From a virus: DNA of 64,000 nt. Below are positions 1 through 64,000 of the stretch, one piece after another; position 1 is the stretch's first letter; the number at the start of each line of letters is the position of its first letter. Under the pieces are notes generated by a model. That model worked only from the letters and a program-made list of their open reading frames with translations, ran no database searches and had not been told where the DNA came from. The DNA lies in the IMG/VR virus record IMGVR_UViG_3300033156_000775, positions 43,030 through 107,029 of that record, one strand, 5' to 3'. Position numbers and translations under genes: made by a program.

Positions 1-2
1 GA

Positions 3-491
3 GCATTAAAGACAGTTAAGATTATTCCTAAAGCTTCCTCTGGGAAGTTGAAATATGACATTAACTCAGGGTTCAGAGCTAGAATAATTATTAACGCTGA
101 TACAATAGGACCTGATGTTGGAGCTGAGTTCCAAATATCCATTGGAAGTATGAATGTGTCATCTTACTCTTCTAACTATTATGGGTTCAGATTGAAGGAA
201 GATGGCACTATAAACATTGAGGTAGGGAGCTCAACTGAGAAGTGGTACAATTCAGTAGCTATGGGTACATATGCTGTTAACGATACAATAGACCTGTGGG
301 CCATCTACGACAAGGAAAGTTACAAGATGTACTTCTTCAAGGATGGAATTATGAAGTTCATGTTTAGTGAAGTCACATTGGATACTAACATGTTACCCTT
401 CTATTTATATGCTGTTACAGGAAGCAGTGCCACTGGAGGAATGAGCATAGCTGTTGAGGGACTAAACATCATCCAGGGGTGGAAAGCATGA
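3..491 (+). CDS. Virion/tail protein, C-terminal part (frame open to window edge), beta-rich lectin/ConA-like
   Basis: Frame open from position 3; S/T/Y/G-rich beta-strand pattern; upstream of tail fibre. Confidence 0.45.
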   Translation, partial: ALKTVKIIPKASSGKLKYDINSGFRARIIINADTIGPDVGAEFQISIGSMNVSSYSSNYYGFRLKEDGTINIEVGSSTEKWYNSVAMGTYAVNDTIDLWAIYDKESYKMYFFKDGIMKFMFSEVTLDTNMLPFYLYAVTGSSATGGMSIAVEGLNIIQGWKA

Positions 492-697
492 AAATAACAA
501 TTGAAAGGGTTGATCCTGAGGAAATAATTAGGGAGATAGTAGGGAGTATCCCATATCATGTCAGGAAGTCAGGTAATAGGATAGAGATCAAAATTGAAGA
601 TGCTGACGCTAGAACACTAAGTGTTGTCCGGACTACACTTAGAGACAGGATTAAGAGGAAGCTCCCTAGAGGATGGAAAGTGAGGATTGATGGGTAA
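488..697 (+). CDS. Small hypothetical protein; contains a palindrome copy (VVRTT)
   Basis: ATG at 488 overlaps upstream stop (ATGA). Confidence 0.5.
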   Translation: MKITIERVDPEEIIREIVGSIPYHVRKSGNRIEIKIEDADARTLSVVRTTLRDRIKRKLPRGWKVRIDG

Positions 698-848
698 TGC
701 CTATAACTTCCCCAGTTAGAGTAGTAAACTTTGAAATGCTATTGCTATTATCATCCCTAAATATAGAAGAAGGGTTCCCTAGCCTGAGTGTTTCAAGCAG
801 GAATATAACTAATCATCAGATACAAACTTTTGGGGAGGTCAATATTGA

Positions 849-3800
849 ATGATTGAACTGATACGAAAGCATCTTTCTAGTTTCTTAAGACCAATTGTAG
901 AGGAGATTATAACTGAGGGGATTCAAATTGGTACACATACGATTTATTTAAGACCAACCTACATTGACATGCAAAATAATGCTTTAAAGAAAATTGGAAC
1001 CTTGACTTTTGGTACTGGTGAAGATACTAATCTTTACAGGTCAGGAGTAGATACACTGAAAACAGATGATACCTTCGAGGTAGCTGGAACAATCAAGACT
1101 GATATTATTCAGAACTATTCATCTGGTGATATTCTCCTCAAGGCGTTAACATCAGCAGATCTTAGAGTCCAGAATATGGGAGTAGTACTAGATAACATAG
1201 TGTCTATTGGATGGTATAACAATGCGGGTACCAAGATAGAACGTATTATTAGTTTGGATGAATACGACTCATTTGTTATCAGAGGAGGATCTCCTGGAAT
1301 CAGTGACAACTCTGTTAGATATGTTTCATTTGACATGTTAGGGAACACTACCTGGAACCAAATATGGCGTATTTGGGATGAGACTCCAGCTGATACAGAT
1401 TATTCAGATCCAGGAGCTAGTAGTGACTTACCTAGTGCTGGAGCTTCTTATGCAACTGACATAGTTAATATCTATAGAGATTATAAGAGAGAAGGAGGAG
1501 ACTTCTCTACATACATTAAGCTGTTTCCAGCTAAAGCAGAGTCTAAGACATCAGCTCAGATAAGAAAGTCCCCTCTATTGGTATTTATATCTAGATACTG
1601 GGATGGATATCAGAGTCAAGATGCAGAAGCTAAGATGCAATTTGAAGTAACGACTACTAGCCCATTAGCTGCTAATTTCTATTTGTCTCTATTAGGTACT
1701 ACTGTTCTAAACATCAATTCAGCTGGTAATCTTACTCCTGGAACTCCTGATTCACAGGATATGGGTAATGATGCCAGTAGATGGAGAGACCTATATCTGT
1801 CTAGAACTCTGGATATTGAATTAGATAGTTCCATAGGTGACGGAGATGACTATATAAGAGTAAAACGTAATGACTTAGCTTCTGATGAGCCTGTGTTCTG
1901 GTTACATGAAGAGCAGAAGTCTGGAGGAGGAACTACTGATCAGATAACTCATCTACAGGTAAGAGGTCCGTTACATGCCTATGTAGCTAAGGATGTATCA
2001 GCTGATAGCTTCTTTACTCCGTATATAGATTTAGCTGATGTTAATTGGTCATGGGCTTTGGGACTAGGTGCTAGTGGTAATACAAGTGGAGATACTACAT
2101 GGCTATATTTCTCATGGGTATATGGTACTGGTAGCTATCAAGAAATAGCTAGGATAGATAATGCTGGTTTTCTACAGATACGGAGTGGTATAACGACTCT
2201 GTTAGGAGGAACTACTTATGTTCCTACAGATCAAGTGCCATTGTATATAGCAGTTCAGTCTTCTCATGCAGCTAATTTAGCTGAATTCTGGACTGGTAGT
2301 AACAAAGTCTTCTATGTAGCTAACGATGGTAATCCTACGATAAATCATGCATCATCTCCATCTTTGATAATGCAAGTAGGTGGGACTGATAAATTTAGAC
2401 TAACATTTAATGGTACAGATACGCTTCTAGATGCTGTGACTGGAAATATCTATGCTAATGCAAACTTACTCCCTTATGGTTCTTATAGCTTAGGTTCTTT
2501 ATCTAGTAAATGGCTTAACGCCTTTCTCAGCGGATACGCTGACATAGGATCTCTAAGAATAAGTGGAACCGAGGTTTTAACAAGTGGAAGAGTTCTTCAG
2601 AACGTTTCTGCTGATGCTGGAATAATTACAAGTGGACTTTTTAATGTAGCAAGGATACCTGACCTAGATGCTTCAAAGATAGTTTCAGGAGTCTTCGATG
2701 TTGATAGAATTCCAAATTTAGATGCTTCTAAGATTACTTCAGGGGTTTTTGACCTAGTTAGGATTCCTTCTATCGACTGGACAAGGATGCCTTTCGATGA
2801 TTGGAATGAATTGCTGGCACAATTAGGCAATACTGTCGGAGACTACTTGAGCCTAAGCTATCTTCAGATAAACGGTTCAACTGTTTTAACCAGCGGTAGA
2901 GTATTACAGAATATCGCTTCAATAGCTCAGAGTTTACTTTCAGATGGGGATAATACGAGAGATTTGGGCAGTTTAAGCTATAGATGGCGAAATCTCTACA
3001 TCGGAACAGATATTTACTTAGGTGGTGATATTCGTGGAGATGGTCAAAATGCTATTATTGATCAAGTAGATGGTTCAAATGCCTACTTCCACTTTAGAAG
3101 CTATACTGGTTCTGGTAGCTACGTTAATGCAGCTTACTTAAATGCTGGAAAATTTGTCATAGCTGCTTCAGGAAACATACTTCCAGCTTCAACCCGAACA
3201 CATAATATTGGGACTCCAGACTTGAGATACTATGATCTGTTTCTAGGTCATTCACTAAACATAGAGCTCACAGGATCGATAGGAAATGGTAACAACTACA
3301 TATCTGTAATAAGATCAGACTTAGCAGCTGATGAACCAGTATTCTGGTTACATGAAGAATCCATAGAAGCTGGATCTACAGACCAAATCACTCACTTACA
3401 AGTAAGAGGACCAGTTCACGCATATATCAACAAGGATGTTAGTGTCAATATTAGCTACACTCCGTATATAGATGTAGCAGATGCTAACTGGAGCTGGACA
3501 GCTGGTCTAGGAGCTTCAGGTCCATCATCTTCAGATGATACATGGTTGTACTTTAGCTGGGTATACGGTACTGGATCATACACTGAAGTAGCTAGATTCG
3601 ATAAAGATGGATTCTTACAAGTAAAGAGTGGAATAACAACAGTACTTGGTGGTTCAGTAAGTGTACCAACTAGTGTAGTCCCATTGGATATAGAAGTTCA
3701 ATCCAGTCATGCAGCTGATATCATGAAAGTAGTTAGAGGAACAAGTACAGTTTTTGAAATAGGTCAGTATGGTCATATAATAATGAACACTACGAGTACT

Positions 3801-4124
3801 TCAGTAATTCCAATCAATGTTAATGCTCCCTCTGGACAGGCAGCTGACTTACTGAAGTTATCAATAAACAATGCTCCTATGTTCCAGGTTAGTAAAGCTG
3901 GTGACATTACAGTACAGGGACAAATATATGTTCCTAACATGGCTACATCAGACATATTTGATGACATTGAAATAATTAAGAACATAAGATCAAAACCAGA
4001 TGGTACTATAGATCCTGAGTCACTACCAGAGTTCTATAGAACTGGGAATGGAGTTAATCTTGTAAGGCTGGTAGGTTTATTACTTGGTGCTATTAAACAA
4101 TTATTGGGGAAGATAGATGTCTGA
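849..4124 (+). CDS. Tail fibre / receptor-binding protein with internal duplication and C-terminal chaperone-like (S74-type) segment
   Basis: 1091 aa, G/S/T-rich; DASKIxSGxFxxxRIP repeats; duplicated block DEPVFWLHEE...WVYGTGSY; C-terminal GVNLVRLVGLLLGAIKQL. Confidence 0.8.
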   Translation: MIELIRKHLSSFLRPIVEEIITEGIQIGTHTIYLRPTYIDMQNNALKKIGTLTFGTGEDTNLYRSGVDTLKTDDTFEVAGTIKTDIIQNYSSGDILLKALTSADLRVQNMGVVLDNIVSIGWYNNAGTKIERIISLDEYDSFVIRGGSPGISDNSVRYVSFDMLGNTTWNQIWRIWDETPADTDYSDPGASSDLPSAGASYATDIVNIYRDYKREGGDFSTYIKLFPAKAESKTSAQIRKSPLLVFISRYWDGYQSQDAEAKMQFEVTTTSPLAANFYLSLLGTTVLNINSAGNLTPGTPDSQDMGNDASRWRDLYLSRTLDIELDSSIGDGDDYIRVKRNDLASDEPVFWLHEEQKSGGGTTDQITHLQVRGPLHAYVAKDVSADSFFTPYIDLADVNWSWALGLGASGNTSGDTTWLYFSWVYGTGSYQEIARIDNAGFLQIRSGITTLLGGTTYVPTDQVPLYIAVQSSHAANLAEFWTGSNKVFYVANDGNPTINHASSPSLIMQVGGTDKFRLTFNGTDTLLDAVTGNIYANANLLPYGSYSLGSLSSKWLNAFLSGYADIGSLRISGTEVLTSGRVLQNVSADAGIITSGLFNVARIPDLDASKIVSGVFDVDRIPNLDASKITSGVFDLVRIPSIDWTRMPFDDWNELLAQLGNTVGDYLSLSYLQINGSTVLTSGRVLQNIASIAQSLLSDGDNTRDLGSLSYRWRNLYIGTDIYLGGDIRGDGQNAIIDQVDGSNAYFHFRSYTGSGSYVNAAYLNAGKFVIAASGNILPASTRTHNIGTPDLRYYDLFLGHSLNIELTGSIGNGNNYISVIRSDLAADEPVFWLHEESIEAGSTDQITHLQVRGPVHAYINKDVSVNISYTPYIDVADANWSWTAGLGASGPSSSDDTWLYFSWVYGTGSYTEVARFDKDGFLQVKSGITTVLGGSVSVPTSVVPLDIEVQSSHAADIMKVVRGTSTVFEIGQYGHIIMNTTSTSVIPINVNAPSGQAADLLKLSINNAPMFQVSKAGDITVQGQIYVPNMATSDIFDDIEIIKNIRSKPDGTIDPESLPEFYRTGNGVNLVRLVGLLLGAIKQLLGKIDV
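2600..2775 (+). repeat. Three tandem 19-aa tail-fibre repeats (DAxxIxSGxFxxxRIP)
   Basis: Visible in the translation of 849..4124. Confidence 0.8.
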
Positions 4125-4695
4125 TACTGAAGTTTATTATTACGTAGCTCAGACAAAATTCATGCAAGTAGATCTACTTAAGAATGGTTCTTTCTCAGAT
4201 GGTACTTTTAACAACTGGGATTACCATAGTAAGTTGGATATCGTTAGTCCTGGTTATGATGACGACTATTGTGTTGCCAGACAATGGGATTCGTACTATC
4301 ATTATTACAGATCGTTTCTTATTTATCAATATGTTTCTTATCCTCCTGGTAGCGTATCACAAGTCAAGGTAAGAACTATTAGGATGAATGCTTGCTATTT
4401 CAGAGTATTTTACGAAGATGGTTCTGGAGATCAAGTGACGGTAGGACTTACGAGCTATTGGTCTACAAATAGTATTGCACCGAATCCAAATAAGAGAATA
4501 ACGAGAATAGAGCTTTATGGCTATACGAATTCAGATTATCAAGGAAAAGCGGACTTGTTTGAAGTTGTATTGGAACCTACTGTAATGAAACGGGTACGAT
4601 GGGCAACTTCTGACTACCACTTATTTTATGCTGATAGTGGAGGAAAATCAGTATCTTACAATGTTAGTGACTATCATTTATACAGAGAACCTTAA
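4117..4695 (+). CDS. Putative virion protein with carbohydrate-binding-like domain
   Basis: LLKNGSFSDGTFNNW motif typical of CBM-like jelly rolls; overlaps tail fibre stop. Confidence 0.5.
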   Translation: MSDTEVYYYVAQTKFMQVDLLKNGSFSDGTFNNWDYHSKLDIVSPGYDDDYCVARQWDSYYHYYRSFLIYQYVSYPPGSVSQVKVRTIRMNACYFRVFYEDGSGDQVTVGLTSYWSTNSIAPNPNKRITRIELYGYTNSDYQGKADLFEVVLEPTVMKRVRWATSDYHLFYADSGGKSVSYNVSDYHLYREP

Positions 4696-4735
4696 AATAG
4701 GAATTTCCTTTATTCTGAAAAGGAGGTGTATGAAT

Positions 4736-4957
4736 ATGAGTAGAAGAATACCTCAGGTACGGGTAAATCCCAACTCAATAGAGTATTGGAAGGAGAAAGT
4801 ACTTACAAGATCAGTGTCTCTGGACTTAGCTATTAGAGAGTTCTTTGAGGCTCTGAACTCATACATGAGAATGGTAGAGGAAGAGCTCACTAAGCTAAAA
4901 TCTGAAAACATTGAACTAAAGAATAAGCTTAAGGAAAAGGGAAAGAAATCTAGGTAA
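4736..4957 (+). CDS. Small coiled-coil protein
   Basis: AGGAGG at 4721 before ATG 4730/4736; heptad pattern. Confidence 0.5.
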   Translation: MSRRIPQVRVNPNSIEYWKEKVLTRSVSLDLAIREFFEALNSYMRMVEEELTKLKSENIELKNKLKEKGKKSR

Positions 4958-4967
4958 GTGAGTGCTG

Positions 4968-5510
4968 ATGGGAAGGCAATGCAAAGTCTGCTATTCGTTG
5001 CATAGGAAGGAGTATGAGGAGCTACGCTTCCAGAAGTACCTGAAGCTGAAGGAGATCCAGGAGTACGCATGGAACAAGTATAGGGAGAAGCTGTCCATTG
5101 GGACTCTTTCTAGACACTTCAGGTTCCATGTTGAAGAGATACTGCATGCTCAGATAGAAGCTTCTAGGCTTAGGGCTGATGTTCTAAGAGAAGAGATACA
5201 CAAGGACATTAGAGTGGCTAGGGCACTGAGGGAGAACCTAGAGATTCTAAATGAGCAGCTTAGCAGGGTAAGTGAGCTTGACAGTCCAGACCAACGTAAC
5301 GAGGCTAGACAGATCATAGCTAAGATAAACGACACTATTGAGCTGCTTCTAAAGTTCTCTGACAAGATAAAGCTTGAAGAAGCAGGACCTAGTGAGGATG
5401 AGATCTTTGATAGAGTGGTGTATGCATTGGAGCCTCTACCTAATGAATATGTTATAGAGTTTAAAAAGAGATGGGACGAATACCCAAAAGTTAAAGGGAA
5501 GAAGCAATGA
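4968..5510 (+). CDS. Putative terminase small subunit
   Basis: CxxC, HTH-like LSIGTLSRHFRFH, helical C-terminus; overlaps TerL start. Confidence 0.55.
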   Translation: MGRQCKVCYSLHRKEYEELRFQKYLKLKEIQEYAWNKYREKLSIGTLSRHFRFHVEEILHAQIEASRLRADVLREEIHKDIRVARALRENLEILNEQLSRVSELDSPDQRNEARQIIAKINDTIELLLKFSDKIKLEEAGPSEDEIFDRVVYALEPLPNEYVIEFKKRWDEYPKVKGKKQ

Positions 5511-7811
5511 AAGATGTAGTCCGGACTATATATGAAGTCCCGGGTAGTGTTAAGTTCCAGCTGTTCTTATGGTACAAGGACCCAGTGCTCTTCTTCAGAG
5601 AAGTCTTCAATGTAGAGCCATACAGCTACCAGAAGAGAATCCTCAAGGAGTTTGTGAACTTAAAACGGATGATGATCTCAGCTGCCTCAGACACTGGTAA
5701 GACACTTCTGCTAAGTGCACTAGCGTTATGGTCAGCTCTGGTAAAGTCCTTCATAGAGGACATCAAGTATCAAGTTGTGATTCTAAGTGGCTCCAGAGAG
5801 CAAGCTGAACGGCTATATCAATACACCAGGGAAGCGTTGATGTCTAGTGAGGTGCTCTACCCACTTGTGGTTAAGGAAAGAGGTAAGCCTAAGATCCTCA
5901 AGAGCTACGTTGAGTTCATCAATGGATCATGGATAAAGACATTTGCCAGGGCACTGACATCAATCCAGGGTGTACACGCACAGATGGTGATTGTTGATGA
6001 GGCAGCTCTTAAGGAGCTGGACTTCTTCATCAAGGATACTCTGAGAATATCCAGAATATGACCCTAAGAAATGTCCAGATGGATGGAGGAGATATCACTG
6101 GAGTGCCGATGAATGTCCTAGGACCAAGAAAAAGCTAGAAGAGGCTAAGACACTGGATGAGGAGACATTCTCAATATACTATGAGGGGAAGCCATACAGC
6201 AAGGACCCAAACAAGGTTGTACCTATACATCTAATCAGAAGACAGTCTGAAGGTATCAAAAGATTCAAAGTAGATCCAGCTAACAGAGCTGGACTAATCA
6301 TCTTCGGGGTCGACTACGGATCATGCTTTTCAGAAGACACTCAAGTCCTGACTAATCATGGATGGAAATATTTCTATGAACTAAACCCATCCGACCTAGT
6401 TCTAACTTTGAATACTAAAACATTAAAAGCAGAATATCAGAAACCAAAGAAGATTCATTCTAGATTCTATTCTGGAGAAATGATATGGATTCATTCTAAG
6501 AATCTTGACATACTAGTGACTCCACATCATCCTATTCCCTTTCTTGATAGAAACAAGAAGAGACTCCATTGGCACTTGGCTTTCGAACGGACTACACATG
6601 ATTATCTAATTAGGAAAGCTCGGTTTTCAGGATATAAACCAGATTTTTGGGAGATTCCTGAATATTATAATGAATACTGGTGTGGACATTACCATTCAAG
6701 TCATAGAGAATATTTCAAGCCAAAGCTAAAAGTTCCAATTGAAGATTTCCTTAGGTTACTAGGCTGGTATCTATCAGAAGGTAATATTTTCAAAGAAGGA
6801 TTTTACATCTCCCAGTCTAAGCTGAAACACCCAAAATATTGTGCTGAAATCAGTGCCTTACTCTCTCGACTTGGGCTAAATGTTGATTATAATTTCAACA
6901 ACACTACTAAAGGCGGATACTTCAGAGTTTTCTCGATGCAGTGGAGACAATATTTTGCTCAGTTTGGAGAAAGTGAAGAACGATTCATCCCAGAAGACAT
7001 TAAAAATCTAGATGGTTCTCTCCTAGAAATCCTTCTTGAGACCTTGATGAAGGGAGATGGTGCCAAAACTGGTTTTTACTACTGGACGGATTCAAAACAA
7101 TTAGCAGATGACCTGCAGGAGATAGCTTTAAAGACTGGTAGATACATCCCTTGGATAAGCTCCAGGATCCGTAATGGGAAAGTAGAATACTCTGTACATA
7201 TGAAGCAGACAGACTCTAGCCCTAACAAGAAACATTACGATGAAGTCAAATATTCTGGTAAGATTTGGTACATAGAAACTGAAAATCAAACATTATGTGT
7301 ACGAAGAAACACTAAACCAGTATTTCTACATAATACAGCTGGGACGATGCTAGCTATTTTGCATAAAGTCGGTAAAGAATACCATCTCATAGATTTGCTA
7401 GAATGGAAAATGCAGAAGTACGATGACGTACAGGACTGGATAGAGTCTGTAACTGAGCTCTATAAACCGGACTACATATTTGTAGATGCACTGCCTAAGG
7501 GAGAGTCTGAACGCACAGTTGACAGGCTTGGACAGAAGGGGTACACTGTGACTCCAGTGTTCTTCTCTCAAGAGAAGTCTAGGTACCAGACTAGGATGAG
7601 AAGTCTATTTAGCCTTGGACAAATATGGATTCCAGAATCGTTTGTAGACCTTCTAGAAGAGTTAAGAGCGTATGAGTGGACTACCAAGAGAGGAGATGAT
7701 AGAGTAGTAGCTTTGATGCTAGCCCTGATTGACCCTGAACCTTCAGAATCACAGTCGGTATTTGGGATAGCTGCAAGACCAATCTCCAGACCACTCTCCC
7801 ATCGACTGTGA
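5507..7811 (+). CDS. terL: Terminase large subunit, frameshifted near 6050, with intein
   Basis: Walker A-like AASDTGKT and Walker B VIVDEAA in 5507..6061. Second frame open 6045..7811 with nuclease GVDYGS/TAGT, IFVD and GDDRVVALMLA motifs. Confidence 0.85.
6324..7334 (+). mobile_element. Intein with LAGLIDADG homing endonuclease in TerL nuclease domain (337 aa)
   Basis: Starts CFSEDTQV after GVDYGS; block B VTPHH; LLGWYLSEG and LMKGDG motifs; ends VFLHN followed by Thr. Confidence 0.92.
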
Positions 7812-7961
7812 TGCCCGGACTACACTTCAGCATCTCCACCCCCTTCCTTTACGATACACCAAACATTCCAACCCCAATAGAAACTAAACACCATTCATAT
7901 AATAAGAAGAGAAGGGAGAGAATTCTATTCGTTTAAAAAAAAAGATATGGAGATCCTAAGG

Positions 7962-8375
7962 TTATTCCTTTTCCCTCCATACATGGATATAGCCGATTAG
8001 CTGAGGGTATTCATATAGATCGTTATCGTCAAGCTCTATATCTTCAATGAAGAACTTATCGTTATCCTTAATGTCCTTAGGCATCAATGCCTTTAATGCT
8101 TCTCTAATGTTATCGTCAGTTAATAGATCAGCTATCTGGTCTTTATCCTGAAGGGTCAAGCTATCATCAAGCCACTCTATAGGACTCATGCAGTTGTTTA
8201 TGTCCTCAATGATCAAATCGATAATGTCCCTAACTGTTTCTCTATAGGTCACTGAGACACCGAACCTTATGCATGCAACCACATTAGGATCTACAAAGCT
8301 ATGCCCATGGCCACTGTAGAAGTCAGCATATCCCACATAATCGATAACTGCCTCCAAGCTATATCTTCCTCCCAT
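7962..8375 (-). CDS. Acidic hypothetical protein
   Basis: ORF with GGAGGTGG SD; T-run terminator downstream (A-run at about 7934-7943 on +). Confidence 0.6.
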   Translation of the reverse strand: MGGRYSLEAVIDYVGYADFYSGHGHSFVDPNVVACIRFGVSVTYRETVRDIIDLIIEDINNCMSPIEWLDDSLTLQDKDQIADLLTDDNIREALKALMPKDIKDNDKFFIEDIELDDNDLYEYPQLIGYIHVWREKE

Positions 8376-8482
8376 ATTTCCACCTCCTTATACATTTTAT
8401 ATGAGCCTGTCTACCACCCTTAAGGTTTACACTATCATCAAAATGTGTAGGCTTCCCACAAATCACACACCTAGCCAATCCC

Positions 8483-9223
8483 CTAATCCTCCTTTATGGT
8501 TGATTCTAAGATGAGCTTCTCATGCTGAAGCTCATCTATAACTCTAAGGATCAGCTTAGGGTTATGGTTATAATACACTTCACAGACACCTTTAATCAGC
8601 TCTAGAACTTCAGAATTATCCAAGCTCATTATTAGATCTAAATTGCAGTACACCCATTTTTTAATGTTCACAAATGTCTGTTCAGCTCTAGTGTTATATG
8701 GTCTTTTCTGGTTTTTAGGATATACGACTAGAGTTATTCCTATCCTCTCAAGGGCCTTAGCAACCTTCATTAAAACCCTATCTGAACGTAGATACTTGAT
8801 ATTTTCCCCAGCATCTAGAGCTTTTTGAACCAAGAATAACACTTTAAAGCTATTTTCAACTCTACCGATCCATAAATGATACACTACCCGATTAGTCTTA
8901 ATGTTTCTAATTGTGCCTAAAATTATGCCCTTTAAGACTTTTCTAGAATGATGTTTATCAGCTATCGAACCGTTAGTTATCGGTCTGGTGAAGTCTAAGA
9001 CATGAGTTATTTTCTCAATAGGGACATGATCATTCAGCTTCTGTTTCTGATGTGGATTATGCTTATCAAAGTCTCTTTTAGCTTCATAAGATTCAGCTTT
9101 AAGCAACCAATTCTTAATTGTCTGATGTGACACATTGTAACACTTAGCTATAGCCGTTAATCCAAAGTTGAGCTCATGAAGCATTTTTATCTCATTGATC
9201 TTTTCCATTTTTCCAACCCTCAT
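8483..9223 (-). CDS. HTH + DDE integrase/transposase-core (rve-like) protein
   Basis: N-terminal HTH (IAKCYNVSHQTIKNWL); VLDFT...LRSD...PYNTRAEQTFVNIKK fits D-D-E spacing. Confidence 0.6.
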   Translation of the reverse strand: MRVGKMEKINEIKMLHELNFGLTAIAKCYNVSHQTIKNWLLKAESYEAKRDFDKHNPHQKQKLNDHVPIEKITHVLDFTRPITNGSIADKHHSRKVLKGIILGTIRNIKTNRVVYHLWIGRVENSFKVLFLVQKALDAGENIKYLRSDRVLMKVAKALERIGITLVVYPKNQKRPYNTRAEQTFVNIKKWVYCNLDLIMSLDNSEVLELIKGVCEVYYNHNPKLILRVIDELQHEKLILESTIKED

Positions 9224-9443
9224 TTTTTGGTTATTCTATAGAGGAATAACCTAATAAGACTTTATATTATGCACATATTAGGAAGCTAATATTTTATAAC
9301 CAACTGGAATATTTCCACATGAGATTATGGCTTTAAGGCTTTACACAAAGCCTTAAAGTATGGGGAGAGCTCAAGCCCAACCCCCAGCCCCACCTCAAGC
9401 TCAAAGCTCTTAAAGAAAAGGAAAAAGTAAACCGCACTACATC

Positions 9444-9458
9444 CAAAATCTTATATAC
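9444..9458 (+). promoter_or_regulatory. Putative archaeal BRE/TATA promoter
   Basis: CAAAATCTTATATA upstream of ORF 9511 in a divergent intergenic region. Confidence 0.45.
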
Positions 9459-9510
9459 ACCATACGCACATAACTAAAAACCACAAAAGAAAAGGAGGAA
9501 TGAAACAGAA

Positions 9511-9708
9511 ATGGTTTATAAATCGAGAAATCCCCTGTTTAGAGACTTAACCGATGAGGAGGAGAAGGAGTTTAGAGAATCCGCTGAAAGCTTCTGTCAA
9601 CATGGCTTTTCGCTGTATAGTGAAGTATTGAAGGCAATTCATCCAGTGGTACGGAAAGAGATCATTAGGGTTCTGGAAGAGAGTCTTAGAGAGCAAGGGG
9701 AATTTTAG
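9511..9708 (+). CDS. Small hypothetical protein
   Basis: GGAGGA SD, ORF. Confidence 0.6.
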   Translation: MVYKSRNPLFRDLTDEEEKEFRESAESFCQHGFSLYSEVLKAIHPVVRKEIIRVLEESLREQGEF

Positions 9709-9727
9709 GAAGTAAGGAGAAACAGAA

Positions 9728-9952
9728 ATGAACCGTAGAGAAATTAAGGAACGTATAGAGAGGATAAAGGGGAACATTGAATACCTAGAGAAGAACCGTA
9801 TCTGTGAAGAAATGAAGAGGCACAACAGAGAACTTTATGAAACATCAGAGGAATTTAGAAACATGGTTAAAGGGCAAAAACACCTAGAGGATAACGCACT
9901 CAAAACCTGGGATTTAGAGATCGAGAGATTAACGGAGATGCTGAAGAAATGA
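9728..9952 (+). CDS. Small coiled-coil hypothetical protein
   Basis: AGGAGA SD, ORF. Confidence 0.6.
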   Translation: MNRREIKERIERIKGNIEYLEKNRICEEMKRHNRELYETSEEFRNMVKGQKHLEDNALKTWDLEIERLTEMLKK

Positions 9953-10155
9953 GGAAGCTGGTTAAAGGGATATATCTGATCTCAAACTCCAACAATGAAA
10001 CGATTATAACTTTGATACCTGAGAATCCCTTTAGCTATGAGAACACCAAGAAGATTCTAGACATGAATAATGAGACTTCAATTATTCTCCAACACCACCG
10101 TAAAGGCGGTTTACTCTACGAGTACACAAACACAGAACATAAAACCACACCATAG
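9949..10155 (+). CDS. Small hypothetical protein
   Basis: ATGA overlap with previous gene. Confidence 0.5.
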   Translation: MRKLVKGIYLISNSNNETIITLIPENPFSYENTKKILDMNNETSIILQHHRKGGLLYEYTNTEHKTTP

Positions 10156-10310
10156 AGAACCTAAGCTTTATACCATATCCCTATTTTTTTCTGTTTACTG
10201 TTAGTGTGTGGTTGTGTTGGATGCACTACAGCTTTATTATCAGATTTATAGAAAAACCCTTATGCATCCCATATTCCAAAATGTAAAATAAGGGAAAATA
10301 ACGATAATTA

Positions 10311-10328
10311 AGGAAAATATTTATATAC
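10311..10328 (+). promoter_or_regulatory. Putative BRE/TATA promoter
   Basis: AGGAAAATATTTATATAC about 40 nt upstream of ATG 10368. Confidence 0.5.
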
Positions 10329-10367
10329 CCCCATGCCTTTTTCTTTGAGTCAGAGGATCGGGGAGAA

Positions 10368-10742
10368 ATGAGCGGAAAATTACCGATTCTTATAAACGGT
10401 CAAGAACTTGAGTCCCAAGAGGCTCAAGAGACTGTTAGGCTGGAGATCCCCCTTAGCGTACTAGAGAAGTTTTACAACGATGTTCTTCATATGGAGATGC
10501 CTGTCAAACGAGCTACTAACTCAAGAGGCAACACCTATATAACGAATAGGAAAAGCCTCTTAGCACCGTTTCAAAGCTGGTTATTTGCCACTATTGAAGT
10601 GTGGTCTGAAAAGGGAAAAGTAACATTAGCCGTCAGGTCCCCAAAGAAACAAGCTAAACAACCTAAAGAATCTAAACAACCTAAACAAGCTGAAGAAGCT
10701 GAACAAGCTGAAGAAGCTGAACAGTCCGAATCTAATCAATAA
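10368..10742 (+). CDS. Hypothetical protein with low-complexity KQP/EEAEQA tail (9-bp tandem repeats at about 10646-10725)
   Basis: ORF; repeats visible in DNA. Confidence 0.65.
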   Translation: MSGKLPILINGQELESQEAQETVRLEIPLSVLEKFYNDVLHMEMPVKRATNSRGNTYITNRKSLLAPFQSWLFATIEVWSEKGKVTLAVRSPKKQAKQPKESKQPKQAEEAEQAEEAEQSESNQ

Positions 10743-10743
10743 A

Positions 10744-10763
10744 TCCCCTCTTTTTTTTTTTTA
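10744..10763 (+). terminator. Oligo-T terminator
   Basis: Long T run immediately after stop. Confidence 0.55.
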
Positions 10764-10785
10764 TCCTCTAAAGTTGTGATGGTTT

Positions 10786-11355
10786 ATGAGCATAATCATT
10801 GATGGTAAGGAAGCTGAGTTTATCAAGATGGATAAGGACAAGGTTATGCTCATAATTAAGAAGGATGAAGAAACAGCCTTAGCCTTTCACTCAACCTTTA
10901 AGCGTTTTGACTGTTACAAGTATAAGGACATTTCTGATGTGTTCACTGATGAAGGGTATAGAGCTGGAGCTATTCGGATTAAGGTCTTAAGTATGTATCC
11001 CTTTATGTGTAAGCTCTACGTTAAGAAGCTCGTAGTTGAGCTTAACCAGTATGATCTTATCAACTTCACATATCACAAGAATAAGAACCTTAACCATGAG
11101 TCTATCAAAGTCTTAAACACATTGAGGAATAGACTGGTTGAATATCTTAAACAGGTTAAGGCTCATATAGATGTCAAGCCTTTAAGGTTCAAGTATGACC
11201 ATAAGGATAAGAAACCAGTCTTAACGGTCTATTGTGACAGAGAGGTGTCTTATGTCCCTATTACTAAATGCCTGTTTTGTGAATATAACCGTAATAGACG
11301 CACATCAGTTAGGGATAAGTCTTATGATCCGTTAAAGATCAAGTGTGTCTATTAG
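10786..11355 (+). CDS. Hypothetical protein with C-terminal Cys cluster
   Basis: ORF; C...CLFC...C. Confidence 0.55.
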   Translation: MSIIIDGKEAEFIKMDKDKVMLIIKKDEETALAFHSTFKRFDCYKYKDISDVFTDEGYRAGAIRIKVLSMYPFMCKLYVKKLVVELNQYDLINFTYHKNKNLNHESIKVLNTLRNRLVEYLKQVKAHIDVKPLRFKYDHKDKKPVLTVYCDREVSYVPITKCLFCEYNRNRRTSVRDKSYDPLKIKCVY

Positions 11356-11409
11356 GATAAGCTTATTTTGATTCTAAGCCTGTTTCTAACTCTTTAGGAG
11401 GTGACTCTT

Positions 11410-11550
11410 TTGATTAGAGAAGAGTTTTTCAGGGTACTAGATCAATTCTACAAACTAGTTGGGGAATTTCTAGAAAAAGGTTATAATGAGAAGGAAGCTG
11501 TTAGGAAAGCTGAGCTCGTCCTCTTTAAAGGTTCAAAGTCTAAGGATTAA
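11410..11550 (+). CDS. Micro-ORF paralogous to 11572..11787
   Basis: AGGAGGTGA SD; EFLEKGYNEKEAVRKAEL vs EELIKQGYPVKEALRKAQL. Confidence 0.55.
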   Translation: MIREEFFRVLDQFYKLVGEFLEKGYNEKEAVRKAELVLFKGSKSKD

Positions 11551-11571
11551 TCTCTTAGAGGCTTTGTTATT

Positions 11572-11787
11572 TTGGGTAAGCTTATTTTCTTATTTAGGGA
11601 AATTCTAAGAAATGTAGAGTTAGGTCTCTTAGCTGAGGAGCTTATTAAGCAAGGCTACCCAGTTAAAGAAGCTCTTAGGAAAGCCCAGCTTATGGTCACC
11701 CAACCAGCTCGTGCCAACAGAGGAGCTACCCCAGAGGAAAGGGAAACAGCTCAAGGTTGGATAGGGAGGAAAAGGGTGACAAGCTAA
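11572..11787 (+). CDS. Small hypothetical protein
   Basis: ORF; shares motif with upstream micro-ORF. Confidence 0.5.
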   Translation: MGKLIFLFREILRNVELGLLAEELIKQGYPVKEALRKAQLMVTQPARANRGATPEERETAQGWIGRKRVTS

Positions 11788-12703
11788 AAATAATTTCTCT
11801 ATTCCTCCCTATGTAGTCCGGACAACACTTTAAGGAGAAACTAATTTGTCCTCTAGAAAAGATTTATTCCTCTTGTGTAGAAGGTTAGGAACAGAAAGAT
11901 GCAAGTACAGAAATTCTTATTGCTGTCTTGTTGGGTATAAGCCAAAGGGAAAGTGTCCAGCTGAAAATGATGTGTAGTCCGGACTACACTCTCATGGGTC
12001 TAGTCTATCTATATCCTAGATAGACAGATAAACCATGAAAGGAGAAATAAAGATGAAAATTGAACCATACGTGCTTGATGAGATTGAGAACAGAATAATG
12101 CAAGTGATTGAGTCCTTAACTGAGAAGCTTGATGCTGATGATGCTGATATTACTGAGCTTCGTATTTTAATAGAACACATCCATGTCTTGAAAAGACATC
12201 TTCAGGCTTAACGGGAAGGATGTAGGTTGTCAATTGAGATAAGTGAGGAGGACATATGTAGATTCCTAAAGCTGAAGATGGGAAGAAGACCGTCCCCTTC
12301 AGAAGTCAAGTCCTTCATCAGCTATCTGGAAATAGACATGCCAGAATGGCTGAATGACAACTTCAGAAGCTGGGAAAAGTGTAGTCCGGACAACACTTGT
12401 TAGGGATGAAAATTATGAGTAAAGCTAAGAGAGTAAAGGTTTATCTTGAAATAACTGATAAGAGCTACACAGCTCTCTACACAGCTTCAGACATAGCTGA
12501 CATCCTAGAAAAAGCACTATATGAAAATCTGATTGAATACTACATTATTAGAGTAGTGGAAATTTAAAGTTGTTAGTCTCTTGACAAGAGCTGATGTTTA
12601 TCTTGTCAATTATAGATCATTTCTTCATAGGATATTTCCTTTCATGCTTCTTCTGGATTGGATACTTGTTATATAAATCTAGAAAGAAGAAATAAGCCCT
12701 AGA

Positions 12704-12817
12704 CCACAGCTGATATGTAGCTAAGCTGGAAAATGCCAATCTAGAGAGTCTATTACAAAATTGATTGTCTACAGGACAACATTCCAGCTTAGCATTCTCC
12801 CTGCATGTCAGCTGTGG
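12704..12817 (+). ncRNA. Candidate structured RNA (long interrupted hairpin)
   Basis: CCACAGCTGATATGTAG/CTGCATGTCAGCTGTGG (17 bp, 2 G-U) plus CTAAGCTGGAA/TTCCAGCTTAG; TTATATAAA about 30 nt upstream. Confidence 0.55.
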
Positions 12818-12849
12818 AGGGAGACTTAAAATAAAGGAGGAAAATAAGA

Positions 12850-13422
12850 GTGAGAATTCTAGAATTGGATGACAACACCATATACATCGATGACCCCAGC
12901 TTCACATGTGAGCTGGACGATGGCAAGAAGGTCTATCTAGGTCTAGTGTGTGAAGCTTTTGACCTAAGGGAAATAGACGATAGACATGATGACGATCCCT
13001 ACCCGGTGGTAGTGGAAACTCAAGTAACAGTGGCCCCTAGATCCTTAGACAGCAGCTACCTCAAAGTAGCTAATGAAGGAGAAGGTCTTGATCTTAACAA
13101 TGATGGGATTAAAGTCTATGTGTCCTACCGTTATTCTGGAGGAGTCCCTGTAAACATGGAGTCTATCAAGGGATCTGTAAAGTCTAGTGTAGACTCTGAG
13201 GTTAGGACAATCAATCATAGGCTGTATGGAGAAATAAAGACTAGACATTTTAGAACTGTAGAGGATGCCTTATCCTATGCTAGGAAAGTCTATGCCCATA
13301 ACTGTAAAGCTCTATTTGGGCTGATAGGGTTCTACTTAGACAGGACACTGAACTTAGCTGGTACAACTGGATGGGACATCATACAGCTCCAAGCCTTGAA
13401 CAAGGACTACAAAGTTTTCTAG
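12850..13422 (+). CDS. Hypothetical protein
   Basis: GGAGG SD, 190 aa ORF. Confidence 0.65.
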   Translation: MRILELDDNTIYIDDPSFTCELDDGKKVYLGLVCEAFDLREIDDRHDDDPYPVVVETQVTVAPRSLDSSYLKVANEGEGLDLNNDGIKVYVSYRYSGGVPVNMESIKGSVKSSVDSEVRTINHRLYGEIKTRHFRTVEDALSYARKVYAHNCKALFGLIGFYLDRTLNLAGTTGWDIIQLQALNKDYKVF

Positions 13423-13628
13423 GATTGTGAAGCAATGTCCATAAAGTGGAAAGTGTATGATTCACTAGGAAACCTAGTAGGCTACTTCTATAAGGAAAAT
13501 GATAAAGTAGCTCTTGAGGACTTATCTGGAAAAGTCCAACATGTAAGGAAAGATCTGACATTAAAGCAAGCTGTAAGGATTCTTCTTAGCGAAGAATAGA
13601 TCTTAAGCTAAATAGAGGAACGAAAAGA

Positions 13629-13835
13629 ATGAAGCAGCTAACATTCTATGACTTTGAAGGGTTTAGAGAGCTATGTCACTTCTTTGATGAAGTGCATGAG
13701 GAGCTAGCTGACATGTATGAGGCATTGAAGAAACCTAGAGCATATATCAAGGTTGAGCTGACAGGATACACTGGAGATAAAAGAGATGTTCTGGAGATCA
13801 AGATCCCTAATAGTGTAGTCCGGACTACACTCTAG
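13629..13835 (+). CDS. Small hypothetical protein ending in palindrome-encoded VVRTTL
   Basis: ORF, SD. Confidence 0.55.
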   Translation: MKQLTFYDFEGFRELCHFFDEVHEELADMYEALKKPRAYIKVELTGYTGDKRDVLEIKIPNSVVRTTL

Positions 13836-13847
13836 GAAAGGTCTAAA

Positions 13848-14042
13848 ATGAATAGTGGAAAAGCTAAAGTCCATTTTAGAGATGTCTACTCTCTAGAGAG
13901 ACACAGAACTAGGCTGATAAGGATAGGGATAGATCCTAGAGAGCTAGAGGTAAAGTATGACGTAACAACTGGGAAGCTATTCCTACTTGTTCCCTCAACA
14001 GTCCCTGTACGCCTTAAAGCTCAGATTACAATGAAGAAGTAG
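13848..14042 (+). CDS. Small hypothetical protein
   Basis: ORF. Confidence 0.5.
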   Translation: MNSGKAKVHFRDVYSLERHRTRLIRIGIDPRELEVKYDVTTGKLFLLVPSTVPVRLKAQITMKK

Positions 14043-14071
14043 CCCCTGAAATCCTTCTATTTTTTAGGAAG

Positions 14072-14133
14072 CCAGCTGAAGCAATAGAAGCGTCTAAGTC
14101 CTGGCTTCTACCTACATTTGTAGGCTCAGCTGG
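14072..14133 (+). promoter_or_regulatory. Three-way-junction RNA structure in leader of Ubl operon
   Basis: CCAGCTGA/TCAGCTGG closing TAGAAGC/GCTTCTA and CCTACA/TGTAGG. Confidence 0.4.
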
Positions 14134-14164
14134 AGGCATCTAGACTGAAAGAGGTATGTGAACA

Positions 14165-14422
14165 ATGTCTGATGAAGGAAACGTTTGGACCACTCCAGAG
14201 CCTAAGGTGCCTCCTACCATACAGGTAGGGGACAAAGAATTCAAGGTTGAGCTAGAGAGTGACTTTGTGTCCACTATACTTGGGATCGTAAGATCCCTAG
14301 GTATAGGTAGGTTCCTAGTGAAGTACAATGGCTCAGTGATCACACCAGCTGAAGCACCAGACACATTCGAGGACTATGCTGGAAAAACAATCGTAATAGA
14401 GCCAGTTGATGAAGCTGGATAA
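14165..14422 (+). CDS. Ubiquitin-like (beta-grasp) protein
   Basis: 85 aa ending IVIEPVDEAG (C-terminal Gly); first gene of E2-E1-JAB operon. Confidence 0.7.
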   Translation: MSDEGNVWTTPEPKVPPTIQVGDKEFKVELESDFVSTILGIVRSLGIGRFLVKYNGSVITPAEAPDTFEDYAGKTIVIEPVDEAG

Positions 14423-14454
14423 GAGCTTCTACACACTGGCTCACTTTTTTTTTC

Positions 14455-15606
14455 ATGGAGGATGTTTATATGAGGCTTGTTTTCAAGAAGGATGGTGAAA
14501 GGCCTCCCAACTTCTATATTGAAATTTCCTATGAAGAGAAAGACCTGATTAACAATTATATCTATGAGAGTGGAGTTTACTATATCAGTGACAAGATCTA
14601 CCTGACCAATGCCACTGTGGCTAGAGCTCTAGGTCTCTCATCCAGATATTTGGACTATCATCCATTTATGAGTAGTTTTACTTCTAGGGAGCTCTTAAGT
14701 GCAGCCAAGATAGACATTGAAGATCCTGATGAAAGACAAAAGCTCATCTCTTCAGTGTACAAATACCTGAAAAACAGGCTTGAGATAGCCATGTCCAAGA
14801 CTGTTAGGGATGAACGTTCTATTCCCCTAGACATATCTCCATCCCTAGGAGAAATGAATGTAAGCCTAGAGGAAGTAGGAAAGATAGGGACACCTTTCCT
14901 CATCTCTATCGGGGACAAGGTGTTTGAGGCTAAGCTAGTAAAGGAGATTGACAGCTTCAGAGACTACATGCAGAGAAGGCTGAAGCAGATAGTGGGGGCA
15001 TATAGAAACCACATTACAGCTACTCTCAGTGCCCTACGTGACGAGTATGATAGGAAACTAGAGGAAATAGAAAAAACCAGGGAAACAATGATCCCAATGC
15101 CTAACATCACTCTTAGTGACTTAGCTACTGGCATGAGAATATGTAGGAACAACCAGTACCTAGAGGTTTATCTGCCAGTGAAGGTAGAGATCAAAAGAGT
15201 CTTTTACAACAAGAAATCTTTTACATTGAAAAAGGAGTACTGGTGTACTCTCAGAGGACTAGCTGGACTAGCACTGGATCGTGATCTTACAATAGTGTCA
15301 ACCAAGTTTGTGAGGTCTAAGAGGGCAAGTAGGGGAGTTAGGCATCCTAACGTGAATGATGATGGAATGGTGTGTCTTGGCTATACTAGACAGATCCTAG
15401 GTAGGAGGCTAAACGACATACATGATGCTTACACATGGATATATTCAGTGGTTGATTTGCTGTCCGTACCTAACTTCGATGATGCATACGATGTCCATGT
15501 TTCACAATGGGCTAGGGAGGTCTTTGATGCTCTGGAAAGTGGCCACTCAAGTGAGGTAGTAGAGGAAGTGGCTACTCTTCCTTCAGAAGTAGTGTGGAGG
15601 ACATAA
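14455..15606 (+). CDS. E2/UBC-like conjugating enzyme with N-terminal coiled coil
   Basis: HPNVNDDGMVCLG matches the E2 HPN...GxxCL catalytic motif. Confidence 0.75.
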   Translation: MEDVYMRLVFKKDGERPPNFYIEISYEEKDLINNYIYESGVYYISDKIYLTNATVARALGLSSRYLDYHPFMSSFTSRELLSAAKIDIEDPDERQKLISSVYKYLKNRLEIAMSKTVRDERSIPLDISPSLGEMNVSLEEVGKIGTPFLISIGDKVFEAKLVKEIDSFRDYMQRRLKQIVGAYRNHITATLSALRDEYDRKLEEIEKTRETMIPMPNITLSDLATGMRICRNNQYLEVYLPVKVEIKRVFYNKKSFTLKKEYWCTLRGLAGLALDRDLTIVSTKFVRSKRASRGVRHPNVNDDGMVCLGYTRQILGRRLNDIHDAYTWIYSVVDLLSVPNFDDAYDVHVSQWAREVFDALESGHSSEVVEEVATLPSEVVWRT

Positions 15607-15609
15607 CTA

Positions 15610-16248
15610 TTGTACGCTAGGCAGTCTAGTTTAAATCTCCATATTCCAAGTGACATTGGGATCATCGGGTGTGGAGGCATAGGCTCATGGGTAGCCATCT
15701 ACTCTGCTATGGGAGGAGTAAGGACAATCAGCTTGTTTGACCCTGACATCCTAGAGATCCATAACCTGAATAGACTTCCATATCCTGAGAGTGCTGTGGG
15801 CATGAAGAAAGTAGATGTCCTTAGAGAATACCTAGTCCACATTAGGCCTCAGAGTGAGGTATTTGCCTACGATAGACGTATTTCAAGGGACAATGCAACC
15901 CTACTTCACAAGTGTAAAATAGTCTTTGACTGTACAGATAGCACCAGAGCCCATAGGTTGATAGAGGGCTTATGGGTCAAGAAGAGCTTTACTGATCTGA
16001 TTAGAGCCTCATATGATGGTGACCATTACACCTTGTCCAAGAACCTTCGTTTAGAGAGCATGTCTTGGGGAAATGAAACCTCTGGGTACCAGATTGTCCC
16101 CAGCTGGGTCATCCCAGCATCGTTCATAGCCCAGATTGCATGTTGGTTGGCATATGCTGAGGATGCCCCTGAAAGATACTTTCTTTCTAACAGTTTAAGG
16201 AATACTGTTAACCGTTTCATTTATGGAGGTAAGACCACAATTGACTAG
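15610..16248 (+). CDS. ThiF/E1-like adenylyltransferase
   Basis: GIIGCGGIGS, DPDILEIHNLNR, KVDVL, DCTDS. Confidence 0.92.
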   Translation: MYARQSSLNLHIPSDIGIIGCGGIGSWVAIYSAMGGVRTISLFDPDILEIHNLNRLPYPESAVGMKKVDVLREYLVHIRPQSEVFAYDRRISRDNATLLHKCKIVFDCTDSTRAHRLIEGLWVKKSFTDLIRASYDGDHYTLSKNLRLESMSWGNETSGYQIVPSWVIPASFIAQIACWLAYAEDAPERYFLSNSLRNTVNRFIYGGKTTID

Positions 16249-16350
16249 AAGGAGGAGAAAAAAGAAGAGGAAAGCTACAGAGGAAACAGGTGGCATACTA
16301 GTAGTAGTGGATGATAGGGATAGGAGCAGTGAATTGTCATACCATATCCG

Positions 16351-16878
16351 TTGATTGCCAGGATCTCCAGCCTAGTTTCTAGACTTCATACTGAGTGGCT
16401 AGGTTACTTGGACTATGAACAGGTTGAGGACAATGGTAGACTTGTGTACAGAGCTACAGAGATTACTATCCCAGATCAGGAGGTCACATACTCATCGGTA
16501 AACGTTAACGATCCTGCTATAGGGATAGGTAAAGGAGTCATCCACTGTCATCCCTGGAAGGGATATTCATCTCATTCTAACACTGATGAGGACTACGTTG
16601 ATAGGAATCATCCCTTCAGCATAGTTGTAAACAAGGACTTGGACTTCTCTGTAAAAGCTGTAGTAGACGTCCCATGTGGGTCTAGGATACTAGTAGATGG
16701 GGAAGTAGAAATTGAATATCCAGATGTGGATACCAAGTCCTTCCTAGAGGAGGCTAAGAGCAAAATCAAGGAGAAGAAGTATGTCTACAGATACTCTGCA
16801 TCTAGGAAAAAGTCATCAGGGATAACTGCTATGGAGTATGGGTACCTAGATCCATACTCATATTCCTGGATGCCGTAG
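16351..16878 (+). CDS. JAB/MPN metallopeptidase (start uncertain)
   Basis: EWLGYL...HCHP-x6-HSNTD JAMM motif. Confidence 0.85.
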   Translation: MIARISSLVSRLHTEWLGYLDYEQVEDNGRLVYRATEITIPDQEVTYSSVNVNDPAIGIGKGVIHCHPWKGYSSHSNTDEDYVDRNHPFSIVVNKDLDFSVKAVVDVPCGSRILVDGEVEIEYPDVDTKSFLEEAKSKIKEKKYVYRYSASRKKSSGITAMEYGYLDPYSYSWMP

Positions 16879-17032
16879 TCCGGTCTACATCTAGAGAATG
16901 ATAGACTATGCCTCTAGCTCTTCTAATCATATCGTTAGTTGTATGGATAGTTGACTTTATACGTAGACCTAATCTATGGGAGCATTTACCCCTATCTGAG
17001 CGTTACAGACAGAAGTTTATACGGGACTGTCC

Positions 17033-17329
17033 ATGACCCAGTATAGAGATCTCCCTAACCTATTGCCAGATCCTTTGAAAAGAGTCCAGCATAGGTTGGT
17101 TATGGCTAAGCTTGTGCTTGCCATTCAGTCCTTGTCCAATGACACATTCACTATACATGACCTGATACCTCTTGTTAGGATTGGAAACAGACGCTTACTC
17201 TCCAAATACCTTCTATACCTCTATAGAGAGGGCTATCTGTCCCTTGTTGGAAAGGCAAATTACAGGAGACTGTCTGTTTACTCTAGAGAGGAAAAGATCT
17301 TCACTGTCTTTGATACTGGGATGAAATGA
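17033..17329 (+). CDS. Winged-helix protein
   Basis: FTIHDL...LSKYLLYLYREGYL...VY pattern. Confidence 0.5.
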   Translation: MTQYRDLPNLLPDPLKRVQHRLVMAKLVLAIQSLSNDTFTIHDLIPLVRIGNRRLLSKYLLYLYREGYLSLVGKANYRRLSVYSREEKIFTVFDTGMK

Positions 17330-17565
17330 TGAGAGCTAAGAGGTTAACATGTAAGATGGCAGATAAGGTAGTTACAATTTGGGAAATCGTTATCTATAGA
17401 GATGGATGGGAAAGGACAGGGATAATAGCACTTGACTCATATCCACATACAGCTTCTCATGCATGTAAAGAGGCAGGACTACTAGCTGACAGGTTTGGGA
17501 TCTTTAAAGAGATTTATAGTTATCCTTACACAGCAACATGGCTGAGGACAATTAAACTTGAATAG
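17326..17565 (+). CDS. Hypothetical protein
   Basis: ORF, ATGA overlap. Confidence 0.5.
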   Translation: MMRAKRLTCKMADKVVTIWEIVIYRDGWERTGIIALDSYPHTASHACKEAGLLADRFGIFKEIYSYPYTATWLRTIKLE

Positions 17566-17576
17566 GAGATAGGTCT

Positions 17577-18812
17577 ATGGAAAGCTCTATGGAATGGATA
17601 CCATCTGAAATACTGTCATCAATTAGAGAGGAGCTCAAGGGAGCTAGAAGTATCCAGGATATCAGGAGTATTGTAGTCCAAGCTACAAGATGTAAGCCTG
17701 GTGACATTAAAGATTTCCATTACAAGCTTGGAGGACATGACTGGAAAGGGGTGATCTATACTAAACGGAACACTCTTATGGGATCAGTATTCTCACTGTT
17801 TGACAGTAAACCCTTTGTAGTTAGAGGCTATCCTAAGATCAGATATGCATTAGATTCTAAACTCTTAGGAAAGGAAGTAACTGTACAGATGAAGTATGAC
17901 GGGACTAACATTGGACTTTTCCTCCTACCTAATGGAGAGATCATGGGAAAGACTAGGCTGATGCCTAGATGGGATGTCCAGTCTTTACAGGCTATGAAGA
18001 GACAGGTTTCTCATTGGAAAGAGCTCTTTACGAAGATAGATGATGGCTATCTCCTTAAGCAAGTCAAGTATCTAGCTGAAGATGACTACATGATATTTGG
18101 AGAGCTCTATGGATATCTAAATCCTGGAGAATTCATTAAATATTCAATTCCAATAGCCTTCAAAGCTTTCGATATAGTTGACACTAGGACACTAAAGTTT
18201 CTTAGCTCTAAAGACATGGAGGATCTATGCTATGAGCTGGACATTCCATATGTAGAGGAGCTATGGCATGGTATCCTAACTAGGAAAGAGGTTGAACGAA
18301 TAGAGTACGAAGCTAAACAGTATGTAAGAGAGGATGGCTATGAGGGATTTGTAGCTAAGCATTTCTCCCCTATAGATAACGACATGCACTTCTGCAAGCT
18401 TAAATGTGAAGAGATAAAGGAGAAAGCCTGGAAGCTTAGACCTACTGGAATCCCAATTTCTATTATTCGTAAAGCCATACGAAAGGCTATGGAAAGCTAC
18501 CCATACTATGACAAAGTAGATCAGCTATATCCAGTAGTTAGAGAGGAGCTCCTAGAAGAAGTAGAGCCCTCATTGGTAGATGAATCAGAGAACAAGATAA
18601 GATCTGTTATTAGAAGAGTACTGTCTCCTACACCTGAGGAGCTAAAGAAGTCCATAAGGGAAATTATGCTTGAGCTTAGGGAGAGAGGTATGGACTTGAA
18701 CAAGAAGGGAGAAGTGCTCCCAGCTCTAGCTCATCGTCTAGGAGACATATCAGGAAAAATGCTTTACAGACTTTACACTCAAGTCTTATTTGAGATGGAA
18801 AGTGAAGTGTAG
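17577..18812 (+). CDS. ATP-dependent RNA ligase, Rnl3 (Pab1020/MthRnl)-like
   Basis: VRGYPKI, motif I KYDGTN, III FGELYG, IIIa FDI, IV EGFVAK, V KLK; no OB domain. Confidence 0.85.
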   Translation: MESSMEWIPSEILSSIREELKGARSIQDIRSIVVQATRCKPGDIKDFHYKLGGHDWKGVIYTKRNTLMGSVFSLFDSKPFVVRGYPKIRYALDSKLLGKEVTVQMKYDGTNIGLFLLPNGEIMGKTRLMPRWDVQSLQAMKRQVSHWKELFTKIDDGYLLKQVKYLAEDDYMIFGELYGYLNPGEFIKYSIPIAFKAFDIVDTRTLKFLSSKDMEDLCYELDIPYVEELWHGILTRKEVERIEYEAKQYVREDGYEGFVAKHFSPIDNDMHFCKLKCEEIKEKAWKLRPTGIPISIIRKAIRKAMESYPYYDKVDQLYPVVREELLEEVEPSLVDESENKIRSVIRRVLSPTPEELKKSIREIMLELRERGMDLNKKGEVLPALAHRLGDISGKMLYRLYTQVLFEMESEV

Positions 18813-18843
18813 TCCGGACTACATTCTTAAGGAGAGTTTCCTA

Positions 18844-19062
18844 ATGAGAGAAGAATGTATAAAGGAAATTCTAAAGTCCTACTATAAGTGGAAAGCTGTA
18901 GGTGTAGCTGGTATCTGGATAGGAGCTGGAGTGGCCTGTTTATCCTCTACAGGAGATATCCCAGCATTAATCATATTCCTAGCTATGTTCTCATCTCTGC
19001 TCTATACTATGATAGGTGCTCCTGACTTCTATGCTAAGTGGATAAGGAAGAAAGGAGACTAG
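18844..19062 (+). CDS. Small membrane protein (2 TM)
   Basis: AGGAG SD before ATG 18844; two hydrophobic segments. Confidence 0.5.
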   Translation: MREECIKEILKSYYKWKAVGVAGIWIGAGVACLSSTGDIPALIIFLAMFSSLLYTMIGAPDFYAKWIRKKGD

Positions 19063-19066
19063 CTCA

Positions 19067-19606
19067 GTGAAAACGTGGTTTACAGCTGACACTCACTTTG
19101 GACATTCTAATATTATCAAGTACTGTAACAGACCATTCAAGTCAGTAGATCATATGGATATGAGGCTTATCCAGCTATGGAACTCTAGGGTTAAGAAGCA
19201 TGACATAGTTATCCATCTAGGGGACTTTATGTTTAAGGACATCAATAAGAGGGAATACTATCTAGACCAGCTTAATGGACACATTACCTTCATAAGGGGA
19301 AACCATGACCATAGCAATTCTCTCAATACCAAGATTAGCTACCTAGTGGTTCACATATCCAACATGGATGTTTACTGTACTCATAGACCTGAGGACTTTA
19401 ATTCCTCCTATCCTATCAACCTTGTAGGTCATGTCCATGAGAAATGGAAGGTAAAGAAGATCTACAACACTTATCTGGTCAATGTGGGAGTGGATGTCTG
19501 GAACTATCATCCTGTAGATATCAATGAGATCCTAAAGGCTATTAATGATTACAAGCTCTTCTGGGAGAAGATAGGGAAGACAGGCCAGGTAGGTTTAACT
19601 GAATGA
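19067..19606 (+). CDS. Calcineurin-like metallophosphoesterase
   Basis: DTHFGH, LGD, GNHD, GHVH. Confidence 0.92.
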   Translation: MKTWFTADTHFGHSNIIKYCNRPFKSVDHMDMRLIQLWNSRVKKHDIVIHLGDFMFKDINKREYYLDQLNGHITFIRGNHDHSNSLNTKISYLVVHISNMDVYCTHRPEDFNSSYPINLVGHVHEKWKVKKIYNTYLVNVGVDVWNYHPVDINEILKAINDYKLFWEKIGKTGQVGLTE

Positions 19607-19698
19607 AGAGACTTCAAAGAAAGAGGACTAAAGGCTGGAGAATGCCTCCTAACACTTATATAGGAATGCTCCGAATTATAGTGTATGCCCTGGTCTAA
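19603..19698 (+). pseudogene. Truncated 5' remnant of a DUF4326 gene
   Basis: MKRLQRKRTKGWRMPPNTYIG parallels RVQRKRTKGFRL...VYVGRP of 20130..20450. Confidence 0.65.
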
Positions 19699-20155
19699 AA
19701 GAGTTTCGAAAACAAAAGTTGTCTGCCTTTCTTGCGGTCGTAGTATCTATCTTAAGCCTTTACCGAGCTGTGCTGAACCTGCTCACTTGGCATATTATGA
19801 AAAAAGAAAGAAACGAAATAATGAATACAGGAGAAAACGCCGTGAGGAAGCTAGAAGACGAGGTGAAGTGTATCGTTCTGAAAGACCTGAAACAAGAAGA
19901 GCAAGAGAAAGGAGGAAATACAGAAAGGTTAGAGAGGCTTTGCTCCAAAAATTGGGAGGAAAATGTGTGCGATGTGGTTTCTCAGATATTAGGGCATTGC
20001 ATATCCATCATATAAATGGAGATGGAGGGAAAGAACGTAAAAAACTTGGATGGAAATATCTTAAGATTCTCTCAGAAATGCCAGAAAAAGAACTTAGAGA
20101 ACAATATGAAGTCCTCTGTGCGAATTGCCATGAAATCCTCCATCACACCAGTTAG
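19685..20155 (+). CDS. HNH homing endonuclease
   Basis: GGKCVRCG...LHIHHI...LCANCHEILH. Confidence 0.85.
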   Translation: MPWSKRVSKTKVVCLSCGRSIYLKPLPSCAEPAHLAYYEKRKKRNNEYRRKRREEARRRGEVYRSERPETRRARERRKYRKVREALLQKLGGKCVRCGFSDIRALHIHHINGDGGKERKKLGWKYLKILSEMPEKELREQYEVLCANCHEILHHTS

Positions 20156-20450
20156 GGTTCAGAGAAAGAGAACTAAAGGTTTCAGACTTCAAGATGCTAG
20201 TCCTAACGGGCTTCCTGTAGTCTATGTTGGACGTCCATCTAAATGGGCAAACCCATTTAGAATAGGTATTGACGGAGACAGGGAAGCTGTAGTTAGGAAA
20301 TTTAGAGAATATGCTATGAAAAAGTTGAAAGAAGATCCTAACTGGCTAGAACCTTTAAGAGGTAAGGATCTGGCATGCTGGTGTCCTCTAGATAAGCCTT
20401 GTCATGCTGATGTCTTGATAGAGCTTCTAAGAAAGGAGGCTGGTAAATGA
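20130..20450 (+). CDS. DUF4326 family protein
   Basis: VYVGRPSKWANPF...LRGKDLACWC...PCHADVL. Confidence 0.9.
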   Translation: MKSSITPVRVQRKRTKGFRLQDASPNGLPVVYVGRPSKWANPFRIGIDGDREAVVRKFREYAMKKLKEDPNWLEPLRGKDLACWCPLDKPCHADVLIELLRKEAGK

Positions 20451-20604
20451 TAAGGATTGACAACATACATGCATGTAAAATTAAGCTAACAGAGGATGGT
20501 TGGAAATTCTATTTCTTCAGTAGAGAATGTGACTTTGAGGTAACTGTCCTTAGGGACCATAGCCTACGAATTAGACAGGAAAAGCCATTAGTATCAGAGG
20601 ACAA

Positions 20605-21360
20605 ATGACAATGGATCTACTTATAGAGCCCGATCTAAAAGAGTTTATCAGTCGTTTACCAGATATTAGTCTTGACCCTCCAAGCGTCCATCTAGTTATG
20701 CTAGCTATAAGAAGTAGGAAGGCTAAGCAGATCCTAGGGATAAAGATCAAGGACTTGGTTGTAGAGAGAAGGATTATTAGGCCTTCTAAATGGAGAGAGA
20801 AATACTTCAAGACTGTGTATAACCTAGCTCTCCTACAGCATCATGGACTCTACTACTATAAGGGGTTAGAGATACCTCTACAAGCTAAAGCCATCTACGC
20901 TACGTTGACTCCAAGAAATGTATATCATGCCATAGCTGACCTGATGAAGGAGAACATATCCTATCTATTTCAGGGAGATGACTCAGCTAGGTATCAGCTT
21001 ACAAAGCAGGATATCCGTTTCTTTGGATGCTTACATAGACACAAAATGAGGACTAACAACTTTGTCACTCTAGATCTTGATAACAATGATGAAAAGATCC
21101 TGAAAGAGATCCTAGACTATGTTTCAGTCCTACCTCTATTCTTGGTCACTGAAACGTCCAGAGGCTATCATATAGTGTTGGATTTATCCAAGTCTGATGA
21201 TGCTAGAGCCTTCTATGGACAGGAAAAGATAATGCAGAAGCTAGGACTGAAATTTGCAGATAAGGGATTAGAGTTTCAAAGAGATAGTCAGGAGCCTGTT
21301 CCAGGGACTTTATATTTCAAGGAGAATGGGTCTCCTCATTATGTTAAGATTTTATATTAG
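20605..21360 (+). CDS. AEP-superfamily primase/polymerase-like protein
   Basis: TLDLD (DxD) and ETSRGYH motifs. Confidence 0.6.
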   Translation: MTMDLLIEPDLKEFISRLPDISLDPPSVHLVMLAIRSRKAKQILGIKIKDLVVERRIIRPSKWREKYFKTVYNLALLQHHGLYYYKGLEIPLQAKAIYATLTPRNVYHAIADLMKENISYLFQGDDSARYQLTKQDIRFFGCLHRHKMRTNNFVTLDLDNNDEKILKEILDYVSVLPLFLVTETSRGYHIVLDLSKSDDARAFYGQEKIMQKLGLKFADKGLEFQRDSQEPVPGTLYFKENGSPHYVKILY

Positions 21361-21403
21361 CATTTTAGGGTGATGAAGCTTAAATAAAGAGGAAATAGAA
21401 AGG

Positions 21404-21604
21404 ATGCTAGGTATTCCAGAAGCCCAAGCAGAGGTGCTATTCGATATAATACAGCTTTGCAACAAGCATGGAATTGACATTGTTGATCTTGAGGGTTATC
21501 TACAAGATCTCATATGGATTGAGGATCTTACAAGAGCTTCAGGGAAAGGTGTAGTCCGGACTACACTTAGAGAAGCTCTGGAAAGACTAGGCACTACAGA
21601 TTGA
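21404..21604 (+). CDS. Small hypothetical protein (contains palindrome)
   Basis: ORF. Confidence 0.45.
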   Translation: MLGIPEAQAEVLFDIIQLCNKHGIDIVDLEGYLQDLIWIEDLTRASGKGVVRTTLREALERLGTTD

Positions 21605-21909
21605 AAGAGAGAAGCTTATGGACTAATGGACTAATATTTACAAATTTATTTCTGTTTAGGAAACAAATAATGTAGTCCGGACTACATCTTAACTTAATCA
21701 TTGGAAATTTATCTGGTACTTTAGGTGAAGGAAATGAATGAGATATTGTTTAAACTAGGACATAGGATAGATGAGCTTGAAGAGAAACTGAACCTAGTCA
21801 TTGCAGCTAATCAATATCCACATCTAAGAAACCAGATCCTAAGGAGAATCTTGAGTAATAGTGCCCGTTCTTAGTACTCCTACCACTACAAATTATCTCT
21901 ATTTCCACA

Positions 21910-21921
21910 ATATTTATATTT
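21910..21921 (+). promoter_or_regulatory. Putative TATA box for the ncRNA array
   Basis: ATATTTATATTT about 50 nt upstream of first RNA unit. Confidence 0.35.
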
Positions 21922-21969
21922 GAAAGGGCTATCTTGAGTCCTTCACTGGTAAACGAATAATGAAACGTG

Positions 21970-22028
21970 ATGTGACAATGATGGAGCTTACAAACACGGA
22001 GTCTGTTGAGCTCCATTAGCTCTCACAT
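21970..22028 (+). ncRNA. Y-RNA-like unit 1 (minimal)
   Basis: ATGTGA/TCACAT outer stem, TGATGGAGCTT/GAGCTCCATTA inner stem, conserved TACA. Confidence 0.7.
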
Positions 22029-22038
22029 AAGTTGATTG

Positions 22039-22170
22039 GTGTGACTTGGACAGGAGCTTACAGGTCTAAAGCGTCACCCTGCTAAGGTGAAGATCTAGGT
22101 TCAAGTCCTAGCATGTCCACCATACTGGGCATGTGGCTGAAGTGGTTTAGAGCTCCTGTCACCTTCACAC
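22039..22170 (+). ncRNA. Y-RNA-like unit 2 with circularly permuted tRNA (anticodon GCT, internal ACCA)
   Basis: GACAGGAGCT/AGCTCCTGTC; anticodon arm TCACC-CTGCTAA-GGTGA; T arm CTAGG-TTCAAGT-CCTAG; acceptor CATGTCC-ACCA-tact-GGGCATG; D elements GCTGAAGTGG. Confidence 0.85.
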
Positions 22171-22180
22171 AGATTAAGTG

Positions 22181-22272
22181 ATGTGCCTAGCTAGGAGCTT
22201 ACAAACTGTGGCTATGGATACACGGTTAAGCTGGTAGGTCCAGCTGGTTAGAAGCTCCTAGCACTTGCACAT
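22181..22272 (+). ncRNA. Y-RNA-like unit 3
   Basis: ATGTGC/GCACAT; GCTAGGAGCTT/AAGCTCCTAGC; internal hairpins. Confidence 0.72.
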
Positions 22273-22279
22273 ATCTAAG

Positions 22280-22363
22280 ATGTCCCATAGACAGGAGCTT
22301 ACAAACTGCCCCAACCAAACTAAAGCTGGCAACTCTAGAAGAAAGCTCCTGTCACCTGGACAT
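22280..22363 (+). ncRNA. Y-RNA-like unit 4
   Basis: ATGTCC/GGACAT; GACAGGAGCTT/AAGCTCCTGTC. Confidence 0.72.
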
Positions 22364-22392
22364 ATCCTGTAAACACACTGGAGGATGATGAA

Positions 22393-22590
22393 ATGTCTAT
22401 ACTTAGGGTGGTAGTTGGACAGGACATTCAGGAGCTAGAAGTATCTGAGAACATGGCTAGACTGTCAGATGAGGAGATACTTAGCTTTGTAAGGGAAGCT
22501 ACAAATAGACCTGTAGATCCAGAGGACTTTGTAGTGGATAGGACAGAAAACAACAACATAGTGGTTAGGCCTAGAGCTGTCTATGGATAG
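22393..22590 (+). CDS. Ubiquitin-like small protein ending RPRAVYG
   Basis: GGAGG SD; beta-beta-alpha-beta-beta pattern; C-terminal Gly. Confidence 0.65.
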   Translation: MSILRVVVGQDIQELEVSENMARLSDEEILSFVREATNRPVDPEDFVVDRTENNNIVVRPRAVYG

Positions 22591-22733
22591 TGACAATATT
22601 GGATGAGATATTATCCATTCCAGATCCTAGTGGCCCTAGAAATTTCATTAAGAGGAATCTCAGGGTAGGAAAGGCTATAGATCAATACGGACATATCTAT
22701 CCTACTTATATATCTAAAGCTATCTATGGATAA
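22590..22733 (+). CDS. 47-aa micro-ORF ending KAIYG (same tail as upstream Ubl)
   Basis: GTG overlapping upstream stop; MTILDEILSIP...YISKAIYG. Confidence 0.5.
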   Translation: MTILDEILSIPDPSGPRNFIKRNLRVGKAIDQYGHIYPTYISKAIYG

Positions 22734-22743
22734 GGGCTGAACA

Positions 22744-22896
22744 TTGACTGATAATTCTAAACACATATTAACACCGAAGAAACTATTAGAGAAGTTTCTT
22801 AAAGTGTCTCTTCCTGCCTATATAATTGGGCTAGAGATATTCCCTGAATCTGGAGCTATATGGATAATCAAAGAAGATAATATGGATGTCCATTGA
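22744..22896 (+). CDS. 50-aa micro-ORF
   Basis: TTG start; fills the gap before RNA unit 5. Confidence 0.35.
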   Translation: MTDNSKHILTPKKLLEKFLKVSLPAYIIGLEIFPESGAIWIIKEDNMDVH

Positions 22897-22898
22897 AG

Positions 22899-23027
22899 GT
22901 GTGCTTTATGGATAGGAGCTTACAGCACACAGGGCTACCAGATCCTGTAGTATGGGTTCAAGTCCCGTCATAAGCAGCAGCTTGGCTATGTAGTGCAACT
23001 GGACAAGAGCTCCTATCACCTGCACAC
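22899..23027 (+). ncRNA. Y-RNA-like unit 5 with permuted tRNA-like domain (8-nt anticodon loop)
   Basis: GATAGGAGCTT/GAGCTCCTATC; D stem GTGC/GCAC; CAGGG-CTACCAGA-TCCTG; ATGGG-TTCAAGT-CCCGT; D loop AACTGG. Confidence 0.82.
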
Positions 23028-23068
23028 AATAGCTTAGCGGGTCCTCACTTTCCTGTCTAAGTTACCTG

Positions 23069-23199
23069 GTGTACCATGATGAGAGCTTACAAACCCAGTG
23101 TCGGTGGGAGAGATGTGGGTTCAAGTCCCACTATCCCTACATGGGATATGGTCTAACTGGCTGAGGACGCTTAATGTATAGCTCTCATCTCCTGTACAC
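23069..23199 (+). ncRNA. Y-RNA-like unit 6, YrlA-type topology (T arm, loop-closed acceptor stem, D arm)
   Basis: GATGAGAGCT/AGCTCTCATC; GTGGG-TTCAAGT-CCCAC; TATCCC-tacat-GGGATA; GTCT-AACTGGCTGA-GGAC. Confidence 0.82.
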
Positions 23200-23416
23200 T
23201 TTAATCCTCGTAGCGAAGTTAGAACGGATATGAGTTGATCTAATTTGCCAATCGATGTAAATCCATCTGAGCGTTGTATCTTTACTGAATTACCAGTTAA
23301 ATGTAGAATTAGAGCTGAGTTTAATCCAAAACCTGAGCTCTTAGTCAAGTTCTGTAGTATTTGTCCTGTTTTGATGGTGATAAAAAATAATATGAAATGA
23401 AAAGGAGAAATAGGTT

Positions 23417-24871
23417 ATGTCAGTAGATGAAAGAATACCCATATATCAAGAGCTCTTCCAGTCTATACTAGATTGTCCACATGGAAACCTAGAGGAGACA
23501 TTCAGAGTCCATAAGGAAGTCCTAGAGAAGAACCCACTGTTCTATATGAAGATGGCTGCTTGGTACATGAAGAATGGGATGGTTAGAGACCACAAAGTTG
23601 CTTTTGTAAAGACATTGATGGAGGCTGATGATCCTACTTTGAGGGATGAGGGATGGGCTCTTATTCAGAGGCTGCCCATACACTTGTTAGCTCAGGTAGT
23701 CCGGTCTACAAAGAAGACTAAGGCACTACGGTCAGCCGTGAAGCACAAGCTAGCTGAAATGCCATATAACAGGCTAGTGTCTGAGATCCTTAGATCATCT
23801 AAAGACCTTAAGAGCATGGTTGTTGCTCTACACATACCTACAACCAAGTCTTCAAACTTGAACTTTGAGACTATAGGAACTGAATTGTTCACTAAGAATC
23901 GTCCAATAAGGAGAGTCTTTGCTCAGCTAAGGAATGAGGAAGACCCAGATAAAGTAGCTGTCTTGCTTGAGAAGCTACCTATCCCATCCTACATTGCCAT
24001 GACCTCTATCAAGGTACGTACACCTGAAATAGTGAGAGTGCTAGTCAAACGTATGACTCCTAATGAGCTTATACAGTCTCTTAACATGCTGGGTAGGTTG
24101 AGAGCTATCAAGCCTAACATGGACATTATTAGGGGGAAGCTAGATAAGCTTGTATCTGACCCTAGAGTGAACGCTATGAGAGTCCTCAACATCCTACAGC
24201 ATCTAGAGCCAGCTCTAGTTCCCTATGAAGTGTTTGAGGTACTTGAGAGAGCTGTGTCCAGAAAAGCAAAGAGCATAAGCAAGATAGATGCTAGGGTCTC
24301 CCTCCACATTGACACTTCAGGTAGCATGGAGCCTGCTATTGAGATAGGGAAGATGCTGGCTACATCACTATCCATTGCATGTAAAGAGCCTCCTACGGTA
24401 TACAGTGTGTCTAGCACTCCATTCAAGGTTCAGCCTAGTAGCTACACTCCCTCAGGATGGAAGGAATCTTTCAGTCTACTGAGAGCTAATGGTGCTACCC
24501 CTCTTGGAGCAGGAATATCCCTAATGAAGCAGCATGGAGACACATGTGATGTCATCATACTGGTCACCGACACAGGGGAGAACTCATTCCCCAAGTTTGC
24601 TGATGAGTACCAGACATTAGGCAACAAGCCTAGAGTGATAATCCTCAATGTCAGCAGACACCCTGATAGAGGGTTCTTAGGGTCCCTCAGAAGAGCTAAT
24701 GTATCCTTTGAAATGCTACAGGTTAGAAGAGTAGATCAATACTCAGTGGACCAAGTGGTTACCCTTATAGGAGAAAGTAGCCCCTTCAAGACCATAATGG
24801 AGATAATGAACACTGATGTCCCATTGAGACCTACATGGACTAAGAAGCCCCAGTACTGGCTGAAGAAATAG
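23417..24871 (+). CDS. TROVE/Ro60-like helical protein with C-terminal vWA domain
   Basis: Long all-helical N-terminal region (NPLFYMKMAAWY...RDHK; MTPNELIQSLNMLGR); MIDAS DTSGSM, GATPL, ILVTD. Confidence 0.75.
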   Translation: MSVDERIPIYQELFQSILDCPHGNLEETFRVHKEVLEKNPLFYMKMAAWYMKNGMVRDHKVAFVKTLMEADDPTLRDEGWALIQRLPIHLLAQVVRSTKKTKALRSAVKHKLAEMPYNRLVSEILRSSKDLKSMVVALHIPTTKSSNLNFETIGTELFTKNRPIRRVFAQLRNEEDPDKVAVLLEKLPIPSYIAMTSIKVRTPEIVRVLVKRMTPNELIQSLNMLGRLRAIKPNMDIIRGKLDKLVSDPRVNAMRVLNILQHLEPALVPYEVFEVLERAVSRKAKSISKIDARVSLHIDTSGSMEPAIEIGKMLATSLSIACKEPPTVYSVSSTPFKVQPSSYTPSGWKESFSLLRANGATPLGAGISLMKQHGDTCDVIILVTDTGENSFPKFADEYQTLGNKPRVIILNVSRHPDRGFLGSLRRANVSFEMLQVRRVDQYSVDQVVTLIGESSPFKTIMEIMNTDVPLRPTWTKKPQYWLKK

Positions 24872-24914
24872 ACAAGTGTAGCCCGGACTACATTTTGAGG
24901 GAGGATACTTAGCG

Positions 24915-25286
24915 ATGGCTAATGATGAGCCTTTGACATTAGATCAAGTTATCTCTCTAGTCAGAGTCACAATGAAATCTATAGATCCAGTTAGGCTCTT
25001 CTATGAGCTAAAGAAGAAGAGAGTCAAGTTCTTAAGAGAAAGGTCAGTGGAAATAGCAAGAGCTGCAATATCCCTCCATATTCTTGGACTTCCAATAAAC
25101 ACCACTTTCCTCTCGTGCATACTAGATATTGATCCGCAAATAATACGTACAGTTATGCATACTCTAGGAGACAAGCATGTCTTTACCCTTAAGCGTGAAG
25201 GGTTTGGGAGTAAGGGATATGGATATGAGTGGACACCTAATCCAGCTATTCTAGGAGACTTTATAAATTGTCTAGAGGAAGAGTAG
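24915..25286 (+). CDS. Winged-helix-like protein
   Basis: HTH plus wing pattern (INTTFLSCIL...MHTLGDKHV...YEW). Confidence 0.45.
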   Translation: MANDEPLTLDQVISLVRVTMKSIDPVRLFYELKKKRVKFLRERSVEIARAAISLHILGLPINTTFLSCILDIDPQIIRTVMHTLGDKHVFTLKREGFGSKGYGYEWTPNPAILGDFINCLEEE

Positions 25287-26083
25287 GCACATTTGTGTCA
25301 GCTGTTCTACCTAAAACTAGAAAGGTAACTAGAGTGACTGATCTTGGAGTCAGAGAGTACTTGGTTACTAGGAAGGTCCCTCCTAACATCTATGTCTTCA
25401 GGTCTAGAGGGATATATGCTGAGCCACTAGCCATAGCTGCTGACATGGCTGATCGAATGGAATACTTTGAGAGCTTATGTCTACCAAGAGTCTATGTGTT
25501 CCCTGTAGTCCGGACTACACATTGGCTAGCTGTCCCACTAGCAAGGGAGCACTATAAGAAACATGTAAAGTATTCAGCCCCTTTACCTCTAATCTTTACT
25601 CCTAATAATCTAAGTCCGTTAGACCCTGTAATGGCTAGGGTCTATAAGGGCAAACGCACATACTTGATGTTTGAGGATTACCACTACAAATATGATCCAG
25701 AATTGGTTGAGAGAGCTAGGGACTATTTAATCTCACTGAGAGCTTCCTCTTATAGGAAAGACACTATGATTGATGCTCTTAAGCTGCCAGCTGAGCTTAG
25801 GGAGGCAGTTAAGATAATTGCTGACAGCATTACTCCTCCCCTAGAAAGAATGGTTAAGCATTCCCTTAGCCTTGTAAATGCTGAGTTTGTTTCTTTACAG
25901 GATATGGGAGCTGGAAGGTATAGAGTCACTTATCTTTACAAGGGAATTAAGGATTATATTGACATAGATGACTCCCTGTTCTGTCTAAATATCGGGATAT
26001 GTGTGGATGGACATGATAGGGATTTTGACTTAGCTAGTGGAATCCTAGTTAAGCATGAAAGAGATGATTACGTTTATGACTAG
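25268..26083 (+). CDS. Uncharacterised protein with C-terminal GICVDGHDRDFDL Cys motif (possible E2-like partner)
   Basis: ORF in TROVE operon; E2-like role is inference only. Confidence 0.45.
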   Translation: MSRGRVGTFVSAVLPKTRKVTRVTDLGVREYLVTRKVPPNIYVFRSRGIYAEPLAIAADMADRMEYFESLCLPRVYVFPVVRTTHWLAVPLAREHYKKHVKYSAPLPLIFTPNNLSPLDPVMARVYKGKRTYLMFEDYHYKYDPELVERARDYLISLRASSYRKDTMIDALKLPAELREAVKIIADSITPPLERMVKHSLSLVNAEFVSLQDMGAGRYRVTYLYKGIKDYIDIDDSLFCLNIGICVDGHDRDFDLASGILVKHERDDYVYD

Positions 26084-26289
26084 AATGAAAGAGTGGACTT
26101 GGGAGCTAGACCTGCAACATGAGAAAGCTGAAACAAAGCAGGAAGCTCTTAAGAACGTTAAAGCATTTTTCAAGTACCTATCAAATCTTCCAGTAGACCA
26201 GCTTGAAGAGTACATTACTATTTGGTCAGATGATGTTAGAGAGGAATAGATAATTGTTATCCCTTAAAAAAAAAAAGAGGTGAGTAAAT

Positions 26290-26532
26290 GTGTCGTTAGA
26301 TCTTAAACCTATAGATAGCCCTCCTTCCCTACGTAGAAATAAGTATAAAAATCTCTTAGAGAAATTCCTAGAAGACTCGGATGTTAAATATGCAGAAGTG
26401 GTTTTTCAGGACATTAGTCCACTTTCTGTAGTTCAAAGTCTCAACAAAGCCATTAAGTCTTCAGAGAGATACAGTAAAATCCAAGCGAGGAGAGCTGGAG
26501 GCAAGGTTTACTTAATAAAGGAGGATAGTTGA
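26290..26532 (+). CDS. Small putative DNA-binding protein
   Basis: GAGGTGA SD; RRNKY...GKVYL. Confidence 0.5.
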   Translation: MSLDLKPIDSPPSLRRNKYKNLLEKFLEDSDVKYAEVVFQDISPLSVVQSLNKAIKSSERYSKIQARRAGGKVYLIKEDS

Positions 26533-26583
26533 AAAAAAAATGGACATAGGACAAGTTGAAAATAAAAGGAGGAATGATAAGGT

Positions 26584-26865
26584 ATGGAGAAATTAGCAAA
26601 GTATACTCTGATAGCTACAGCAATAATATTTCCGTTGATGACTCTAGTTGCTTTCTACATTGACACAAGCTACTACTACGACTATATCTTCATATCCAAT
26701 AACTATCCTGAGCTACTGGACTATCACACTCGTATACTGAAATACGCTATCAATGCCATTGAACATACAAGCATTCTGTCTAGGATTTCCATCTACTTAG
26801 CCTTCCTAATCTTTGCTGGTATCCTAAGTCTACTCGCATGGTTATTTCTAAAGGATATGTTCTAA
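26584..26865 (+). CDS. Membrane protein (2 TM)
   Basis: Hydrophobic termini, GGAGG SD. Confidence 0.6.
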   Translation: MEKLAKYTLIATAIIFPLMTLVAFYIDTSYYYDYIFISNNYPELLDYHTRILKYAINAIEHTSILSRISIYLAFLIFAGILSLLAWLFLKDMF

Positions 26866-26882
26866 AATAGGGGAATTAGACT

Positions 26883-27875
26883 ATGAGTATAGACCCTGAA
26901 TTGTTGAAGCAAATAGTATCTGAAGCTGTCAAAGCAGCTCAGTCCGAAGCTAAGAAAGAACCAGAGTTAGACCAGTGGGCACTAGCTGAAGCTCCATTAG
27001 AAGAGGAGATAGACCTAAGCAAGCCTGAATATGAAGAGATGATCCTACAGCCCAGTGACATATCAGAGAAGAAGGAGCTATCAGGCTTCAAGACACATAC
27101 ATTTCTAGATCTGTTATTCATGGATGAAAAGAACAATTGTCTTAATGGAGTGCCTCATGGGGTCCAGCTTGGGATTGTAGGTACAAGTGGCTCAGGGAAA
27201 TCTATCTTAATAGAAGAGATTGCTGTCCGGGTAGCTAGTGAAGGTAAGAAAGTACTCTTGGCTTCTAGTGAAGATGTTTTTATCTCTGACACTCCTAGAT
27301 TCGATCTACAATCTAGATTAATGCAGAAAGCAAAGATACTAGACCTAGACTGGGATACTATAAAGGAGAACTTATATGTCCTAGATGCTATTAGCAATCC
27401 TAGACTTAGAGAGTGGGACTTCTTTGCTGAGATATATAGATATGCATATGAGACTAGAGAGTTTGAATTAGCCCTTATAGACTCTATAACTATGCTAGAG
27501 TCCTACAGGGGAGCTCTTAAGTATCGTTTGATGGAGCTTTCCAGATACAACCAAGTTAGAGGAATAACAGCTATCTATGTGAACCAAAGGGCTTCAGAGG
27601 ATTTTGACAAGCTATCCATTGCTGGAGGAATAGGATTAGCTCATGGTCTAGATGCTAACATAATCATTGATGTAGGCCGGACATACTTCAGTGACCAGAC
27701 AGCCTATCTAGGGAAGAGAGGCACTATAGTGAATATGTGTAGGGTTACTGATTGTAGGCTATGCTCCTTTATTCGAGAGCATATTCCCTTAACAATAACC
27801 AATCAAGGACTCTTAAAGTTGACAGATACAGGTGTAGAGATGATAAAGCAGTTCTACTCTCAAAAAGCAGAATAA
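26883..27875 (+). CDS. KaiC-like RecA-superfamily ATPase
   Basis: GVP...GTSGSGKS, LALIDSIT, AGGIGLAHGLD. Confidence 0.85.
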   Translation: MSIDPELLKQIVSEAVKAAQSEAKKEPELDQWALAEAPLEEEIDLSKPEYEEMILQPSDISEKKELSGFKTHTFLDLLFMDEKNNCLNGVPHGVQLGIVGTSGSGKSILIEEIAVRVASEGKKVLLASSEDVFISDTPRFDLQSRLMQKAKILDLDWDTIKENLYVLDAISNPRLREWDFFAEIYRYAYETREFELALIDSITMLESYRGALKYRLMELSRYNQVRGITAIYVNQRASEDFDKLSIAGGIGLAHGLDANIIIDVGRTYFSDQTAYLGKRGTIVNMCRVTDCRLCSFIREHIPLTITNQGLLKLTDTGVEMIKQFYSQKAE

Positions 27876-28131
27876 GGAAGATGAAGACAGTGAAATATGG
27901 TGATGGAAAGGGCAGAGTATTTATGTTGATGCCTGTTGGAAGGCTACGCTTTGTTCTGCCCTGGTATCTAGCTAACGACAGCACCTTCCATATTTCTGTT
28001 CCATTGGACTATAAAGACCTAGAATTCCTATCTAGAGAGCTAGGCTTGCCAATTGAGTCCTCTGTCAATGGTAGGAAACTTCTAGCTATTAAAGAGGGAG
28101 ACTTAGAAATCATTTTCATAGGTAGATAGAA

Positions 28132-28461
28132 ATGAGAAGGTCTAAAGCTAAGAAAGAAATGTCTGAGCTAATTGACTCCTTAGAAGAGGAGATAATTAAG
28201 CATAAGAAGCTAACCTGGATTAGAGTGCCATTGAAAGACAAGAAGGATACTCCTAGATTCAGACGCCTAACATTTAACGATGAGAATGGAGAGTTCAGTC
28301 CAGACAGGGTTAAGAGCTTCGTAGAGTTCCTTAGAGATATCACTAGTCAGGTAATAGATCAGGCCTACAAAGATAAGGTTGACATCAAAGATAGATCATC
28401 CTTGATTTATTTGCTAGGTCTAATTGTGGATCAGACATTTGAGGATTTAAGTTCAGATTAA
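28132..28461 (+). CDS. Hypothetical protein
   Basis: ORF. Confidence 0.5.
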   Translation: MRRSKAKKEMSELIDSLEEEIIKHKKLTWIRVPLKDKKDTPRFRRLTFNDENGEFSPDRVKSFVEFLRDITSQVIDQAYKDKVDIKDRSSLIYLLGLIVDQTFEDLSSD

Positions 28462-28476
28462 ACAGGAGGAATAACT

Positions 28477-28743
28477 ATGCTATGGATCTCAGTCCTTACT
28501 GGAATCCTAATTGGAATAGTAGTTGGATCTGTCTATTCCTTTTCTAGGAAATTATTCTTGGTAGGTGTCATAGGGGCTTCTGGTGTATTTGCCTTATTAC
28601 TCTCTGTAGCTCCCTACCCATTCCTTCTAACTCTACAGGAAGAGATAGTTTCCTGGAATAGCCTGTTGAAGTTAACAGGCTTCCTATTTGGACTGTATCC
28701 TGGTAATGATTTAGGACGGATCTTAAGAGAAGAGGTGAAATAG
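28477..28743 (+). CDS. Membrane protein (3 TM)
   Basis: GGAGG SD; hydrophobic. Confidence 0.6.
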   Translation: MLWISVLTGILIGIVVGSVYSFSRKLFLVGVIGASGVFALLLSVAPYPFLLTLQEEIVSWNSLLKLTGFLFGLYPGNDLGRILREEVK

Positions 28744-28746
28744 GAA

Positions 28747-28998
28747 ATGGAAATAATATACCATGACAGATGGAGTCAGGAAGCAACTAGCTATGGATTA
28801 GTAATAATAGAGGATGAGTCCTTCCTAGATGAGTATGGAGGACGATTCCTAGTAGTAGCTCTAGTCGGAAGCTATGGTACAACATACTTCTACAATAAGG
28901 GATACAAGCATCCAAGCTATGTGAAGGAGAAGCATTCCAATCTAACGTGGAGAGATGCTGAGATCATTGCTGAAAGGCTAAACGAGGTAATAGGATAA
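28747..28998 (+). CDS. Hypothetical protein
   Basis: ORF, GAGGTGA SD. Confidence 0.5.
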   Translation: MEIIYHDRWSQEATSYGLVIIEDESFLDEYGGRFLVVALVGSYGTTYFYNKGYKHPSYVKEKHSNLTWRDAEIIAERLNEVIG

Positions 28999-29327
28999 AT
29001 GTCCATTAGATGTGATCTACTGGACAATGCGAACAGAGCCATAGAATACTTACAGGACAGAATAGACACTCTAGTCTCAGATAGGGATAATGATGTCCAG
29101 CTAGCATCAGATGATATATTTTCTATCGTTGACCAATGGATAGAGGACTTACGTAAAGTCCTAAGCATCCTTACAGGAGAGGAATAAGGTAATGTCTGGT
29201 AAAGGTCTTATCCTTGAATGTCCATGTAACAACTGTAAGTATTCCTATGATGGTTGTGAGTTTGGATGCTCTAAACTTCTAGAATGGTTCTTTAAGTATC
29301 AGAAGCTTACAGGAGATGGGTCAGTAA

Positions 29328-29657
29328 TTGTCAAGCTACAGGGATGACATACTAGAACGGTACATGGAATTCTGGAACAAATGTGGGACACATGGGCTAA
29401 GTAACAAGGACAAGTTGAAGGTACTGAAGAGGCTAGTGGATTTTGAATCTAAATGTAGCTACATCAGCTTCTCCTACAAAGACAAGTATAAAGAAAAGAC
29501 ATTGACTGAGCTGTTCCCTGAGCTAGTGCCAGCTAACTTATGTAAAGTCCACAGACACTCAGCTAGGCTTAATGGCCTCATGCTCTATACCTTCAAGATT
29601 TGTCTAGAGAATGAACTTGAATCTTTAACTCTGGAGAGGAAGAGTGATGTCTCTTAG
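29328..29657 (+). CDS. Hypothetical protein
   Basis: ORF. Confidence 0.45.
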   Translation: MSSYRDDILERYMEFWNKCGTHGLSNKDKLKVLKRLVDFESKCSYISFSYKDKYKEKTLTELFPELVPANLCKVHRHSARLNGLMLYTFKICLENELESLTLERKSDVS

Positions 29658-29842
29658 GCTATCCAAGTTTATCTGGGCACTATATATTGACAAACAATTC
29701 ATAGAGTACTTTGACACTCACCAGTCAGCTATAGACTTTGGTAAGAAATACTATCCTAATTTCAGCTTCATAGTTAAGCCAATAACAGTATTCACGTTTG
29801 TAGGGGACAAGAAGCTTGAATGAAGGAGGATTTTAATGTCCT

Positions 29843-30046
29843 ATGGTTCTGAATCATTTGGTCTGTTTGCTCTTAGGTCACAAATGGAAGAGTCTGTTTG
29901 AGGAATGGTCTATCAAGAATCTAGGAAATGGTCTAGTAGAAGAGACAGAAGTCTTTGTTTGTACTAGATGTGGTAAACGATGGACATTGAAAGGTATAAT
30001 TGATTGCAAGGACCAGTCAGCTTTCCTAATGGAATGGAGGAATTAA
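29843..30046 (+). CDS. DUF1660-like zinc-binding phage protein
   Basis: CLLLGHKW...CTRCG. Confidence 0.6.
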   Translation: MVLNHLVCLLLGHKWKSLFEEWSIKNLGNGLVEETEVFVCTRCGKRWTLKGIIDCKDQSAFLMEWRN

Positions 30047-30049
30047 ACT

Positions 30050-30565
30050 GTGTCCGTAATAAGAACTGTCAAGGAAGAGCCATGTTCTCAGTGTGGTAGA
30101 CTAACAAACGCATACGATATGCTGATGGGTAGGCTATGTCCAGAATGTATAGCTAAACGAGCTATTACTTTTGCTAGGAACATTAGGAATCTATATGGAA
30201 TCGATGAGCCTGAAGAGTTAGACCCTTATTATTACAAATTAGCTACTTTGCCCCTGATAGATCATAGCAATGACATTGATGCTCATTTACATTCCATAAC
30301 AAACTATAGAGATCCTAAGAGGATACCAATAATCCTTAAGCGTTTAGAGAATATCTGGAGAAGGTTTCCAGACCTTAGACTAGGACAGCTTATAGAAAAT
30401 GTCTTCCCTAACAGAGGGATAGCTGGACATAGTGAATCAGCATATTATCTGGAAGATGAAGAGTTTATTGAACGAATAGAGAAATTTTATAGCAATATAA
30501 AGTCTGAAAAAGAGATAGACCATACCAAGCTAATAAGAGATGAAGAGAATGTCCAAAATAGATAG
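30050..30565 (+). CDS. Zn-finger plus conserved phage domain
   Basis: CxxC...CxxC; RDPKRI...WRRFPDLRLGQLI. Confidence 0.6.
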   Translation: MSVIRTVKEEPCSQCGRLTNAYDMLMGRLCPECIAKRAITFARNIRNLYGIDEPEELDPYYYKLATLPLIDHSNDIDAHLHSITNYRDPKRIPIILKRLENIWRRFPDLRLGQLIENVFPNRGIAGHSESAYYLEDEEFIERIEKFYSNIKSEKEIDHTKLIRDEENVQNR

Positions 30566-31211
30566 GCAATTCCTACATGAGTTTCTTTACAGAGGAAAAG
30601 AGCTAGAATCCCTAGAAGATAAACAAGTTACGCTGTGTGGGTGTGGAGCTCTAGGGACTTGGACAGCTGTGTTCCTAGCTAGGAGTGGACTTAGACATTT
30701 CAGGCTGATAGATATGGATAAGGTTGAGATACACAACACTTCTACTCAAGCATTCTTCCTAGAGAACCTTAACCAATACAAGGCTACTGCTCTGTCCAGA
30801 ATCCTCTACAGAATCAACAGAGCTAGATCCTCAATCTACAATGAGGAGCTAACAGCTGACAATGTGTCCCTAGCTTTCGATGACACAGACTTGGTTATTT
30901 GTACATTTGACAACTATAAATCTAGAAAGCTGGTTAGGGACAAGGCCCTAGAGCTAGACTTTCCAACAGTGTTTGCAGGTATGAATGGAAGCCTAAACTA
31001 TGGGGAGGTAGCTTGGGCTGAGGATTACAATCCTCCTAGAGATCCTAAATCTAGAGATATAGACCCATGCAATTATCCATTAGCAACAACTTTAGTGGTG
31101 TTGACTTCAGCTGTACTAGCTGAGGTCTCTCTAAACTATCTCCTTAAAGGATTCAAGTTCTATAAGCCATTTGGCTTTTCATTTAGCTCTTTCCAGGTAA
31201 TTTCAAAATAA
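30549..31211 (+). CDS. Second ThiF/E1-like adenylyltransferase
   Basis: CGCGALG, IDMDKVEIHN, KA, TFDNY, DPCNYP (candidate catalytic Cys). Confidence 0.9.
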   Translation: MSKIDRQFLHEFLYRGKELESLEDKQVTLCGCGALGTWTAVFLARSGLRHFRLIDMDKVEIHNTSTQAFFLENLNQYKATALSRILYRINRARSSIYNEELTADNVSLAFDDTDLVICTFDNYKSRKLVRDKALELDFPTVFAGMNGSLNYGEVAWAEDYNPPRDPKSRDIDPCNYPLATTLVVLTSAVLAEVSLNYLLKGFKFYKPFGFSFSSFQVISK

Positions 31212-31821
31212 GAGCTCTAGCATTATTTGTAGTCCGGACTACATAGAGGTGAAAGATGAATGAGAGTTCCTAACCCCAAAGAGAAGAAATATTGGTATAA
31301 GAGAATAGGTTCTAAGTTCTCTAGAGAGTTTGATATTAATCGATATCTGCAAGATTTCAATGAATGGGAAAACAAATTACTTCATTTTGTAGGATCTGTA
31401 TTAGGGACATTCTTGGCCTTAATGAGGAGGCTCAATTGAGTGATGAAGGGAACAGAACTTTATGAACAAGCAATAAGGAAAGCTACAAGATGGAATCATG
31501 GAAGGCTGCCAGACACAGGAATGCAGCTCATCTTTGTCTATAATGAGCTGAAAGACAAGATTGTTATCGAGAAATAATTTAGGAGACATAGAAGCATAAG
31601 TATACATCGGAGATGGAGGGATGAGTGGTAGATTTGCTCTCTTAAACAAAGAGTGGCAGAGAACTGAGAGGGAAATAATGGAGCTAATTAGGCAATTTAG
31701 ATTTGGACTTGATCAAATAAAGAATAGATATCCAGATGCAGGTATTGGAGATACAGAGACAGATGAGCTTATTGTTGAGGAGATCTATAATCAAATTCAC
31801 TAATTGGAGGTAGGTTCAATA

Positions 31822-32247
31822 ATGGCTGATTTCAGTCCCTATTCTGATAAAGTGTCAGACAGGGACAAGATACGAGTCCTAGAAAGGATACTTCAGAACA
31901 TTCTAGGATGGCTAGGTGCAGAGAAGGAAATCTCTTACCACAGAATGGGAGACACAGTATTTATCAGGATAGAAGTAGACCCTGACAAGATAGCTAAGTG
32001 GATCAGTGACCTTGCATATGATGACATAGATGTGTCATTCACCAACTACGTTAGGATGACAGAGATTATTCCTGGTGAGGGGAAAGAGCCAGAGGCATAT
32101 ACTGTAGCTGAGATAGCTGTCCATCCTAGATACTGGGAAGTAGCTGATAATCTAAAGAAGGAGCTTAAGAAGTTTAAAGCTGAAAACTCTAAGTTGAAAC
32201 GGAAGCTAAAGAAGCTTGAAAAGACAGTTAGCTCTACGGAGAAGTAG
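31822..32247 (+). CDS. Hypothetical protein with C-terminal coiled coil
   Basis: GGAGGT SD. Confidence 0.5.
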   Translation: MADFSPYSDKVSDRDKIRVLERILQNILGWLGAEKEISYHRMGDTVFIRIEVDPDKIAKWISDLAYDDIDVSFTNYVRMTEIIPGEGKEPEAYTVAEIAVHPRYWEVADNLKKELKKFKAENSKLKRKLKKLEKTVSSTEK

Positions 32248-32354
32248 AGTCCGATGATGGATAGGGTTCTTAGGCTCCTTAAGGAATGTTCAGAGTCCCT
32301 TTACTACGTCTATAAAGCTGGAGATCCTAAACGCTTCAACCTAGAGGAACTAGA

Positions 32355-33010
32355 ATGAACTATCTAATTATCAATGGAGATTGCTTATCCACACTTCCAA
32401 AGCTAAAGAGGGGATTCTTTGATCTAGTGTTCACTTCCCCTCCATACTGGCAGCTAATGGAGTATGGTAAGCTCTCAGGTGAGTTTGATCCAGACGTGTA
32501 GATGGATTCATTCCGTTCAGTGGGTTTGAATATATCTCTATAGCTAGGAAGGCAGGATTCAAGCTTGTAGACACAATAATATGGAGAGGAGCTCTTAAGA
32601 GAAACATAGGGTCTCCTAGATTCCTAGAGCATATGTATGAGCCTATAATGATATTTGCTAAGACTGATAGCTATCATTATCAGAAGGAAGCATTGAACTC
32701 TACTGGATTCCTATCTGACTTATGGAGCATATACTATGACGATCCCTATGACAGGTCTGGAATAGCTACGTATCCAGTAAGCCTAGCTGTAAACATCATT
32801 AGATTGTGTTCTCCTCTTCATGGTAATGTGTTAGATCCCTTTCTAGGTTCAGGGTCAACAATAGACGCCTGCATACGGGCTAGACGTAATTGCGTAGGTA
32901 TAGAGATTAATCCTGAATACAGTAAGAAAGCAAATGAGAGATGTAAGAGTATTCTGTTTGACAATGATATCTTATCCTTAAGAGATGAACAAAGCAGTAG
33001 GAGAAACTAG
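32355..33010 (+). pseudogene. N4/N6 DNA methyltransferase, frameshifted with internal deletion near 32490
   Basis: GDCL...FTSPPYW in 32355..32501; IIW...VLDPFLGSGST...GIEIN in another frame. Confidence 0.8.
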
Positions 33011-33101
33011 ACTTGGACGTTTATGCGTTGCTGGTAGGGATAATTCTAGGATTCTCACTAGGAGCCTGTGTTATTGCATACTTTATAGTTAGGAGAGATA
33101 A

Positions 33102-33713
33102 ATGGATATGAGTAGTGAAGTCCTTAAATTCGTAAGAGAACACTGGGTTAAACAAGTAAACAATGGTTCATCTTGTATACAAGAGCTTAAGTCCCTCAGG
33201 GACCTCTATCAAAAGGGTGGGTACTTCAAGAAAGCTTCGCAAATCCAACACCAAATACACGAGATACAGGTCCAAATAGAGCTAGAGAGGCTAAGGAAGG
33301 ACTATATCATCTTGAAAAAGCCTAGATTTGAAAGTATCCTGGTAGATGTGCCAAGGAAATATAGGTCATACTGGGATGAGAAATGGAAGTATTCTGGATA
33401 CAAGTTGTCCAGTAAATTCTCCATCAGGACAAAATACCTGTTTGAAATAGACCCCAGTAACTACAAGGGGCATATACCTCTCAAGCTAGTTGAAGAAACA
33501 ATTAAAGCTAGAGAGTCCGGATTCAAACCTATGATATGGGCCATAGCTACTGAAAGTGAAATCATAGAGCTGTCTGTAGGTGAGGAGCTTAGAAAATATG
33601 ACCCACTTCTAGTAGGCTATATTCCAGAGATACCTGGTTACGTGGTACTCTTGGGAATATGGGGTAAGGACATTGAGGACCTAGACAAGATATTCTCAAG
33701 TATGATTGATTAG
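33102..33713 (+). CDS. Hypothetical protein
   Basis: ORF; DPLLVG...LLGIW. Confidence 0.55.
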   Translation: MDMSSEVLKFVREHWVKQVNNGSSCIQELKSLRDLYQKGGYFKKASQIQHQIHEIQVQIELERLRKDYIILKKPRFESILVDVPRKYRSYWDEKWKYSGYKLSSKFSIRTKYLFEIDPSNYKGHIPLKLVEETIKARESGFKPMIWAIATESEIIELSVGEELRKYDPLLVGYIPEIPGYVVLLGIWGKDIEDLDKIFSSMID

Positions 33714-33921
33714 GAATGGAGGAGGTAGTACAGGCTATGAGTGAATACGATTATCATAAATGCTGGCTAAACGGAGAAGATTGTCTACCCATGTGAAAAG
33801 CATATGACCCTGATACTGGTGATTGCAGGATACTAAGGGCAATAGAAAAGGCAGTTAGCTCTCTAGATGTTTTCAACAAAATATTTGCTTTCAAGTCTTA
33901 GGGAATGTCTAGGGAAGATAA

Positions 33922-35565
33922 ATGAGCGTCGTAAAGATTCCTAGTTCAAAAGAACTGGTTAAGGATCTGGGACTAGAGAAGGCTATAAATCTACTATCAA
34001 AGACTAAACCACTAAGCGTCATAGCTAGAGATCTCAATATTCCATATTTCAGAGTAATGTTGTATTCAAAGGGAGTTAAGATAAACTCTACATTGAAGTT
34101 TAATGAAGTAGCTGATATCTACAACAGAATATCCCTTATGTCCTCCATTAAAGGTAAGACATCAGAGATGGAATCTTTATTGTCCCTACCTATTTCCTAT
34201 GAACAGAAGATTAGGCTGTTACTAGGTAGAATAGCTGATGTCCCTTTGGGAGTGGGAGATGACACTGTATTAGAATCGCTAAGGCTAGCCTACAATATCT
34301 CTAAGGTAGAGATGTCCAAGCTTAGAGAGAAGTATGGTGATGTAGGGGACATAACCTATAAGAAGGTGATGTTCCTAGCTTCGATCTTTAAGATAGCTAC
34401 TAATGATGAAGCAAAGTACATAGCTAGGCTATGTAGGAGATCCCTCAACCTCCATATCCCTTCACAGAGCATTGTAGCTTTAATCTCTAGGAAGCTGAGA
34501 GTTAGACCTGATCTGTTGAGAGAGGCTACTCTTACTAGAGGTTTGTTAGGAGGCCTTCTATTAGCTTCTAAAGGAAATAGAGCTTTATTGAAGGCTAAGC
34601 TCTCACCATCTAAGTTTCTAGAGCCTCAGCTAGCAATTATGTTTGATAGATCCAAGATAGTCTTCCCAGTTAGAGTAGAAGTAAAGTATGATGGTGTACG
34701 ATGTCAGGTCCATAAAATCAAGGATAGGGTATTCTTATTTTCTAGAGCTGGTAACCTTAAGAATAATAGCTATCCATCAATCGTAAATGATGCAGTCCGG
34801 ACTACATTAAGTGCTGAAAGCTGCATACTTGATTCTGAGATTGTAGGAGTAAAGAATGGTAATATAATTCCCTTCTATGAAGGTATCCAGTCCCAGGACA
34901 AGTGTGAACTAACTATACGTTTCTTTGATGTTCTTTATTACAATGGGATTAACCTGTTAGGTAGACCATTAAAGGATAGACTATCTATTCTCTACAAGAT
35001 TGTCCCTGAGGACTTAATAGCTTCTGGATTCACAGTTTCATCATATGAAGCTTTAATGTCTAAGTATGATGAGATAGTTTCTATGGGACATGAAGGGATA
35101 ATGGTTAAGTCCCTATCTGAGAGGTACCATCCTGGAAGGAGACATAGGAGCTGGATGAAGCTAAAGAAATCTAGAGACACACTGGATGTGGTGCTGGTTA
35201 AGGCTAACTATGGCTCTGGAGAGCTAGGAGGCTTGTATTCCAGCTTCAGGATGGCTGTTAAGCACCCATCTAAGATGTTACTATATGAGATAGGGAATCT
35301 AGGAGGAATAGAGAGGGATACATTACAGCTACTATCAGAAATGGCTGATCAATATTCTCTAGATAGAAGAGATAAGGAAGGTGTTTACCTGTTACCTAGA
35401 ATAGTTGTAGAAGTGTCTTTCTATGAGGTCATAAGATCCAGTAAATATCCTTCTGGATTTAGCTTGAGGTCTCCAAACTTGGTTAGGATTAGATATGATA
35501 AGACACCTAATCAGATAGACACAATAAGCAAGGTAAGAAAACTTTATTCTTTAAAGAATCTTTAA
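33922..35565 (+). CDS. lig: ATP-dependent DNA ligase
   Basis: KYDGVR, LDSEIV, FDVLY, EGIMVK, WMKLK, OB domain SLRSP..RIRYDK. Confidence 0.95.
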   Translation: MSVVKIPSSKELVKDLGLEKAINLLSKTKPLSVIARDLNIPYFRVMLYSKGVKINSTLKFNEVADIYNRISLMSSIKGKTSEMESLLSLPISYEQKIRLLLGRIADVPLGVGDDTVLESLRLAYNISKVEMSKLREKYGDVGDITYKKVMFLASIFKIATNDEAKYIARLCRRSLNLHIPSQSIVALISRKLRVRPDLLREATLTRGLLGGLLLASKGNRALLKAKLSPSKFLEPQLAIMFDRSKIVFPVRVEVKYDGVRCQVHKIKDRVFLFSRAGNLKNNSYPSIVNDAVRTTLSAESCILDSEIVGVKNGNIIPFYEGIQSQDKCELTIRFFDVLYYNGINLLGRPLKDRLSILYKIVPEDLIASGFTVSSYEALMSKYDEIVSMGHEGIMVKSLSERYHPGRRHRSWMKLKKSRDTLDVVLVKANYGSGELGGLYSSFRMAVKHPSKMLLYEIGNLGGIERDTLQLLSEMADQYSLDRRDKEGVYLLPRIVVEVSFYEVIRSSKYPSGFSLRSPNLVRIRYDKTPNQIDTISKVRKLYSLKNL

Positions 35566-35580
35566 GAGGTGGAATTGTTT

Positions 35581-35943
35581 ATGAGGATAAGAGACTTGGA
35601 GTTAGTCCTAGTTATACTGGGACTAATAATTGTAGTAGGCTCATATCCCATATATGCTGTCTGCTACTATCAGACTGCAACTACAAAGATAGTTACAGTG
35701 AAGGAGAAATGGATAAAAGCTGCTCCAGGATCAGACACCATGATATATCTGTTCTCTGACACAGAGGGCAATGTATACGCTGTTGCTGATGAGCTGCTGC
35801 TATGGAAGTGGGATGCATCAGACAGATGGGCCAAGCTAGAGGAAGGTAAGACCTATAGAATCACCTTCTATGGTTGGAGGATACACATCCTGTCCTGGTA
35901 TCCCAATGCCATAGAGATAGAGGAGATAGAAAGAGATGGCTAG
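35581..35943 (+). CDS. Membrane-anchored phage protein
   Basis: N-terminal TM; GWRIHILSWYPN. Confidence 0.6.
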   Translation: MRIRDLELVLVILGLIIVVGSYPIYAVCYYQTATTKIVTVKEKWIKAAPGSDTMIYLFSDTEGNVYAVADELLLWKWDASDRWAKLEEGKTYRITFYGWRIHILSWYPNAIEIEEIERDG

Positions 35944-36181
35944 ATGCATATCGTGTGGACTGTACTTGAACGATAAGGCTGTTTGTTTAGAATGTTATAA
36001 TGAGCTACTCTATGAGAGAGATCAGCTTGCTAGTGAAGTCGATAAGCTGCATAGATTAATAGCTGATCTGGAGAATAAGCTAGCAGACTTAGAATATGAG
36101 CTTTCATGTGCTAGGGAAGATATAGAGTACTGGAAAGAACGCTATCACAGGCTACTACCAGATGCTTTTATGGGAGAATAA
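35936..36181 (+). CDS. Zn-finger coiled-coil protein
   Basis: CxxC-x8-CxxC plus heptads. Confidence 0.55.
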   Translation: MARCISCGLYLNDKAVCLECYNELLYERDQLASEVDKLHRLIADLENKLADLEYELSCAREDIEYWKERYHRLLPDAFMGE

Positions 36182-36513
36182 GTAGTCCGGGTAAGCAATC
36201 TTTAAGTGATAGAACCATGAATCGTAGCATGTCTAAACGGGATGCAGGAATGATTCTAGAATGTCCATCATGTCTGAAGGATACGTTATTGAAGATGTGT
36301 TTAGATCTAAGCGTACTAGAAGAGGATACTCAAGATCTGACATTATGATCTACTGTAAGCTGGAGGATGTGTCTATAGATCCAGTAGGGAACTTGGTGTT
36401 ATTCCTTTCTAAGGAGAACAAGTCATATTTGTCCTTTCTTCTTAGACTGTTACAAAGCCATAGAGGTAAGGGATGTAGCATTTCGATACGGATAAAGGAA
36501 CAGGAACGGGACA

Positions 36514-37329
36514 ATGAGCATAGAAGATAGTTTCTATTTAAAGGATAAGACTCAGGAGTTCTTATCATTCCTATTTCCAGGAGTGGACATTATAGCTAGC
36601 CCACCCAAGACCAGCTACAGGACCAATGCTATAAGGATTAAGAATATAGTGCTATTTGGACAGATGAGTAAGGGGAAGACAGAGCTTGTAAGGAAGATAG
36701 CTGAGGAGGCAGTTAGCTTCTATGGTGAGAGCAATGTCCATGCTGTACATTCTGAGGAGGGAGATCTGGAAGCAGTAATGGAATCTATTGTTTCTAACGA
36801 TGAGCTAGTTCAATTAGCGTTTATAGACAATTTCACTCTTAAGGAAGTGCCTAAATCCTTGATCTCCAAATACTTCAATATCAGAGGAGACTGGATGGAC
36901 AGTACTGGTAGGAACTATGGATACATAATCTCCATATTTGGCCTACACAGGTTTGAAAGCACATATCCTGAGTTCAAGTCCAACTTTGATGGAGCTATAG
37001 TTAAGAGTGCTCCTGGATTCAGTAGATATGACAAGTCTGTAGTAAGGTCTTTTATTGGAGATAAGGGACTACATGACCTCTTAATTATAGAGGAGAAGAG
37101 AGATCAGGATCCAGAGTACATGAGCTACTCAGTGTTTGGAATATATGGTGGACTTAAGACCGGACTCCTAAAACTAGACATGGCTAGTAAGAACTATCTT
37201 GAAAGTGTAGTCCGGACTACATATTCTAATGAATATAACGATCAGGAAGAGATGCTTCTTAAGTATCCTTACTTGGACAGGGCATTAGTATCTGCCCTGC
37301 TTGGACGTACTATTAAGCGTTTAAGGTAA
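36514..37329 (+). CDS. P-loop NTPase-like protein
   Basis: GQMSKGKT; LAFIDN. Confidence 0.6.
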   Translation: MSIEDSFYLKDKTQEFLSFLFPGVDIIASPPKTSYRTNAIRIKNIVLFGQMSKGKTELVRKIAEEAVSFYGESNVHAVHSEEGDLEAVMESIVSNDELVQLAFIDNFTLKEVPKSLISKYFNIRGDWMDSTGRNYGYIISIFGLHRFESTYPEFKSNFDGAIVKSAPGFSRYDKSVVRSFIGDKGLHDLLIIEEKRDQDPEYMSYSVFGIYGGLKTGLLKLDMASKNYLESVVRTTYSNEYNDQEEMLLKYPYLDRALVSALLGRTIKRLR

Positions 37330-37379
37330 GAAGTCAAGTCAAGCATAGCTCCGTACTAGGTAAAGGAGAAAAGGAGAAG

Positions 37380-37838
37380 TTGAAGATAGCATTCGATATT
37401 GATGGAGTCCTTAGAAGGAAGGACCTTGGATTCTTAAGGTTATGTCTGGATCTAGGAATAGAGAAGACTAGAGAAGCATTAAGGATGTACGATTATGCTG
37501 AGACTGAGCCTATACTAAATCCAATGCTCTTTGCTACTGCTGATGACGAGATATATGTGATCACCAACTGTATGAGTAAGGAGAGTGCTGAGGTCAAGAG
37601 AAGATGGATCAGACATTTCTATGGAGATAGAATCAAGTTTCTATATGTCAGTGTAGCTACAACTGGTTGGGGCAAGGAGTATGTTGATGCTGTAGCTAAA
37701 GCTAAGGTTAACGTTATGCTTCGGGAAGGTATAGAAGTATACTTTGACAATGACCCAGCTATAATTAAAGTTATGAGGTCTTTAACAGACAAGATAAAGT
37801 TCATAAAGTATGGTCCTTGGATAGAGGAGTACTATTAG
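37380..37838 (+). CDS. HAD-superfamily phosphatase (5'-nucleotidase-like)
   Basis: IAFDIDGVL, VIT, K, YFDND. Confidence 0.8.
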   Translation: MKIAFDIDGVLRRKDLGFLRLCLDLGIEKTREALRMYDYAETEPILNPMLFATADDEIYVITNCMSKESAEVKRRWIRHFYGDRIKFLYVSVATTGWGKEYVDAVAKAKVNVMLREGIEVYFDNDPAIIKVMRSLTDKIKFIKYGPWIEEYY

Positions 37839-37839
37839 G

Positions 37840-38466
37840 ATGATGAAGTGTCCTATATGTGGAAAGGACTTTGATGATTACCTACCATTAAAGAGTAAAG
37901 ACGATATTTACCTATGCATGGAACATGGCCTGTTCAGCTTACATGATGGGAAGCTAGTACCTGCTAAGTTCCCCTGTCCAAAGTGCCATGGTAATTACAA
38001 AGTCCCTAAGTACTATGATGGCACATGGGCAGTATGTGAATGTGAGATACATGGAGAGTGGAGAGTGAGCTTTCTAAGATCCTTTAAATTCAGAAAGCTA
38101 TGTAGTATAGTAGCTTCTAAACCAAACAAGTCTCCTGAATATTATACTCCACCAGAGCTGAAGGTTAAGCAAATTCTGGACAAGCTTGGATTAAAGTATG
38201 AGCATAATAAACGATTCAGAGATGAGGAGCATAACACATACTACTATCCGGACTTTGTAGTATATCTCAATCCATTAACTTTGATAATAGGAGTATCTCC
38301 CTCCATATGGCATGAACGTTGGAATCGTATTAAGTCCGAAAAGCGTAAGAAAGAATACTTCAGGAAGCTAGGCTATCCATATATTGAGCTTACAGAGAAA
38401 AATGAGAAAGAATGGGAAAATATCATACGAGACGTTTATAGGAGAGCCTCTAAGAATGGGAAATAA
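37840..38466 (+). CDS. Zn-ribbon plus DUF559/Vsr-like endonuclease
   Basis: CxxC/CxxH pairs; TPPELKV...YYPDF...WH...LGY. Confidence 0.65.
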   Translation: MMKCPICGKDFDDYLPLKSKDDIYLCMEHGLFSLHDGKLVPAKFPCPKCHGNYKVPKYYDGTWAVCECEIHGEWRVSFLRSFKFRKLCSIVASKPNKSPEYYTPPELKVKQILDKLGLKYEHNKRFRDEEHNTYYYPDFVVYLNPLTLIIGVSPSIWHERWNRIKSEKRKKEYFRKLGYPYIELTEKNEKEWENIIRDVYRRASKNGK

Positions 38467-38900
38467 GACTTACTATGGGAAGATCTGTGACAGATGTGGA
38501 TCATGGGTTTATGAGACTATTCCCTACAATAATCAAAGTCTTTGTGACTCTTGCTATCTAGACGTAAAGAGAAAGAGAGGAAGGAGAAAGAGGAGATAGA
38601 AATTGGGGCCATCTAGTTTAAATCATATAAAAACTGGGGAATACACTATTAGAGCTAACATAGAGAAAGTGGAGAAAGCTACCCCACATATAGTAGAGCC
38701 ATATAACTTAGAGAGGGAAAAGGAGCTTGCAGAGAAGATCTTGGAGGCTCTACGTCCAATATCCAGGGGATACACCTTTCCAGAGTTAATTGTTGCATGC
38801 TACCAAGTTATATTCACCTTAGTGTGGGAGAAAGCACATAAGGAGAATTCTGAAGAATGAATGAGTAAAAGTTAAAAATAGAATTAGGGGAGGATGAGCG

Positions 38901-39266
38901 ATGCGAATAGGAATATATGAGAAAGATGGGAGAGTTCACATAGTCCTTGATGGAGAGAATAATGTTATGTTGCAAAGTAAACCTGCTGTTTCGACGTTTG
39001 TCATAGATGAATCAATACTAGATAACCCAAAATATGAAGTGGTGGTGCTAAATAACTACATAGACTTTCTAGAGCCCGATGTTATGAGGAAAATAAGACA
39101 AGGAATTGCAGAGGGCAAGCACATTAAAGATGTGGTATTTGAAGGAAGACCATCCTCCTTCAAGAGTACTTTCGGAATAACTAAGATTCGATGCTCATGT
39201 GGAAAAATAATAGAGGTCCCTAACAAAACAACATTCAGATGTCCCGGTTGTGGTGTGGAATATTAG
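38901..39266 (+). CDS. Zn-ribbon protein
   Basis: CSCG...CPGCG. Confidence 0.55.
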   Translation: MRIGIYEKDGRVHIVLDGENNVMLQSKPAVSTFVIDESILDNPKYEVVVLNNYIDFLEPDVMRKIRQGIAEGKHIKDVVFEGRPSSFKSTFGITKIRCSCGKIIEVPNKTTFRCPGCGVEY

Positions 39267-39730
39267 CTTATAGGAGACGAATCTCTGTGATTCAGGAGAA
39301 AGAAATTGACGAAGCAATAAAAAAGATAAGAGTGATTCTGCTTGCAGTGAAAACGTCTAGAAATGTACAGGAAGCAGAAAGATGGGTTAAAGAAGAGATT
39401 GAAGAAAACAGGTTGTGAGTCCTTATGATGGATTGTGAAGCATATGTGAGCCCCTATGGAATAAGCTTGGAGCTTACGGATAGAGTTATGATAGATAACA
39501 TCCGGACTATATGCAGCATAGAAGGATGCAATAATGTTGCCGATAAATACCTTGTTGTAGGAGACGAGCTATTTTACAAGGCTTATCTGAGGATGAAGCA
39601 TCGTGAATTCATCGAGTCTCACGGTTTTCCTGTTGTGATATTGGGAGTATGTAGGAAACACTATGAAGAAATTATAAGAGCCAATCAAACTTGATCCTAT
39701 GGGATTTATGGGAAGACAAGGTAGGTTAAA

Positions 39731-40036
39731 GTGTCTAAGCGGACTAGACTAGAAATCGAGACGTATATACTCCACTTAATCAGGACACACTATACTCCTC
39801 CATATGCCATGGAGAAATATCAGGGTACATTAGGTACCCATATAGCTCAGAAGGCTAATCTAACGTGGAAGCAGCTACAGGAAATACTGGAACGCTTTAA
39901 GCAGCTAGGCTTGATCAGAGAGGTTAAGGAGATATCATCCAAGCCTAAATGCTCTTATGTAATCACTGAAAAGGGGAAACTAGCACTGGACACCTACAAG
40001 TACTTGAAGTATTTACTTGGCCATGCAATGGTGTAG
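39731..40036 (+). CDS. Archaeal winged-helix regulator
   Basis: KRTRLEI...THIAQKANL...GLI...YVITEKG. Confidence 0.8.
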   Translation: MSKRTRLEIETYILHLIRTHYTPPYAMEKYQGTLGTHIAQKANLTWKQLQEILERFKQLGLIREVKEISSKPKCSYVITEKGKLALDTYKYLKYLLGHAMV

Positions 40037-40299
40037 TCCGGACTACATTTAAATTCACCTAAATGGAGAGAGAACATCCATGTATGGAAGGAGAAAACTA
40101 ATTGTAATAGAAAGGAAAGATGAGAATGGAGATATCCTGCCCATATGGAACTGTCCATACTGTAATGGAAGCCTAGAAATAGTTCATAAGGAGGAATGTT
40201 CAAGTCTGGATATTTACAAGCAATGTACTAAATGTGGAAGAGTCTACAAAGAGACTTATGTGATAGAGCAGATTGAATTAGTGGAGGACAGAATATACG

Positions 40300-40870
40300 T
40301 TGACTTTAACACTGAAAGAACGAATAGTGAACTACAAGAAGCAGTTTCCCAGATACACCCATGAGCTTGGAGTGTCATGGCGTATCTATGGGATATGGCA
40401 GATAGGAAACTACTATAGACGTAGACATGGGTACTATGGAGAGTATCCTCCATCCTATCTTAAACGAGTATATGCACTGTTCCCTGACAAGAATAGGATT
40501 CTACATTTATTCTCTGGTACAGTAAAGGATAGGGGAGTTACTTTTGACATTAATCCAGATCTGAATCCTGATGTTGTTGGTGACGTAAGAGAGATCAGGA
40601 AGCACTTTTCAGATGGCCAGTTTAACCTAATAATAGCTGACCCTCCATACGAGAGAAAGGACTTTGAAAGATATGGGGTACAAGCCATTTTCTAAGCAGA
40701 GGGTGGTTAGAGACCTGTGGTACATCACTGAGAAGGGAGGGTTCCTAGTATGGTTAGATGTCATTGTACCAATCTACTCAAAGGAGCAGTGGAGCTTAAG
40801 GGGAAATATATTGTTGCTAACTGGTACAAATAGACGAGTTAGAGTAGTTACCATATGGGAACGAGTCTAG
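40300..40870 (+). pseudogene. DPPY-type methyltransferase split by an extra base in the GGGG run near 40677
   Basis: YYGEYP, LHLFSG, ADPPY in 40300..40695; continuation in 40664..40870. Confidence 0.7.
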
Positions 40871-40944
40871 CTTTAGTAGTTCACCTCTAAAGCTTAAATA
40901 ATTGCTCTGTAGGAAAGCTGAGTTATCCATTTTAGACTGGAAGG

Positions 40945-42744
40945 ATGAGCATGGGTAACTCAGCTAGATCTAGGAAAAGAAGGAATAGAGCACCTATAGA
41001 TGAATACTTAGGGAACAATTCCTGGAGACTTAAAGAGAATGCTAATTTCAACAGGTCATTTAGTGGATTATTGTCTTACATAGCTGATAAGGAAATGGCC
41101 AGGTATGTCCTTTCCAGGATGCCTAAAGAGGCAGCTAAAGCTCATGTAAATGGGGACATTCACATCCACAACTTGAGTAGAGGAATAATTCCCTATTGTC
41201 ATGGAGGAAGCTTGCTATCTCTACTTGAAAAAGGACTGTTCTCCGGAGCTGTACATTCAAGGCCAGCTAGGCACTTTGACACAGCTATAGATCATATATC
41301 TAATTATTTTCTTATGGCCCAACAGGAGTTTGCTGGTGCCTTAGCCTTCAGCTCATTTAACACTCTCATAGCTCCATTTGTCCATTATGACAAGCTGTCC
41401 AGGAGAGAGGTTAAGCAAGGTGTTCAAAGGCTAATATACAATGCCAACTTCACTGTTAGAGCTGCTTTCCAGACTTTATTCACTAACTTGACTTTTGATG
41501 CTAGATGTCCACGTATGTTTAGAGATATCCCTGTAATGGTAGGAGGTAAGCCACAAGAGGACACATATGGGGACTTTGAGGAGGAAGCTAGGCTAATACT
41601 AGAAGTGTTCTCTGAAGTATTGTTAGAGAAAGATCCCAATGGAGTTCCATTTACCTTTCCTATTCCAACAATCAACATCGGAAAGGACTTCAGATGGGAC
41701 TTTAGATGTACAAGGAAGCTGGTTGAGTGCTCAGCTAAGCTTGGATCATGGTACTACATGAACTTTAGAGGCAGCAACATAGATGAGGACTCAGTCAGGG
41801 CTTTATGTTGTCATTTGAACTTAGATATCAAGAACCTACCTTCTAGAGGAGGATTCTGGAACTTTACTGATGGAACTGGAAGCTACGGTGTATGTACAAT
41901 TAATCTTCCAAGACTAGGCTACATATCTAAAGATGAGTCTCACTTTTATGAGAGGCTAGACAATATCCTGGACATTGTAAAGGCTCAGCTTATATGGAAG
42001 AGGGAAATGATCATTAGGACAATGAAGGCTGGACTTATGCCATTCATGGATTTCTATGACTTTACACTGGACAGATATTTTGCTACTATAGGTCTCATAG
42101 GCATAAATGAGATGGTCCTTAACCTTACAGGTGAGGATGTCTTGGAGAATAGACGACTAGTTAGGGATGTTGTCCAGTATGTTAAGGATAGGGCTAGGGA
42201 GTTCATGGATGAGACTGGAATGCTATGGAACGTGGAGCTAATACCTGGAGAGGGATCTAGCTATAGATTGGCCTTCATAGATAGGAAGAAGTACAGGAAC
42301 ATAGTTACTCTAGGCACTAGGGAAGCTCCATACTATAGTGCCTTGCTTGTTCCTCCAAGCTACAATGTAGACTTGATGGACAAGGTGATCTTTGAAGAGG
42401 AGATATTGCCTCTATTTGATGGAGGAGCTGTGTCTAGAACGTTCCTAGGAGAGACACCTGAAGCTGACATGGCTGCTAAGCTCCTGAGAATGCTGAGTAG
42501 CACTAAGCTACCGTACTTTGACCTTACACCTACATTCAGCATATGTCCAGTAGACGGTACGTTCCATCAGGGAGTAGTGGAGAAGTGTAGGGTATGTGGA
42601 CATGAGAATGACATATACTCTAGGGTTGTGGGGTACTATAGGCCTTTCAAGAAGTATAATGTAGGCAAGCTGCAGGAAGCTAAGGAAAGAGTCCTGTACA
42701 CCAGTGACACCCTTACAAGTGTAGTCCGGACTACACCCACCTGA
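40945..42744 (+). CDS. nrdD: Class III anaerobic ribonucleotide reductase
   Basis: HIHNL..PYC, FTFPIPT, LCCHL, TINLPR, SRVVGYY glycyl-radical loop. Confidence 0.95.
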   Translation: MSMGNSARSRKRRNRAPIDEYLGNNSWRLKENANFNRSFSGLLSYIADKEMARYVLSRMPKEAAKAHVNGDIHIHNLSRGIIPYCHGGSLLSLLEKGLFSGAVHSRPARHFDTAIDHISNYFLMAQQEFAGALAFSSFNTLIAPFVHYDKLSRREVKQGVQRLIYNANFTVRAAFQTLFTNLTFDARCPRMFRDIPVMVGGKPQEDTYGDFEEEARLILEVFSEVLLEKDPNGVPFTFPIPTINIGKDFRWDFRCTRKLVECSAKLGSWYYMNFRGSNIDEDSVRALCCHLNLDIKNLPSRGGFWNFTDGTGSYGVCTINLPRLGYISKDESHFYERLDNILDIVKAQLIWKREMIIRTMKAGLMPFMDFYDFTLDRYFATIGLIGINEMVLNLTGEDVLENRRLVRDVVQYVKDRAREFMDETGMLWNVELIPGEGSSYRLAFIDRKKYRNIVTLGTREAPYYSALLVPPSYNVDLMDKVIFEEEILPLFDGGAVSRTFLGETPEADMAAKLLRMLSSTKLPYFDLTPTFSICPVDGTFHQGVVEKCRVCGHENDIYSRVVGYYRPFKKYNVGKLQEAKERVLYTSDTLTSVVRTTPT

Positions 42745-42764
42745 AACACATAAGGTAGCTAGCA

Positions 42765-43094
42765 ATGAATTTGACAGTCCTGGGGATGGTCATTGGAGCC
42801 TTGATATGTGCAGTGTGGAGAGTGAAATTCAGCAGCATTGAAGCTCTTTACATATTGAGGACTCTACTTAAGGCTCTTGAACACTACCATCATGGACTCC
42901 TTCTAGTCATCGTTTCTAGCTTTGTTGCTTCTCCCAGCCTGTCATCCTTCATATTTGGCCTAGGGTCTTACCTGATTATTGATGAGGCCAATCAGGATAC
43001 TCCATTTGCATATGGGAAGGACACCTTTAAGGCTTCCACATCCATAGGAGTCATACTTGTAGTTATTTGGATAGTGTGTCTCTTTATAGTTTAA
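42765..43094 (+). CDS. Membrane protein
   Basis: Multiple TM; EHYHHG. Confidence 0.55.
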   Translation: MNLTVLGMVIGALICAVWRVKFSSIEALYILRTLLKALEHYHHGLLLVIVSSFVASPSLSSFIFGLGSYLIIDEANQDTPFAYGKDTFKASTSIGVILVVIWIVCLFIV

Positions 43095-43131
43095 ACTTAT
43101 TAATCTTCTACTTCAGGAGAAGTGATATGCT

Positions 43132-43911
43132 TTGAAACTATTTTATTATTTGATGCAGGGAGATTGCTCAGAAGCTCTCTCTAAGATTGATGATGACTCA
43201 GTAAACCTGGCAGTTACAAGTCCTCCATACAACGTAGGCATAGATTATGGAGTCTACAAGGACAATCTAGAATGGGAAGAGTATTATGACTGGTGTGAGA
43301 AATGGATGAGGGAGATTTATAGAGTTCTCAGACCGGATGGAAGATTCTGCTTAAATCACTATCTCAGCTTAGGTACTAGCAAAGCAAGGTCAAGTCCAAT
43401 TTTAGAGCTCCACTGCCTATCTAGGAGAATAGGCTTTAAACACCATGCATTGGTGATATGGGAAGAAAGAACGAGATCGAAATACACAGCTTGGGGAAGC
43501 TGGCTAAGTGCTTCTGCCCCATACATTAACTCTCCATATGAAGGCATACTAGTTCTGTACAAGGATCAATGGAAAAGAGCTGATAAAGGTAAGAGCACAA
43601 TTTCTAAGGAAGAGTTTCTTGAAGGAGTTTCAGGAGTATGGAAACTAGGACCAGATAAGCTACGTTTGACTCCAGCTACCTTTCCAGAATCTCTACCTAA
43701 GAGATGTATAAGCCTATTGACTTTTGAAGGTGATGTTGTTTTAGATCCGTTTATGGGATCTGGCACTACAATGAAAGCTGCTCAGGATCTTAAACGGAGC
43801 TGCATTGGGATTGAAATAAACCCGGAATATTGCAAGGTCATTAGGAGAAGGTGCTTCGGTAAGCTGTTTCTGGACTACGAGGCTGAATATAAATTCGAGA
43901 TCTTTAAATGA
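43132..43911 (+). CDS. Beta-class N4/N6 DNA methyltransferase
   Basis: TSPPYN, RVLRPDG, VLDPFMGSGTT, GIEIN. Confidence 0.93.
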   Translation: MKLFYYLMQGDCSEALSKIDDDSVNLAVTSPPYNVGIDYGVYKDNLEWEEYYDWCEKWMREIYRVLRPDGRFCLNHYLSLGTSKARSSPILELHCLSRRIGFKHHALVIWEERTRSKYTAWGSWLSASAPYINSPYEGILVLYKDQWKRADKGKSTISKEEFLEGVSGVWKLGPDKLRLTPATFPESLPKRCISLLTFEGDVVLDPFMGSGTTMKAAQDLKRSCIGIEINPEYCKVIRRRCFGKLFLDYEAEYKFEIFK

Positions 43912-44200
43912 AAGAGAAAGTTCTAGATCTGTAAAGAGCTAACATGGAAGTTGAAGTATGAGATATTACTACAGACCAAAAGTTAGATGCTCCATATGTG
44001 GAAACATAGATGAGGGTACCTGCTAGAGATTGACCTATGGATCTTTACACTGGAAAGAGGACTATGTGAATCCTGTCTTTAGCAGAATGTTTAAGGGACT
44101 ACATAAGAAGCTAAAGAAATAATATTTCACTCTTGAGTGAAGATCCTTATCCTTGGAAGTGAAAGCTTTCACTATACAGCACTTCTTTGGAGGTATTCTC

Positions 44201-44566
44201 ATGGAAATATTAGAGGAGTATAATCCTAGAACTATATGGTCAGCTAGACAGGACAATCCAGAGCTTATAGTACAGGACCTCAAGAAGGCCTTTGACTTAA
44301 ATGAGGAGCAATGTGAAATAGTCAGGAAGATACTTTTATACAGAGGGGTCAACAAGTGGTTCTATGCTAGGAGACTATTTATCAAGCTAAAGCATGAGGT
44401 AAAGGAGATGCTAAAGGCAGATCCTAGAAACAAGACGCTACAGTATATAAATGAGAAGATGCAGAACATAGCTAAGCTACCTAGATGGGTTGAGTTTCCA
44501 CATACCACCACTCATAACTGGAGAAACATTGAGAAGCAAATAGTAATCAAGGGTAAACACTGCTAA
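44201..44566 (+). CDS. Hypothetical protein
   Basis: GGAGGT SD before ATG 44201. Confidence 0.5.
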   Translation: MEILEEYNPRTIWSARQDNPELIVQDLKKAFDLNEEQCEIVRKILLYRGVNKWFYARRLFIKLKHEVKEMLKADPRNKTLQYINEKMQNIAKLPRWVEFPHTTTHNWRNIEKQIVIKGKHC

Positions 44567-44856
44567 GATCACTTGTGGACTGGTAGATCAGTCTGGAATG
44601 ATCAAATTCCCTGAGTCCATATATTAATTCCAGACTTTGGAAACACAAAGCTTTATGTAGGAAGCTATGAGAAAAGAATAGATTGATATAGGATGCTTAG
44701 AGAACGTTGTGCTAATCCATTTAAGAGATCTAAATGTGGGAATAGTGACATAGTCCTCTACATCTGGTATAAGGGGAGACGATACCCTATTTGTAGTAAA
44801 TGTTGGGAGAAGATAGCTAAATCTAAGATTGAATGGAGCTATGAGAGGTCATAAAT

Positions 44857-45534
44857 TTGGAGATTGCTTATATCCAGTCTATCAGCCTAATAGATTTCCC
44901 AGATACATTATCAGCTATAGTCTTCACTCAGGGATGCAATTTTTACTGTCCCTATTGTCAAAATCCTGATCTCATAAGAATCTCTAGAGGTAAGTTGTCA
45001 GGAATTGATGCTCTCAAGTACTTATCTAGGATCTCAGATAAGATAGAGGGAGTTTCAATCACTGGAGGAGAGCCTACCATACAGAAAGACCTTATCAGCT
45101 TCTGTAGAGCTATTAAAGACCTAGGTTTGAAGGTTAAGATCGATACTAATGGAAGCAATCCTAAGATGATTAGAGAGCTTCTTGATAGAGATATATTAGA
45201 TTATATTGCTATGGACTTTAAAGCTCCATTATCTAAGTATCAGGAAGTCACTAGGTCAAATGTTAAGCCAGATAGAATTCTAGAGTCAGCTAGAGCCATA
45301 ATGGACTTTAGCATCCCATATGAGTTTAGAACTACAGTTGCTAAGGAGCTCCTCACCTTAGACGACATAGTTGAAATCTCCAAAATCTTAAAAGGTGCTA
45401 GACTATATGTAGTCCAGAAGGTACGATCCATCAAGACTCTTAGTCATATTCCATTCACTCCATACTCTGACAGTGAGATCGAATCGATCAGGGATACTGT
45501 TCTCAATTATGTAAAGTCTTTCCTAGTTAGGTGA
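44857..45534 (+). CDS. nrdG: Radical-SAM RNR activase
   Basis: GCNFYCPYCQN, TGGEPT, DTNGS, MDFKAP. Confidence 0.92.
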   Translation: MEIAYIQSISLIDFPDTLSAIVFTQGCNFYCPYCQNPDLIRISRGKLSGIDALKYLSRISDKIEGVSITGGEPTIQKDLISFCRAIKDLGLKVKIDTNGSNPKMIRELLDRDILDYIAMDFKAPLSKYQEVTRSNVKPDRILESARAIMDFSIPYEFRTTVAKELLTLDDIVEISKILKGARLYVVQKVRSIKTLSHIPFTPYSDSEIESIRDTVLNYVKSFLVR

Positions 45535-45612
45535 AAGTGTAGTGTAGTCCGGACTACACATATTAAGCTTTAAATTTCAGATTGCTTCCTCTCTTATCAT
45601 GGTGTATCAACA

Positions 45613-45830
45613 TTGTCTGATGATAGGGGAAATGATCCTGACCTAACATTGGAAATTGTACAGAGGCTTTCAAGAGTAGAGACAAAGGTAGATGTGCTGT
45701 GCCAGGACTTCAAGGACTTTAAGAATTCATATAGATCCTTTAAGTCTGAGCGGCTATTGCAGTTGCCCTTATCTCGTCCGTTGGACTTGTGATTCAAAAG
45801 ATCATAGAGATTATACCTGTATTAATATAA
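45613..45830 (+). pseudogene. Coiled-coil plus TM (XhlA/holin-like) micro-gene, frameshifted near 45750
   Basis: QRLSRVETKVD in one frame, AAIAVALISSVGLVI in another; flanked by two palindromes. Confidence 0.4.
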
Positions 45831-45848
45831 AGTGTAGTCCGGACTACA

Positions 45849-46256
45849 TTGAGAGAGGTGAAACACTTGGGAACAAAGGATCTAGTTTATCAATACTTAA
45901 AATCTAAAGGATGCTCCTTCATTTCTGAAATTAAGAGGGATCTTTCTCTTCCATCTTATATGATATTTAAAGCTCTAAAAAGTCTTGAAAGAGACGGACT
46001 TGTACAGAAGTTTCCAGTAAACTTTTCTAAAGCTAGACACATAGGCCAGATTAGGTTATTTGGTAGAAGAATTGGAAAGTACCTTTACTATACAGACAGA
46101 GAGAGCTTAATTTCTTTCCTCTCTAGGAATTTAAACCCCAAAGTATTTAGGCCCAAAGTCTCTCCAAAGCTATTCTTTCCTGCCTTGACACTTGAAGAGT
46201 CAAGGACAATACATTATTATATTAAATCTCTAAGAAGTTTAGAATGCATTTCGTAA
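45849..46256 (+). CDS. Winged-helix protein
   Basis: ISEIKRDLSL...ALKSLERDGLV. Confidence 0.65.
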   Translation: MREVKHLGTKDLVYQYLKSKGCSFISEIKRDLSLPSYMIFKALKSLERDGLVQKFPVNFSKARHIGQIRLFGRRIGKYLYYTDRESLISFLSRNLNPKVFRPKVSPKLFFPALTLEESRTIHYYIKSLRSLECIS

Positions 46257-46313
46257 TACTTAAAAAATAGACTGCTTTCTCAGCTCCAAACTAGAAAAAA
46301 GAGTTGACATGGT

Positions 46314-47315
46314 TTGGAGCGTACATCTATATTTACTTCTCTAGGTAAGACAGTTGATGAGATCAAGTCCATTATAGAGGACAAGCAACCTTTGCAGGTG
46401 ATATACCATGATGATGCTGATGGCCTAGCTTCAATAGCTCTTATAAGGTCGATATTTGATGTAGAGGAGTCTAGCAAGTTCCCCTATAGCCCAGAGATAT
46501 TTGGAGCTTACAAGGAAGGAGACCTAGCTGTAGACATTGGACAGCCATTGTTCAAGGAATATTCAGGTGTGGTAATAGACCACCATGACCATCCTAATCC
46601 CTGGTACCCATTAATTTGGAGTTCAGTACCAACTGGTCTAATAATCTACAGGGTCTTTAAGGACAGGATACCAGATGACAAGGTGTTCCTAGTTGTCCTG
46701 AGCTGTCAGGGAGATGGACAGCCAGAGCTAATTCCTGATGAGATATGGGACAAGCTATGGGACACATTATGGGAACACAGAGGAAGCCTGTATAAGGAGA
46801 GGTATGGCAGAGGACTTAATGTCTATTCCTACCCATTATTTTCTCTAGTAGCTAGTCCGGTTAACAGCCTATGTAGGACAGGTCATGTCACAGATGCATA
46901 TAAGCTTGTGACAAGAGCTAGGAGTCTCCATGATATTGTTAACAGTGCTCTAGGGGAAACTGAACGTCAAGCTGTGCAGGAGGAAGAAAGCAGAACATTG
47001 GATCCACGTAGCCCACTGAAGATACAGGTAGTGGACGATGTGTTTGGTCTAGTCATGTTTAGGAGTAGATATAACATTGGGAGCAGAATAGCTGCTAGTG
47101 TTCTTAGTAAGAATCCATATCTGACTGTCCTAGCTCTCAACTTGACAACCAACTCAATGAGCATCAGAGGTATACTTGCCAAGTACGTGGCCAACAAGTT
47201 GAGGAAGCTAGGCTTCCATGCTGGGGGACATGCAGGATACTGTGGAGGTGTACTTCTTAAAGGACAAACTCCAGATCACCTCCTAGAGGCACTACGCAAG
47301 ATTAGAAGGGTATGA
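46314..47315 (+). CDS. DHH-family phosphoesterase (RecJ/NrnA-like)
   Basis: YHDDADG, AVD, IDHHD, AGGHAG. Confidence 0.88.
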   Translation: MERTSIFTSLGKTVDEIKSIIEDKQPLQVIYHDDADGLASIALIRSIFDVEESSKFPYSPEIFGAYKEGDLAVDIGQPLFKEYSGVVIDHHDHPNPWYPLIWSSVPTGLIIYRVFKDRIPDDKVFLVVLSCQGDGQPELIPDEIWDKLWDTLWEHRGSLYKERYGRGLNVYSYPLFSLVASPVNSLCRTGHVTDAYKLVTRARSLHDIVNSALGETERQAVQEEESRTLDPRSPLKIQVVDDVFGLVMFRSRYNIGSRIAASVLSKNPYLTVLALNLTTNSMSIRGILAKYVANKLRKLGFHAGGHAGYCGGVLLKGQTPDHLLEALRKIRRV

Positions 47316-47483
47316 TGAGGATGGAATTTGTAAGTGAAAGGAAAGTGTATTGTCCAAGGTGTGGTAGGTCCAGAGGAGTTGTCTTGTGGAAAGAGACTAT
47401 TAAAGACTCTACCTGGTACTATATCACCTGTAAGCATTGTCACTTGATATTTAGGATAGTAAATCTGGGAGTGTGGAGTGGAT

Positions 47484-48500
47484 ATGTCTGAATGGAAGAA
47501 CTTGGCTATTCCCTCAGAAGAAATTGAGGATGTAGCGTACTTTGTATATAGGAAGGGAACTAGAGTAGTCAAGAACATAGCTCTCAAGACCACTAGAGAA
47601 GTTATATTTCTTAACAGCCAGAGAGCTAGGAGACAGTTCCTTAACCATCTGGGTCTACCATTCCTGGACACTGAGCGTATCTATGACTATAGAGAGAGAA
47701 ACAGAGTTGTTAAGGAGGCCATAGAGAAGAGGTCTCGTCTTGAACGCTCAGGTAGAGCTTCAAAGCTGCTGTTTAGATGTAGGGAGCATCCTAGGTATGG
47801 TCTCCAAGCCTGGAGTGTAGTTACTGAGGAGTATGTTGAGATCCCAGTACCTGAAGCTAGGGACATGGCATTCAACATCCTAGAGAAGGTGGTTGGAGGA
47901 TACAAGCTTGAGCATTCATGGGACTCAGGGTCAGCATGGTACTACAGGGTTATCCTATACAAGGAAGATAAGCCATTAAAGGTAGGGGATATAGCCATCT
48001 GTGGGCTAGTATTCAAAATAGGATACTCAGGAGATAAGTCCCTAGCAGTGTATCCATACTGGAAGATCCTGTCATGTCTAAATGGACTGATGTCCCACCA
48101 TTCAATTCAGATCTATAGGGGAATACATAGAGGAGATAAAGAGAAGATACTGTCAAGGTTTAGATATGCCATCTATGAGGCTCTGGACAAGCTAATGGAG
48201 CTAGCTCCAATAATCGATAAGGCTAAGTCTCCAATTTCTGAAGCTGAAGAACGAGCTATGCTAGAGAAAGTGCTACGTAAGTACCCCCAGCATGTTCAGG
48301 AAAAAATATGGTATTTACTACGTTCAAAGTATAGGGATGAGACTGGAGTGTACAAGCTGTCACAAGCATTGTCTGATGTAGCCTCACATGGAATAGGGAT
48401 TACTGATAGATATGCTCAGGAGCTGTCTAAAGATGCCTATAGACTTATAACCCGGTGTAGTCCGGACTACACAGAAATAAAAGGAAATGGTAGAGAATGA
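47484..48500 (+). CDS. DUF932-like protein
   Basis: GDKSL...SCLNGLM...H motif. Confidence 0.6.
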   Translation: MSEWKNLAIPSEEIEDVAYFVYRKGTRVVKNIALKTTREVIFLNSQRARRQFLNHLGLPFLDTERIYDYRERNRVVKEAIEKRSRLERSGRASKLLFRCREHPRYGLQAWSVVTEEYVEIPVPEARDMAFNILEKVVGGYKLEHSWDSGSAWYYRVILYKEDKPLKVGDIAICGLVFKIGYSGDKSLAVYPYWKILSCLNGLMSHHSIQIYRGIHRGDKEKILSRFRYAIYEALDKLMELAPIIDKAKSPISEAEERAMLEKVLRKYPQHVQEKIWYLLRSKYRDETGVYKLSQALSDVASHGIGITDRYAQELSKDAYRLITRCSPDYTEIKGNGRE

Positions 48501-49354
48501 GTAACGATACAGTTTGGGTAGTCCTTGAAGCTAAAGACACTAGTTCTCTTCTATATGAAATAGAAGGAAAGGAGCTTGAATGGCACCAGAAGTATGGACG
48601 GGACAAGTGTAAGTTTGGCAGTCAATGTGTCCACTGTTGTCCGATTTGCTGTTGCATAATCGAAGATATCAAGGATGAAGAAGGGAGGCTAATCGGCTTT
48701 AGACTTATGGGAATGAGGTTTGAACCGAAGAAGGAGGAGAAATAATGCTGATTACTAGCAGAGAAGTCTCAGTAGATGTAGAGGGAGACAGTGTACAGGA
48801 GTGTATAAGGAACTTCTTTAGGCCAGATGGACAGGTAATTCCCTTCAGAATAGTTCCTAGCTTGTATAATTTAGGACTAATAAATGGGCAGGTTGCCGTA
48901 GCCAATCTGCTTAGGACAATATTTGGATCTGACACTCCAATAGGATCAGCCATAATTGAGGCTAGATCTATCCTTAAGCAGTTAGCTGAAGAGGACAGAT
49001 GGATGACAGACTGGAATAGGAAGTGAGAACATGGATATGGAGAACAAAAGCTTTGATATCCTTGTTCCAATTAATGTGGAAAGGTCTAAGCATATTATAA
49101 TTACCCTGCTTCCAGAAGCTGTAAAAGATATCTTTGATGAAATTGTTAAGATGAGAACTAGAGGGCTAGATGTTACTGGAGTCATAGTAAATGAAAAAGC
49201 ATTTACCACTAAGTCCTCATATGCTGATTTCCATAGGGTGCTGGAAAGGTTCAATCAGAGAATGATAGGTACAATATTTGGATGCAAAGTATTCCTGTAC
49301 TTGGGAGCTCCAAGGGTATTTGCAATTGGAGAATAAAATGGAGGACATTATAGC

Positions 49355-50038
49355 TTGACAATTATTATGGATAGCAATGAAGCTTCAGAAGCTCCAGCAA
49401 TAAAGCAGAAGCTTAGGGAAAGAGGGATTAGAGTAGAAGTCCAGCATCTAGAGGTAGGAGACTACATTATTGGAGGACTATGTGTAGAGAGAAAGGACAT
49501 TGATGACTTCATAGCTTCAGTGAATGACAGGAACAACCGTTACTGGAACCAGCTGTATAATATGAAGCTTAATTATGACAGGAGAATTCTATATGTGGTT
49601 GGACAGTATCCTAGAAGGGTACCTAAGTATAAGAACAGACCATTCCTCCTACATGACTTCATGGTTTGGGTGTCATGTACATCATACTATTCATATCAGG
49701 TTCCTGTAATCCATGTCTTTACTTTAGATGAGTTCATAGACCATCTAGTCTGCTACCACAACAGATATGGCAAACTAGGTAAGTCTATTAGACCACTAAG
49801 AGCTAAGAAGGTTAAGCGGACTACATTTCAGATCTGCAGTGACATATATTCCATGTTCCCTGGTATTGGAAGACAGGTAGCTGATGAGCTTGCTAGGGAA
49901 TATTCACTACATAAGTTTTTTAATATGGACAGAGATCTAATGTCCAAAGTCAAAGTTGGGAAGCGTAGGTTAGGCATTAGGGGAGAACGTATGTATGACA
50001 TTATCCATTACGATCATAAATTAGAAGAGGTGAAGTGA
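49355..50038 (+). CDS. ERCC4/XPF (Hef-like) nuclease with HhH
   Basis: DSNE, GDY, VERKxxxDF, FPGIG. Confidence 0.9.
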   Translation: MTIIMDSNEASEAPAIKQKLRERGIRVEVQHLEVGDYIIGGLCVERKDIDDFIASVNDRNNRYWNQLYNMKLNYDRRILYVVGQYPRRVPKYKNRPFLLHDFMVWVSCTSYYSYQVPVIHVFTLDEFIDHLVCYHNRYGKLGKSIRPLRAKKVKRTTFQICSDIYSMFPGIGRQVADELAREYSLHKFFNMDRDLMSKVKVGKRRLGIRGERMYDIIHYDHKLEEVK

Positions 50039-50384
50039 AATTGGATTTGGAAAAGTCTGAAGTAAGTAGATCTGAAAAAGAACCAGTCCTAAGAGACTCG
50101 TTTACAAATCTACTAGAAATGTTAGACATCATAGACGATATTTGGGAAAGGATAGATCTCCTCCATGCTATGATGGATGTTAGCTTTGAGGAGTGGGAGC
50201 CTAAACCGTCAGCTAGACCTGTCCATGAAAAGAACTTTAGATTTGGAATGTACAGTCTATCTAACTTCATACAATGTCAACTTGTAGAGATAAAGCTGAG
50301 TCTGGACAATCTGATCTCTAAATTTGTTACAGAAAAACCTCAGGCACATGAATCATGTTAACAAAAATAAAGGAGGAATGAGAC

Positions 50385-51377
50385 ATGAGTAATGTTCCGA
50401 ATGAATATGTAGAGAAAATAAGGAAGTGGGCTGAGAAATACGCTATACCGTTAGGAGAGCTGGAAACAGAGCTTACTGAGAACTATGCTAGTGTCACAGA
50501 GGAGCATCCTAGCTACTCTGATGGTAGAAAGTGGAAAATAGCCTACAAGAGGCTAAGGGCTAGGATAATCAGTGAAGAGGAAGCTCCATTCAGTCCAGCT
50601 GTCATGTACACAGCCATGTTCTGTGGAGCTGAGAAGCTTAAGAACTCTATAGACCAGAAGAAAGCCAGGATACTAAGAATGTCCAAGGCAGATCAGCTAA
50701 GATACCATCCGGACGAGGACACATGGATAGATCCTAACACTGGAGAGGCCATAGATGACAGCACACCAGTATGGGTAAGGACATTCTATGGTATAGGTAA
50801 TGCAGGTGGAGACCTAGATCCGGCTAGAGCTGCATTCCTAAAGCTAGAGGCATGGAGAGACCAAGCACAATCAATTGAATATGATCCATATACTGTCTAT
50901 AAGTTCAGAGCTGTAAGTAAAGCTCAGAAGGCATCTAAGGATTGGTATTTAGGGGCTACCACAGCCACCAAGCTAAGACCCCATTCTAAACAGCTAGGTG
51001 AAGAAGAGCTAGTAGATTTCCTAACAAAGCTAGTGGAGAACCGTCAGCTGAAGCTCTTCAAGAGCAAAAGGGACATATTGACACTAGCTAAGACATGGGA
51101 AGGCTTCCAGGATCCAGTGTTCATTGAAGCTGAGGTTGGAAGGATAAGGATGAGGGAGAACAGTGACTCCAATGTGGTGGATCTACTGGACATTGATGAG
51201 GAGGGAGGAGCCATTATGCAGGCATATGTACCTAAGTATCTGGAGATAGACTTCACTGAGGGACAGGATGTGCTGTTCCTAGCTACATTTGGAGAGATAA
51301 CATTCCGTACTGGGAGGTCTAGGCTAGCAGCGTTTGTACGTGGATTCATCAGTCTACCAGAGGGAATTGAGATATAG
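50385..51377 (+). CDS. Putative OB-fold ssDNA-binding protein
   Basis: Beta-rich C-terminal OB-like pattern; replication context. Confidence 0.45.
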   Translation: MSNVPNEYVEKIRKWAEKYAIPLGELETELTENYASVTEEHPSYSDGRKWKIAYKRLRARIISEEEAPFSPAVMYTAMFCGAEKLKNSIDQKKARILRMSKADQLRYHPDEDTWIDPNTGEAIDDSTPVWVRTFYGIGNAGGDLDPARAAFLKLEAWRDQAQSIEYDPYTVYKFRAVSKAQKASKDWYLGATTATKLRPHSKQLGEEELVDFLTKLVENRQLKLFKSKRDILTLAKTWEGFQDPVFIEAEVGRIRMRENSDSNVVDLLDIDEEGGAIMQAYVPKYLEIDFTEGQDVLFLATFGEITFRTGRSRLAAFVRGFISLPEGIEI

Positions 51378-51593
51378 TGTAGTCCGGACTACACAATATG
51401 GAGGAGAGATGTTGAGTACACCTGAAAAATGTCCACTGATCAAAACATGTAAAGAGAAGGTACCCAAAGACATCTTTGAAGACATATGTATGACTCCTGG
51501 ATGGATTTACTGTGAAAGTGCAGTTGAGGAAGCTAAGAAACACTTCAAGCTCCCTAGAGAATGGATGAAAGAGTATGAGGAGGAGATGGAGTA

Positions 51594-52652
51594 ATGGAAG
51601 TGAAGGATATATTAAGTGATCTTATCACTGAAGTTACATTGTACTTTGGAGAGCCCTGGAGATACAAGAACACTGAGGGAGTTATCCTCCCAATAATAGC
51701 TAGGGCTTCATGGGAAAGGAACTATGTCCTACTTTCGGAGGTACAGGACCAGGTTAAGATAACTGACACTGGAAGCATCAGTAAGCTAAATGTAGAGAAC
51801 AGCTCTGACAAGAATGTCCTCATTAGAACTGGAGAAATGTTAAAAGGGGCTTCAACTCAGCCAAGGACATTCCAGCGTTCAGCTGTCATAGCTCCTAACA
51901 AGAAGAGCCTCATAGACGTAAGATGTATTCAAGCTTCACACCCAATATTGCCTAGTAGCAGATTCACAGCTACTGGATGGTATACTCCTAAAGAGGTCAA
52001 TGAAGTCCTACTGTCTTCTTATTATACTCATAATAGGCAGGGTGCTGTATGGCAATGCATCAACAGTATCAGCACTACATATCATGCATTAGTGTCAGCA
52101 TCAAGTCCAGAGCTAGCTACTTCTCTTAGCTACACAGATTCTCTGATAGATGCTCAGAGGACTTTGGAGTCTGGACTCAAAGTGCTAAGTGAAATGATTA
52201 GCCATGTCCCCATACATTCCAAGCAGGTAGGAGCTGTATTCTTCAAGGGAAACAAACTACTAGGGCTAGAGATGTTTGACAGTCCAGATTCATGGAATGC
52301 TTCGTATGAAGCTGCTATCAAGAAGTATGGTTACAACCTAACAAGCCCAGTGGATGAGTCAGTGCTAGATGTCAAAGTTAGAGCTGAAGTTGTAAAGAAG
52401 AAGGCTAAGGAGTTCATTAGGAAAATCATTGAATCCAAGATACATGACAAGGTAGAAACTGGGCTCTATGAGTCCGCAATATTGGAGAGCAAGGATATAG
52501 TTGGTGAATATGTAAGGATGGACGACAGAGTAATCTATTTAGTGGCATTAGCAAAGGATCCTAGCCAAAAGCCTCCTAGCACCAGGACTTTTCCATCAAC
52601 ACAGACAATTACGTTTCCTGATGTGACATTCACAGGCTGGAGTGTGGAATGA
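51594..52652 (+). CDS. ARPP-1/DUF6569-like protein
   Basis: GEMLKGA..Q.R...IDVRCIQ; QGAVW; QVGA...LGLEMFDSP. Confidence 0.7.
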   Translation: MEVKDILSDLITEVTLYFGEPWRYKNTEGVILPIIARASWERNYVLLSEVQDQVKITDTGSISKLNVENSSDKNVLIRTGEMLKGASTQPRTFQRSAVIAPNKKSLIDVRCIQASHPILPSSRFTATGWYTPKEVNEVLLSSYYTHNRQGAVWQCINSISTTYHALVSASSPELATSLSYTDSLIDAQRTLESGLKVLSEMISHVPIHSKQVGAVFFKGNKLLGLEMFDSPDSWNASYEAAIKKYGYNLTSPVDESVLDVKVRAEVVKKKAKEFIRKIIESKIHDKVETGLYESAILESKDIVGEYVRMDDRVIYLVALAKDPSQKPPSTRTFPSTQTITFPDVTFTGWSVE

Positions 52653-53521
52653 AATTGGTTGACTTTAGGGAAAGGTTGAAATGGGTTACACCTGGAGAAT
52701 GGGAGCTAATAAAGATCCCAGTAGAGGACATCAGGGGAATATCAAAGTTTAATGTTAGACAGATAGCTCCTGAGATGGAGATAGACATTCTAGCTAAATC
52801 CCTTAAAGTATCTGGGATCAACATAGTCCCAGTTGTCCTTGATGAGAACAATGAGGTCATAGCTGGTGGACGTAGATACATGGCTGCTAAACGTGCAGGG
52901 ATAAAGGAGCTATTTGCCATTAGGAAACCTATGAATGAGAAGGAAAAGCTAGTATACTCGATGATTGAGAATGTAGTCCGTCTAGACTTACATCCAGAGG
53001 ACAAGTTCAACTTTGCACTGAAGATGCGTAGAGCAGGGTTCAATGTAACAGAGATAGCTGAGATCCTAGGTGTGCATAGGCTCACAGTTACTGAGTGGCT
53101 AAAGTGGCATGACATCCCACCAATATTACAGGAAACAGAAGAAGGGGCTAGGAGATACCAACAACTATCACAGAGGACTAGAAAGAAAGTTAGACCACTC
53201 CTCAAGAAGGAGCCATTCAGGAAGAATGTTGACAGTGCAGTTAAGCTGATGAAGGTGGCTGAGAAGGGACCTACAAGGGAAGTGGAGCAGATACAGAAGG
53301 AGACTAATCTTGGGCTGTATCCAAACATGGACTTCCATGAGGAGATAGCTGAGCATGAGGAGGAATATTCTCTACACCACATCAGGTTCCATAAGGATCT
53401 AGAAAGGAGGCTAGTTAAGGTCTTCAGATATATGGGATGTGGCTTCTCAGATGGTGTAGTAGCCCTGCTAGAGGAGATACTACCAGATAAAGAGAAAGAA
53501 CTGGGGATAGTACCTAGTTGA
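52649..53521 (+). CDS. ParB/Srx-domain protein with HTH
   Basis: FNVR, PVVL, IAGGRRYMA, IENVVR.DL, EIAEILGVHRLTVTEWL. Confidence 0.88.
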   Translation: MKLVDFRERLKWVTPGEWELIKIPVEDIRGISKFNVRQIAPEMEIDILAKSLKVSGINIVPVVLDENNEVIAGGRRYMAAKRAGIKELFAIRKPMNEKEKLVYSMIENVVRLDLHPEDKFNFALKMRRAGFNVTEIAEILGVHRLTVTEWLKWHDIPPILQETEEGARRYQQLSQRTRKKVRPLLKKEPFRKNVDSAVKLMKVAEKGPTREVEQIQKETNLGLYPNMDFHEEIAEHEEEYSLHHIRFHKDLERRLVKVFRYMGCGFSDGVVALLEEILPDKEKELGIVPS

Positions 53522-53955
53522 GGAGTAAGAAACTAGTGGACATCGAAATTAAGAGAGCTTTGGATTTTGCTATGAAGCTAGCTTTGACATTTAGGAGTAG
53601 GGTTGGAGCAGTTCTAGTAGCCGAGAACAACAGGGTATTTCTGGGATTCAATATTGAGAACTACTGTCACAAAGGCTACCATGCAGAGGAGACAGCTCTC
53701 ATAAATGCCCTACTACATGGATATAGAGGCATAATGCTTAAAGAGCTCTATTTGACATATGACTTCCATGAACACTCAGAGAATATCTATCCAATGTGTG
53801 GACATTGTAGGCAGCTATACTGGGAGTTTACCCATCCAGACCTATTTGTCACGGTAGTAAATCAGAAAGGAGAAATAATGTACAGTGGGAAGCTTTCAGA
53901 GCTATATCCTTTCCCATATCCAAGAATAGATAGAAATGTAGTCCGGACTACATGA
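53518..53955 (+). CDS. Cytidine deaminase-like protein
   Basis: VGAVL, GFNIEN, HAE, PMCGHCRQ. Confidence 0.88.
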   Translation: MRSKKLVDIEIKRALDFAMKLALTFRSRVGAVLVAENNRVFLGFNIENYCHKGYHAEETALINALLHGYRGIMLKELYLTYDFHEHSENIYPMCGHCRQLYWEFTHPDLFVTVVNQKGEIMYSGKLSELYPFPYPRIDRNVVRTT

Positions 53956-53967
53956 GGAGCTTAACGT

Positions 53968-56508
53968 ATGGCTATTGAACTATCCTTGTGCAACATCGAT
54001 TACCAAATACATGATGACAAGCCAATAGTCTATTTATTTACTAGAGACTCTAATGGAAAACAGATTATAATTCCAGATGACACCTTCGAGCCATACTTCT
54101 ATGTTGAAAGTAGGGCTCTATTAGACCCTAGAATAAGGAAGATCATTGGTATCCTTGGAAAGGAGCTTTCTCCTAGGGTTAAGAGAATAGACTTTGAATA
54201 TCATGGCCTCACTAGGCTAGGAGTCTCAGAGCTAGCTAGGGTAACCTGTAGGGTTCCTGGTGATGTGGCTGAGATAAGGAGGAAGCTTCATAGTCTTAGC
54301 CCTCCTATAGAGACGTTTGAAGCTGACATCCTATTTGTCCTCAGATACCTAATTGATAGAGGAATAAAGTGTGGAGTCCTATACGATCCTATATCTAGAA
54401 AGGTTCTAGGTCCAGCTGAACCCGAGAGCAATTATAGAGTCCTGTTCATAGACATTGAAGTCCTAGCTAAGAACCAACGTGAGCTGCAAAAGTATCGGGG
54501 ACCTGTCATAATAGTTGGCTTTTATGACTCCTATACTAGACAGTATTTTGTCCATTATACTGGCCATTATCCGCTTAGAGGGTTATCGTCTCATTTCAAG
54601 TACCATCCCAATGAAACATCATTGCTACAGAGCATTATTGACTATCTTTCTAACGAGGATACTAGACCAGACTTTATCCTTTCCTTCACCACTTTTGATA
54701 TGATATATCTTCTTAGGAGGATGATCTTCAAGGGGCTAGACTACAGAGCTATCTCTCCAATTAGACATGTCAAGATAGATAGCAGGAGACACCAGATCCT
54801 GATAGGTGGGATGGAGTACCTGGACATTGGAGAGATATATCGGACTTTGTATCGTAGACATGCCAAGTACTTTTCATTAGAAGATATCTGTAGAGTAGCT
54901 TTGGGACACAGATATAGGAAGATACCTCTAAAGTATGGAGATGTATACAATACTTGGCTGATGGACAGGAGAGATGTAGTATTCTACAACCTCAGAGACG
55001 TATATTTGATAAAGAAGCTTGCATACCACACTGCCTTGTTAGAGTCCCTTGATGTTATTAGACGTAAGATAGGAGTTAGAATGTCAGATGCCCTTACTCC
55101 TTCTAGGATAGCTGACGTTGCACACCTAAGGCTCCTACATGGAAAAGTAGCCCTTCCAACCAGACCTATAGAGAAGCCTGAGCATCTAGATCGGTTGAAG
55201 TACAAGGGAGCTGAAGTATTCGAATGTAAGGGAGGTATCTATGATAATGTCTTGGGAATAGACTGGGAAGCTATCTACACTAACGTCATGAAAGCATTCA
55301 ATATTGGGTACAATACACTAGATCCATATGGCAAGCTAAAGATAGATGAGAGTCATAGGTTTAAGTCTCCAGATGAGGAGGAAAGCTGGACAGTCCAAAT
55401 TATAAAGGATATTGAACCATTGCTTCAGGAGAATAAAAGGCTAATCAAGGAGGCCCAGAAAGCAGGTGATGAACGGCTAGTAAACTTGTTGAAGGCTAAG
55501 CGTCTAGGCTTGAAAGCAATATTGCATGGCCAGTATGGCTACTTTGGCTTTAAAGGGGACCCTAAGAAAGGATATCCAGCATCTAGATTGCTATGCATCA
55601 CCATTGCTGAAGCAATAGCCATGGTCCCTAGAATAATACAGGAAGAAGGAGTTAAAAGGGCAGCTGATGAGTTAGGTTATGAGCTAATATATGGGGATAC
55701 TGATTCATTATACGTTAAGCTTCCACCTAACACAAGTCCAGAAACAGTGAGAGATCAGTTTCAAGAAAAGCTATCGGAGTTTATTAGGAAGAGATGGAAC
55801 ATTGACCCTGGATACTTCAAGCTTGATATCGATGTTCTATTCAAGCGTGTGATCTTCCTATCTAAGAAACGATATGCAGGGATAGATAGCAATGACATGA
55901 TTGTCAATAAGGGACTGGAAATAGTCAGGAGAGACCAGTCTATACTTACATCTAGAACTCAGGAAGGACTTATCAGACATATCTTTAAAGAGAGCAGTAG
56001 GGAAGCAATTAAGAGATTTGTAGCTGAGCAAGTAAGCAGGATGTATTCAGCTCCATTGATGGAAATAGCTGTCCCAGCTAACCTGAGACATAGAGTTGAA
56101 GAGTACAAGACTAGCTCCCAGCATCTAAAGGCATTTGTGTTTTCCAGGGACTATCTCAATATCCCATTAGCTGAGGGAGAAAGATTCTACTATGTCCTAA
56201 TCAAGCCTATAAACGCTAGGTGTAAGATTAGGATAGGTGACAAGACACGGACATTCACCCCTGATGGTGTAGCCTTCACTCATCCAGACCAGATAGCTGG
56301 GGAGCTAAGTATGAGGGTTGAGAGCACACTACTAGATTTCTTCAACACCCAGATGAACAGCAAGGTTCAGCTGGAAATAGATTATGAACGGATGGTGGAC
56401 AAGACAATAAAAGGGAAAGTTCTACCTTTCCTGGAATTGTTACATATATCATGGGAAGAAATTATGGATGAAGTTTGCAAGATGAGAAGTCTAAATAGAT
56501 TAAGCTAG
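53968..56508 (+). CDS. polB: Family B DNA polymerase (archaeal type, atypical motifs A/B)
   Basis: FEPYFYV, FEADI..RYLID, DIE, YNLRD, DWEAIY, KAILHGQYG, YGDTDS, KKRY, KGLEIVRRD. Confidence 0.95.
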   Translation: MAIELSLCNIDYQIHDDKPIVYLFTRDSNGKQIIIPDDTFEPYFYVESRALLDPRIRKIIGILGKELSPRVKRIDFEYHGLTRLGVSELARVTCRVPGDVAEIRRKLHSLSPPIETFEADILFVLRYLIDRGIKCGVLYDPISRKVLGPAEPESNYRVLFIDIEVLAKNQRELQKYRGPVIIVGFYDSYTRQYFVHYTGHYPLRGLSSHFKYHPNETSLLQSIIDYLSNEDTRPDFILSFTTFDMIYLLRRMIFKGLDYRAISPIRHVKIDSRRHQILIGGMEYLDIGEIYRTLYRRHAKYFSLEDICRVALGHRYRKIPLKYGDVYNTWLMDRRDVVFYNLRDVYLIKKLAYHTALLESLDVIRRKIGVRMSDALTPSRIADVAHLRLLHGKVALPTRPIEKPEHLDRLKYKGAEVFECKGGIYDNVLGIDWEAIYTNVMKAFNIGYNTLDPYGKLKIDESHRFKSPDEEESWTVQIIKDIEPLLQENKRLIKEAQKAGDERLVNLLKAKRLGLKAILHGQYGYFGFKGDPKKGYPASRLLCITIAEAIAMVPRIIQEEGVKRAADELGYELIYGDTDSLYVKLPPNTSPETVRDQFQEKLSEFIRKRWNIDPGYFKLDIDVLFKRVIFLSKKRYAGIDSNDMIVNKGLEIVRRDQSILTSRTQEGLIRHIFKESSREAIKRFVAEQVSRMYSAPLMEIAVPANLRHRVEEYKTSSQHLKAFVFSRDYLNIPLAEGERFYYVLIKPINARCKIRIGDKTRTFTPDGVAFTHPDQIAGELSMRVESTLLDFFNTQMNSKVQLEIDYERMVDKTIKGKVLPFLELLHISWEEIMDEVCKMRSLNRLS

Positions 56509-56523
56509 GGTGATAAATATATA

Positions 56524-57441
56524 ATGAGAGTTTTAGTTACTGGTGGATGTGGATTCATAGGGAGCAATCTAGTGGAAAAACTAGTTGATGAAGGGAATAC
56601 TGTGACCGTATATGACAACCTGCATACTGGATCAAGAGACAATATCTCTGGCTTGGACGTTGATGTTCATATCCAGCTACGAGCAAGGCCCTACAAGAAC
56701 CTATTGAGAGAGGTAAAAGACGTGGATGTAATATTTCATTTGGGCATGCCATCCAGCTCTCCAATGTACAAAGATGACCCTGAGCTAGTTGCTTGGACAA
56801 TCAATGATGCAATTGATATTTTCGAATACTCAAAGGAGACTGGTTGTAAGGTGGTGTATGCTAGCTCAAGTAGTCTCTACAACGGCAACATTGTCCCCTT
56901 CAGAGAGGACATGGACATTTATATCACTGATTACTACACTGAAACCAGATATTGGATAGAGAGACTGGCTCATTTGTATAATACCCTGTTTAGTGTACAA
57001 TCAGTTGGTCTAAGGCTCTTCAGTGTCTATGGTAGAACGGAACATTACAAGGGGAAATATGCAAACATAGTCACCCAGTTCCTATGGTCAATTAGCAGGG
57101 ATCGTCCTCCATTGATCTATGGAGTTGGCACACAATCAAGGGACTTTATACATGTGGATGATGTGGTAGAGGCATTTATCTTAGCTTCAAGAAGGGACTT
57201 TGAATGTGAAATATTCAATGTAGGAACTGGAGTTTCATACTCGTTTAATCAGGTGGTTGAGATAGTAAACAAGGCTCTAGATAAGAACGTTAGGCCAGTT
57301 TATGTCCCCAACCCAATTAAGAACTATGTGTATCACACGTTAGCTGACACCACTAAGGCATCTAGGATGTTAGGGTTCCAATCTAATATCTCATTGGAGG
57401 ATGGGATTCAACGTTTAATTAAGGATTATAAGATAAGGTGA
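56524..57441 (+). CDS. NAD-dependent nucleotide-sugar epimerase/dehydratase
   Basis: TGGCGFIGS, ASSSSLY, YxxxR in place of YxxxK, RDFIHV, FNVGTG. Confidence 0.92.
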   Translation: MRVLVTGGCGFIGSNLVEKLVDEGNTVTVYDNLHTGSRDNISGLDVDVHIQLRARPYKNLLREVKDVDVIFHLGMPSSSPMYKDDPELVAWTINDAIDIFEYSKETGCKVVYASSSSLYNGNIVPFREDMDIYITDYYTETRYWIERLAHLYNTLFSVQSVGLRLFSVYGRTEHYKGKYANIVTQFLWSISRDRPPLIYGVGTQSRDFIHVDDVVEAFILASRRDFECEIFNVGTGVSYSFNQVVEIVNKALDKNVRPVYVPNPIKNYVYHTLADTTKASRMLGFQSNISLEDGIQRLIKDYKIR

Positions 57442-57656
57442 TGTCTATGAGTTCAGATCTAGATGAAGCATACAAATATTGTCCACAGTGCCATGTTGAG
57501 ACTAAGAAGACAGTTGTCACATACATTAAGCCTCAACATGGAATATTCAAGACTGACTTGTCCAGTAGGAAGACTAAGAAAAAGGTCACTGAGACCACAT
57601 ATGAATGTCCAAAGTGCGGATGGAGCTACTGGGTTATACAGGAAGAGGAGGAATAG
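57438..57656 (+). CDS. Zn-ribbon protein
   Basis: CPQC...CPKCG. Confidence 0.55.
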   Translation: MMSMSSDLDEAYKYCPQCHVETKKTVVTYIKPQHGIFKTDLSSRKTKKKVTETTYECPKCGWSYWVIQEEEE

Positions 57657-58324
57657 TTAGGGATGGGCATACATGTAAAGATTAGGAAGGAGCATGGTAA
57701 AGCATACTTAATTGGGAAATATCTAGTGTCTAGTAGGGCTAAATACCCATTATCAACTTATACTAATGTGCCCCATGAGGATTTGAGGAAAATAATTGAG
57801 AAGACTCTAGAGCTAGAAATTAAAAACAGAGTCATAAGGGACTCTCTTGATGAGCTCCTTAAGCAATACTCTGGAAGCTTGTTGATAGATGGACTTCAAG
57901 TAAGAGTGTTGGTTGACAGCTCAGTAAAGGAGCCACTCTTAGTGGTAACTCCAGATGACTACTCAAGGATAATTGAGCTTGAAGGATTCGTGTTTCTGGA
58001 AAGTGAGGTAGATGAGTATAGGAATAGACCAGACTAGGACAAGGGACAAGCTAATGTCCATTGTCCCAGAGGGCATACGTCCAGAGATATATGACACTGA
58101 GTTCTACAGCAACTTTAGCCCAAACCCTGAAACACTAACGTTCACTATGAAATTCAAGTATAAGGGACAGGTACTCCAGATTACGATAGGCTATTCGATG
58201 CTAGAAGATCAGGAAGCTCTAGATGAGCTTAGGAAGAGATTTGCATTTGCTATTCAGAGGCTAAACGAGATGATTGAGCAGGGACTTGTATTGACCTCTA
58301 TTCGTCCAAAGAATAAGGAGTACA

Positions 58325-58714
58325 TTGCGTAACAGGTGTCCAGCTTTGACTAAAAACAAAAGATCATCTAGCAAAGAGAGGACTTTAGCTGATTTCTGTG
58401 ACAGGTGTGGAGACTGCTGCAGGGACTTCAGCATAAGGCTACGTCCAGAGAAGAGTCTGCTAGAGACTTTGAGGTTCAGGTATGGTGATGGCTTTAGAGA
58501 CAACGATGTACATTTGCTGATAGACAAGAATGGAGACGTCTATATCAGGCTGTTCCGTCCATGCCAGTTCCTAGCAAATGGGAATGAATGTATGATCTAT
58601 GATGAGAGGCCAGAGATATGTAGGAATTTCTACTGCTCCAAGGCTAGGAACAGATATGACGCCTGGAAGTCTCTCCATAAGAGGAACAAGGATAAAGAGA
58701 AGGATGACGTTTAG
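58325..58714 (+). CDS. YkgJ-family CxxCxxCC Fe-S/Zn protein
   Basis: CDRCGDCC, CQFL, CMIYDERPEICRNFYC. Confidence 0.85.
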   Translation: MRNRCPALTKNKRSSSKERTLADFCDRCGDCCRDFSIRLRPEKSLLETLRFRYGDGFRDNDVHLLIDKNGDVYIRLFRPCQFLANGNECMIYDERPEICRNFYCSKARNRYDAWKSLHKRNKDKEKDDV

Positions 58715-58995
58715 CTTCTATAGTGTAGTCCGGACTACATCTGGTGAGGACTATGTATAGTGTGGATGTAACCAGACAGGTAGTAGAACAGCTTAGACAT
58801 TTCCCTGAGCTAGCTCTGTTCTTTGATACGCACTTTGTAATTAAAGACAAGGTTTCCATAGTACCAGTCTTCACTAGGGAGGGAATGACATTCCCCAAAT
58901 ATTCCGTTATAGCTAGAAGAAACATCACATTCATTGACAAAATAAGATATTATTTTAGAGATTTTGTTCTCTACATGAGATATCTAAGGTGATAT

Positions 58996-59190
58996 TTGAT
59001 GGTGGACTATATAATTAAACAATTAGATATTGACATTTGGGAAATAATCTCTCCTAAGGGAGAACTTTATCATGTCTGGATAGACGCTAACGGAATCTTT
59101 AAATGCACATGTCCACATCACGTCTATCACAAAGGAAAAGTAGAATGCAAACACATTAAGATGGTGAAAAAACGCTATTTGAGGGAATGA
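58996..59190 (+). CDS. SWIM zinc-finger protein
   Basis: CTCP...CKHI. Confidence 0.8.
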   Translation: MMVDYIIKQLDIDIWEIISPKGELYHVWIDANGIFKCTCPHHVYHKGKVECKHIKMVKKRYLRE

Positions 59191-60173
59191 TATTGAGTAA
59201 CTTAACGGATATTAAAGGCTTAGGGCCTAAGAAAGCTGAGCTTCTAGAGGAGAAGGGAATAACAACTATAGAGCAAGTGTCCATCATGGAGCCTGAGGAG
59301 CTAAAGGTTATTCTAGGTGTCAACCTCAACAAGGCTAAGGAAATACTGGAGTCAGCTAATGAGCTCACTGAGGGTAAGATAAGGCTGATGACAGCTAAGG
59401 ACATCTATGAAATAAGGAAGAAGACCATCAAGAGGATACCTACTGGGTCAGCAGCTCTTGATGAGATGATAGGTGGAGGAGTACCTACATGTTCGCTGGT
59501 AGGGCTGTTTGGACGTCTGGGAAGTGGTAAGTCCCAGACTTGCTATCAGCTAATAGTAAACTGCATGAAATATTTAGGTAGAAAAGCAGCTTTCATAGAG
59601 ACAGAGCCCCAGACATTGGACTTAGATAGGATACTACAAATGGCCAATGATCAGGGAGTTGAGCTAGACTTAGATGATATCTATGTCATCCCAGCTGAGA
59701 TGATAGACAGTCCAGAATGGCTGTACAAGGCATACCAGTTTATCCATCAGCGTATCCTTGAGGGCATGGACATTGGGCTAATAGTAATAGACAGCTTCAA
59801 TGCTCCATTTACTCAGACAGCTAGGGAACATCTACCTATCAGGTCTAGAGCTCAGCGTAGACATATAGGGTTCCTGCAAATGCTAGCTAGGAAATACAAC
59901 ATAGCTGTAGTAATGACATTCCAGGTGATGGGAGTCCCAGATCAGGGGCAGCAGCTTCAGGCTAGAAAGGACTTTGGAATAATGTATCCTCCAGTGGCAT
60001 CTGAAGCTGTGAAGCATGGAGTTAACTACTGGATAGCTCTAAGGAGAAAAGCTGCATCCAAGGGACCATTTCATGAAGCTACACTGGCTGATGGTCCAAT
60101 GCCTAGGGCTACAGTTGAATTCTTGATAGACAAGATAGGCATAAGAGATATTGGTGGACGTAGAGGAGCTTAA
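59187..60173 (+). CDS. radA: RadA recombinase
   Basis: N-terminal HhH (IKGLGP), PTGS..LDEMIGGG, GRLGSGKSQ, IVIDS. Confidence 0.92.
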   Translation: MILSNLTDIKGLGPKKAELLEEKGITTIEQVSIMEPEELKVILGVNLNKAKEILESANELTEGKIRLMTAKDIYEIRKKTIKRIPTGSAALDEMIGGGVPTCSLVGLFGRLGSGKSQTCYQLIVNCMKYLGRKAAFIETEPQTLDLDRILQMANDQGVELDLDDIYVIPAEMIDSPEWLYKAYQFIHQRILEGMDIGLIVIDSFNAPFTQTAREHLPIRSRAQRRHIGFLQMLARKYNIAVVMTFQVMGVPDQGQQLQARKDFGIMYPPVASEAVKHGVNYWIALRRKAASKGPFHEATLADGPMPRATVEFLIDKIGIRDIGGRRGA

Positions 60174-60498
60174 GTGTAGTCCGGACTACATTCAAGAGGC
60201 ATATACATTGACAGATGCTCGTGAATCTATATTCAAGAACAAAGCAAATGAATTGTTAGAGTTCTTGATTGAGAAGGACAGGAAATATGCTGGTGACATT
60301 CCATTAGGGAATATTAAGGAATATTCAACAAAGTGGGACATATCACCTCTCAAGGTGTTGCTTGTTAGGATTCATGACAAGCTCAATAGAATATCAAAGA
60401 ATCTAGATGACAAGGAAATACTTAGAGAAGAGATCAGGGACATTTGGGGATACTCATTGATCATCCTAATCTTGATGGATGAAGGTGTTGAAGTGTAA
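60151..60498 (+). CDS. DUF1599-like nucleotide-modification-associated protein
   Basis: KDRKYAG...VRIHDKLNRI...DIWGYS. Confidence 0.65.
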   Translation: MVDVEELKCSPDYIQEAYTLTDARESIFKNKANELLEFLIEKDRKYAGDIPLGNIKEYSTKWDISPLKVLLVRIHDKLNRISKNLDDKEILREEIRDIWGYSLIILILMDEGVEV

Positions 60499-60866
60499 TG
60501 CCTAAAATAGTTATTCTAGGATCATGCAAGTATGAGCCATATGAGATAATGTTTGTACCTAAGAAAGTATCTGAAGAGCTGTATAATACTGAGGAAGGAT
60601 ACAGGATAGCCTCTAAAAAGTGCTACACAGCTATTGATGAAGCTGATGAAGTCTGGGTATATATTCCTGAAGGAATGGGAGAGCATACAACCAGGGACTT
60701 TGAATATGCACTTTCAAAGAACAAGAAAATATTTCTAGTAGTTGACTTTGAAAAGTTCAAGATATGGCAAAATATAGTCCTGAAGCTCAAGGAGCTTTTA
60801 ACCAGAATGTGGATTGAAATTATTAAGGAACTAGAGAAGATAGGACGGTATGAACTTGGACTATGA
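60498..60866 (+). CDS. Nucleoside-deoxyribosyltransferase-like (DUF4406-like) protein
   Basis: IDEADEVWVY..G.GEHT...EYA....K.I. Confidence 0.55.
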   Translation: MPKIVILGSCKYEPYEIMFVPKKVSEELYNTEEGYRIASKKCYTAIDEADEVWVYIPEGMGEHTTRDFEYALSKNKKIFLVVDFEKFKIWQNIVLKLKELLTRMWIEIIKELEKIGRYELGL

Positions 60867-63381
60867 GAAGTGGACGAACAAGATCTACTTAGGAGATGCA
60901 TTGTCAGTACTCAAGAAGCTACCTAGCAACCTAGTGAATTGTATAGTCACTTCTCCTCCATACTACAGACTTAGAGACTATCAGGTGGAGGGACAAATAG
61001 GGCTGGAGGACACTCCTCAGGAATACATTGAGAGGCTAGTAGATGTCTTTAGGGAAGCTAGGAGAGTTCTTAGGGACGATGGGGCCCTATGGTTGAACCT
61101 AGGGGACACTTACTATTCTGGTAAGGGAGAGATCTATTCTGGTAGAAGCTCAGATGACTACACTAAAGCTGTGTCCCATAGCTGGAGACCTAAAGTCTTT
61201 AGCAACTGGCTTAGACATAAGCAACTGTTACTGATCCCTCCTAGAGTAGCCATAGCTATGCAGGAGGATGGATGGCTCCTTAGGAATGTTGTTGTCTGGG
61301 AGAAGACAAATCCAATGCCCTCTTGTTTATCTGAGGATACAGAGATTTACATTCGAGAGAACAATCAAGTCAAAGTTCTTACTTTAGGAGCACTTTATGC
61401 TAGTGGTATAGAAGGGAAGGAAATATTAACACCTCATGGCTGGAAAAGAATCAGGAAAATATGGAAAGTGAAAAAAGAAAAATACTTACAATTCAGGTTT
61501 GGTTCTTCCAGTGAGGTTAAATGTTCTTTAGATCACCGATTTCCTGTTAGTCATGACAATAGAAGGAAAAATTATGAAGTCAAGAAAGCAAAAGACTTCA
61601 GGGACGACCCTCACAGAATGCTAGATAGGTTGCTTTTTGTTCCAATAGGGAAATTTCTAGAAGGTAACATAAAAGAGATATATGGAGTGAAGTTGGACTA
61701 TGAGCTAGGCAGGTTCCTTGGTCTAATAGTAGCTGAGGGCGGTTTTAATGCTCCACGAGGCCATCAATGTAAAATTACTCTTTCAAGAGAAGAAAAAGAG
61801 ACCCTTAGCTTCTTTACGAATGTTCTAAAAGAAAGATTTAACCAGTATTTTAGCATCTATGAAATGGACAACTATGTGAGTTGCCTATTTAGTTCTCTGT
61901 TAATTAGAAAGCTCTATGAAAAAGTCTGTAAAGGTAAGTGTAAAGAAAAAGAGCTTAACTTGAATTTTATTCTGAATACACCTCTTGAGTTTAGACAAGG
62001 TCTGTTCGATGGAATTATTGAAGGAGATGGGCATTATGATGAAAATGGAAGGATTAGCTATGGGACAGCTTCCGAAGCTCTGAGGAACCATGTTTATCTC
62101 TTAGCAAGTTCGATAGGCTTACTTGCTTCTAGACATCCTCCCATAAAACGACTTGATAAAAGAACTCAGAAGGTATATACTTTATATCCCCTAACAATTC
62201 CACTTTCTCTTCAAAGGGAAGTTATCAAAGGTGAAATGGTAAAGATGGGCTATTATAATCGAAAACTCCAGAAATATATCCCTTCAAAATATCGTAATGA
62301 GTTCTATGCCAAAACGCTGAAAATTACAAATATTAAAGTTGAGAAGACAGAGTGTGAATTAATAGATTTAGAAGTGGAAGGTGGTCTATTCCTGATTAAT
62401 GGTGGACTAGTTACTCATAACTCGGTAAAGGACCGTTTAAGCTGTACTTGGGAGTATATGTTCTTCTTTGTTAAGAATGAAAAGTATTATTTCGACTTAG
62501 ATGCTATCAGGGTTCCACATAAATCTAAGATAAGACAATATGGGATACGTCCAAAACAGAAGGCTAGTCCAGACTCGGTTGTTGGTGGTCCACATCGTCT
62601 CACTAGGGAATATCATCCTCTAGGGAAGAATCCAGGAGACACATGGAGCTCTAGTGAGCTAGAGGAAAAATTCACTCAGGGAATTCTGTTAGTTAGAGAA
62701 GCAATGGAACAGAGTGATCGAACATACAAAACCAAGTATACTGGAACAGGGATGGAAGGCAAACACTTTGCTTCGAGAGAAGGTAGAATAGCTAAAAGCA
62801 GAGAAGTGGCTAAAGCAGTGGCTAAACAGATATTCCCTGATAGTCCAGCATTGCAGAGACAATTCATCAAGTTCTACCATAATTTTGTTGGGCATCCATT
62901 TGGAAAGAATCCAGGGGACATATGGAAGCTACCAACAGCTAGCTTCAAGGAAGCCCATTTCGCCGTATTCCCTAGTGATCTAGTTAAGAGACCAATATTG
63001 GCAACTTGTCCACGGTGGATATGTAAAAAATGTGACAGGCCTAGAGAACGTGTAGTTAAGATAGAGAAGCTAGAGCCTGAAGATGACTCTACCAGGAAGA
63101 AGAGAGGAAGATCACAGGCTAAAATGGCTGTGATGAGGGAAGCCCCAAGCAAGGGATGGCTATCTATCCACAGGACTGTTGGATGGACAGACTGTGGATG
63201 TAATGTGGGATGGAGGAAGGGAATAGTGCTAGATCCATTCTGTGGGTCTGGAACTACATTGTATGTAGCTCAGCAGCTAGGAAGGTCCTGGATAGGTATA
63301 GACATTAAGCCTGAATATGTAGAGATGAGTAAGCGTAGGATAAGTAAGATATATGCAGATGACCTGTCCAGGTGGATATAA
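60850..63381 (+). CDS. Beta-class N4/N6 DNA methyltransferase with intein
   Basis: TSPPYY, RVLRDDG, W.K.NPMP, HFAVFP, VLDPFCGSGTT. Confidence 0.93.
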   Translation: MNLDYEKWTNKIYLGDALSVLKKLPSNLVNCIVTSPPYYRLRDYQVEGQIGLEDTPQEYIERLVDVFREARRVLRDDGALWLNLGDTYYSGKGEIYSGRSSDDYTKAVSHSWRPKVFSNWLRHKQLLLIPPRVAIAMQEDGWLLRNVVVWEKTNPMPSCLSEDTEIYIRENNQVKVLTLGALYASGIEGKEILTPHGWKRIRKIWKVKKEKYLQFRFGSSSEVKCSLDHRFPVSHDNRRKNYEVKKAKDFRDDPHRMLDRLLFVPIGKFLEGNIKEIYGVKLDYELGRFLGLIVAEGGFNAPRGHQCKITLSREEKETLSFFTNVLKERFNQYFSIYEMDNYVSCLFSSLLIRKLYEKVCKGKCKEKELNLNFILNTPLEFRQGLFDGIIEGDGHYDENGRISYGTASEALRNHVYLLASSIGLLASRHPPIKRLDKRTQKVYTLYPLTIPLSLQREVIKGEMVKMGYYNRKLQKYIPSKYRNEFYAKTLKITNIKVEKTECELIDLEVEGGLFLINGGLVTHNSVKDRLSCTWEYMFFFVKNEKYYFDLDAIRVPHKSKIRQYGIRPKQKASPDSVVGGPHRLTREYHPLGKNPGDTWSSSELEEKFTQGILLVREAMEQSDRTYKTKYTGTGMEGKHFASREGRIAKSREVAKAVAKQIFPDSPALQRQFIKFYHNFVGHPFGKNPGDIWKLPTASFKEAHFAVFPSDLVKRPILATCPRWICKKCDRPRERVVKIEKLEPEDDSTRKKRGRSQAKMAVMREAPSKGWLSIHRTVGWTDCGCNVGWRKGIVLDPFCGSGTTLYVAQQLGRSWIGIDIKPEYVEMSKRRISKIYADDLSRWI
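61324..62421 (+). mobile_element. Intein with LAGLIDADG endonuclease (366 aa)
   Basis: NPMPS|CLSEDTEI ... LGLIVAEG, GIIEGDG ... VTHN|SVKDR. Confidence 0.93.
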
Positions 63382-63619
63382 AATATGAAGAGCCTGTTTA
63401 GGAAGCTTAGGGAATGGAAATGGTTAATCCTATGGTTCGTAAGCATACAGATCTTCTTCAACACACCATTATACGTTACTAGTTGTTTACTGAAAGCATC
63501 TATGACGATGGTGTCCCGGACTACTAGCTTTCCTTTCAGTTTACAAGATTAATTCAGATCATATAAAATGACTTAACCTTTAAAAGGATAATGTAAATAG
63601 AATAAGGATGGTGTAAAGC

Positions 63620-63823
63620 TTGACCTATGATTCAAATATATACTATCATGAAGAATTCCAGCCATTAATTGCTTCAGCATTCTATTTCAGATGTCCACAA
63701 TGTGGATACCTAGTGCAATCTAACTGGAAACACTGCCCTCTTTGTGGAAGGAAGCTAGAGACAACAGGGATTTGTTTTGATTTTCCAAATAATAGGACTG
63801 ATACAAGCTCGAATTTGTATTAG
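63620..63823 (+). CDS. Zn-ribbon protein
   Basis: CPQCG...CPLCG. Confidence 0.55.
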   Translation: MTYDSNIYYHEEFQPLIASAFYFRCPQCGYLVQSNWKHCPLCGRKLETTGICFDFPNNRTDTSSNLY

Positions 63824-63836
63824 GAGGAGTTTTAAA

Positions 63837-64000
63837 TTGAAGTCAATAAGACTTTATGTTGATGGAGGATGCTTCCCTAACCCAGGAGAGAAAGCTATAG
63901 CTGTTGTCACAGCTGATGGTGAGGTTCTGGAAGCTAAACGTACTGGATATGGAACAAACAATGAAGCTGAATATGAAGCCTGTATTCGAGGACTTGAAAT
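63837..64000 (+). CDS. rnhA: RNase HI (partial, runs off window)
   Basis: GGAGG SD; LYVDGGCFPNPG...TNNEAEYEA. Confidence 0.88.
   Translation, partial: MKSIRLYVDGGCFPNPGEKAIAVVTADGEVLEAKRTGYGTNNEAEYEACIRGLE

Follow-up and report, generated by a model that had tools for sequence, protein, structure and literature searches.

What is served by a 16-bp palindrome, TGTAGTCCGGACTACA, that recurs along an entire viral genome? The window analyzed here is a stretch of 64,000 nucleotides, covering bases 43030-107029 of a virus record that is 107,029 bp long and bears direct terminal repeats. The initial annotation had reported 17 perfect and at least 8 near-perfect copies, and recounting returned 17 perfect copies together with 8 further copies having one or two mismatches, while shuffling the window 100 times yielded 0. 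The complete virus holds 29 perfect copies, 38 with at most one mismatch and 43 with at most two, against an expectation of no more than 0.003 copies of the 16-mer genome-wide under Markov models of orders 1-4. The mean density is one copy per ~2.5 kb, mostly between genes, and a genome search found no other over-represented palindromes. The scarcity of CG noticed earlier by eye is borne out by an observed/expected ratio of 0.25 in the genome; CGCG and GCGC do not occur at all, and about 45 of the 77 occurrences of CCGG lie within motif copies.

An adapter or assembly artefact is not a tenable source of the motif, as the identical 16-mer recurs at matching positions in contigs of at least 11 metagenomes. 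The only literature match to the 14-nt core is the barcoded 806R 16S primer. This overlap is fortuitous, and the bases that come next in the genome differ from those of the primer. Alignment with relatives indicates that the sites are positionally conserved and not polymorphic insertions, with 37 of 43 aligned sites shared. After one ascertained site per contig was taken out, the motif diverged at 5.2% of positions and its flanks at 17.0% (P=7e-6), so that the motif changes about three times more slowly than its surroundings. The exact 16-mer is unchanged in relatives whose proteins are 40-70% identical, and a 54%-identical homologue has an in-gene copy (VVRTT) at the very same codons. The earlier proposal that selection acts on the DNA itself is supported.

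Placement along the genome is far from random, with 61% of copies no more than 40 nt from a stop codon (10% of the genome is that close), and the usual position is 15-22 nt ahead of the next start, just 5' of a GGAGG-like site. As had been claimed, the TAG of the motif supplies the stop codon of three genes: the RNA ligase gene 17577-18812 (stop 18810-18812, perfect copy 18808..18823), the winged-helix (wHTH) gene 39731-40036 (stop 40034-40036, perfect copy 40032..40047) and the JAB ORF 16351-16878 (stop 16876-16878, copy 16874..16889 with two mismatches, perfect in relatives L116 and L098). Other copies closely follow a stop: 51378..51393 (perfect, its first base directly after the stop of 50385-51377, and kept in L060, L064 and L095), 60175..60190 (perfect, 1 nt past the RadA stop at 60173), 45543..45558 (perfect, 8 nt past) and 24877..24892 (one mismatch, 5 nt past a stop and 22 nt ahead of a start). 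The perfect copy 13814..13829 is 18 nt upstream of the start at 13848 and is kept in L077 and L116 despite indels in its flanks; 45833..45848, also perfect, adjoins the start at 45849. Two perfect copies fill gaps, 31228..31243 a 48-nt intergenic gap and 58724..58739 the gap 58714-58744. Gene junctions contain 5515..5530 (one mismatch, between 4962-5510 and 5507-6061, perfect in L103) and 12380..12395, which has the recurrent one-mismatch form, an ACAACA variant also found in the intergenic copy 11812..11827. Perfect intergenic copies are found at 11973..11988 and at 21671..21686, the latter 121 bp from the perfect copy 21550..21565, which is kept in L115 and L117. The copy at 622..637 has one mismatch (TGTTGTCCGGACTACA) and is perfect at the same position in L084.

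At least five perfect copies lie within genes. The copies earlier described as lying in a TROVE-like ORF and in the DNA ligase, NrdD and deaminase genes are indeed inside those genes or at their ends, but the one assigned to TerL is a three-mismatch copy whose TGA is the stop codon. Perfect copies are found in the final 25 nt of NrdD (40945-42744; copy 42720..42735), where the deaminase gene ends, 15 nt ahead of the PolB start (53937..53952), close to the end of ORF 47478-48500 (48456..48471), and, beyond those already described, within ORFs 25268-26083 (25504..25519, identical in L061, L108 and L113) and 36514-37329 (37206..37221). The copy in the ATP-dependent DNA ligase gene 33922-35565 (34791..34806) has one mismatch and is perfect in L051 and L056, and a two-mismatch copy within ORF 23417-24871 (23695..23710) is kept in its variant form in L080 and L115.

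A position just upstream of ribosome-binding sites and just downstream of stop codons would also suit an element that acts in the transcript, as an intercistronic hairpin serving as terminator or attenuator, RNA-processing site or REP-like stabilizer of mRNA. The motif can fold into a stem of 7 bp closed by a CCGG loop, and the virus is rich in RNA-handling genes, including the RNA ligase and the TROVE-like gene. The core hairpin is weak, however (about -6 kcal/mol at 37 C), and it is followed by C/T-T-T and then mixed bases, not by the U run that, with a stable GC-rich stem, marks an intrinsic terminator. The flanks are symmetric (aaaR-TGTAGTCCGGACTACA-Yttt, weakly) without strand asymmetry or covariation, variant copies disrupt the stem without compensation, and the sequence itself, beyond its structure, is invariant in distant relatives. 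Perfect copies are also conserved within genes that look essential and in which cutting or terminating the transcript would do damage, and a transcript signal would not be expected to be evenly spaced along the DNA. We consider the hairpin explanation improbable.

The anatomy of the site instead points to a cis-acting double-stranded DNA site for a protein dimer. Among 74 non-redundant sites the flanks are mirror-symmetric, G/A at -1 against C/T at +16 and A at -2 to -4 against T at +17 to +19, and this holds when the sites are oriented by gene direction. The flanking pairs do not covary in these 74 sites (35 Watson-Crick pairs, 31.8 expected, P=0.24), as would be seen if each half-site were recognized independently, and variant copies give A.A, T.T and C.A mismatches yet keep one half-site perfect. 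Copies occur in both gene-strand blocks and at the convergent junction as well as the divergent one. Their spacing is more even than chance, with a coefficient of variation of 0.61 compared to 0.98 in a null limited to gene junctions (P=0.0006), and one run of consecutive gaps reads 2826, 2688, 2823, 2623, 2922 and 2559 bp. It is because the flanks are symmetric without covariation, the variants unpaired, the in-gene copies persistent and the spacing even that we favor a DNA site over an RNA hairpin, and the dimer site proposed in the initial annotation fits this anatomy well.

The copies are also places where genomes differ. When relatives are compared, 23 of 121 internal HSP ends fall within 25 nt of a motif, where 4.5 would be expected and 2000 trials never gave more than 13, and small ORFs are present or absent directly beside the motif at no fewer than six junctions. 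L116 and L098 lack the 140-bp small ORF that follows copy 16874..16889 in this genome, while at 24877..24892 L061 and L080 have the perfect form and then an extra small gene of ~200 bp. The small gene downstream of copy 18808..18823 is replaced in L115, the 825 bp (three small ORFs) 3' of copy 40032..40047 are missing from L043 and L050, and the homology of L112 stops exactly at copy 37206..37221. L091 carries, in inverted orientation, the stretch that lies between the copies at genome positions 33258 and 37812. The even spacing, the symmetric flanks and this link to gene gain and loss and to inversion all go beyond the initial annotation.

These breakpoints might be taken to mean that the motif mainly serves to link recombining segments, or spreads by itself as a mini-palindrome, its identical joints moving cassettes between co-infecting viruses and other mobile elements; otherwise unrelated contigs do carry the same 16-mer, and the virus encodes RadA. 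Breakpoints at intergenic gaps are partly expected, though, because gene-sized indels must end there. A linker needs neither a palindrome, nor even spacing, nor retention within genes, and the sites are shared between relatives in the manner described above. The complete genome encodes no resolvase, tyrosine recombinase or Y1/RAYT transposase; PF00589 and PF00239, which would accompany a site-specific recombination site of the integron attC, hix or dif type, were not found in it, nor was PF01797 (Y1, RAYT/IS200-like transposase). Recombination as the chief purpose of the motif is thus quite unlikely in our judgment.

If the palindrome is a site for a symmetric dimer, which protein reads it? 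Our leading candidate, at about an even chance, is the virus's own partner-less protein of the ParB/KorB/Noc type, encoded at 52649..53521 on the plus strand (290 aa). By its domain matches and its modeled fold this gene is a genuine ParB/Noc/KorB homologue, consistent with its earlier description as a ParB-HTH protein. Pfam ParB_N matches at 5.6e-11 and is followed by an HTH; phmmer matches Spo0J (1vz0) at E=5e-12 over residues 20-165 and Noc (7ng0) at E=1e-10 over the N domain and HTH. An AlphaFold2 model (pLDDT 93) retrieved ParB, Noc and KorB with Foldseek at E-values down to 7e-9, the best structural match being KorB (8qa9, TM 0.73), while the C-terminus looks ribbon-helix-helix-like and not KorB-like. 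It is the only ParB_N domain in the complete genome. In the distant relative L123 a motif copy stands directly after the ParB stop, ahead of PolB.

In a 35-sequence alignment, R37, S51, G56, R75, R76, N108 and R111 of the viral protein correspond to Caulobacter R60, S74, G79, R103, R104, N136 and R139, among the ParB residues whose roles in CTP binding and hydrolysis were defined in Caulobacter (PMC8367383). The CTP-binding residues are thus kept and the protein is a predicted CTP binder. The hydrolysis residues Q58, E102 and E135 are not all retained: N35 stands where Caulobacter has Q58 and G74 where it has E102 (GGRR for GERR), and E135 is kept as E107. In Caulobacter, the E102A protein binds CTP and its clamp closes without hydrolysis (PMC8367383). 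For DNA contact, viral R144 aligns with Caulobacter R173, which contacts G1 of parS (PMC7383237), and the motif likewise has G at position 1. The viral protein has other residues at the canonical contact positions K171, S172 and N178, and four alignments disagree on which of its residues corresponds to specificity residue 201. Both lineages known to share the motif have the recognition helix HRxTxxEWLKW, which varies among more distant members of the subfamily. A ParB gene in a virus does not predict such a lattice, since none of 75 other IMG/VR loci encoding ParB relatives shows a dispersed palindrome; a few have clustered centromere-like repeats.

Binding of this protein to the palindrome, and the effect of such binding, we infer. 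Each HTH of a ParB dimer would read one half-site, Arg144 (the R173 equivalent) meeting G1. CTP binding would then shut the N-terminal gate, turning the dimer into a clamp that slides onto adjacent DNA, and loading sites ~2.5-2.9 kb apart would let clamps cover the entire genome. The clamps may be long-lived, since two of the three CTP-hydrolysis residues are replaced. The output might be silencing or control of the whole genome, in the manner of KorB, or the marking or compaction of the viral DNA, in the manner of Noc. It would probably not be classical ParA-driven segregation, which was among the roles first suggested and is unlikely because the complete genome lacks ParA: PF13614 and PF01656 found no match there and matched all control genomes, so that the Walker ATPase partner of the ParA/SopA type that belongs to a ParABS system is missing. 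As a side effect, small genes could be gained and lost at the shared exact 16-18-mers, which would serve as joints for recombination.

Any dimeric binder fits all of the DNA-level evidence, and the reader might instead be another viral protein or a host factor, the sites then forming a genome-wide network of repressor or roadblock sites comparable to the stoperators of mycobacteriophages or to the C1 operators dispersed in P1. One such candidate, or a co-factor, is the 101-aa winged-helix protein at 39731..40036 (plus strand; HTH_45, PF14947, E=3.5e-10), whose stop codon lies within a motif copy. Another is an 80-aa protein (26290..26532, plus strand) of an unnamed family, the only protein family that the virus has in common with the motif-rich but unrelated contigs L075, L082, L105 and L114. 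On those contigs its gene is 65-80 nt downstream of the motif and a TATA-like AAATTATAAATA box, a layout typical of autoregulation. The motif is denser, at ~1 per 1.2 kb, in the integrase-bearing contigs L105, L075 and L114; no ParB gene was seen in these three, which are only 2-4 kb long and detectably similar to this virus in the 80-aa protein alone. The model of the 80-aa protein (H-E-H-E-E, pLDDT 80) gave only weak winged-helix matches, none significant (E 0.08 or worse), the 80-aa proteins of this virus and the other contigs are just 31-38% identical while the 16-mer is identical, and no motif is near the gene in this virus. A host regulon is not visible, because among 185,579 cellular species representatives no genome has more than one motif copy, and that one by chance. 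Stoperators house their sites in short gene-end gaps, as here, but are asymmetric and oriented with transcription, while this site is symmetric. We think such a different reader rather unlikely.

The virus is tailed and probably archaeal. With the ParB-type protein as reader, we would tentatively suggest, as a possibility that is somewhat doubtful, that one exact 16-bp "address" is common to an archaeal tailed virus and to one or more further kinds of mobile element from the same habitats, and that a hydrolysis-poor CTP clamp of the ParB type loads on it at even spacing and coats the whole of the foreign DNA. If true, the virus would encode a chromatin or self-marking system of its own, whose identical joints would also drive cassette exchange and inversions between elements.

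Several known systems invite comparison. REP/BIME elements with RAYT are likewise multi-copy palindromes right after stop codons, and GTAG occurs within the viral motif, but REP elements are imperfect, longer than a 16-mer, absent from coding sequence and dependent on a Y1 transposase, while the viral motif has perfect in-gene copies and lacks hairpin covariation. The stoperators of Cluster A mycobacteriophages, bound by the L5 gp71 repressor, occur throughout the genome in some two to three dozen copies, within the short gaps between genes and close to stops and starts, and Brown and colleagues reportedly described them in 1997 in short gaps at gene ends. They too are dispersed short sites in gaps, but of 13 bp, asymmetric, in one orientation relative to transcription, and bound by a monomeric HTH immunity repressor, while the viral site is a perfect palindrome with symmetric flanks.

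Closer are the sites of the ParB family. Noc sites are dispersed, at ~70 per chromosome, and are ParA-independent. Both parS and NBS are palindromes of 16 bp and have CG at their center (PMC7383237), and the likeness to parS first noted for the viral site, in its length, TGT...ACA ends and central CG, agrees with this class. The shared positions are T at 0, G at 1 (parS), T at 2, C at 6 (NBS) and the central C7-G; half-site positions 3-5 are AGT in the virus and TTC or TNC in parS and NBS. The proteins share an N-terminal CTP-binding domain followed by an HTH (PMC7383237, PMC8367383), and the viral one keeps the R173 equivalent of ParB, but differs from chromosomal ParB and Noc in the replaced contact residues noted above and in serving a viral replicon. 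In the linear prophage-plasmid N15, a virus-encoded ParB-family protein, SopB, binds several separate palindromes on its own genome, four IR centromere sites, and acts with SopA (a ParA) in plasmid partition (PMC7205306). The present virus, for which binding is predicted, has 43 sites, lacks ParA and shows no trace of maintenance genes of the plasmid type.

The best parallel is KorB of the IncP-1 plasmid RK2, which carries 12 unevenly spaced OB sites on 60 kb, compared to 43 evenly spaced sites on 107 kb here, and KorB works with IncC, a ParA. KorB is a CTP clamp of the ParB family that loads at a 16-bp OB palindrome, slides up to 1.5 kb, about half of the spacing in this virus, and also works with KorA (PMC11790492). 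Unlike RK2, the virus has no ParA, no KorA equivalent was identified in it, and its host is apparently archaeal; the viral protein differs from KorB in its replaced Q58 and E102 and its C-terminus. In both systems, 16-bp palindromes are spread over the whole replicon, close to promoters or distant from them in the case of OB (PMC11790492), the clamp belongs to the same family, with KorB its closest structural match, and the role extends beyond segregation alone. The lattice described here is probably a variant of the KorB/OB kind, in what is apparently an archaeal tailed virus.

Exact counting found 17 perfect copies of the 16-bp palindrome TGTAGTCCGGACTACA in the window and 8 more with one or two mismatches, in agreement with the 17 perfect and at least 8 near-perfect copies reported in the initial annotation. 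The virus record is complete, with direct terminal repeats, and its 107,029 bp (the window being bases 43030-107029) hold 29 perfect copies, 38 with at most one mismatch and 43 with at most two. The count against a Markov background that had been proposed bears out the enrichment: at most 0.003 copies are expected in the whole genome under models of orders 1-4. Shuffled sequence contained no copies of TGTAGTCCGGACTACA, and no other palindrome is enriched in the same genome. The scarcity of CG previously noticed by eye is real: CpG is strongly depleted over the whole genome (observed/expected 0.25), and CGCG and GCGC do not occur in it at all, yet about 45 of its 77 CCGG tetranucleotides fall within motif copies, so the motif has been retained against the compositional trend. 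TCGA stands at one quarter of expectation. Such depletion is extreme for a virus and extends to related metagenome contigs (0.10-0.35), suggesting that the host strongly avoids CpG or has restriction systems to match. One half of the palindrome, TGTAGTCC or GGACTACA, stands alone at 11 places in the genome where no second half can be recognised, compared with about 3 expected; these could be copies that have decayed, or sites of weak contact through a single half-site.

Among metagenome contigs, a search for exact matches gave 98 stretches carrying the 16-mer, of which 66 are low in CpG and about 40% GC (88 perfect copies in total); these low-CpG stretches represent 11 datasets or more. Many of these are 82-97% identical to this genome and carry the motif at the same positions, while the bases adjoining it vary or bear indels. 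With one ascertained site per contig left out, divergence affects 5.2% of motif positions and 17.0% of flanking positions (P=7e-6), which upholds the earlier claim that selection acts on the DNA. The 16-mer is also unchanged in ten more contigs from distant relatives (protein identity 40-70%), and an in-gene copy encoding VVRTT occupies the same codon positions in a homologue that is 54% identical. The library adapter or assembly artefact considered in the initial annotation is ruled out by the at least 11 independent metagenome assemblies, the matching positions and the coding context. A primer origin was likewise rejected, as the sole literature match is a chance overlap with the barcoded 806R primer. 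No other IMG/VR record has the 16-mer; the 28 matches there to its 14-mer core are all singletons in unrelated contigs. None of 50,697 phage records gave a nucleotide match. A background count in the host had also been called for; 596 Gb of species-representative prokaryote genomes contain only 16 single copies, and a host genomic motif was rejected on this count.

Copies are placed preferentially at the ends of genes: 61% have a stop codon no more than 40 nt away, compared with 10% of the genome, and the typical copy occupies the very short space that separates a stop codon from the following ribosome-binding site. The TAG of the motif is the gene's own stop in three genes of the window, as had been read from the sequence at the outset. 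The same placement is seen in the minus-strand gene block and at both a convergent junction (genome 13522) and a divergent one (genome 37812), and five or more perfect copies are found well within genes. No conserved TATA-like box stands at a fixed distance from the motif in this genome, and a promoter element was rejected; such a box accompanies the motif only in contigs of the L075/L105 type, short metagenome contigs that carry it. Spacing between copies is more even than chance even when the null model is restricted to gene junctions (CV 0.61 vs 0.98, P=0.0006), with consecutive gaps of 2826, 2688, 2823, 2623, 2922 and 2559 bp.

A palindrome between genes could act as an RNA hairpin or as a site in duplex DNA. 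We compared the two using 74 non-redundant sites oriented by gene direction. The flanks are mirror-symmetric, with G/A at -1 and C/T at +16, and A-rich positions -2 to -4 facing T-rich positions +17 to +19. Pairing within a site does not exceed what column composition predicts (35 vs 31.8 Watson-Crick pairs, P=0.24). Variants form A.A, T.T or C.A mismatches and usually retain one perfect half, the right half being intact in four of the five copies with three mismatches. The core RNA hairpin, of about -6 kcal/mol, is weak and is not followed by a run of U; an intrinsic terminator was rejected as a class. REP/RAYT elements were rejected as well, no RAYT (Y1 transposase) having been found in the genome. 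Symmetric and independent half-sites, conserved in-gene copies and even spacing together argue for a duplex-DNA site for a protein dimer, a prediction in which we have considerable confidence.

The product of the gene at 52649-53521 (+), of 290 aa, is a true member of the ParB/Noc/KorB family, as first annotated. Its sequence matches Spo0J (5e-12) and Noc (1e-10), over the N domain as well as the HTH, and its structural model (pLDDT 93) matches ParB, Noc and KorB structures, best KorB (TM 0.73). In a 35-sequence alignment with Caulobacter ParB as the reference for residue roles, all CTP-binding residues are present, while two of the three hydrolysis residues are replaced, with GGRR in place of GERR. 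Arg144 aligns with R173, the contact to G1 of parS (PMC7383237), and the motif has G at the equivalent position. The recognition helix is common to this protein and a 50%-identical ParB encoded on L123, a metagenome contig with the same motif, and differs in more distant members of the subfamily. Placement of specificity residue 201 differed in each of four alignments. The C-terminus is probably ribbon-helix-helix-like, judging from its modelled coil-helix-helix and from one homologue that matches RHH_1. The complete genome has a single ParB_N and no ParA, which rules out a ParABS partition system and makes classical segregation, among the roles suggested initially, unlikely. We screened other ParB-encoding IMG/VR loci for even-length palindromes and then for palindromes with central gaps; a dispersed palindrome was present in 0 of 75, and a few had clustered centromere-like repeats. 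We put the chance that this ParB is the predicted reader of the motif at about even.

Another candidate reader is a 101-aa HTH_45 winged-helix protein (39731-40036, +). The motif reaches its highest density, about one copy every 1.2 kb, in short contigs that bear an integrase (L105, L075 and L114), which share with this virus only a family of 80-aa proteins, encoded at window 26290-26532, L105:2792-3043, L075:225-467 and L082:353-595. In contigs of this type the motif and the TATA-like box, AAATTATAAATA, precede the 80-aa gene. This unnamed family has about 25 proteins, in which KPVKELP..RR is conserved at the N-terminus and GKVYL forms part of a C-terminal hairpin; its predicted fold is H-E-H-E-E, and winged-helix matches are weak and non-significant. 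The member encoded by this virus is a further candidate reader. The window gene lies between stretches of 11 and 9 A, at 26255-26275 and 26533-26541.

Homology between relatives also often breaks at the motif: 23 of 121 internal alignment ends fall no more than 25 nt from a copy, where 4.5 would be expected, and small ORFs are present in some genomes and absent from others directly beside it at six or more junctions. In L091, a motif-bearing contig with 60-72% protein identity, four structural-region genes are inverted between copies at genome 33258 and 37812 (L091:1-4102 against genome 33258-38886, inverted relative to the gene at 37936), with the breakpoints at the palindrome. No gene for a resolvase, an integrase or a Y1 transposase is present in the complete genome. 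Recombination at a shared exact sequence is more likely than a dedicated recombination system.

The virus seems to be a tailed virus of archaea. The closest matches to its PolB come from haloarchaeal tailed viruses (21-23% identity), with no PolB relatives found in IMG/VR, and it encodes RadA with HHH and Rad51 domains, an ERCC4 nuclease, the archaeal family DUF2153, and capsid and tail-tube proteins. The nearest Atlas clusters of ParB are archaeal, as a lead only. Genes unusual for a virus are those for the archaeal-type RadA, an ARPP-1 domain protein beside ParB and a dCMP deaminase (window 59187-60173, 51594-52652 and 53518-53955) and, elsewhere in the genome, those for the ERCC4 nuclease, two ThiF/E1-like proteins, two radical SAM proteins, UbiA, several glycosyltransferases and epimerases, and three N6/N4 methyltransferases. 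Related inteins of the LAGLIDADG type appear to be present in several genes (window 6408-7811 and 60850-63381; genome 27921-33005, 34889-36571 and 4724-5950). In the TerL ORF, about two thirds of the length resembles intein regions found in unrelated proteins, one region of the motif-bearing contig L107 matches three proteins (of 1694 aa, of 560 aa and TerL), and a LAGLIDADG_3 insert lies within an N6/N4 methyltransferase.

On bacterial chromosomes and plasmids, ParB-CTP clamps serve segregation (ParB), nucleoid occlusion (Noc) and long-range silencing (KorB). If ParB loads at these sites, some 43 evenly spaced copies would make the clamp a genome-wide device in a virus, its predicted loading sites kept even within genes of a genome otherwise purged of CpG, and in an apparently archaeal host, from a domain in which little is known of ParB biology. 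As an exact 16-mer, the motif offers a ready handle for experiments. Its occurrence in unrelated mobile elements, at points of gene gain and loss and at an inversion also bears on the shuffling of viral modules. Among known systems, ParABS depends on ParA, which this virus lacks, and stoperators were rejected because the present site, unlike them, is symmetric. By analogy, the motif would be a site of the KorB-OB or Noc-NBS kind, with both reader and function predicted. The closest known analogue of the viral ParB and its motif, for which binding is predicted, is KorB-OB of plasmid RK2, in which a ParB-family CTP clamp recognizes the 16-bp OB, slides up to 1.5 kb and silences promoters (PMC11790492).

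Follow-up and report, generated by a model that had tools for sequence, protein, structure and literature searches.

The 107-kb genome of a complete tailed virus (IMG/VR record IMGVR_UViG_3300033156_000775) carries what we read, with a probability of about 0.68, as a virus-owned ubiquitin-like protein-conjugation system that operates without an E3. The window analysed is a stretch of 64,000 nucleotides covering positions 43,030 to 107,029 of that record. Within 2.7 kb of it, four separate, unfused genes lie contiguous and co-oriented on the + strand in the order ubiquitin-like modifier (Ubl), E2, E1 and JAB peptidase (Table 1), as the first-pass annotation of this DNA had described them. The same annotation called the operon complete. 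This does not hold: the JAB gene is broken by a deletion, and the Cys that a canonical cascade needs in the crossover loop is missing from the E1. The annotation's reading stands for the identities of the parts (Ubl, E1, JAMM family and E2-like protein), and not for completeness. The virus probably infects archaea, although a search for close NrdD relatives in genomes, as a route to host assignment, found none. Its gene content includes PolB, an ATP-dependent DNA ligase, an RNA ligase, Ro60/TROVE and several ThiF genes, and the RNA-repair genes, i.e., the RNA ligase and a Ro60/tRNA-like locus, adjoin the cassette. Pfam captures only the E1 among the cassette proteins, missing Ubl, E2 and JAB, and no further domain turned up when all four were scanned with it.

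Table 1 Features of the cassette, with positions in the 64,000-nucleotide window
Feature	Position	Strand	Basis
Ubl, 85 aa	14165..14422	+	ORF, AF2 model, Foldseek
Ubl-E2 spacer, T9 run then GGAGGA	14423..14469	+	sequence
E2-like protein, 383 aa	14455..15606	+	ORF, UQ_con, phmmer vs PDB
Minimal E1, ThiF-type, 212 aa, TTG start	15610..16248	+	ThiF Pfam match
Orphaned JAB N-terminal fragment, 43 aa, basic K/R run	16223..16354	+	ORF, DNA alignment
JAMM/MPN+ peptidase core, 175 aa, TTG start	16351..16878	+	motif, family profile

The first gene product is, as modelled, a ubiquitin/SUMO-like β-grasp modifier with a flexible C-terminal tail and a terminal Gly. Its AF2 model (pLDDT 86.5) shows a disordered N-tail of ~17 residues, including NVWTT, followed by a β-grasp core of order β-β-α-β-β, and its top Foldseek hits, both in PDB and in BFVD, belong with few exceptions to ubiquitin, SUMO or another Ubl domain, with probability 1.00 and TM about 0.55-0.6; no ThiS or MoaD chain is present among the PDB matches listed. 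The first-pass annotation had staked its reading on a β-grasp fold for this protein, and the model and its ubiquitin/SUMO-type matches bear this out. It had also described the protein as Gly-terminated, which is correct: the sequence ends ...IVIEPVDEAG before the stop codon, with a single terminal Gly after Ala rather than Gly-Gly. The C-terminal decapeptide is invariant in six orthologues, and the gene is the sole copy in the virus genome. Among relatives, the modifiers of L010, L011 and L014 extend 1 to 24 residues beyond Ala-Gly, with AG-L in the L010 type and AG plus 24 aa in the L014 type, some distant ones end in ...DQA or ...DKSA instead of Gly, and the modifier of the distant cassette L012 has a weak ThiS match (E = 0.0026). 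In the spacer between Ubl and E2, a T8-T10 run is kept in L003, L005-L008, L010 and L011; a hairpin occurs in L012-L014, accompanied in L012 by a T-rich run. Judged from its sequence, the spacer may act as an attenuator or terminator, in which case the modifier transcript would be in excess.

The third gene encodes, unambiguously, a ThiF-type adenylation domain, and the first-pass identification as ThiF is secure. ThiF (PF00899) matches at E = 5.6e-27 with 94.9 bits against a gathering cut-off of 28.1, and the E1 family profile matches E. coli ThiF at E = 3.2e-20 as well as MoeB, Uba4, UBA5 and the SUMO E1; the best solved relatives are ThiF, TcdA, MoeB and Uba4. Conserved positions comprise SRQ, G20-C-G-G-x-G25, R55, K67 and D107/D110, all residues for adenylation are present, and Y135 and G159-Y160 are invariant. 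The protein is nevertheless not a canonical thioester-forming E1. A crossover-loop Cys is absent in nine of nine aligned cassette E1s between the end of the Y135 strand and the PSW helix, the invariant Tyr160 is found in the loop where the Cys is expected, and a protein of only 212 residues leaves no room for an inserted Cys domain. Of the PADLOC 'E1-E2' models only the E1 portion is matched, by the core of this protein (up to E = 2.3e-16), and none of them matches the E2-like protein.

The 383-aa protein is very probably an E2 on the strength of its motifs, although its UQ_con (PF00179) score of 17.3-18.4 bits lies below the Pfam gathering cut-off of 27. The HPN...C motif reported at first pass is present as H297-P298-N299 and C307, followed by LLSVPNFDDA and a terminal W381. 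H297-P298-N299, C307 and LLS.PNFDD are invariant in nine orthologues; across ten diverse cassette E2s, C307, G309 and W381 are invariant and a His ~10 residues upstream of the Cys is kept. That C307 and the upstream His persist while almost everything else has changed argues for catalytic residues rather than a scaffold. The UQ_con match covers residues 295-351 (E = 0.0038), four of the nine orthologues match at E <= 1 (best E = 3.6e-4), and in the whole virus genome the E2-like protein is the sole match to this family (E = 8.9e-5). With phmmer against the PDB, nearly all matches are E2 enzymes aligned at HPN/Cys, and the motifs of UBE2C align with the HPN, the Cys and the alpha-2 motif; a profile of the nine orthologues performed more weakly against the PDB than the single sequence. 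Prok-E2_D was considered as an identity for the C-terminal part, since the ESM Atlas pointed to viral clusters partly carrying that domain, but HMM searches did not confirm it, giving one member at E = 0.17 and no match in the virus genome. Translation most likely starts at the ATG at 14470, which has GGAGGA 8 nt upstream and gives a protein of 378 aa, rather than at 14455.

The N-terminal region of the E2-like protein, ~215 aa of unrecognised fold, contains an HTH-like segment, a β-hairpin (SIGDKVFEAK) and a long helix (168-209). The first-pass annotation had seen here a long coiled-coil region, which in the low-confidence model (full-length AF2, pLDDT 49) comes down to this one helix of ~45 residues; the rest of the region is modelled as a second helix (91-120) and small α/β parts. 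In the C-terminal part, the same poor model places strands at 228-287, a loop, and helices 319-336 and 351-368, an order compatible with a UBC domain. No PDB entry matched the model at E <= 0.001 in Foldseek, where some rows for Ubc13 and Cdc34 lay within the noise, and a wide VIA-align search matched only helix 164-214, to coiled-coil segments, and left the UBC-like part unmatched. The predicted complex of E1 with E2 residues 215-383 scored 0.00, a value that counts neither for nor against binding.

The JAMM peptidase of the first-pass annotation is confirmed as to family, but not as an intact gene. Membership of the 175-aa ORF in the JAMM/MPN+ family is established through its relatives: the core residues E15, H65-x-H67, S76 and D79 are present together with C109, and E15, H65, H67, S76 and D79 show no variation among 93 family members, 65 of which match Prok-JAB (PF14464). 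The family is large and mostly viral (780 representatives at E <= 0.001), and its profile finds AMSH-like JAMM proteases (E = 1.7e-6), with E, HxH and SxxD in register; Pfam gives no match for the virus's own copy or its five closest orthologues. DNA alignment with the two closest relatives, L003 and L004, shows 52 nt absent at about 16333/16334. This frameshifting deletion splits the gene into the N-terminal fragment and the TTG-started core, which as a result lacks the first strand and the nearly invariant N-terminal Cys, whereas full-length orthologues comprise 228-237 aa in a single frame. The JAB ORF is thus, by comparison with these sequences, a truncated remnant. A programmed -1 frameshift rejoining the two parts was rejected as an explanation, given that the 22-nt overlap (16333-16354) contains no slippery heptamer and the relatives are single-frame. 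A search that read through four stops found no second JAB of the family in the virus genome. The deletion could also have arisen in assembly or be carried by a minority of the population.

Conservation of the cassette is far beyond chance. The Ubl-E2-E1-JAB order is kept in seven metagenome contigs and five IMG/VR viral contigs, these 12 loci having been fetched through E2 or JAB, and it is also found in the MAG contigs L016, L017 and L019, whose MAG labels are bacterial and archaeal. In every fetched locus that covers the interval, with the exception of the short contig L018, an E2-like gene lies between modifier and E1. Searches for the E2 in IMG/VR (single-protein and profile), in GTDB genomes and in GenBank phages (tblastn) found none, as did a search for shorter E2 proteins, and a wider E2 profile added one protein; tblastn for the JAB likewise found none in GenBank phages.

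A conjugation pathway can be proposed from these parts. By the chemistry of its family, the ThiF-type E1, probably a homodimer, would adenylate Gly85 of the modifier. With no crossover-loop Cys in the E1, the activated modifier cannot use the canonical E1 thioester, and it may instead reach Cys307 of the E2 from the adenylate directly or via a Tyr160 oxyester. Cys-less E1s that use Tyr have a precedent in Bub, as published (PMC11601596), and by analogy Y160 is a candidate counterpart of Bub Y370. The HPN...Cys E2 would then pass the modifier to lysines of target proteins, viral or host, and its virus-specific N-terminal ~215 aa would be the only candidate for target choice. The first-pass annotation had proposed that the cassette may mark host defence proteins, shut out rival viruses or undo conjugation by the host, with the extended E2 N-terminus standing in for an E3; these are candidate roles. 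In relatives with an intact gene, the JAMM peptidase may trim modifier precursors, a role that fits the residues beyond Ala-Gly in the L010, L011 and L014 modifiers, and it would probably also remove conjugates. In the present virus, with Gly at the very end of the modifier and a disrupted JAB, conjugation, if active, would be processing-free and poorly reversible. A short [W/F]-x-[S/T/D] peptide occurs in the N-tail of the Ubl, the C-tail of the E2 and the N-region of the JAB, and might serve all three for docking, so that they assemble on the E1; motifs of the type [VILMAE]W[TSRDE][TS VD] are not enriched among the other ORFs of the virus genome. We are doubtful of a more far-reaching version, in which the cassettes form a widespread, undescribed and virus-borne group that transfers Ubl from a Cys-less minimal E1 to an HPN/Cys E2 (from the adenylate or a Tyr160 oxyester), selects targets through the E2 N-terminal domain, and is here carried by an Asgard-type archaeal virus.

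The same components could be assembled into a sulfur-carrier system, in which the E1-adenylated β-grasp protein is thiocarboxylated and donates sulfur like ThiS, MoaD, Urm1 or SAMP2, while the JAB serves in carrier maturation as in CysO-Mec+. The sulfur could go to modification of tRNA or of other RNA or DNA, a destination suggested by the adjoining RNA ligase and Ro60/tRNA-like locus. Such chemistry tolerates an E1 without a catalytic Cys, and the best solved E1 relatives, the RNA-repair neighbourhood and the weak ThiS match of the L012 modifier point in the same direction. It does not account for an E2-like gene with an invariant Cys between modifier and E1 in all covering loci but L018, nor for a modifier that ends in Ala-Gly rather than Gly-Gly and has neither ThiS nor MoaD among its listed PDB matches; furthermore, no rhodanese, cysteine desulfurase or PP-loop ATPase was found in the virus genome, though the host might supply such enzymes, and we regard a sulfur carrier as improbable. 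Conjugation might also dispense with an E2, as in the SAMP/UbaA type, with the E1 alone ligating and the 383-aa protein acting as a non-catalytic adaptor, as a substrate or as a scaffold of the UEV kind, and not as a thioester-forming E2. In Haloferax, the E1 alone suffices for SAMP conjugation, and the cassette E1, being Cys-less, could not hand on a thioester. The sub-threshold family match of the E2-like protein and the failure to obtain a confident fold for it would also suit such a scheme, but the invariance of Cys307 and its upstream His across very divergent cassette E2s speaks against it, and its chance of being right appears slim.

The disrupted JAB raises a different alternative, that the cassette is a decaying remnant in which loss of the peptidase was the first step and the other genes are unused. 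The 52-nt deletion is specific to this virus genome, being absent from L003 and L004, and the genome has no second JAB of the family. However, the other three genes are intact and their products retain every family-invariant residue, trimming is unneeded for a modifier that ends at Gly, and the deletion itself may be a minority variant or an artefact of assembly; decay is in our judgement unlikely.

Experiments have characterised prokaryotic Ubl conjugation as antiviral host defence, in Bil, CBASS Cap2 and probably Bub. In the present case the machinery is virus-owned, and the cassette recurs across many uncultured viruses, apparently of both archaea and bacteria, which suggests that viruses use protein tagging in a way yet to be explored. 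A Cys-less E1 paired with a Cys E2 would stand mechanistically between the all-thioester systems of eukaryotes and Bil and the all-oxyester system of Bub. If this mixed-chemistry reading is true and the virus is one of Asgard-type archaea, viruses would be carriers of eukaryote-like E2 chemistry and would manipulate host or viral proteins by tagging; with an Asgard archaeon as host, the viral HPN E2 would also bear on the spread of ubiquitin machinery before eukaryotes.

The cassette is neither Bil, nor Cap2/Cap3, nor Bub. The first-pass annotation had likened it to Bil and Cap2/Cap3, and this likeness stands as a functional analogy only, because the architectures that define those systems are not found. 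Bil, class 6d of Iyer et al. 2006 (PMC1779556), consists of BilA (Ubl), BilB (E2), BilC (JAB) and BilD (E1), and shares with the cassette the four separate component types and the lack of an E3; in a later report, target choice in Bil is attributed to the E2 (PMC11601596). The cassette falls outside Bil in that its E1 is one ThiF domain of 212 aa without catalytic Cys, its E2 is of the HPN...C type whereas in class 6d the E2 Cys is not preceded by the classical His, and its gene order is unlike that of Bil, which is a host-encoded antiphage defence and not a viral system. CBASS Cap2/Cap3 likewise combines E1 adenylation chemistry with a JAB antagonist; Cap2, however, joins E2 and E1 in one protein and conjugates the CD-NTase, with no free Ubl involved, whereas E2 and E1 are separate genes in the cassette.

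Bub (class 6E, BubA/B/CD/E, PMC11601596) has an E1 like that of the cassette, i.e., minimal, of the homodimer type, devoid of a crossover-loop Cys and with an invariant Tyr near the C-terminal end of the loop. Its E2s, in contrast, carry a Ser/His pair and use oxyester intermediates throughout, whereas the cassette E2 retains an invariant Cys, and Bub includes a JAB-E1 or E2-E1 fusion and a DUF6527 serine protease, whereas the cassette is unfused and has no conserved fifth gene. By gene content, the virus resembles the Helarchaeota-linked Nidhogg viruses, with a complete tailed-virus genome of ~100 kb, PolB, ligases, Ro60/TROVE and several ThiF genes. ThiF homologues have been described for Nidhogg viruses (Rambo et al., bioRxiv 10.1101/2021.07.29.454249); that paper covers E1-like genes only, for which hijacking of the host ubiquitin system was proposed, and reports no virus-encoded Ubl, E2 or JAB.

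The eukaryote-like ubiquitin operon of archaea, known from Caldiarchaeum subterraneum and Asgard archaea (PMC3082918, PMC5654768), shares with the cassette an HPN...Cys E2 with the alpha-2 motif PN.DD, a ubiquitin-like modifier, a JAMM protease of the Rpn11/AMSH kind and an archaeal setting, which for the cassette is likely. The archaeal operon also has a small RING E3, an E1 with a catalytic Cys and a ubiquitin ending in Gly-Gly; one RING model, zf-RING_2, gave no match at E <= 0.1 in the 107-kb genome. Compared with this operon, the viral cassette is distinguished by an E1 without Cys, a modifier that ends in Ala-Gly and an extra N-terminal region of ~215 aa in its E2.

The four ORFs of the cassette are tightly packed on the + strand (85 aa, ending ...VDEAG; 383 aa; 212 aa; 175 aa), with 32 nt between the first two, 3 nt between the next two and an overlap at the last junction; they therefore form one operon-like unit. 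With the 383-aa protein as query, only nine proteins were found among 5.8 billion, and the seven metagenome contigs encoding relatives carry these same genes in unchanged order wherever the contig is long enough. The fourth protein (JAB) retrieved five viral contigs from IMG/VR (19-110 kb), all in this gene order, and the E1 retrieved further versions of the cassette on MAG contigs whose labels are Acholeplasmataceae, Zixibacteria, Woesearchaeota and Desulfurococcales. The arrangement is not due to chance, and the four-gene cassette noted in the first-pass annotation is borne out by the ORFs and their conserved order, with three corrections. Of the readings considered, a conjugation cassette has the best support, with a probability of roughly two in three. 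The contig L017, binned with a Zixibacteria MAG, has as its modifier a poly-Ubl of at least three beta-grasp-like repeats with a long acidic linker between; after it come an E2-like protein (460 aa), an E1 (224 aa) and a JAB (347 aa).

The claim that the small first protein is a beta-grasp modifier survives structure prediction. Its AF2 model, from a 6-sequence alignment (pLDDT 86.5), shows a beta-grasp of strand-strand-helix-strand-strand order behind a disordered N-tail, and all PDB matches listed by Foldseek are ubiquitin, SUMO, NEDD8 or other Ubl-type domains (probability 1.00), with Caldiarchaeum ubiquitin but no ThiS or MoaD chain among those listed; a viral structure library again returned mostly Ub/SUMO-like domains. 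The last ten residues, IVIEPVDEAG, are invariant in orthologues, and the C-terminal end is Ala-Gly, not Gly-Gly. Modifiers of more distant cassettes end in ...DVAG, ...DEAG-L, ...DQAG plus 24 residues or ...DQA, and some versions, with residues after Ala-Gly, therefore need C-terminal trimming. Directly 3' of the Ubl stop codon lies a run of eight to ten T (T8-T10) in the window and in the related contigs L003, L005-L008, L010 and L011, replaced in L012-L014 by a hairpin, which in the distant cassette L012 is followed by a T-rich run. This element resembles an attenuator, which would let the modifier outnumber the enzymes, as expected of a substrate, and whether a relative has the T run (the archaeal-virus-like group) or the hairpin may give a clue to its hosts, archaea or bacteria.

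The cassette E1 matches ThiF (94.9 bits), and the best matches of its family profile are E. coli ThiF (3.2e-20), then TcdA, MoeB, MccB, Uba4, SUMO E1, UBA5 and Cap2. Nine cassette E1s, down to 26% identity, share invariant SRQ, G-C-G-G-x-G, N52, R55, K67, D107-x-T-D110, Y135, W153 and G159-Y160, and the adenylation site is therefore complete. The segment from the strand ending at Y135 to the PSW helix, which by its spacing to the Mg-binding Asp is the crossover loop holding the cysteine of ThiF, MoeB and UBA5, contains no cysteine in any of the nine aligned. Bub E1s, according to the Corbett laboratory, are likewise without the crossover cysteine, and a tyrosine, the sole invariant loop residue, is needed for conjugation (PMC11601596); by analogy, Y160 of the cassette E1 may be its counterpart. 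The second ThiF/E1 of the virus has a Cys in the crossover segment (motif DPCNY) and is not flanked by a Ubl, E2 or JAB of the cassette type.

The weakest link of the cassette reading is the E2 assignment, which on sequence comparison is nevertheless very probably correct. Residues 295-351 of the 383-aa protein match the HPN-Cys-alpha-2 segment of UQ_con (profile positions 70-123; E=0.0038) with a score under the cut-off; the profile matches four of nine orthologues (best E 3.6e-4), and when the whole virus was scanned in six frames this protein gave the only UQ_con signal (E=8.9e-5). Nearly all phmmer matches in the PDB are E2 enzymes, aligned at the same HPN/Cys motifs. H297, P298, N299, C307 and LLS.PNFDD are invariant in the orthologues, and very divergent versions (HCN, HYH, FHS) keep a His about ten residues before an invariant Cys-x-Gly, with almost all else changed. 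The AF2 secondary structure, a strand meander, a loop and three helices, follows a UBC-like order, in a model that is itself unreliable (pLDDT 49) and with which fold searches were uninformative; ESM features, which lead to viral clusters carrying Prok-E2_D in part, are only a lead. Translation likely starts at ATG 14470, with GGAGGA upstream. The N-terminal region of about 215 aa belongs to no recognisable family. Within it lie an HTH-like stretch, the conserved beta-hairpin SIGDKVFEAK and a single helix some 45 residues long, so that the earlier description of this region as a long coiled coil holds only in part.

Neither the JAB ORF of the window nor its orthologues gave a direct Pfam or PDB match. 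An exhaustive profile search yielded 780 representatives of the family at E<=0.001, mostly in viruses in the ESM Atlas; among 93 aligned members, 65 matched Prok-JAB and 5 matched JAB, and the 93-member profile aligned Glu, HxH and SxxD with AMSH-like JAMM proteases (1.7e-6). The family keeps E15, H65, H67, S76, D79 and C109 without exception. In orthologues a single frame encodes 228-237 aa, and the N-terminal part includes the first strand and, besides a run of basic residues and a Trp motif, a Cys whose conservation across the wide family is at least 90%. Compared with L003 and L004, the closest relatives by E2 identity (72% and 90%), the window lacks 52 nt, which leaves a 43-aa fragment and a JAB core with a TTG as its sole possible start. 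As assembled, this genome's copy of the JAB gene is disrupted; neither a slippery site that could restore the frame nor another JAB of the same family was found in the genome. Loss of the JAB would abolish trimming and reversal, and would not block conjugation, because this modifier ends at Gly as encoded.

A short motif, [W/F]-x-[S/T/D], recurs in the Ubl N-tail (NVWTT), at the extreme C-terminus of every E2 (VVWRT, SVWSS, KAWSV, DLWTT and others) and in the JAB N-region (EWVDD, VWSDD and others). In the MAG contigs L016 and L017, W is changed to F in the E2 and JAB copies together; a caveat is that the E1 start codon or its Shine-Dalgarno shares bases with the E2 Trp codon in several loci. 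The 52-nt deletion of the window starts at the JAB copy.

The window covers bases 43030-107029 of an IMG/VR virus record that is 107,029 bp long, has direct terminal repeats and is rated 100% complete. Nearly all genes of the virus are read from the + strand; among them are those for a terminase large subunit, family B DNA polymerase, NrdD, ATP-dependent DNA ligase, RNA ligase, an intein-bearing DNA methylase and an ARPP-1 protein. No PP-loop ATPase, rhodanese or cysteine desulfurase and no zf-RING_2 signal were found in the virus. The RNA ligase lies downstream of the cassette, likewise in the 40%-identity relative L005, and the genes in between are unlike, L005 having a SpoU-like gene and others.

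Positions of the cassette, its elements and other features (L handles denote other contigs carrying cassette relatives)
Feature	Contig	Position	Remark
Ubl-E2-E1-JAB cassette	window	14165-16878	+ strand
T run after Ubl	window	14423-14454	
[W/F]-x-[S/T/D] copies	window	14185-14196, 15592-15603	
[W/F]-x-[S/T/D] copies	L003	3785-4468	
[W/F]-x-[S/T/D] copies	L010-L019		
JAB fragment	window	16223-16354	
Deletion in JAB	window	about 16333/16334	
Start of JAB core	window	16351	
Palindrome	window	16866-16890	near-perfect copy of genome-wide palindrome (GTAGTCCGG.CTAC); contains JAB stop codon
RNA ligase	window	17577-18812	PF09414
RNA ligase	L005	7920-9146	PF09414
Second ThiF/E1	window	30540-31211	223 aa, divergent, 21% identical to cassette E1
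ARPP-1 domain protein	window	51594-52652	ARG and Rhodanese-Phosphatase-superfamily-associated, E=1.9e-36
Intein-bearing DNA methylase	window	60850-63381	N6_N4_Mtase; intein with LAGLIDADG homing endonuclease domain
Poly-Ubl	L017	3-935	

Full-text literature searches returned no description of a virus-encoded Ubl-E2-E1-JAB cassette. Nidhogg viruses, linked by CRISPR spacers to Helarchaeota of the Guaymas Basin, carry three ThiF/E1-like genes, for which hijack of the host ubiquitin system was suggested, and no viral Ubl, E2 or JAB was reported for them (10.1101/2021.07.29.454249). By gene-content description only, the present virus resembles them in Ro60/TROVE, RNA ligase, PolB, DNA ligase and several ThiF genes, and in the size of its complete genome, about 100 kb.

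In its working, the cassette may be likened to E3-less prokaryotic Ubl cascades, but it belongs to none of them. Bil is excluded by the E1 architecture and E2 motif, Cap2/Cap3 by the free Ubl and the lack of an E2-E1 fusion, and Bub by the Cys E2 and the absence of fusions and of a DUF6527 protease. Added interest comes from the pairing of a Cys-less E1 with a classical Cys E2, and from a virus as owner of the cassette. In its active site the E2 comes nearest to the classical type of eukaryotes, Caldiarchaeum and Asgard archaea; however, the zf-RING_2 model gave no sign of a RING E3, and the E1 is minimal and Cys-less.

What the first reader, a model, noticed from the sequence alone, without database searches (positions are those of the whole stretch)
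22039..23199. Circularly permuted tRNA modules opened at two different positions
Seen: units 2 and 5 read D-stem 3' strand, anticodon arm, T arm, acceptor 3' strand, linker, acceptor 5' strand, D-stem 5' strand/D loop. The shared stem is therefore grafted into the D loop and the anticodon arm is retained. Unit 6 has T arm, loop-closed acceptor and D arm, with the shared stem near the anticodon position, as in YrlA. Inference: anticodon-retaining versions could be decoys for host anticodon nucleases or precursors of permuted tRNAs. Permuted tRNAs are known in Thermofilum and red algae and mature via a circular intermediate. In unit 5, joining at the shared ACA rebuilds a normal D arm GTGC-AACTGGACA-GCAC.
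Basis: partly seen in the sequence, partly recalled or inferred. Interest (0 to 1): 0.88.

Follow-up and report, generated by a model that had tools for sequence, protein, structure and literature searches.

The report
Viral Y RNAs carrying rewired tRNAs
A virus, probably of an archaeon, encodes six small RNAs next to its Ro60 gene, and three of them carry a tRNA-shaped module wired back to front, two with the break in the D loop and an intact anticodon arm, a wiring I did not find described for Ro60 partner RNAs.

Summary
Six co-oriented units (21970-23200) share one "handle": outer stem, small internal loop, 10-11 bp inner stem ending GGAGCU/AGCUCC, then UACA. They lie just upstream of a 484-aa divergent Ro60/Rsr gene (23417-24871).

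Units 2 and 5 contain all four tRNA arms in permuted order: D-stem 3' strand, anticodon arm, T arm, loop-closed acceptor, D-stem 5' strand with D loop. The handle leaves from the 3' end of the D loop. Unit 6 is an ordinary YrlA-type module whose break is near position 26.

Support comes from three related metagenomic viruses, folding energies, ARAGORN and a tRNA profile on re-permuted sequences. Unit 2 also scores as an ordinary tRNA (53 bits), but that fold competes with the conserved handle and is about 32 kcal/mol worse in the full unit.

My reading is that these are YrlA-like Y RNAs, a known kind of circularly permuted tRNA mimic, in a new wiring that keeps the anticodon arm.

Maturation into real tRNAs by the archaeal splicing route is not supported, because no bulge-helix-bulge motif is present. 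The anticodon-nuclease decoy idea is untested.

This scan has already reported other tRNA-shaped Y RNAs beside phage Ro60 genes on other DNA. The D-loop break appears only in this small virus clade.

The parts
21970..22028 (+). Unit 1: handle only (outer stem AUGUGA/UCACAU, inner stem UGAUGGAGCU/AGCUCCAUUA, 20-nt insert)
22039..22170 (+). Unit 2: handle plus a complete tRNA-like body opened in the D loop. Anticodon GCU (22081-22083). Closed 7-bp acceptor with G3-U70, A73 and encoded CCA (22119-22122).
   Evidence: Parse. Energies. Orthologues. Pair counts.
22048..22122 (+). Alternative ordinary-order tRNA reading of unit 2. It uses the handle 5' strand as its acceptor and D-stem 5' strands.
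   Evidence: ARAGORN. RF00005 53.3 bits. Only -18.0 kcal/mol against -50.6 for the permuted fold.
22180..22275 (+). Unit 3: handle with two small hairpins and no tRNA features
22280..22363 (+). Unit 4: handle with a 44-nt, largely unstructured insert
22393..22590 (+). Conserved 65-aa ORF inside the array, ending RPRAVYG
   Evidence: tblastn identity 98, 95, 91 and 44% in L147, L143, L144 and L001.
22899..23027 (+). Unit 5: handle plus a tRNA-like body opened in the D loop. The D stem GUGC (22993-22996) / GCAC (22925-22928) forms across the module. The anticodon loop has 8 nt.
   Evidence: Parse. Energies. The acceptor hairpin covaries in three genomes.
23068..23200 (+). Unit 6: YrlA-type module. 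It has a 4-bp hairpin with a 7-nt loop, a T arm, a closed 6-bp acceptor, a local D arm and an 11-nt linker.
   Evidence: Circular ARAGORN places the junction 7-13 nt before the anticodon.
23417..24871 (+). Divergent Ro60/Rsr (TROVE ring plus vWA domain with a MIDAS DxSxS motif), the presumed protein partner of the handles
   Evidence: The family profile hits PDB Ro60 9nen (1e-16), 1yvp, phage Ro60 9l5y/9kop and Rsr 2nvo. Invariant D299, S301, S303, T361 and D385.

Best explanation
The six units are Y RNAs of the YrlA kind, the non-coding partners of the virus's own Ro60 protein.

The shared handle (outer stem, 4-6 nt internal loop, 10-11 bp inner stem, then UACA) is the Ro60 docking site. Whatever sits inside the handle is a variable effector module.

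In units 2, 5 and 6 the module is a tRNA look-alike with a loop-closed acceptor stem, so it can present a tRNA-shaped elbow to tRNA-binding proteins while tethered to Ro60.

Units 2 and 5 are an unusual wiring.
- The body keeps a full anticodon arm.
- The handle leaves from the 3' end of the D loop, at about position 21/22.
- The D stem is formed by two strands that lie about 65 nt apart.

Shown here: the sequence elements, their conservation and covariation, and Ro60 homology.

Inferred: Ro60 binding, the L-shaped fold, and the tethering function.

By analogy with M. smegmatis YrlA, unit 2 (7-bp acceptor, encoded ACCA) is likely to be cut by RNase P in the acceptor loop. That would leave a two-piece RNA with a free CCA end.
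For: Ro60 homology and position:
- A profile of the ORF's family matches solved Ro60/Rsr/TROVE structures at E 1e-16 to 1e-7, and the MIDAS residues are invariant.
- All units are co-oriented with the gene and within 1.5 kb upstream of it, as reported for YrlA (PMC4201824).

The handle:
- In 18 of the 19 GCTTACA-anchored units tabulated in five related loci the inner stem pairs 10/10, with compensatory changes such as GACAGG/CCUGUC, GAUAGG/CCUAUC, GCUAGG/CCUAGC and GAUGAG/CUCAUC. The nineteenth, L143 298-494, pairs 8/10 and lacks the T arm.
- The same "...GCU UACA(UG) ... AGC..." handle, followed by a T loop, lies upstream of a Ro60 homologue on the same strand in 13 of the 116 IMG/VR loci that carry the motif.

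The permuted fold:
- Across six unit 2 and unit 5 sequences from three genomes, 99% of cells pair. Fourteen pairs change on both sides, against at most 3 in the slid controls.
- Three of the four D-stem pairs covary between unit 2 and unit 5.
- The unit 5 acceptor hairpin has three unrelated sequences but always forms: CAUA(A)GC/GCUAUG, CGGAGGC/GCUUCCG and CAGGAGC/GCUCCUG.

Energies:
- Unit 2: -50.6 (permuted), -41.6 (local D arm), -18.0 (ordinary tRNA).
- Unit 5: -41.2, -28.5 and -13.2 for the same three folds.

Published and database comparisons:
- Rfam YrlA gives weak partial matches to the orthologues (26.1 and 25.1 bits).
- YrlA is described as a circularly permuted tRNA mimic, and M. smegmatis YrlA is cut by RNase P and receives CCA (10.1101/312249, PMC4201824).
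Against: - No unit reaches the Rfam YrlA gathering score, and nothing matched in the window even at E<=10.
- The CGAA-type motif of published YrlA handles is absent. The 3' internal loop here reads CACCU/CACUU.
- For unit 2 taken alone, the cross-module D stem cannot be told apart from a local D arm, because both candidate 3' strands read (A/G)AGC.
- The pair counts rest on two paralogue groups of three close orthologues, in an alignment fitted to the structure.
- There are no expression, binding or probing data.
Confidence: 0.72

Rival explanations
1. Units 2 and 5 are decoys or sensors for tRNA-cleaving defence nucleases. This is a functional refinement of the Y-RNA reading. The retained anticodon arm attracts a host anticodon nuclease. 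The Ro60 particle then either absorbs the attack or couples it to the neighbouring viral RNA ligase and phosphoesterase for tRNA repair.
For: - The anticodon arm is retained, although published YrlA lacks an anticodon loop (10.1101/312249).
- U33-G34-C35-U36-A37 of unit 2 is conserved in three genomes while positions 32 and 38 vary.
- An RNA ligase (PF09414) and a metallophosphoesterase lie 2-4 kb upstream.
- Ro60/TROVE with a tRNA-like partner has been discussed as an RNA-repair platform in phages (PMC7824862).
Against: - The unit 5 loop changes between close relatives (CUACCAGA, CUAUCAGA, CUGAAGA), so no single anticodon is held there.
- Anticodon-like loops in other viral handles are very diverse (GUU, GCU, UCC, UUU, UCU, GAU, UCA, CAU, UGU).
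- No nuclease or host is known.
Confidence: 0.13
2. Units 2 and 5 are precursors of working tRNAs. Two routes are possible. In the first, the handle is excised and the ends are ligated to a circle that RNase P and RNase Z then open, as for type I permuted tRNA genes of Cyanidioschyzon merolae. In the second, they act as two-piece tRNAs after cleavage in the acceptor loop, as two-piece tmRNA does.
For: - The topology equals the type I permuted pre-tRNA, with its junction at 20/21 in the D loop (PMC3978253).
- Re-permuted unit 2 is called a tRNA by ARAGORN at 103 of 132 junction choices.
- Unit 2 has a 7-bp acceptor, A73 and an encoded CCA.
- The host is probably an archaeon and so would have a splicing endonuclease.
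- A viral RNA ligase is encoded nearby.
Against: - No bulge-helix-bulge motif at the handle. Hits are at the level seen in shuffled sequence and are not conserved.
- The helix next to the break is 11 bp, not 4 bp.
- The unit 5 anticodon loop has 8 nt in two of three genomes.
- Unit 2 combines a GCU anticodon with a 4-nt variable loop, whereas tRNA-Ser needs a long arm (general knowledge).
- The CCA is lost in L147.
- The same handle also carries non-tRNA inserts (units 1, 3 and 4).
Confidence: 0.07
3. Unit 2 is simply an ordinary viral tRNA gene (22048-22122). The downstream acceptor-like and D-like strands are the remnant of a partial tandem duplication and have no function.
For: - RF00005 scores 53.3, 56.5 and 37.8 bits in the three genomes.
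- ARAGORN calls it in two of the three.
- Ordinary-order tRNAs do sit inside similar handles in other viruses, for example L004 2901-2973 and L003 2449-2518.
Against: - Its acceptor and D-stem 5' strands are the conserved handle strand, which pairs 10/10 with the handle 3' strand in every unit.
- It has a G6-A67 mismatch and only one nucleotide between the acceptor and D stems.
- G1 is U in L147, which costs the reading about 15 bits.
- The downstream GGGCAUG is invariant while the loop before it varies in sequence and length.
- The tRNA profile scores the downstream 5' part higher than the upstream one in all three genomes.
- Unit 5 has no ordinary-order equivalent in its orthologues.
Confidence: 0.08

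Closest known systems
YrlA-type bacterial and phage Y RNAs (Rfam RF02553; Chen et al. 2014, PMC4201824; Wang et al. 2018, 10.1101/312249)
   Same: - Encoded on the same strand just upstream of a Ro60/Rsr gene.
- A stem formed by the 5' and 3' ends docks Ro60.
- The module has a T arm, a loop-closed acceptor stem, a UA/UG connector and a D loop with A14, G18 and G19.
- A conserved UA follows the handle 5' strand.
- Already described in print as resembling circularly permuted tRNAs.
- Unit 6 follows this plan.
   Different: - Published YrlA lacks an anticodon loop, and the Ro60 stem takes the place of the anticodon stem.
- Units 2 and 5 keep a 5-bp anticodon arm with a 7- or 8-nt loop.
- Their handle leaves from the D loop, so the D stem is made of two distant strands.
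- Scores against RF02553 are far below the gathering threshold.
- Six units stand in one array.
- The host is probably archaeal.
Type I circularly permuted tRNA genes of Cyanidioschyzon merolae (junction 20/21 in the D loop; Soma 2014 review, PMC3978253); permuted tRNAs of Thermofilum pendens (PMC3218864)
   Same: The 3' part of the tRNA lies upstream of the 5' part. The acceptor is closed by a short linker. The break is in the D loop.
   Different: - Those precursors carry a bulge-helix-bulge motif at their termini and mature through a circular intermediate into decoding tRNAs.
- Here no such motif is found.
- The flanks form a long conserved handle that is shared with non-tRNA units.
- The anticodon loops are irregular or unstable.
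Two-piece (circularly permuted) tmRNA (Rfam RF04321)
   Same: In unit 2 the order is T arm, acceptor 3' strand with ACCA, a short intervening segment, then the acceptor 5' strand. G3-U70 is present.
   Different: - Only 22-24 bits against a gathering score of 47.
- There is no tag reading frame and there are no pseudoknots.
- ARAGORN reports no tmRNA.
Deinococcus radiodurans Yrn1 (PMC4201824)
   Same: A Y RNA reported to have a different arm order from YrlA and a possible anticodon arm. Variation in wiring among Y RNAs is therefore already in print.
   Different: Yrn1 lacks a clear D arm, and its anticodon-like loop has 6 nt. No sequence similarity was seen here.

Membership tests
YrlA / Y RNA partners of Ro60 | Encoded near a Ro60/Rsr (TROVE plus vWA) gene and on the same strand | tested here: met
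   The units lie at 21970-23200 and the ORF at 23417-24871, all on the + strand. The family profile hits Ro60, Rsr and phage Ro60 structures.
YrlA / Y RNA partners of Ro60 | The 5' and 3' ends pair into a conserved stem with an internal loop (the Ro60-binding module) | tested here: met
   10/10 inner-stem pairs and 6/6 outer-stem pairs in 18 of 19 units tabulated (the L143 298-494 row pairs 8/10 and 5/6), with compensatory changes. Binding to Ro60 itself was not tested.
YrlA / Y RNA partners of Ro60 | tRNA-like module with T arm, loop-closed acceptor and D arm, and no anticodon loop | tested here: inconclusive
   Unit 6 fits. Units 2 and 5 have the T arm and the closed acceptor, but the D stem is split and an anticodon arm is present.
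YrlA / Y RNA partners of Ro60 | Score at or above the Rfam RF02553 gathering threshold (69 bits) | tested here: not met
   No match in the window even at E<=10. The orthologues reach 26.1 and 25.1 bits.
Circularly permuted tRNA genes (algal and archaeal) | The 3' half lies upstream of the 5' half, and re-permutation gives a cloverleaf | tested here: met
   ARAGORN on re-permuted and circularised sequences. tRNA profile scores are well above shuffles.
Circularly permuted tRNA genes (algal and archaeal) | Bulge-helix-bulge motif formed by leader and trailer at the junction | tested here: not met
   A strict scan (3-nt bulges, 4-bp helix) gave counts like those in shuffled sequence, with nothing at the handle and nothing conserved. 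Relaxed forms of the motif were not scanned.
Circularly permuted tRNA genes (algal and archaeal) | The mature product is a decoding tRNA with a 7-nt anticodon loop and a coherent identity set | tested here: not met
   Unit 5 has an 8-nt loop in the window and in L147. Unit 2 has a GCU anticodon with a 4-nt variable loop and an Ala-type G3-U70.
Ordinary tRNA (RF00005) | Score above the gathering threshold, in ordinary order | tested here: met
   Unit 2 only: 53.3 bits. The fold competes with the conserved handle, at -18.0 against -50.6 kcal/mol.
Two-piece tmRNA (RF04321) | Score above the gathering threshold, with a tag reading frame | tested here: not met
   22 bits against a threshold of 47. 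ARAGORN reports no tmRNA.

The most novel reading that the evidence does not exclude
Viral Ro60 handles are a general scaffold that displays whole tRNA bodies, anticodon arm included, in several circular permutations.

Permutations seen here:
- Break in the D loop (this virus clade).
- Break near position 26.
- Break in the variable region.
- Break at the acceptor/D junction.
- No break at all.

In this reading the anticodon-bearing versions act as baits that detect or absorb host tRNA-cleaving defences and hand the damage to the virus's own RNA ligase.

Unit 2 would be cut by RNase P in its acceptor loop. That would make it a two-piece RNA with a free CCA end and an alanine-type G3-U70, so it could be chargeable.
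Probability: 0.12. Interest if true: 0.85.

Novelty: new variant of a known kind. Interest (0 to 1): 0.55.

Why it matters
Y RNAs are thought to have arisen from tRNAs, possibly from dimeric tRNA transcripts. How they arose, and what their tRNA-like ends bind, is still open.

These units bear on that question in three ways.
- The Ro60 handle can be attached to a tRNA body at more than one point.
- A complete anticodon arm can be kept.
- Unit 2 still reads as a whole tRNA followed by the first third of a second one, which is what the dimeric-tRNA model predicts for an intermediate.

The locus sits beside RNA ligase and phosphoesterase genes in what is probably an archaeal virus. It therefore offers a compact system for testing whether viral Ro60 particles take part in tRNA repair or in countering tRNA-targeting defences.

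Tried and rejected
Searches that found nothing useful:
- Pfam, PHROGs and single-sequence PDB searches of the 484-aa ORF gave nothing. Only a profile of its homologues revealed Ro60.
- blastn of the locus against GenBank phages found no match.
- A specific DNA pattern for unit 2/5-type units gave one chance hit inside a coding region in IMG/VR and none in 185,579 genomes. Further orthologues came only from the single metagenome scan.
- No sigma-70 promoter enrichment and no intrinsic terminators in 21600-23500.

Readings rejected or left open:
- The ordinary-order acceptor alternative in unit 5 (GCUU(U)AUG/CAUAAGC in the window) is rejected. Its orthologues have entirely different acceptor strands and no upstream complement.
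- The local D-arm (YrlA-style) model is rejected for unit 5, where only 2-3 of 4 pairs form and the energy is -28.5 against -41.2 kcal/mol. It remains possible for unit 2.

- Two reviews (PMC10870794 and PMC6047535) are not held.
Full report
**What is there**

The window is the 3' 64 kb of a single 107,029-bp virus contig with 41% G+C.

Between 21970 and 23200, on the + strand, lie six units. Each shares the following features:
- a 6-bp outer stem (GUGUGA/UCACAC type);
- a small internal loop;
- a 10-11 bp inner stem ending GGAGCU(U)/(A/G)AGCUCC;
- UACA directly after the 5' strand.

In the GCTTACA-anchored units I tabulated from the window and four related loci, 18 of 19 pair 10/10 in the inner stem. 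The exception is L143 298-494 (8/10), which also lacks the T arm. The six variable positions change in a compensatory way, for example GACAGG/CCUGUC, GAUAGG/CCUAUC, GCUAGG/CCUAGC, GAUGAG/CUCAUC and GGUGGG/CCCACC.

GAGCTTACA occurs six times here and four times in the rest of the genome, counting both strands. GGTTCAAGTCC occurs three times in the genome, all inside units 2, 5 and 6.

**The neighbouring gene**

The 484-aa ORF at 23417-24871 has no Pfam, PHROG or direct PDB match. It does have 521 homologues in the representative protein library.

A 40-sequence profile of these homologues gives the following PDB matches:
- human Ro60 9nen, E 1e-16;
- Xenopus Ro60 1yvp, E 5e-13;
- Thermus phage Ro60 9l5y/9kop, E 5e-11, over residues 25-394;
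- Deinococcus Rsr 2nvo, E 1e-7.

D299, S301, S303, T361 and D385, which form a MIDAS motif, are invariant. Eleven members match Pfam vWA_Ro60. The protein is therefore a divergent viral Ro60.

Upstream lie an RNA ligase (PF09414) and a metallophosphoesterase.

The virus is tailed, since it encodes a terminase. It also encodes a RadA-type recombinase (HHH_5 plus Rad51), an ERCC4 nuclease, an ATP-dependent DNA ligase, NrdD and a family B polymerase. The nearest Atlas cluster for the polymerase is 95% archaeal, mostly Thermoproteota. The host is probably an archaeon, but this is not shown.

**Anatomy of units 2, 5 and 6**

A regular-expression parse gives identical layouts for unit 2 and unit 5 in the window and in two related metagenomic contigs. 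These are L147 (Ro60 90% identical) and L144 (83%).

The order of elements is:
1. handle 5' strand;
2. a 3-9 nt loop;
3. 4-nt D-stem 3' strand;
4. N26;
5. 5-bp stem with a 7-8 nt loop;
6. 4-nt variable loop ending in U;
7. T arm (5 bp, UUC[A/G]AGU);
8. acceptor 3' strand, loop, acceptor 5' strand;
9. U8-R9;
10. 4-nt D-stem 5' strand;
11. D loop AA(C/G/U)UGG...A;
12. handle 3' strand.

Unit 6 has a T arm, a 6-bp closed acceptor, UG, a local D arm (GUCU-AACUGGCUGA-GGAC) and an 11-nt linker before the handle. It also has a 4-bp hairpin with a 7-nt loop, placed six nucleotides before the T arm.

**Is the permuted cloverleaf the real fold?**

*Comparative evidence.*
- The unit 5 acceptor hairpin has three unrelated sequences in the three genomes and always forms: CAUA(A)GC/GCUAUG, CGGAGGC/GCUUCCG and CAGGAGC/GCUCCUG.
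- Both T stems show compensatory changes.
- The unit 5 D-stem strands GUGC and GCAC are invariant and pair 4/4. The alternative local pairing with the handle strand gives only 3, 3 and 2 of 4 pairs.
- I built a covariance model from the unit 5 orthologues using this structure. It finds the unit 2 orthologues at 56-63 bits.
- On the resulting six-sequence alignment, 99% of cells pair. Fourteen pairs change on both sides, against 0-3 when the partners are slid by one to three columns. Three of the four D-stem pairs covary between the unit 2 and unit 5 types.
- Two caveats apply. There are only two paralogue groups of three close orthologues, and the alignment was fitted to the model.

*Energies (RNAeval).*

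| Fold | Unit 2 (kcal/mol) | Unit 5 (kcal/mol) |
|---|---|---|
| Permuted model | -50.6 | -41.2 |
| Shortened handle plus local D arm | -41.6 | -28.5 |
| Ordinary-order tRNA | -18.0 | -13.2 |
| MFE | -53.6 | -47.1 |

*Re-permutation tests.*
- ARAGORN calls re-permuted unit 2 a tRNA(GCU) at 103 of 132 junction choices. With the 3'-located piece shuffled, it does so for 28%.
- Re-permuted unit 5 is called at 50 of 143 junction choices, with a 4-nt anticodon.
- A sequence profile built from 305 phage tRNAs scores the constructs as follows.

| Construct | Window | L147 | L144 | Shuffled control |
|---|---|---|---|---|
| Unit 2, permuted | 32.2 | 22.9 | 36.5 | 22.5 +/- 1.7 |
| Unit 2, ordinary order | 25.9 | 20.5 | 31.1 | |
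| Unit 5, permuted | 19.3 | 22.7 | 28.9 | 11.2 +/- 0.7 |

**The ordinary-tRNA reading of unit 2**

ARAGORN and Rfam call 22048-22122 a tRNA. The Rfam scores are 53.3 bits in the window, 56.5 in L144 and 37.8 in L147.

This reading takes the handle's own 5' strand (GGACAGG-A-GCUU) as the acceptor and D-stem strands. Several points count against it:
- It has a G6-A67 mismatch and a single connector nucleotide.
- It loses G1 in L147.
- It leaves unexplained the invariant downstream GGGCAUG, which pairs 7/7 with CAUGUCC across a loop that varies in sequence and length.

For unit 2 alone, the D-stem partner is ambiguous. GCUU or GCUG occurs twice, and so does (A/G)AGC.

Seen another way, unit 2 is a whole tRNA followed by the first third of a second one. 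That is the intermediate expected under the published dimeric-tRNA model for the origin of YrlA (10.1101/312249). This is my inference.

**Wider family**

The handle motif followed by a T loop is common in IMG/VR. In 13 of the 116 loci returned, a Ro60 homologue lies just downstream on the same strand.

I read these units by eye and ran ARAGORN on the circularised inserts. The module wirings fall into these groups:
- YrlA-like, with a short anticodon-like hairpin and the junction about 6-13 nt before the anticodon;
- T arm, acceptor, D arm, anticodon arm, with the junction in the variable region (L003, L088, L089, L125);
- D arm, anticodon arm, T arm, followed by a capped hairpin;
- complete ordinary-order tRNAs inside the handle (L003 2449-2518, L004 2901-2973).

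A junction in the D loop was seen only in the window, L147 and L144. The closest IMG/VR relative, L001 (Ro60 60% identical), has only two plain handles. Unit 6 is absent from L147 and L143. The module content of the array therefore changes quickly.

**Processing**

A strict bulge-helix-bulge scan found nothing at the handle and nothing conserved. The helix next to the break is 11 bp. The algal and archaeal maturation route for permuted tRNAs (PMC3978253 and PMC3218864) is therefore not supported.

Unit 2 has a 7-bp acceptor, A73, an encoded CCA in two of three genomes, and G3-U70. M. smegmatis YrlA, which also has a 7-bp acceptor, is cut by RNase P and receives CCA in vivo (PMC4201824). I therefore expect unit 2 to be nicked in its acceptor loop. 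This is an inference.

**Comparison with print and with this scan**

YrlA RNAs have already been called circularly permuted tRNA mimics that lack an anticodon loop (10.1101/312249). Yrn1 is noted to have a different arm order and a possible anticodon arm (PMC4201824).

Type I permuted tRNA genes of C. merolae have the same break, at 20/21 in the D loop (PMC3978253).

In the papers I could search, I found no description of Y RNAs that keep a full anticodon arm or whose Ro60 stem leaves from the D loop.

Earlier reports of this scan describe other tRNA-shaped Y RNAs beside phage Ro60 genes on other DNA. The general theme is therefore recurrent, and this particular wiring is the new element.

**Verdict**

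The permutation at two positions holds. The tRNA-precursor idea is unlikely. The decoy idea is untested.
- The finding is a new variant of a known kind.

Noticed in passing
window 21551, 21672, 18809, 25505, 31229, 42721, 45544, 48457, 51379, 53938, 60176 and others: The 14-nt palindrome GTAGTCCGGACTAC occurs 29 times in the 107-kb genome, mostly right at gene ends or in intergenic gaps. Two copies lie just upstream of the RNA array. It may be a terminator-like hairpin or a protein-binding site.
   Followed up: partly
window 22393-22590: A 65-aa ORF ending RPRAVYG lies inside the RNA array. It is conserved at 98, 95, 91 and 44% in L147, L143, L144 and L001, and a similar C-terminus (RPEAVFG) lies upstream of Ro60 in the distant locus L003. 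The two following small ORFs (22590-22733 and 22744-22896) have no counterpart in the relatives.
   Followed up: partly
L004 2901-2976; L003 2448-2519; L088 (unit 1792 nt upstream of Ro60): In other viral Ro60 loci, complete ordinary-order tRNAs sit inside a Y-type handle, directly after the GCUUACA motif. Examples are Ile-UAU with an encoded CCA in L004, at 46-63 bits on RF00005.
   Followed up: partly
L003 2640-2780; L125, L088 and L089 units (266, 288 and 621 nt upstream of Ro60): These handles carry the order T arm, closed acceptor, D arm, anticodon arm. That is a tRNA body opened in the variable region. The anticodons are GAU, UGU, UCA and CAU.
   Followed up: partly
window 60850-63381: A DNA methylase ORF with a LAGLIDADG domain in its middle, probably an intein.
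   Followed up: no
window 19685-20450: An HNH endonuclease ORF (19685-20155) overlaps a DUF4326 ORF (20016-20450), between the phosphoesterase gene and the RNA array.
   Followed up: no
window 59187-60173, 49355-50038: A RadA-type recombinase (HhH plus Rad51 domain) and an ERCC4 nuclease. Both are archaeal-type repair genes and suggest an archaeal host.
   Followed up: partly
window 22024-22058 with 22151-22185: The outer-stem strands of neighbouring units are mutually complementary: the 3' strand of unit 1 can pair with the 5' strand of unit 3 around unit 2. A polycistronic transcript could therefore adopt alternative inter-unit pairings.
   Followed up: no

What the first reader, a model, noticed from the sequence alone, without database searches (positions are those of the whole stretch)
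22393..22733. Two tandem micro-proteins inside the RNA array share a [RK]A[VI]YG C-terminus
Seen: the 65-aa Ubl-like ORF ends RPRAVYG. An unannotated 47-aa ORF starting on its stop codon (22590..22733) ends SKAIYG (DNA agagctgtctatggatag vs aaagctatctatggataa), with otherwise unrelated sequence. Known: E1/ThiF enzymes adenylate a C-terminal Gly. Inference: two different modifiers share one E1 recognition tail and are co-transcribed with the Y-like RNAs, which links protein conjugation to the Ro-RNP.
Basis: partly seen in the sequence, partly recalled or inferred. Interest (0 to 1): 0.78.

Follow-up and report, generated by a model that had tools for sequence, protein, structure and literature searches.

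The report
Copied tail on a strain-specific micro-ORF
A small, conserved ubiquitin-like gene sits among Y-RNA-like genes next to a viral Ro gene. The second "micro-protein" that shares its tail lies in a strain-specific insert that carries a copied 20-base end of the first gene, so there is no evidence that it is a second modifier.

Summary
ORF1 (22393-22590, 65 aa) and ORF2 (22590-22733, 47 aa) end in xA[VI]YG, encoded by a 17/19-identical DNA repeat. Both lie between Y-RNA-like units 4 and 5.

Only ORF1 is conserved. Seven distant homologues (61-66 aa, 33-44% identity) keep an invariant P-x-x-x-Y-G end, and the model is beta-grasp-like. The order Y-like RNAs, ORF1, Ro-like vWA gene, 271-aa gene, ThiF#2 recurs in a distant 128-kb virus.

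ORF2 lies in a ~308-bp segment that is absent from three close relatives and from that distant virus. Among 5.8 billion proteins it has one 98%-identical match. It has no ATG start and no SD-like motif, lacks the invariant Pro, and shows no similarity to ORF1 outside the tail.

The tail DNA occurs three times (22570, 22713, 22849). The third copy carries a 2-nt gap that shifts a third micro-ORF out of the YG frame. The tail is therefore shared through a copied ~20-nt segment, not through independent selection by an E1.

Both insert bodies are open in the repeat's phase (p~0.003) and have gene-like codon usage. Expressed accessory micro-proteins that borrowed the tail therefore remain possible (~12-15%).

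Other notes of this scan cover this same genome only.

The parts
21970..22363 (+). Y-RNA-like units 1-4 (21970-22028, 22039-22170, 22181-22272, 22280-22363). Unit 2 contains the tRNA-like module that is called tRNA-Ser(GCU).
   Evidence: Each unit folds as a 6-bp outer helix, an internal loop and a ~11-bp helix, with z -3.2 to -4.7. tRNA call at 22048-22122. Shared scaffold repeats.
22393..22590 (+). ORF1: a 65-aa Ubl-like (beta-grasp-like) protein that ends RPRAVYG. This is the conserved gene.
   Evidence: SD-like GGAGGA upstream. Codon score 0.44, above all spurious ORFs. Six close and seven distant homologues, with invariant L4, E35, P60, Y64 and G65. AF2 pLDDT 85 with a bb-a-bb layout. VIA Z 4-5.6 to MoaD, Fubi, ISG15, TtuB and ThiS.
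22570..22590 (+). R1: the tail-encoding repeat, copy 1 (last 6 codons plus the stop of ORF1).
22591..22898 (+). Strain-specific variable segment (~308 bp, 35% GC) made of two unrelated bodies, each closed by a copy of R. It is absent from L001, L002, L003 and L004.
   Evidence: Alignment A2; sequences. GC content. The bodies are unrelated to each other and to ORF1, z<1. RNA fold z -0.85. No counterpart in the 128-kb relative.
22590..22733 (+). ORF2: a 47-aa micro-ORF with a GTG start on ORF1's stop. It has no ATG and no SD-like motif, and ends SKAIYG.
   Evidence: One 98%-identical match only. Codon score 0.24, the best of its six frames. AF2 single-sequence pLDDT 60.6, helical.
22713..22733 (+). 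R2: tail repeat, copy 2 (end of ORF2). It differs from R1 by 4 changes, all G-to-A or C-to-T.
22744..22896 (+). ORF3: a 50-aa micro-ORF with a TTG start. It enters R3 in the same phase (S-G-A-I), but a 2-nt gap in R3 shifts it past the YG-stop.
   Evidence: Codon score 0.26.
22849..22867 (+). R3: tail repeat, copy 3, with a 2-nt gap. In its own YG-stop frame only 10 codons follow a stop.
22899..23199 (+). Y-RNA-like units 5 and 6 (22899-23027, 23069-23199). The 5' loop/stem of unit 5 contains the same 9-mer as the end of the tail repeat.
23417..24871 (+). 484-aa Ro-like protein with a vWA/MIDAS-type D-x-S-G-S motif.
   Evidence: No Pfam or PDB sequence hit. Atlas neighbours at 0.95-0.98 include TROVE and vWA_Ro60 clusters. 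59% identical orthologue directly after the ORF1 homologue in L004.
25268..26083 (+). 271-aa conserved protein of unknown family, syntenic in L004.
   Evidence: 51% identity, E 6e-90
30540..31211 (+). ThiF#2: a 223-aa E1-like adenylyltransferase, the candidate activator of ORF1.
   Evidence: PF00899 3e-27. The L004 orthologue is 56% identical and lies 5 kb downstream of the ORF1 homologue.
14165..16248 (+). Separate module: an 85-aa ORF ending DEAG, a 383-aa E2-like protein (weak UQ_con hit) and ThiF#1 (212 aa).
   Evidence: ThiF#1 is not the orthologue of the L004 ThiF.

Best explanation
ORF1 is the genuine, conserved component. It is a 61-66-aa beta-grasp-like protein with an invariant free P-x-x-x-Y-G carboxyl end. 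It is encoded with Y-RNA-like genes directly upstream of a viral Ro-like vWA protein. Its most likely activator is the syntenic E1-like ThiF#2; that pairing is inferred, not shown.

ORF2 is not a conserved partner. It lies in a ~308-bp lineage-specific segment built as repeat, body A, repeat, body B, repeat. Each repeat is a copy of the last ~20 nt of ORF1. The shared tail is therefore inherited from one DNA segment that was duplicated by recombination or insertion at ORF1's 3' end. The same 9-mer recurs in the neighbouring Y-like unit, and close relatives are also rearranged at this spot.

ORF2 may be translated by coupling to ORF1. Nothing shows that it is a modifier, and the sister cassette has already lost the tail by a frameshift.
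For: Shown:
- ORF2 and the whole segment are absent from L001, L002 and L003 (ORF1 98, 95 and 91% identical). In those loci ORF1's stop is followed after ~20-25 nt by unit 5. They are also absent from L004/G001, where the repeat occurs once.
- ORF2 has one hit (98% identity) in 5.8e9 proteins, none among longer proteins and none in phage records.
- There are three copies of the repeat. The third has a 2-nt gap and lies in another frame.
- The bodies are unrelated to each other and to ORF1.
- R1 and R2 use identical codons for A, Y and G. All 4 differences are GC-to-AT transitions, and the insert has 35% GC against 43% in ORF1.
- The ORF1 family tail is invariant at P, Y and G, but ORF2 has S at the Pro position.
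- ORF2 has no ATG and no SD-like motif. It was not called as a gene on this genome.
- For ORF1: family, fold, synteny with Ro and ThiF#2.
- A separate 85-aa Ubl candidate sits beside ThiF#1.
Against: Both insert bodies are open in exactly the phase set by the repeat, p~0.003 by shuffling.

ORF2 and ORF3 score 0.24 and 0.26 on a codon model. The median for real-gene pieces is 0.27, and only 1-2% of spurious ORFs reach these values. Each is the best of its six frames.

A second, non-identical contig appears to carry ORF2 with one conservative change, R22K.

The stop/start overlap of ORF1 and ORF2 is the kind of arrangement used for translational coupling.

Absence from relatives could also reflect easy loss by recombination between the direct repeats, rather than a recent gain.
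Confidence: 0.6

Rival explanations
1. Tail-sharing accessory micro-proteins. ORF2, and formerly ORF3, are real translated cassettes. They captured ORF1's C-terminal hexapeptide so that the same tail reader accepts them. That reader could be ThiF#2, a peptidase or the Ro vWA/MIDAS site. They would act as alternative modifiers, competitors or decoys.
For: Open frames in the phase of the repeat for both cassettes, p~0.003. Gene-like codon usage. Y and G are kept, and R-to-K and V-to-I are conservative changes. The start overlaps ORF1's stop. A second contig carries ORF2 with R22K.
Against: ORF2 is not conserved in four related loci. The invariant Pro is lost. There is no beta-grasp signal, and 47 aa with a helical low-confidence model gives none. 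The sister cassette is frameshifted out of the tail. ORF2 has no ATG and no SD-like motif. Each E1 already has a better Ubl candidate.
Confidence: 0.14
2. The repeat is a nucleic-acid signal and not a peptide signal. It could be a processing or termination site, or a protein-binding or recombination site, that punctuates the Y-RNA/mRNA precursor. Any ORF that ends in it would then acquire xAxYG-stop incidentally.
For: The 9-mer at the repeat's end also forms the 5' loop/stem of Y-like unit 5. Four copies cluster within 334 bp. The flank of R2 matches the variant unit-5 stem of L002 over 14 nt. Copy 3 is kept as DNA although it is out of frame.
Against: In ORF1 the tail is conserved at protein level, with synonymous changes at P and V between the window and L004. 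Codon identity in the tail (6/8) is not significantly above that in the body (9/20). The insert has no stable RNA structure, z -0.85. No R-like element precedes the other Y-like units.
Confidence: 0.15
3. Chance resemblance of two short ORF ends.
For: None beyond the shortness of the motif.
Against: 17 of 19 identical nt, where 0.09 matches are expected in 64 kb. A third copy lies 135 nt further on.
Confidence: 0.01

Closest known systems
Prokaryotic and archaeal Ubl modifiers or sulfur carriers with E1-like ThiF/MoeB enzymes (ThiS, MoaD, TtuB, SAMPs, bacterial Bil/Bub-type Ubls)
   Same: ORF1 is a small beta-grasp-like protein with a free C-terminal Gly on a flexible tail. An E1-like adenylyltransferase is encoded nearby. 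One family member carries one extra residue after the Gly, as Ubl precursors do.
   Different: The tail is P-x-x-x-Y-G with a single Gly, not GG. No Pfam, NCBIfam or PADLOC model matches it. It is encoded inside a Y-RNA-like array beside a Ro-like vWA gene, not beside its E1. No E2 or JAB gene is seen next to ThiF#2, and no PP-loop sulfurtransferase is found in the genome.
Ro60/Y RNA (Rsr-YrlA) loci of bacteria and phages
   Same: An array of Y-like RNAs with tRNA-like modules lies next to a Ro-like protein, and RNA ligase and phosphoesterase genes lie nearby. tRNA-like Y RNAs next to Ro60 are described in PMC4201824.
   Different: Here a protein-coding Ubl-like gene is interleaved with the RNA genes, and in this strain two extra micro-ORF cassettes as well. 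The papers searched describe no such link.
Nidhogg-type viruses linked to Helarchaeota (preprint 10.1101/2021.07.29.454249)
   Same: The gene content is similar: Ro60 with TROVE plus vWA, an RNA ligase, several ThiF/E1-like genes, and a genome of ~100 kb with terminal repeats.
   Different: Identity with those records was not shown. Only two ThiF genes were found by Pfam, and no C57 peptidase hit. The preprint does not mention the small YG-tailed gene.
Repeat-bounded cassette arrays and target-site duplications (integron attC, att-site duplication at gene 3' ends)
   Same: The layout repeat, unique body, repeat, unique body, repeat starts at the 3' end of a gene, and the gene end is regenerated.
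   Different: The bodies are only ~115-125 nt and the repeats ~20 nt. No recombinase was linked to them, and no other such array occurs in the genome.

Membership tests
Ubl/beta-grasp modifier (applied to ORF1) | beta-grasp fold | tested here: inconclusive
   The AF2 model has pLDDT 85 and a bb-a-bb layout. Foldseek's best hits are ubiquitin and Ubls, but only at E~0.1. VIA-wide gives Z 4-5.6, and the list is almost entirely beta-grasp domains (MoaD, Fubi, ISG15, TtuB, ThiS, bacterial Ubl), but Z<8 is not decisive.
Ubl/beta-grasp modifier (applied to ORF1) | conserved exposed C-terminal Gly | tested here: met
   All 13 close and 7 distant homologues end in YG. One has one extra residue. P60, Y64 and G65 are invariant. 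pLDDT drops to 58 in the last residues, which fits a flexible tail.
Ubl/beta-grasp modifier (applied to ORF1) | cognate E1-like adenylyltransferase in the same genome or neighbourhood | tested here: met
   ThiF#2 lies 8 kb downstream. Its 56%-identical orthologue lies 5 kb downstream of the ORF1 homologue in L004.
Ubl/beta-grasp modifier (applied to ORF1) | adenylation, thioester formation or conjugation of the C-terminus | not testable with these tools
   This needs biochemistry.
Ubl/beta-grasp modifier (applied to ORF2) | homology to, or the fold of, a Ubl | tested here: not met
   hhalign against the ORF1 family aligns 3 tail columns, probability 1.8%. BLASTP finds nothing. No Pfam, PHROG, NCBIfam or PADLOC hit. 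The protein is 47 aa, and the single-sequence model is helical with pLDDT 60.6, which is low confidence.
Ubl/beta-grasp modifier (applied to ORF2) | conservation with the system across relatives | tested here: not met
   Absent from L001-L004. A single 98%-identical match in the collections.
ORF1-family tail motif | P-x-x-x-Y-G-COOH | tested here: not met
   For ORF2, Y and G are present but the invariant Pro is Ser.
Ro60/TROVE-vWA protein (the 484-aa neighbour) | TROVE domain plus a vWA domain with MIDAS | tested here: inconclusive
   No Pfam TROVE hit at E<=0.1 and no PDB sequence hit. Language-model neighbours at 0.95-0.98 include TROVE/vWA_Ro60 clusters. A D-x-S-G-S motif is conserved between the window and L004.
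Y RNA-like ncRNA | a long stem formed by the 5' and 3' ends with an internal loop or bulge, plus a variable (tRNA-like) module, encoded next to Ro | tested here: met
   Six units fold this way, z -2.5 to -4.7. tRNA-like modules. No Rfam Y RNA family reached threshold.

The most novel reading that the evidence does not exclude
The 3' end of the Ubl-like gene acts as a docking point for a small, fast-turnover array of micro-ORF cassettes. Each cassette acquires the same xA[VI]YG carboxyl tail. A virus could then feed different small proteins to one tail reader (the ThiF#2 E1 or the Ro vWA site). This would be a modular 'tail-sharing' set of modifiers or decoys attached to a viral Ro/Y-RNA particle.
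Probability: 0.12. Interest if true: 0.75.

Novelty: new variant of a known kind. Interest (0 to 1): 0.4.

Why it matters
The claim of two modifiers for one E1 does not hold on present evidence, and that removes the most striking part of the finding. Two results remain useful.

First, there is an undescribed family of ~63-aa Ubl-like proteins with an invariant P-x-x-x-Y-G end. In two divergent large viruses it is encoded with Y-RNA-like genes, a Ro-like vWA protein and a dedicated E1-like enzyme. This gives a concrete, testable link between Ubl chemistry and a viral Ro RNP.

Second, a short gene end has been copied three times and closes unrelated micro-ORFs. This is a small, clean example of how new micro-ORFs can inherit a functional tail.

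Tried and rejected
- Searches for more relatives. Viral-contig scans with ORF1, P0013, P0014, the Ro alignment and DNA patterns found only one relative, L004. Genome-contig scans with P0013 and P0020 found none. The family alignment A3 was too diverse for locus search.
- Phage records. blastn and tblastn found nothing meaningful.
- ORF2 as a truncated, diverged paralogue of ORF1: rejected.
- Units A and B as tandem duplicates of each other: rejected, z 0.46; protein similarity is only in the tail.
- The insert as a structured RNA or an extra Y-like unit: rejected, z -0.85 and no scaffold.
- Frameshift or readthrough fusion of ORF1 to ORF2: unlikely. The ORF2 frame is closed until 15 nt before ORF1's stop, and no slippery site is visible there.
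- Nucleotide-level constraint on ORF1's tail: not significant, 6/8 against 9/20 identical codons.
- A virus-encoded sulfur-relay role for ORF1: no PP-loop ATPase was found. The host's enzymes were not examined.
- Protein Atlas look-up of ORF1: uninformative, best score 0.83.
- A genome-wide scan for other arrays bounded by gene-end repeats: none found.

Full report
**1. What is there**

The window is the last 64 kb of a 107,029-bp virus record with direct terminal repeats. Almost all genes are on the + strand.

Six RNA units lie at 21970-22363 and 22899-23199. They share one scaffold: a 6-bp outer helix, an internal loop and a ~11-bp helix. They fold far better than shuffles, with z -2.5 to -4.7. 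Unit 2 holds the tRNA-like module that ARAGORN and Rfam call tRNA-Ser(GCU).

ORF1 lies between units 4 and 5 at 22393-22590. It is 65 aa, has an SD-like GGAGGA upstream and ends RPRAVYG. ORF2 (22590-22733, 47 aa) starts with a GTG that overlaps ORF1's stop and ends SKAIYG. The two tail-coding stretches match at 17 of 19 nt. A degenerate 20-mer of them is expected 0.09 times per window by chance.

**2. ORF1 is a real, conserved gene with a conserved tail**

The word-indexed search found six homologues at 86-98% identity. The exhaustive profile search found seven more of 61-66 aa at 33-44% identity. All of them align to the very end of the protein. L4, E35, P60, Y64 and G65 are invariant, so the end reads [RH]-P-x-[AP]-x-Y-G. 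One member has a single extra residue after the Gly.

The AlphaFold model has pLDDT 85 and a bb-a-bb layout with a floppy last five residues. Foldseek's best hits are ubiquitin and Ubls, but only at E~0.1. The exhaustive structural scan gives Z 4-5.6 against an almost purely beta-grasp list: MoaD, Fubi, ISG15, TtuB, ThiS and a bacterial Ubl. This is consistent with a Ubl fold but does not prove it. No Pfam, PHROG, NCBIfam or PADLOC model matches ORF1.

**3. ORF1's neighbourhood is conserved**

In a 128-kb IMG/VR contig (L004/G001), two Y-like RNAs are followed by an ORF1 homologue that is 44% identical. A 484-aa orthologue (59% identical) of the window's Ro-like gene follows 32 nt later. Next come a 271-aa orthologue (51%) and a ThiF that is 56% identical to ThiF#2. 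That ThiF aligns with ThiF#1 over only 63 residues, at 33% identity.

The Ro-like protein has no Pfam or PDB sequence hit. Its language-model neighbours include TROVE/vWA_Ro60 clusters, and it keeps a MIDAS-type motif.

ThiF#1 has its own module: an 85-aa ORF ending DEAG, then an E2-like protein, then ThiF#1. The simplest pairing is therefore the 85-aa ORF with ThiF#1 and ORF1 with ThiF#2. This pairing is an inference from synteny.

**4. ORF2 is not conserved**

Three metagenome loci carry ORF1 at 98, 95 and 91% identity. In all three, ORF1's stop is followed after ~20-25 nt by unit 5. The window has ~308 extra bases there, 22591-22898. L004 lacks them too. The repeat occurs once in that 128-kb record, and the insert bodies have no counterpart there.

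ORF2 has one hit in 5.8 billion proteins, at 98% identity with an R22K change. No longer protein matches, and there is no meaningful phage hit. That hit and an ORF1 homologue are both recorded on contigs of 2906 bp, so probably on one contig.

ORF2 has no ATG and no SD-like motif. It was not called as a gene on this genome. It has Ser where the family has the invariant Pro. It shares nothing with the ORF1 family apart from three tail columns. Its single-sequence model is helical and of low confidence.

**5. The tail is a three-copy DNA repeat**

Copies lie at 22570-22590 (end of ORF1), 22713-22733 (end of ORF2) and 22849-22867. The third copy has a 2-nt gap. A third micro-ORF (22744-22896) enters it in the same phase, reading S-G-A-I where ORF2 reads S-K-A-I and ORF1 reads P-R-A-V. 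Because of the gap it then runs on for ten more codons instead of ending YG-stop.

The bodies between the repeats are unrelated to each other and to ORF1, z<1. The segment has 35% GC against 43% in ORF1. All four differences between R1 and R2 are GC-to-AT transitions.

The last 9 nt of the repeat also form the 5' loop/stem of unit 5, and four of the eight window copies of that 9-mer lie within 334 bp. The flank of R2 matches, over 14 nt, the variant unit-5 stem seen in L002, where unit 5 is itself degenerate. This spot is therefore prone to recombination in the lineage. The shared tail reflects common descent of ~20 nt and not convergence on an E1.

**6. What keeps the alternative alive**

Both bodies are open in exactly the phase fixed by the repeat, p~0.003 by shuffling. 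Codon-usage scores of ORF2 and ORF3 are 0.24 and 0.26. These sit at the median of real-gene pieces, are reached by only 1-2% of spurious ORFs, and are the best of six frames. The cassettes are therefore coding, or were until recently.

Direct repeats also make loss easy, so absence from relatives does not prove a recent gain. I put ~50% on ORF2 being translated at all, and ~12-15% on its tail being read by the same enzyme as ORF1's.

**7. Co-transcription**

Co-transcription could not be tested. A 16-nt palindrome occurs 23 times in the window against 0 expected, often just after stop codons. It flanks the block 21687-24876 (copies at 21550, 21671 and 24877) and does not occur inside it. If the palindrome punctuates transcripts, then the RNA array, ORF1, the cassettes and the Ro-like gene form one unit. 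This is inference only.

**8. Identity of the virus**

The gene content resembles the Nidhogg viruses linked to Helarchaeota: Ro60 with TROVE plus vWA, an RNA ligase and several ThiF genes (preprint 10.1101/2021.07.29.454249). I could not confirm identity. The papers searched describe no YG-tailed small gene and no Ubl link to Ro.

**Verdict**

Noticed in passing
window, 23 sites, e.g. 21550-21565, 21671-21686, 24877-24892, 31228-31243, 51378-51393, 60175-60190: A 16-nt perfect palindrome (TGTAGTCCGGACTACA) occurs 23 times on the + strand listing, against 0 expected. Many copies lie just after stop codons (Ro-like gene, ThiF#2, others). It is a likely transcript punctuation, terminator or regulator site. 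It is absent from L004, which shows a different intergenic palindrome before its Ro-like gene.
   Followed up: partly
L002:300-430: In this close relative, Y-like unit 5 keeps only its 5' half, with a variant stem, and lacks the T-arm-like module and the 3' stem. The site after ORF1 is therefore rearranged in more than one lineage.
   Followed up: partly
window 14165-16248: An 85-aa ORF ending DEAG lies directly upstream of a 383-aa protein with a weak UQ_con hit and of ThiF#1. This looks like a self-contained Ubl-E2-E1 module. The following 175-aa ORF (16351-16878) gave no Pfam hit, and a Prok-JAB search of the genome found none, so a JAB component is unconfirmed.
   Followed up: partly
window 21203-21222 (inside ORF 20605-21360): The 251-aa protein, which another note of this scan reads as AEP-like, contains an internal in-frame R-A-F-Y-G-Q. 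Its DNA matches the tail repeat with 3 mismatches. This is probably coincidence.
   Followed up: no
G000:C1:20000-23000 (outside the window): A long run of diverged 285-bp tandem repeats lies inside what looks like a coding region of the same virus genome.
   Followed up: no
P0015 (distant ORF1 homologue): This member ends YGD. The one residue after the Gly would need trimming, as in Ubl precursors.
   Followed up: no
window 22048-22122: The only tRNA call in the window, Ser(GCU) at 53 bits, is embedded inside Y-like unit 2 (22039-22170). It is a tRNA-like module of that RNA and not a free-standing tRNA gene.
   Followed up: partly
L001:3890-4000 (P0005/P0025): A 102-aa N-terminally extended 'homologue' of ORF1 in the collections arises from a gene call that starts inside Y-like unit 4. 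It is not a longer isoform.
   Followed up: partly
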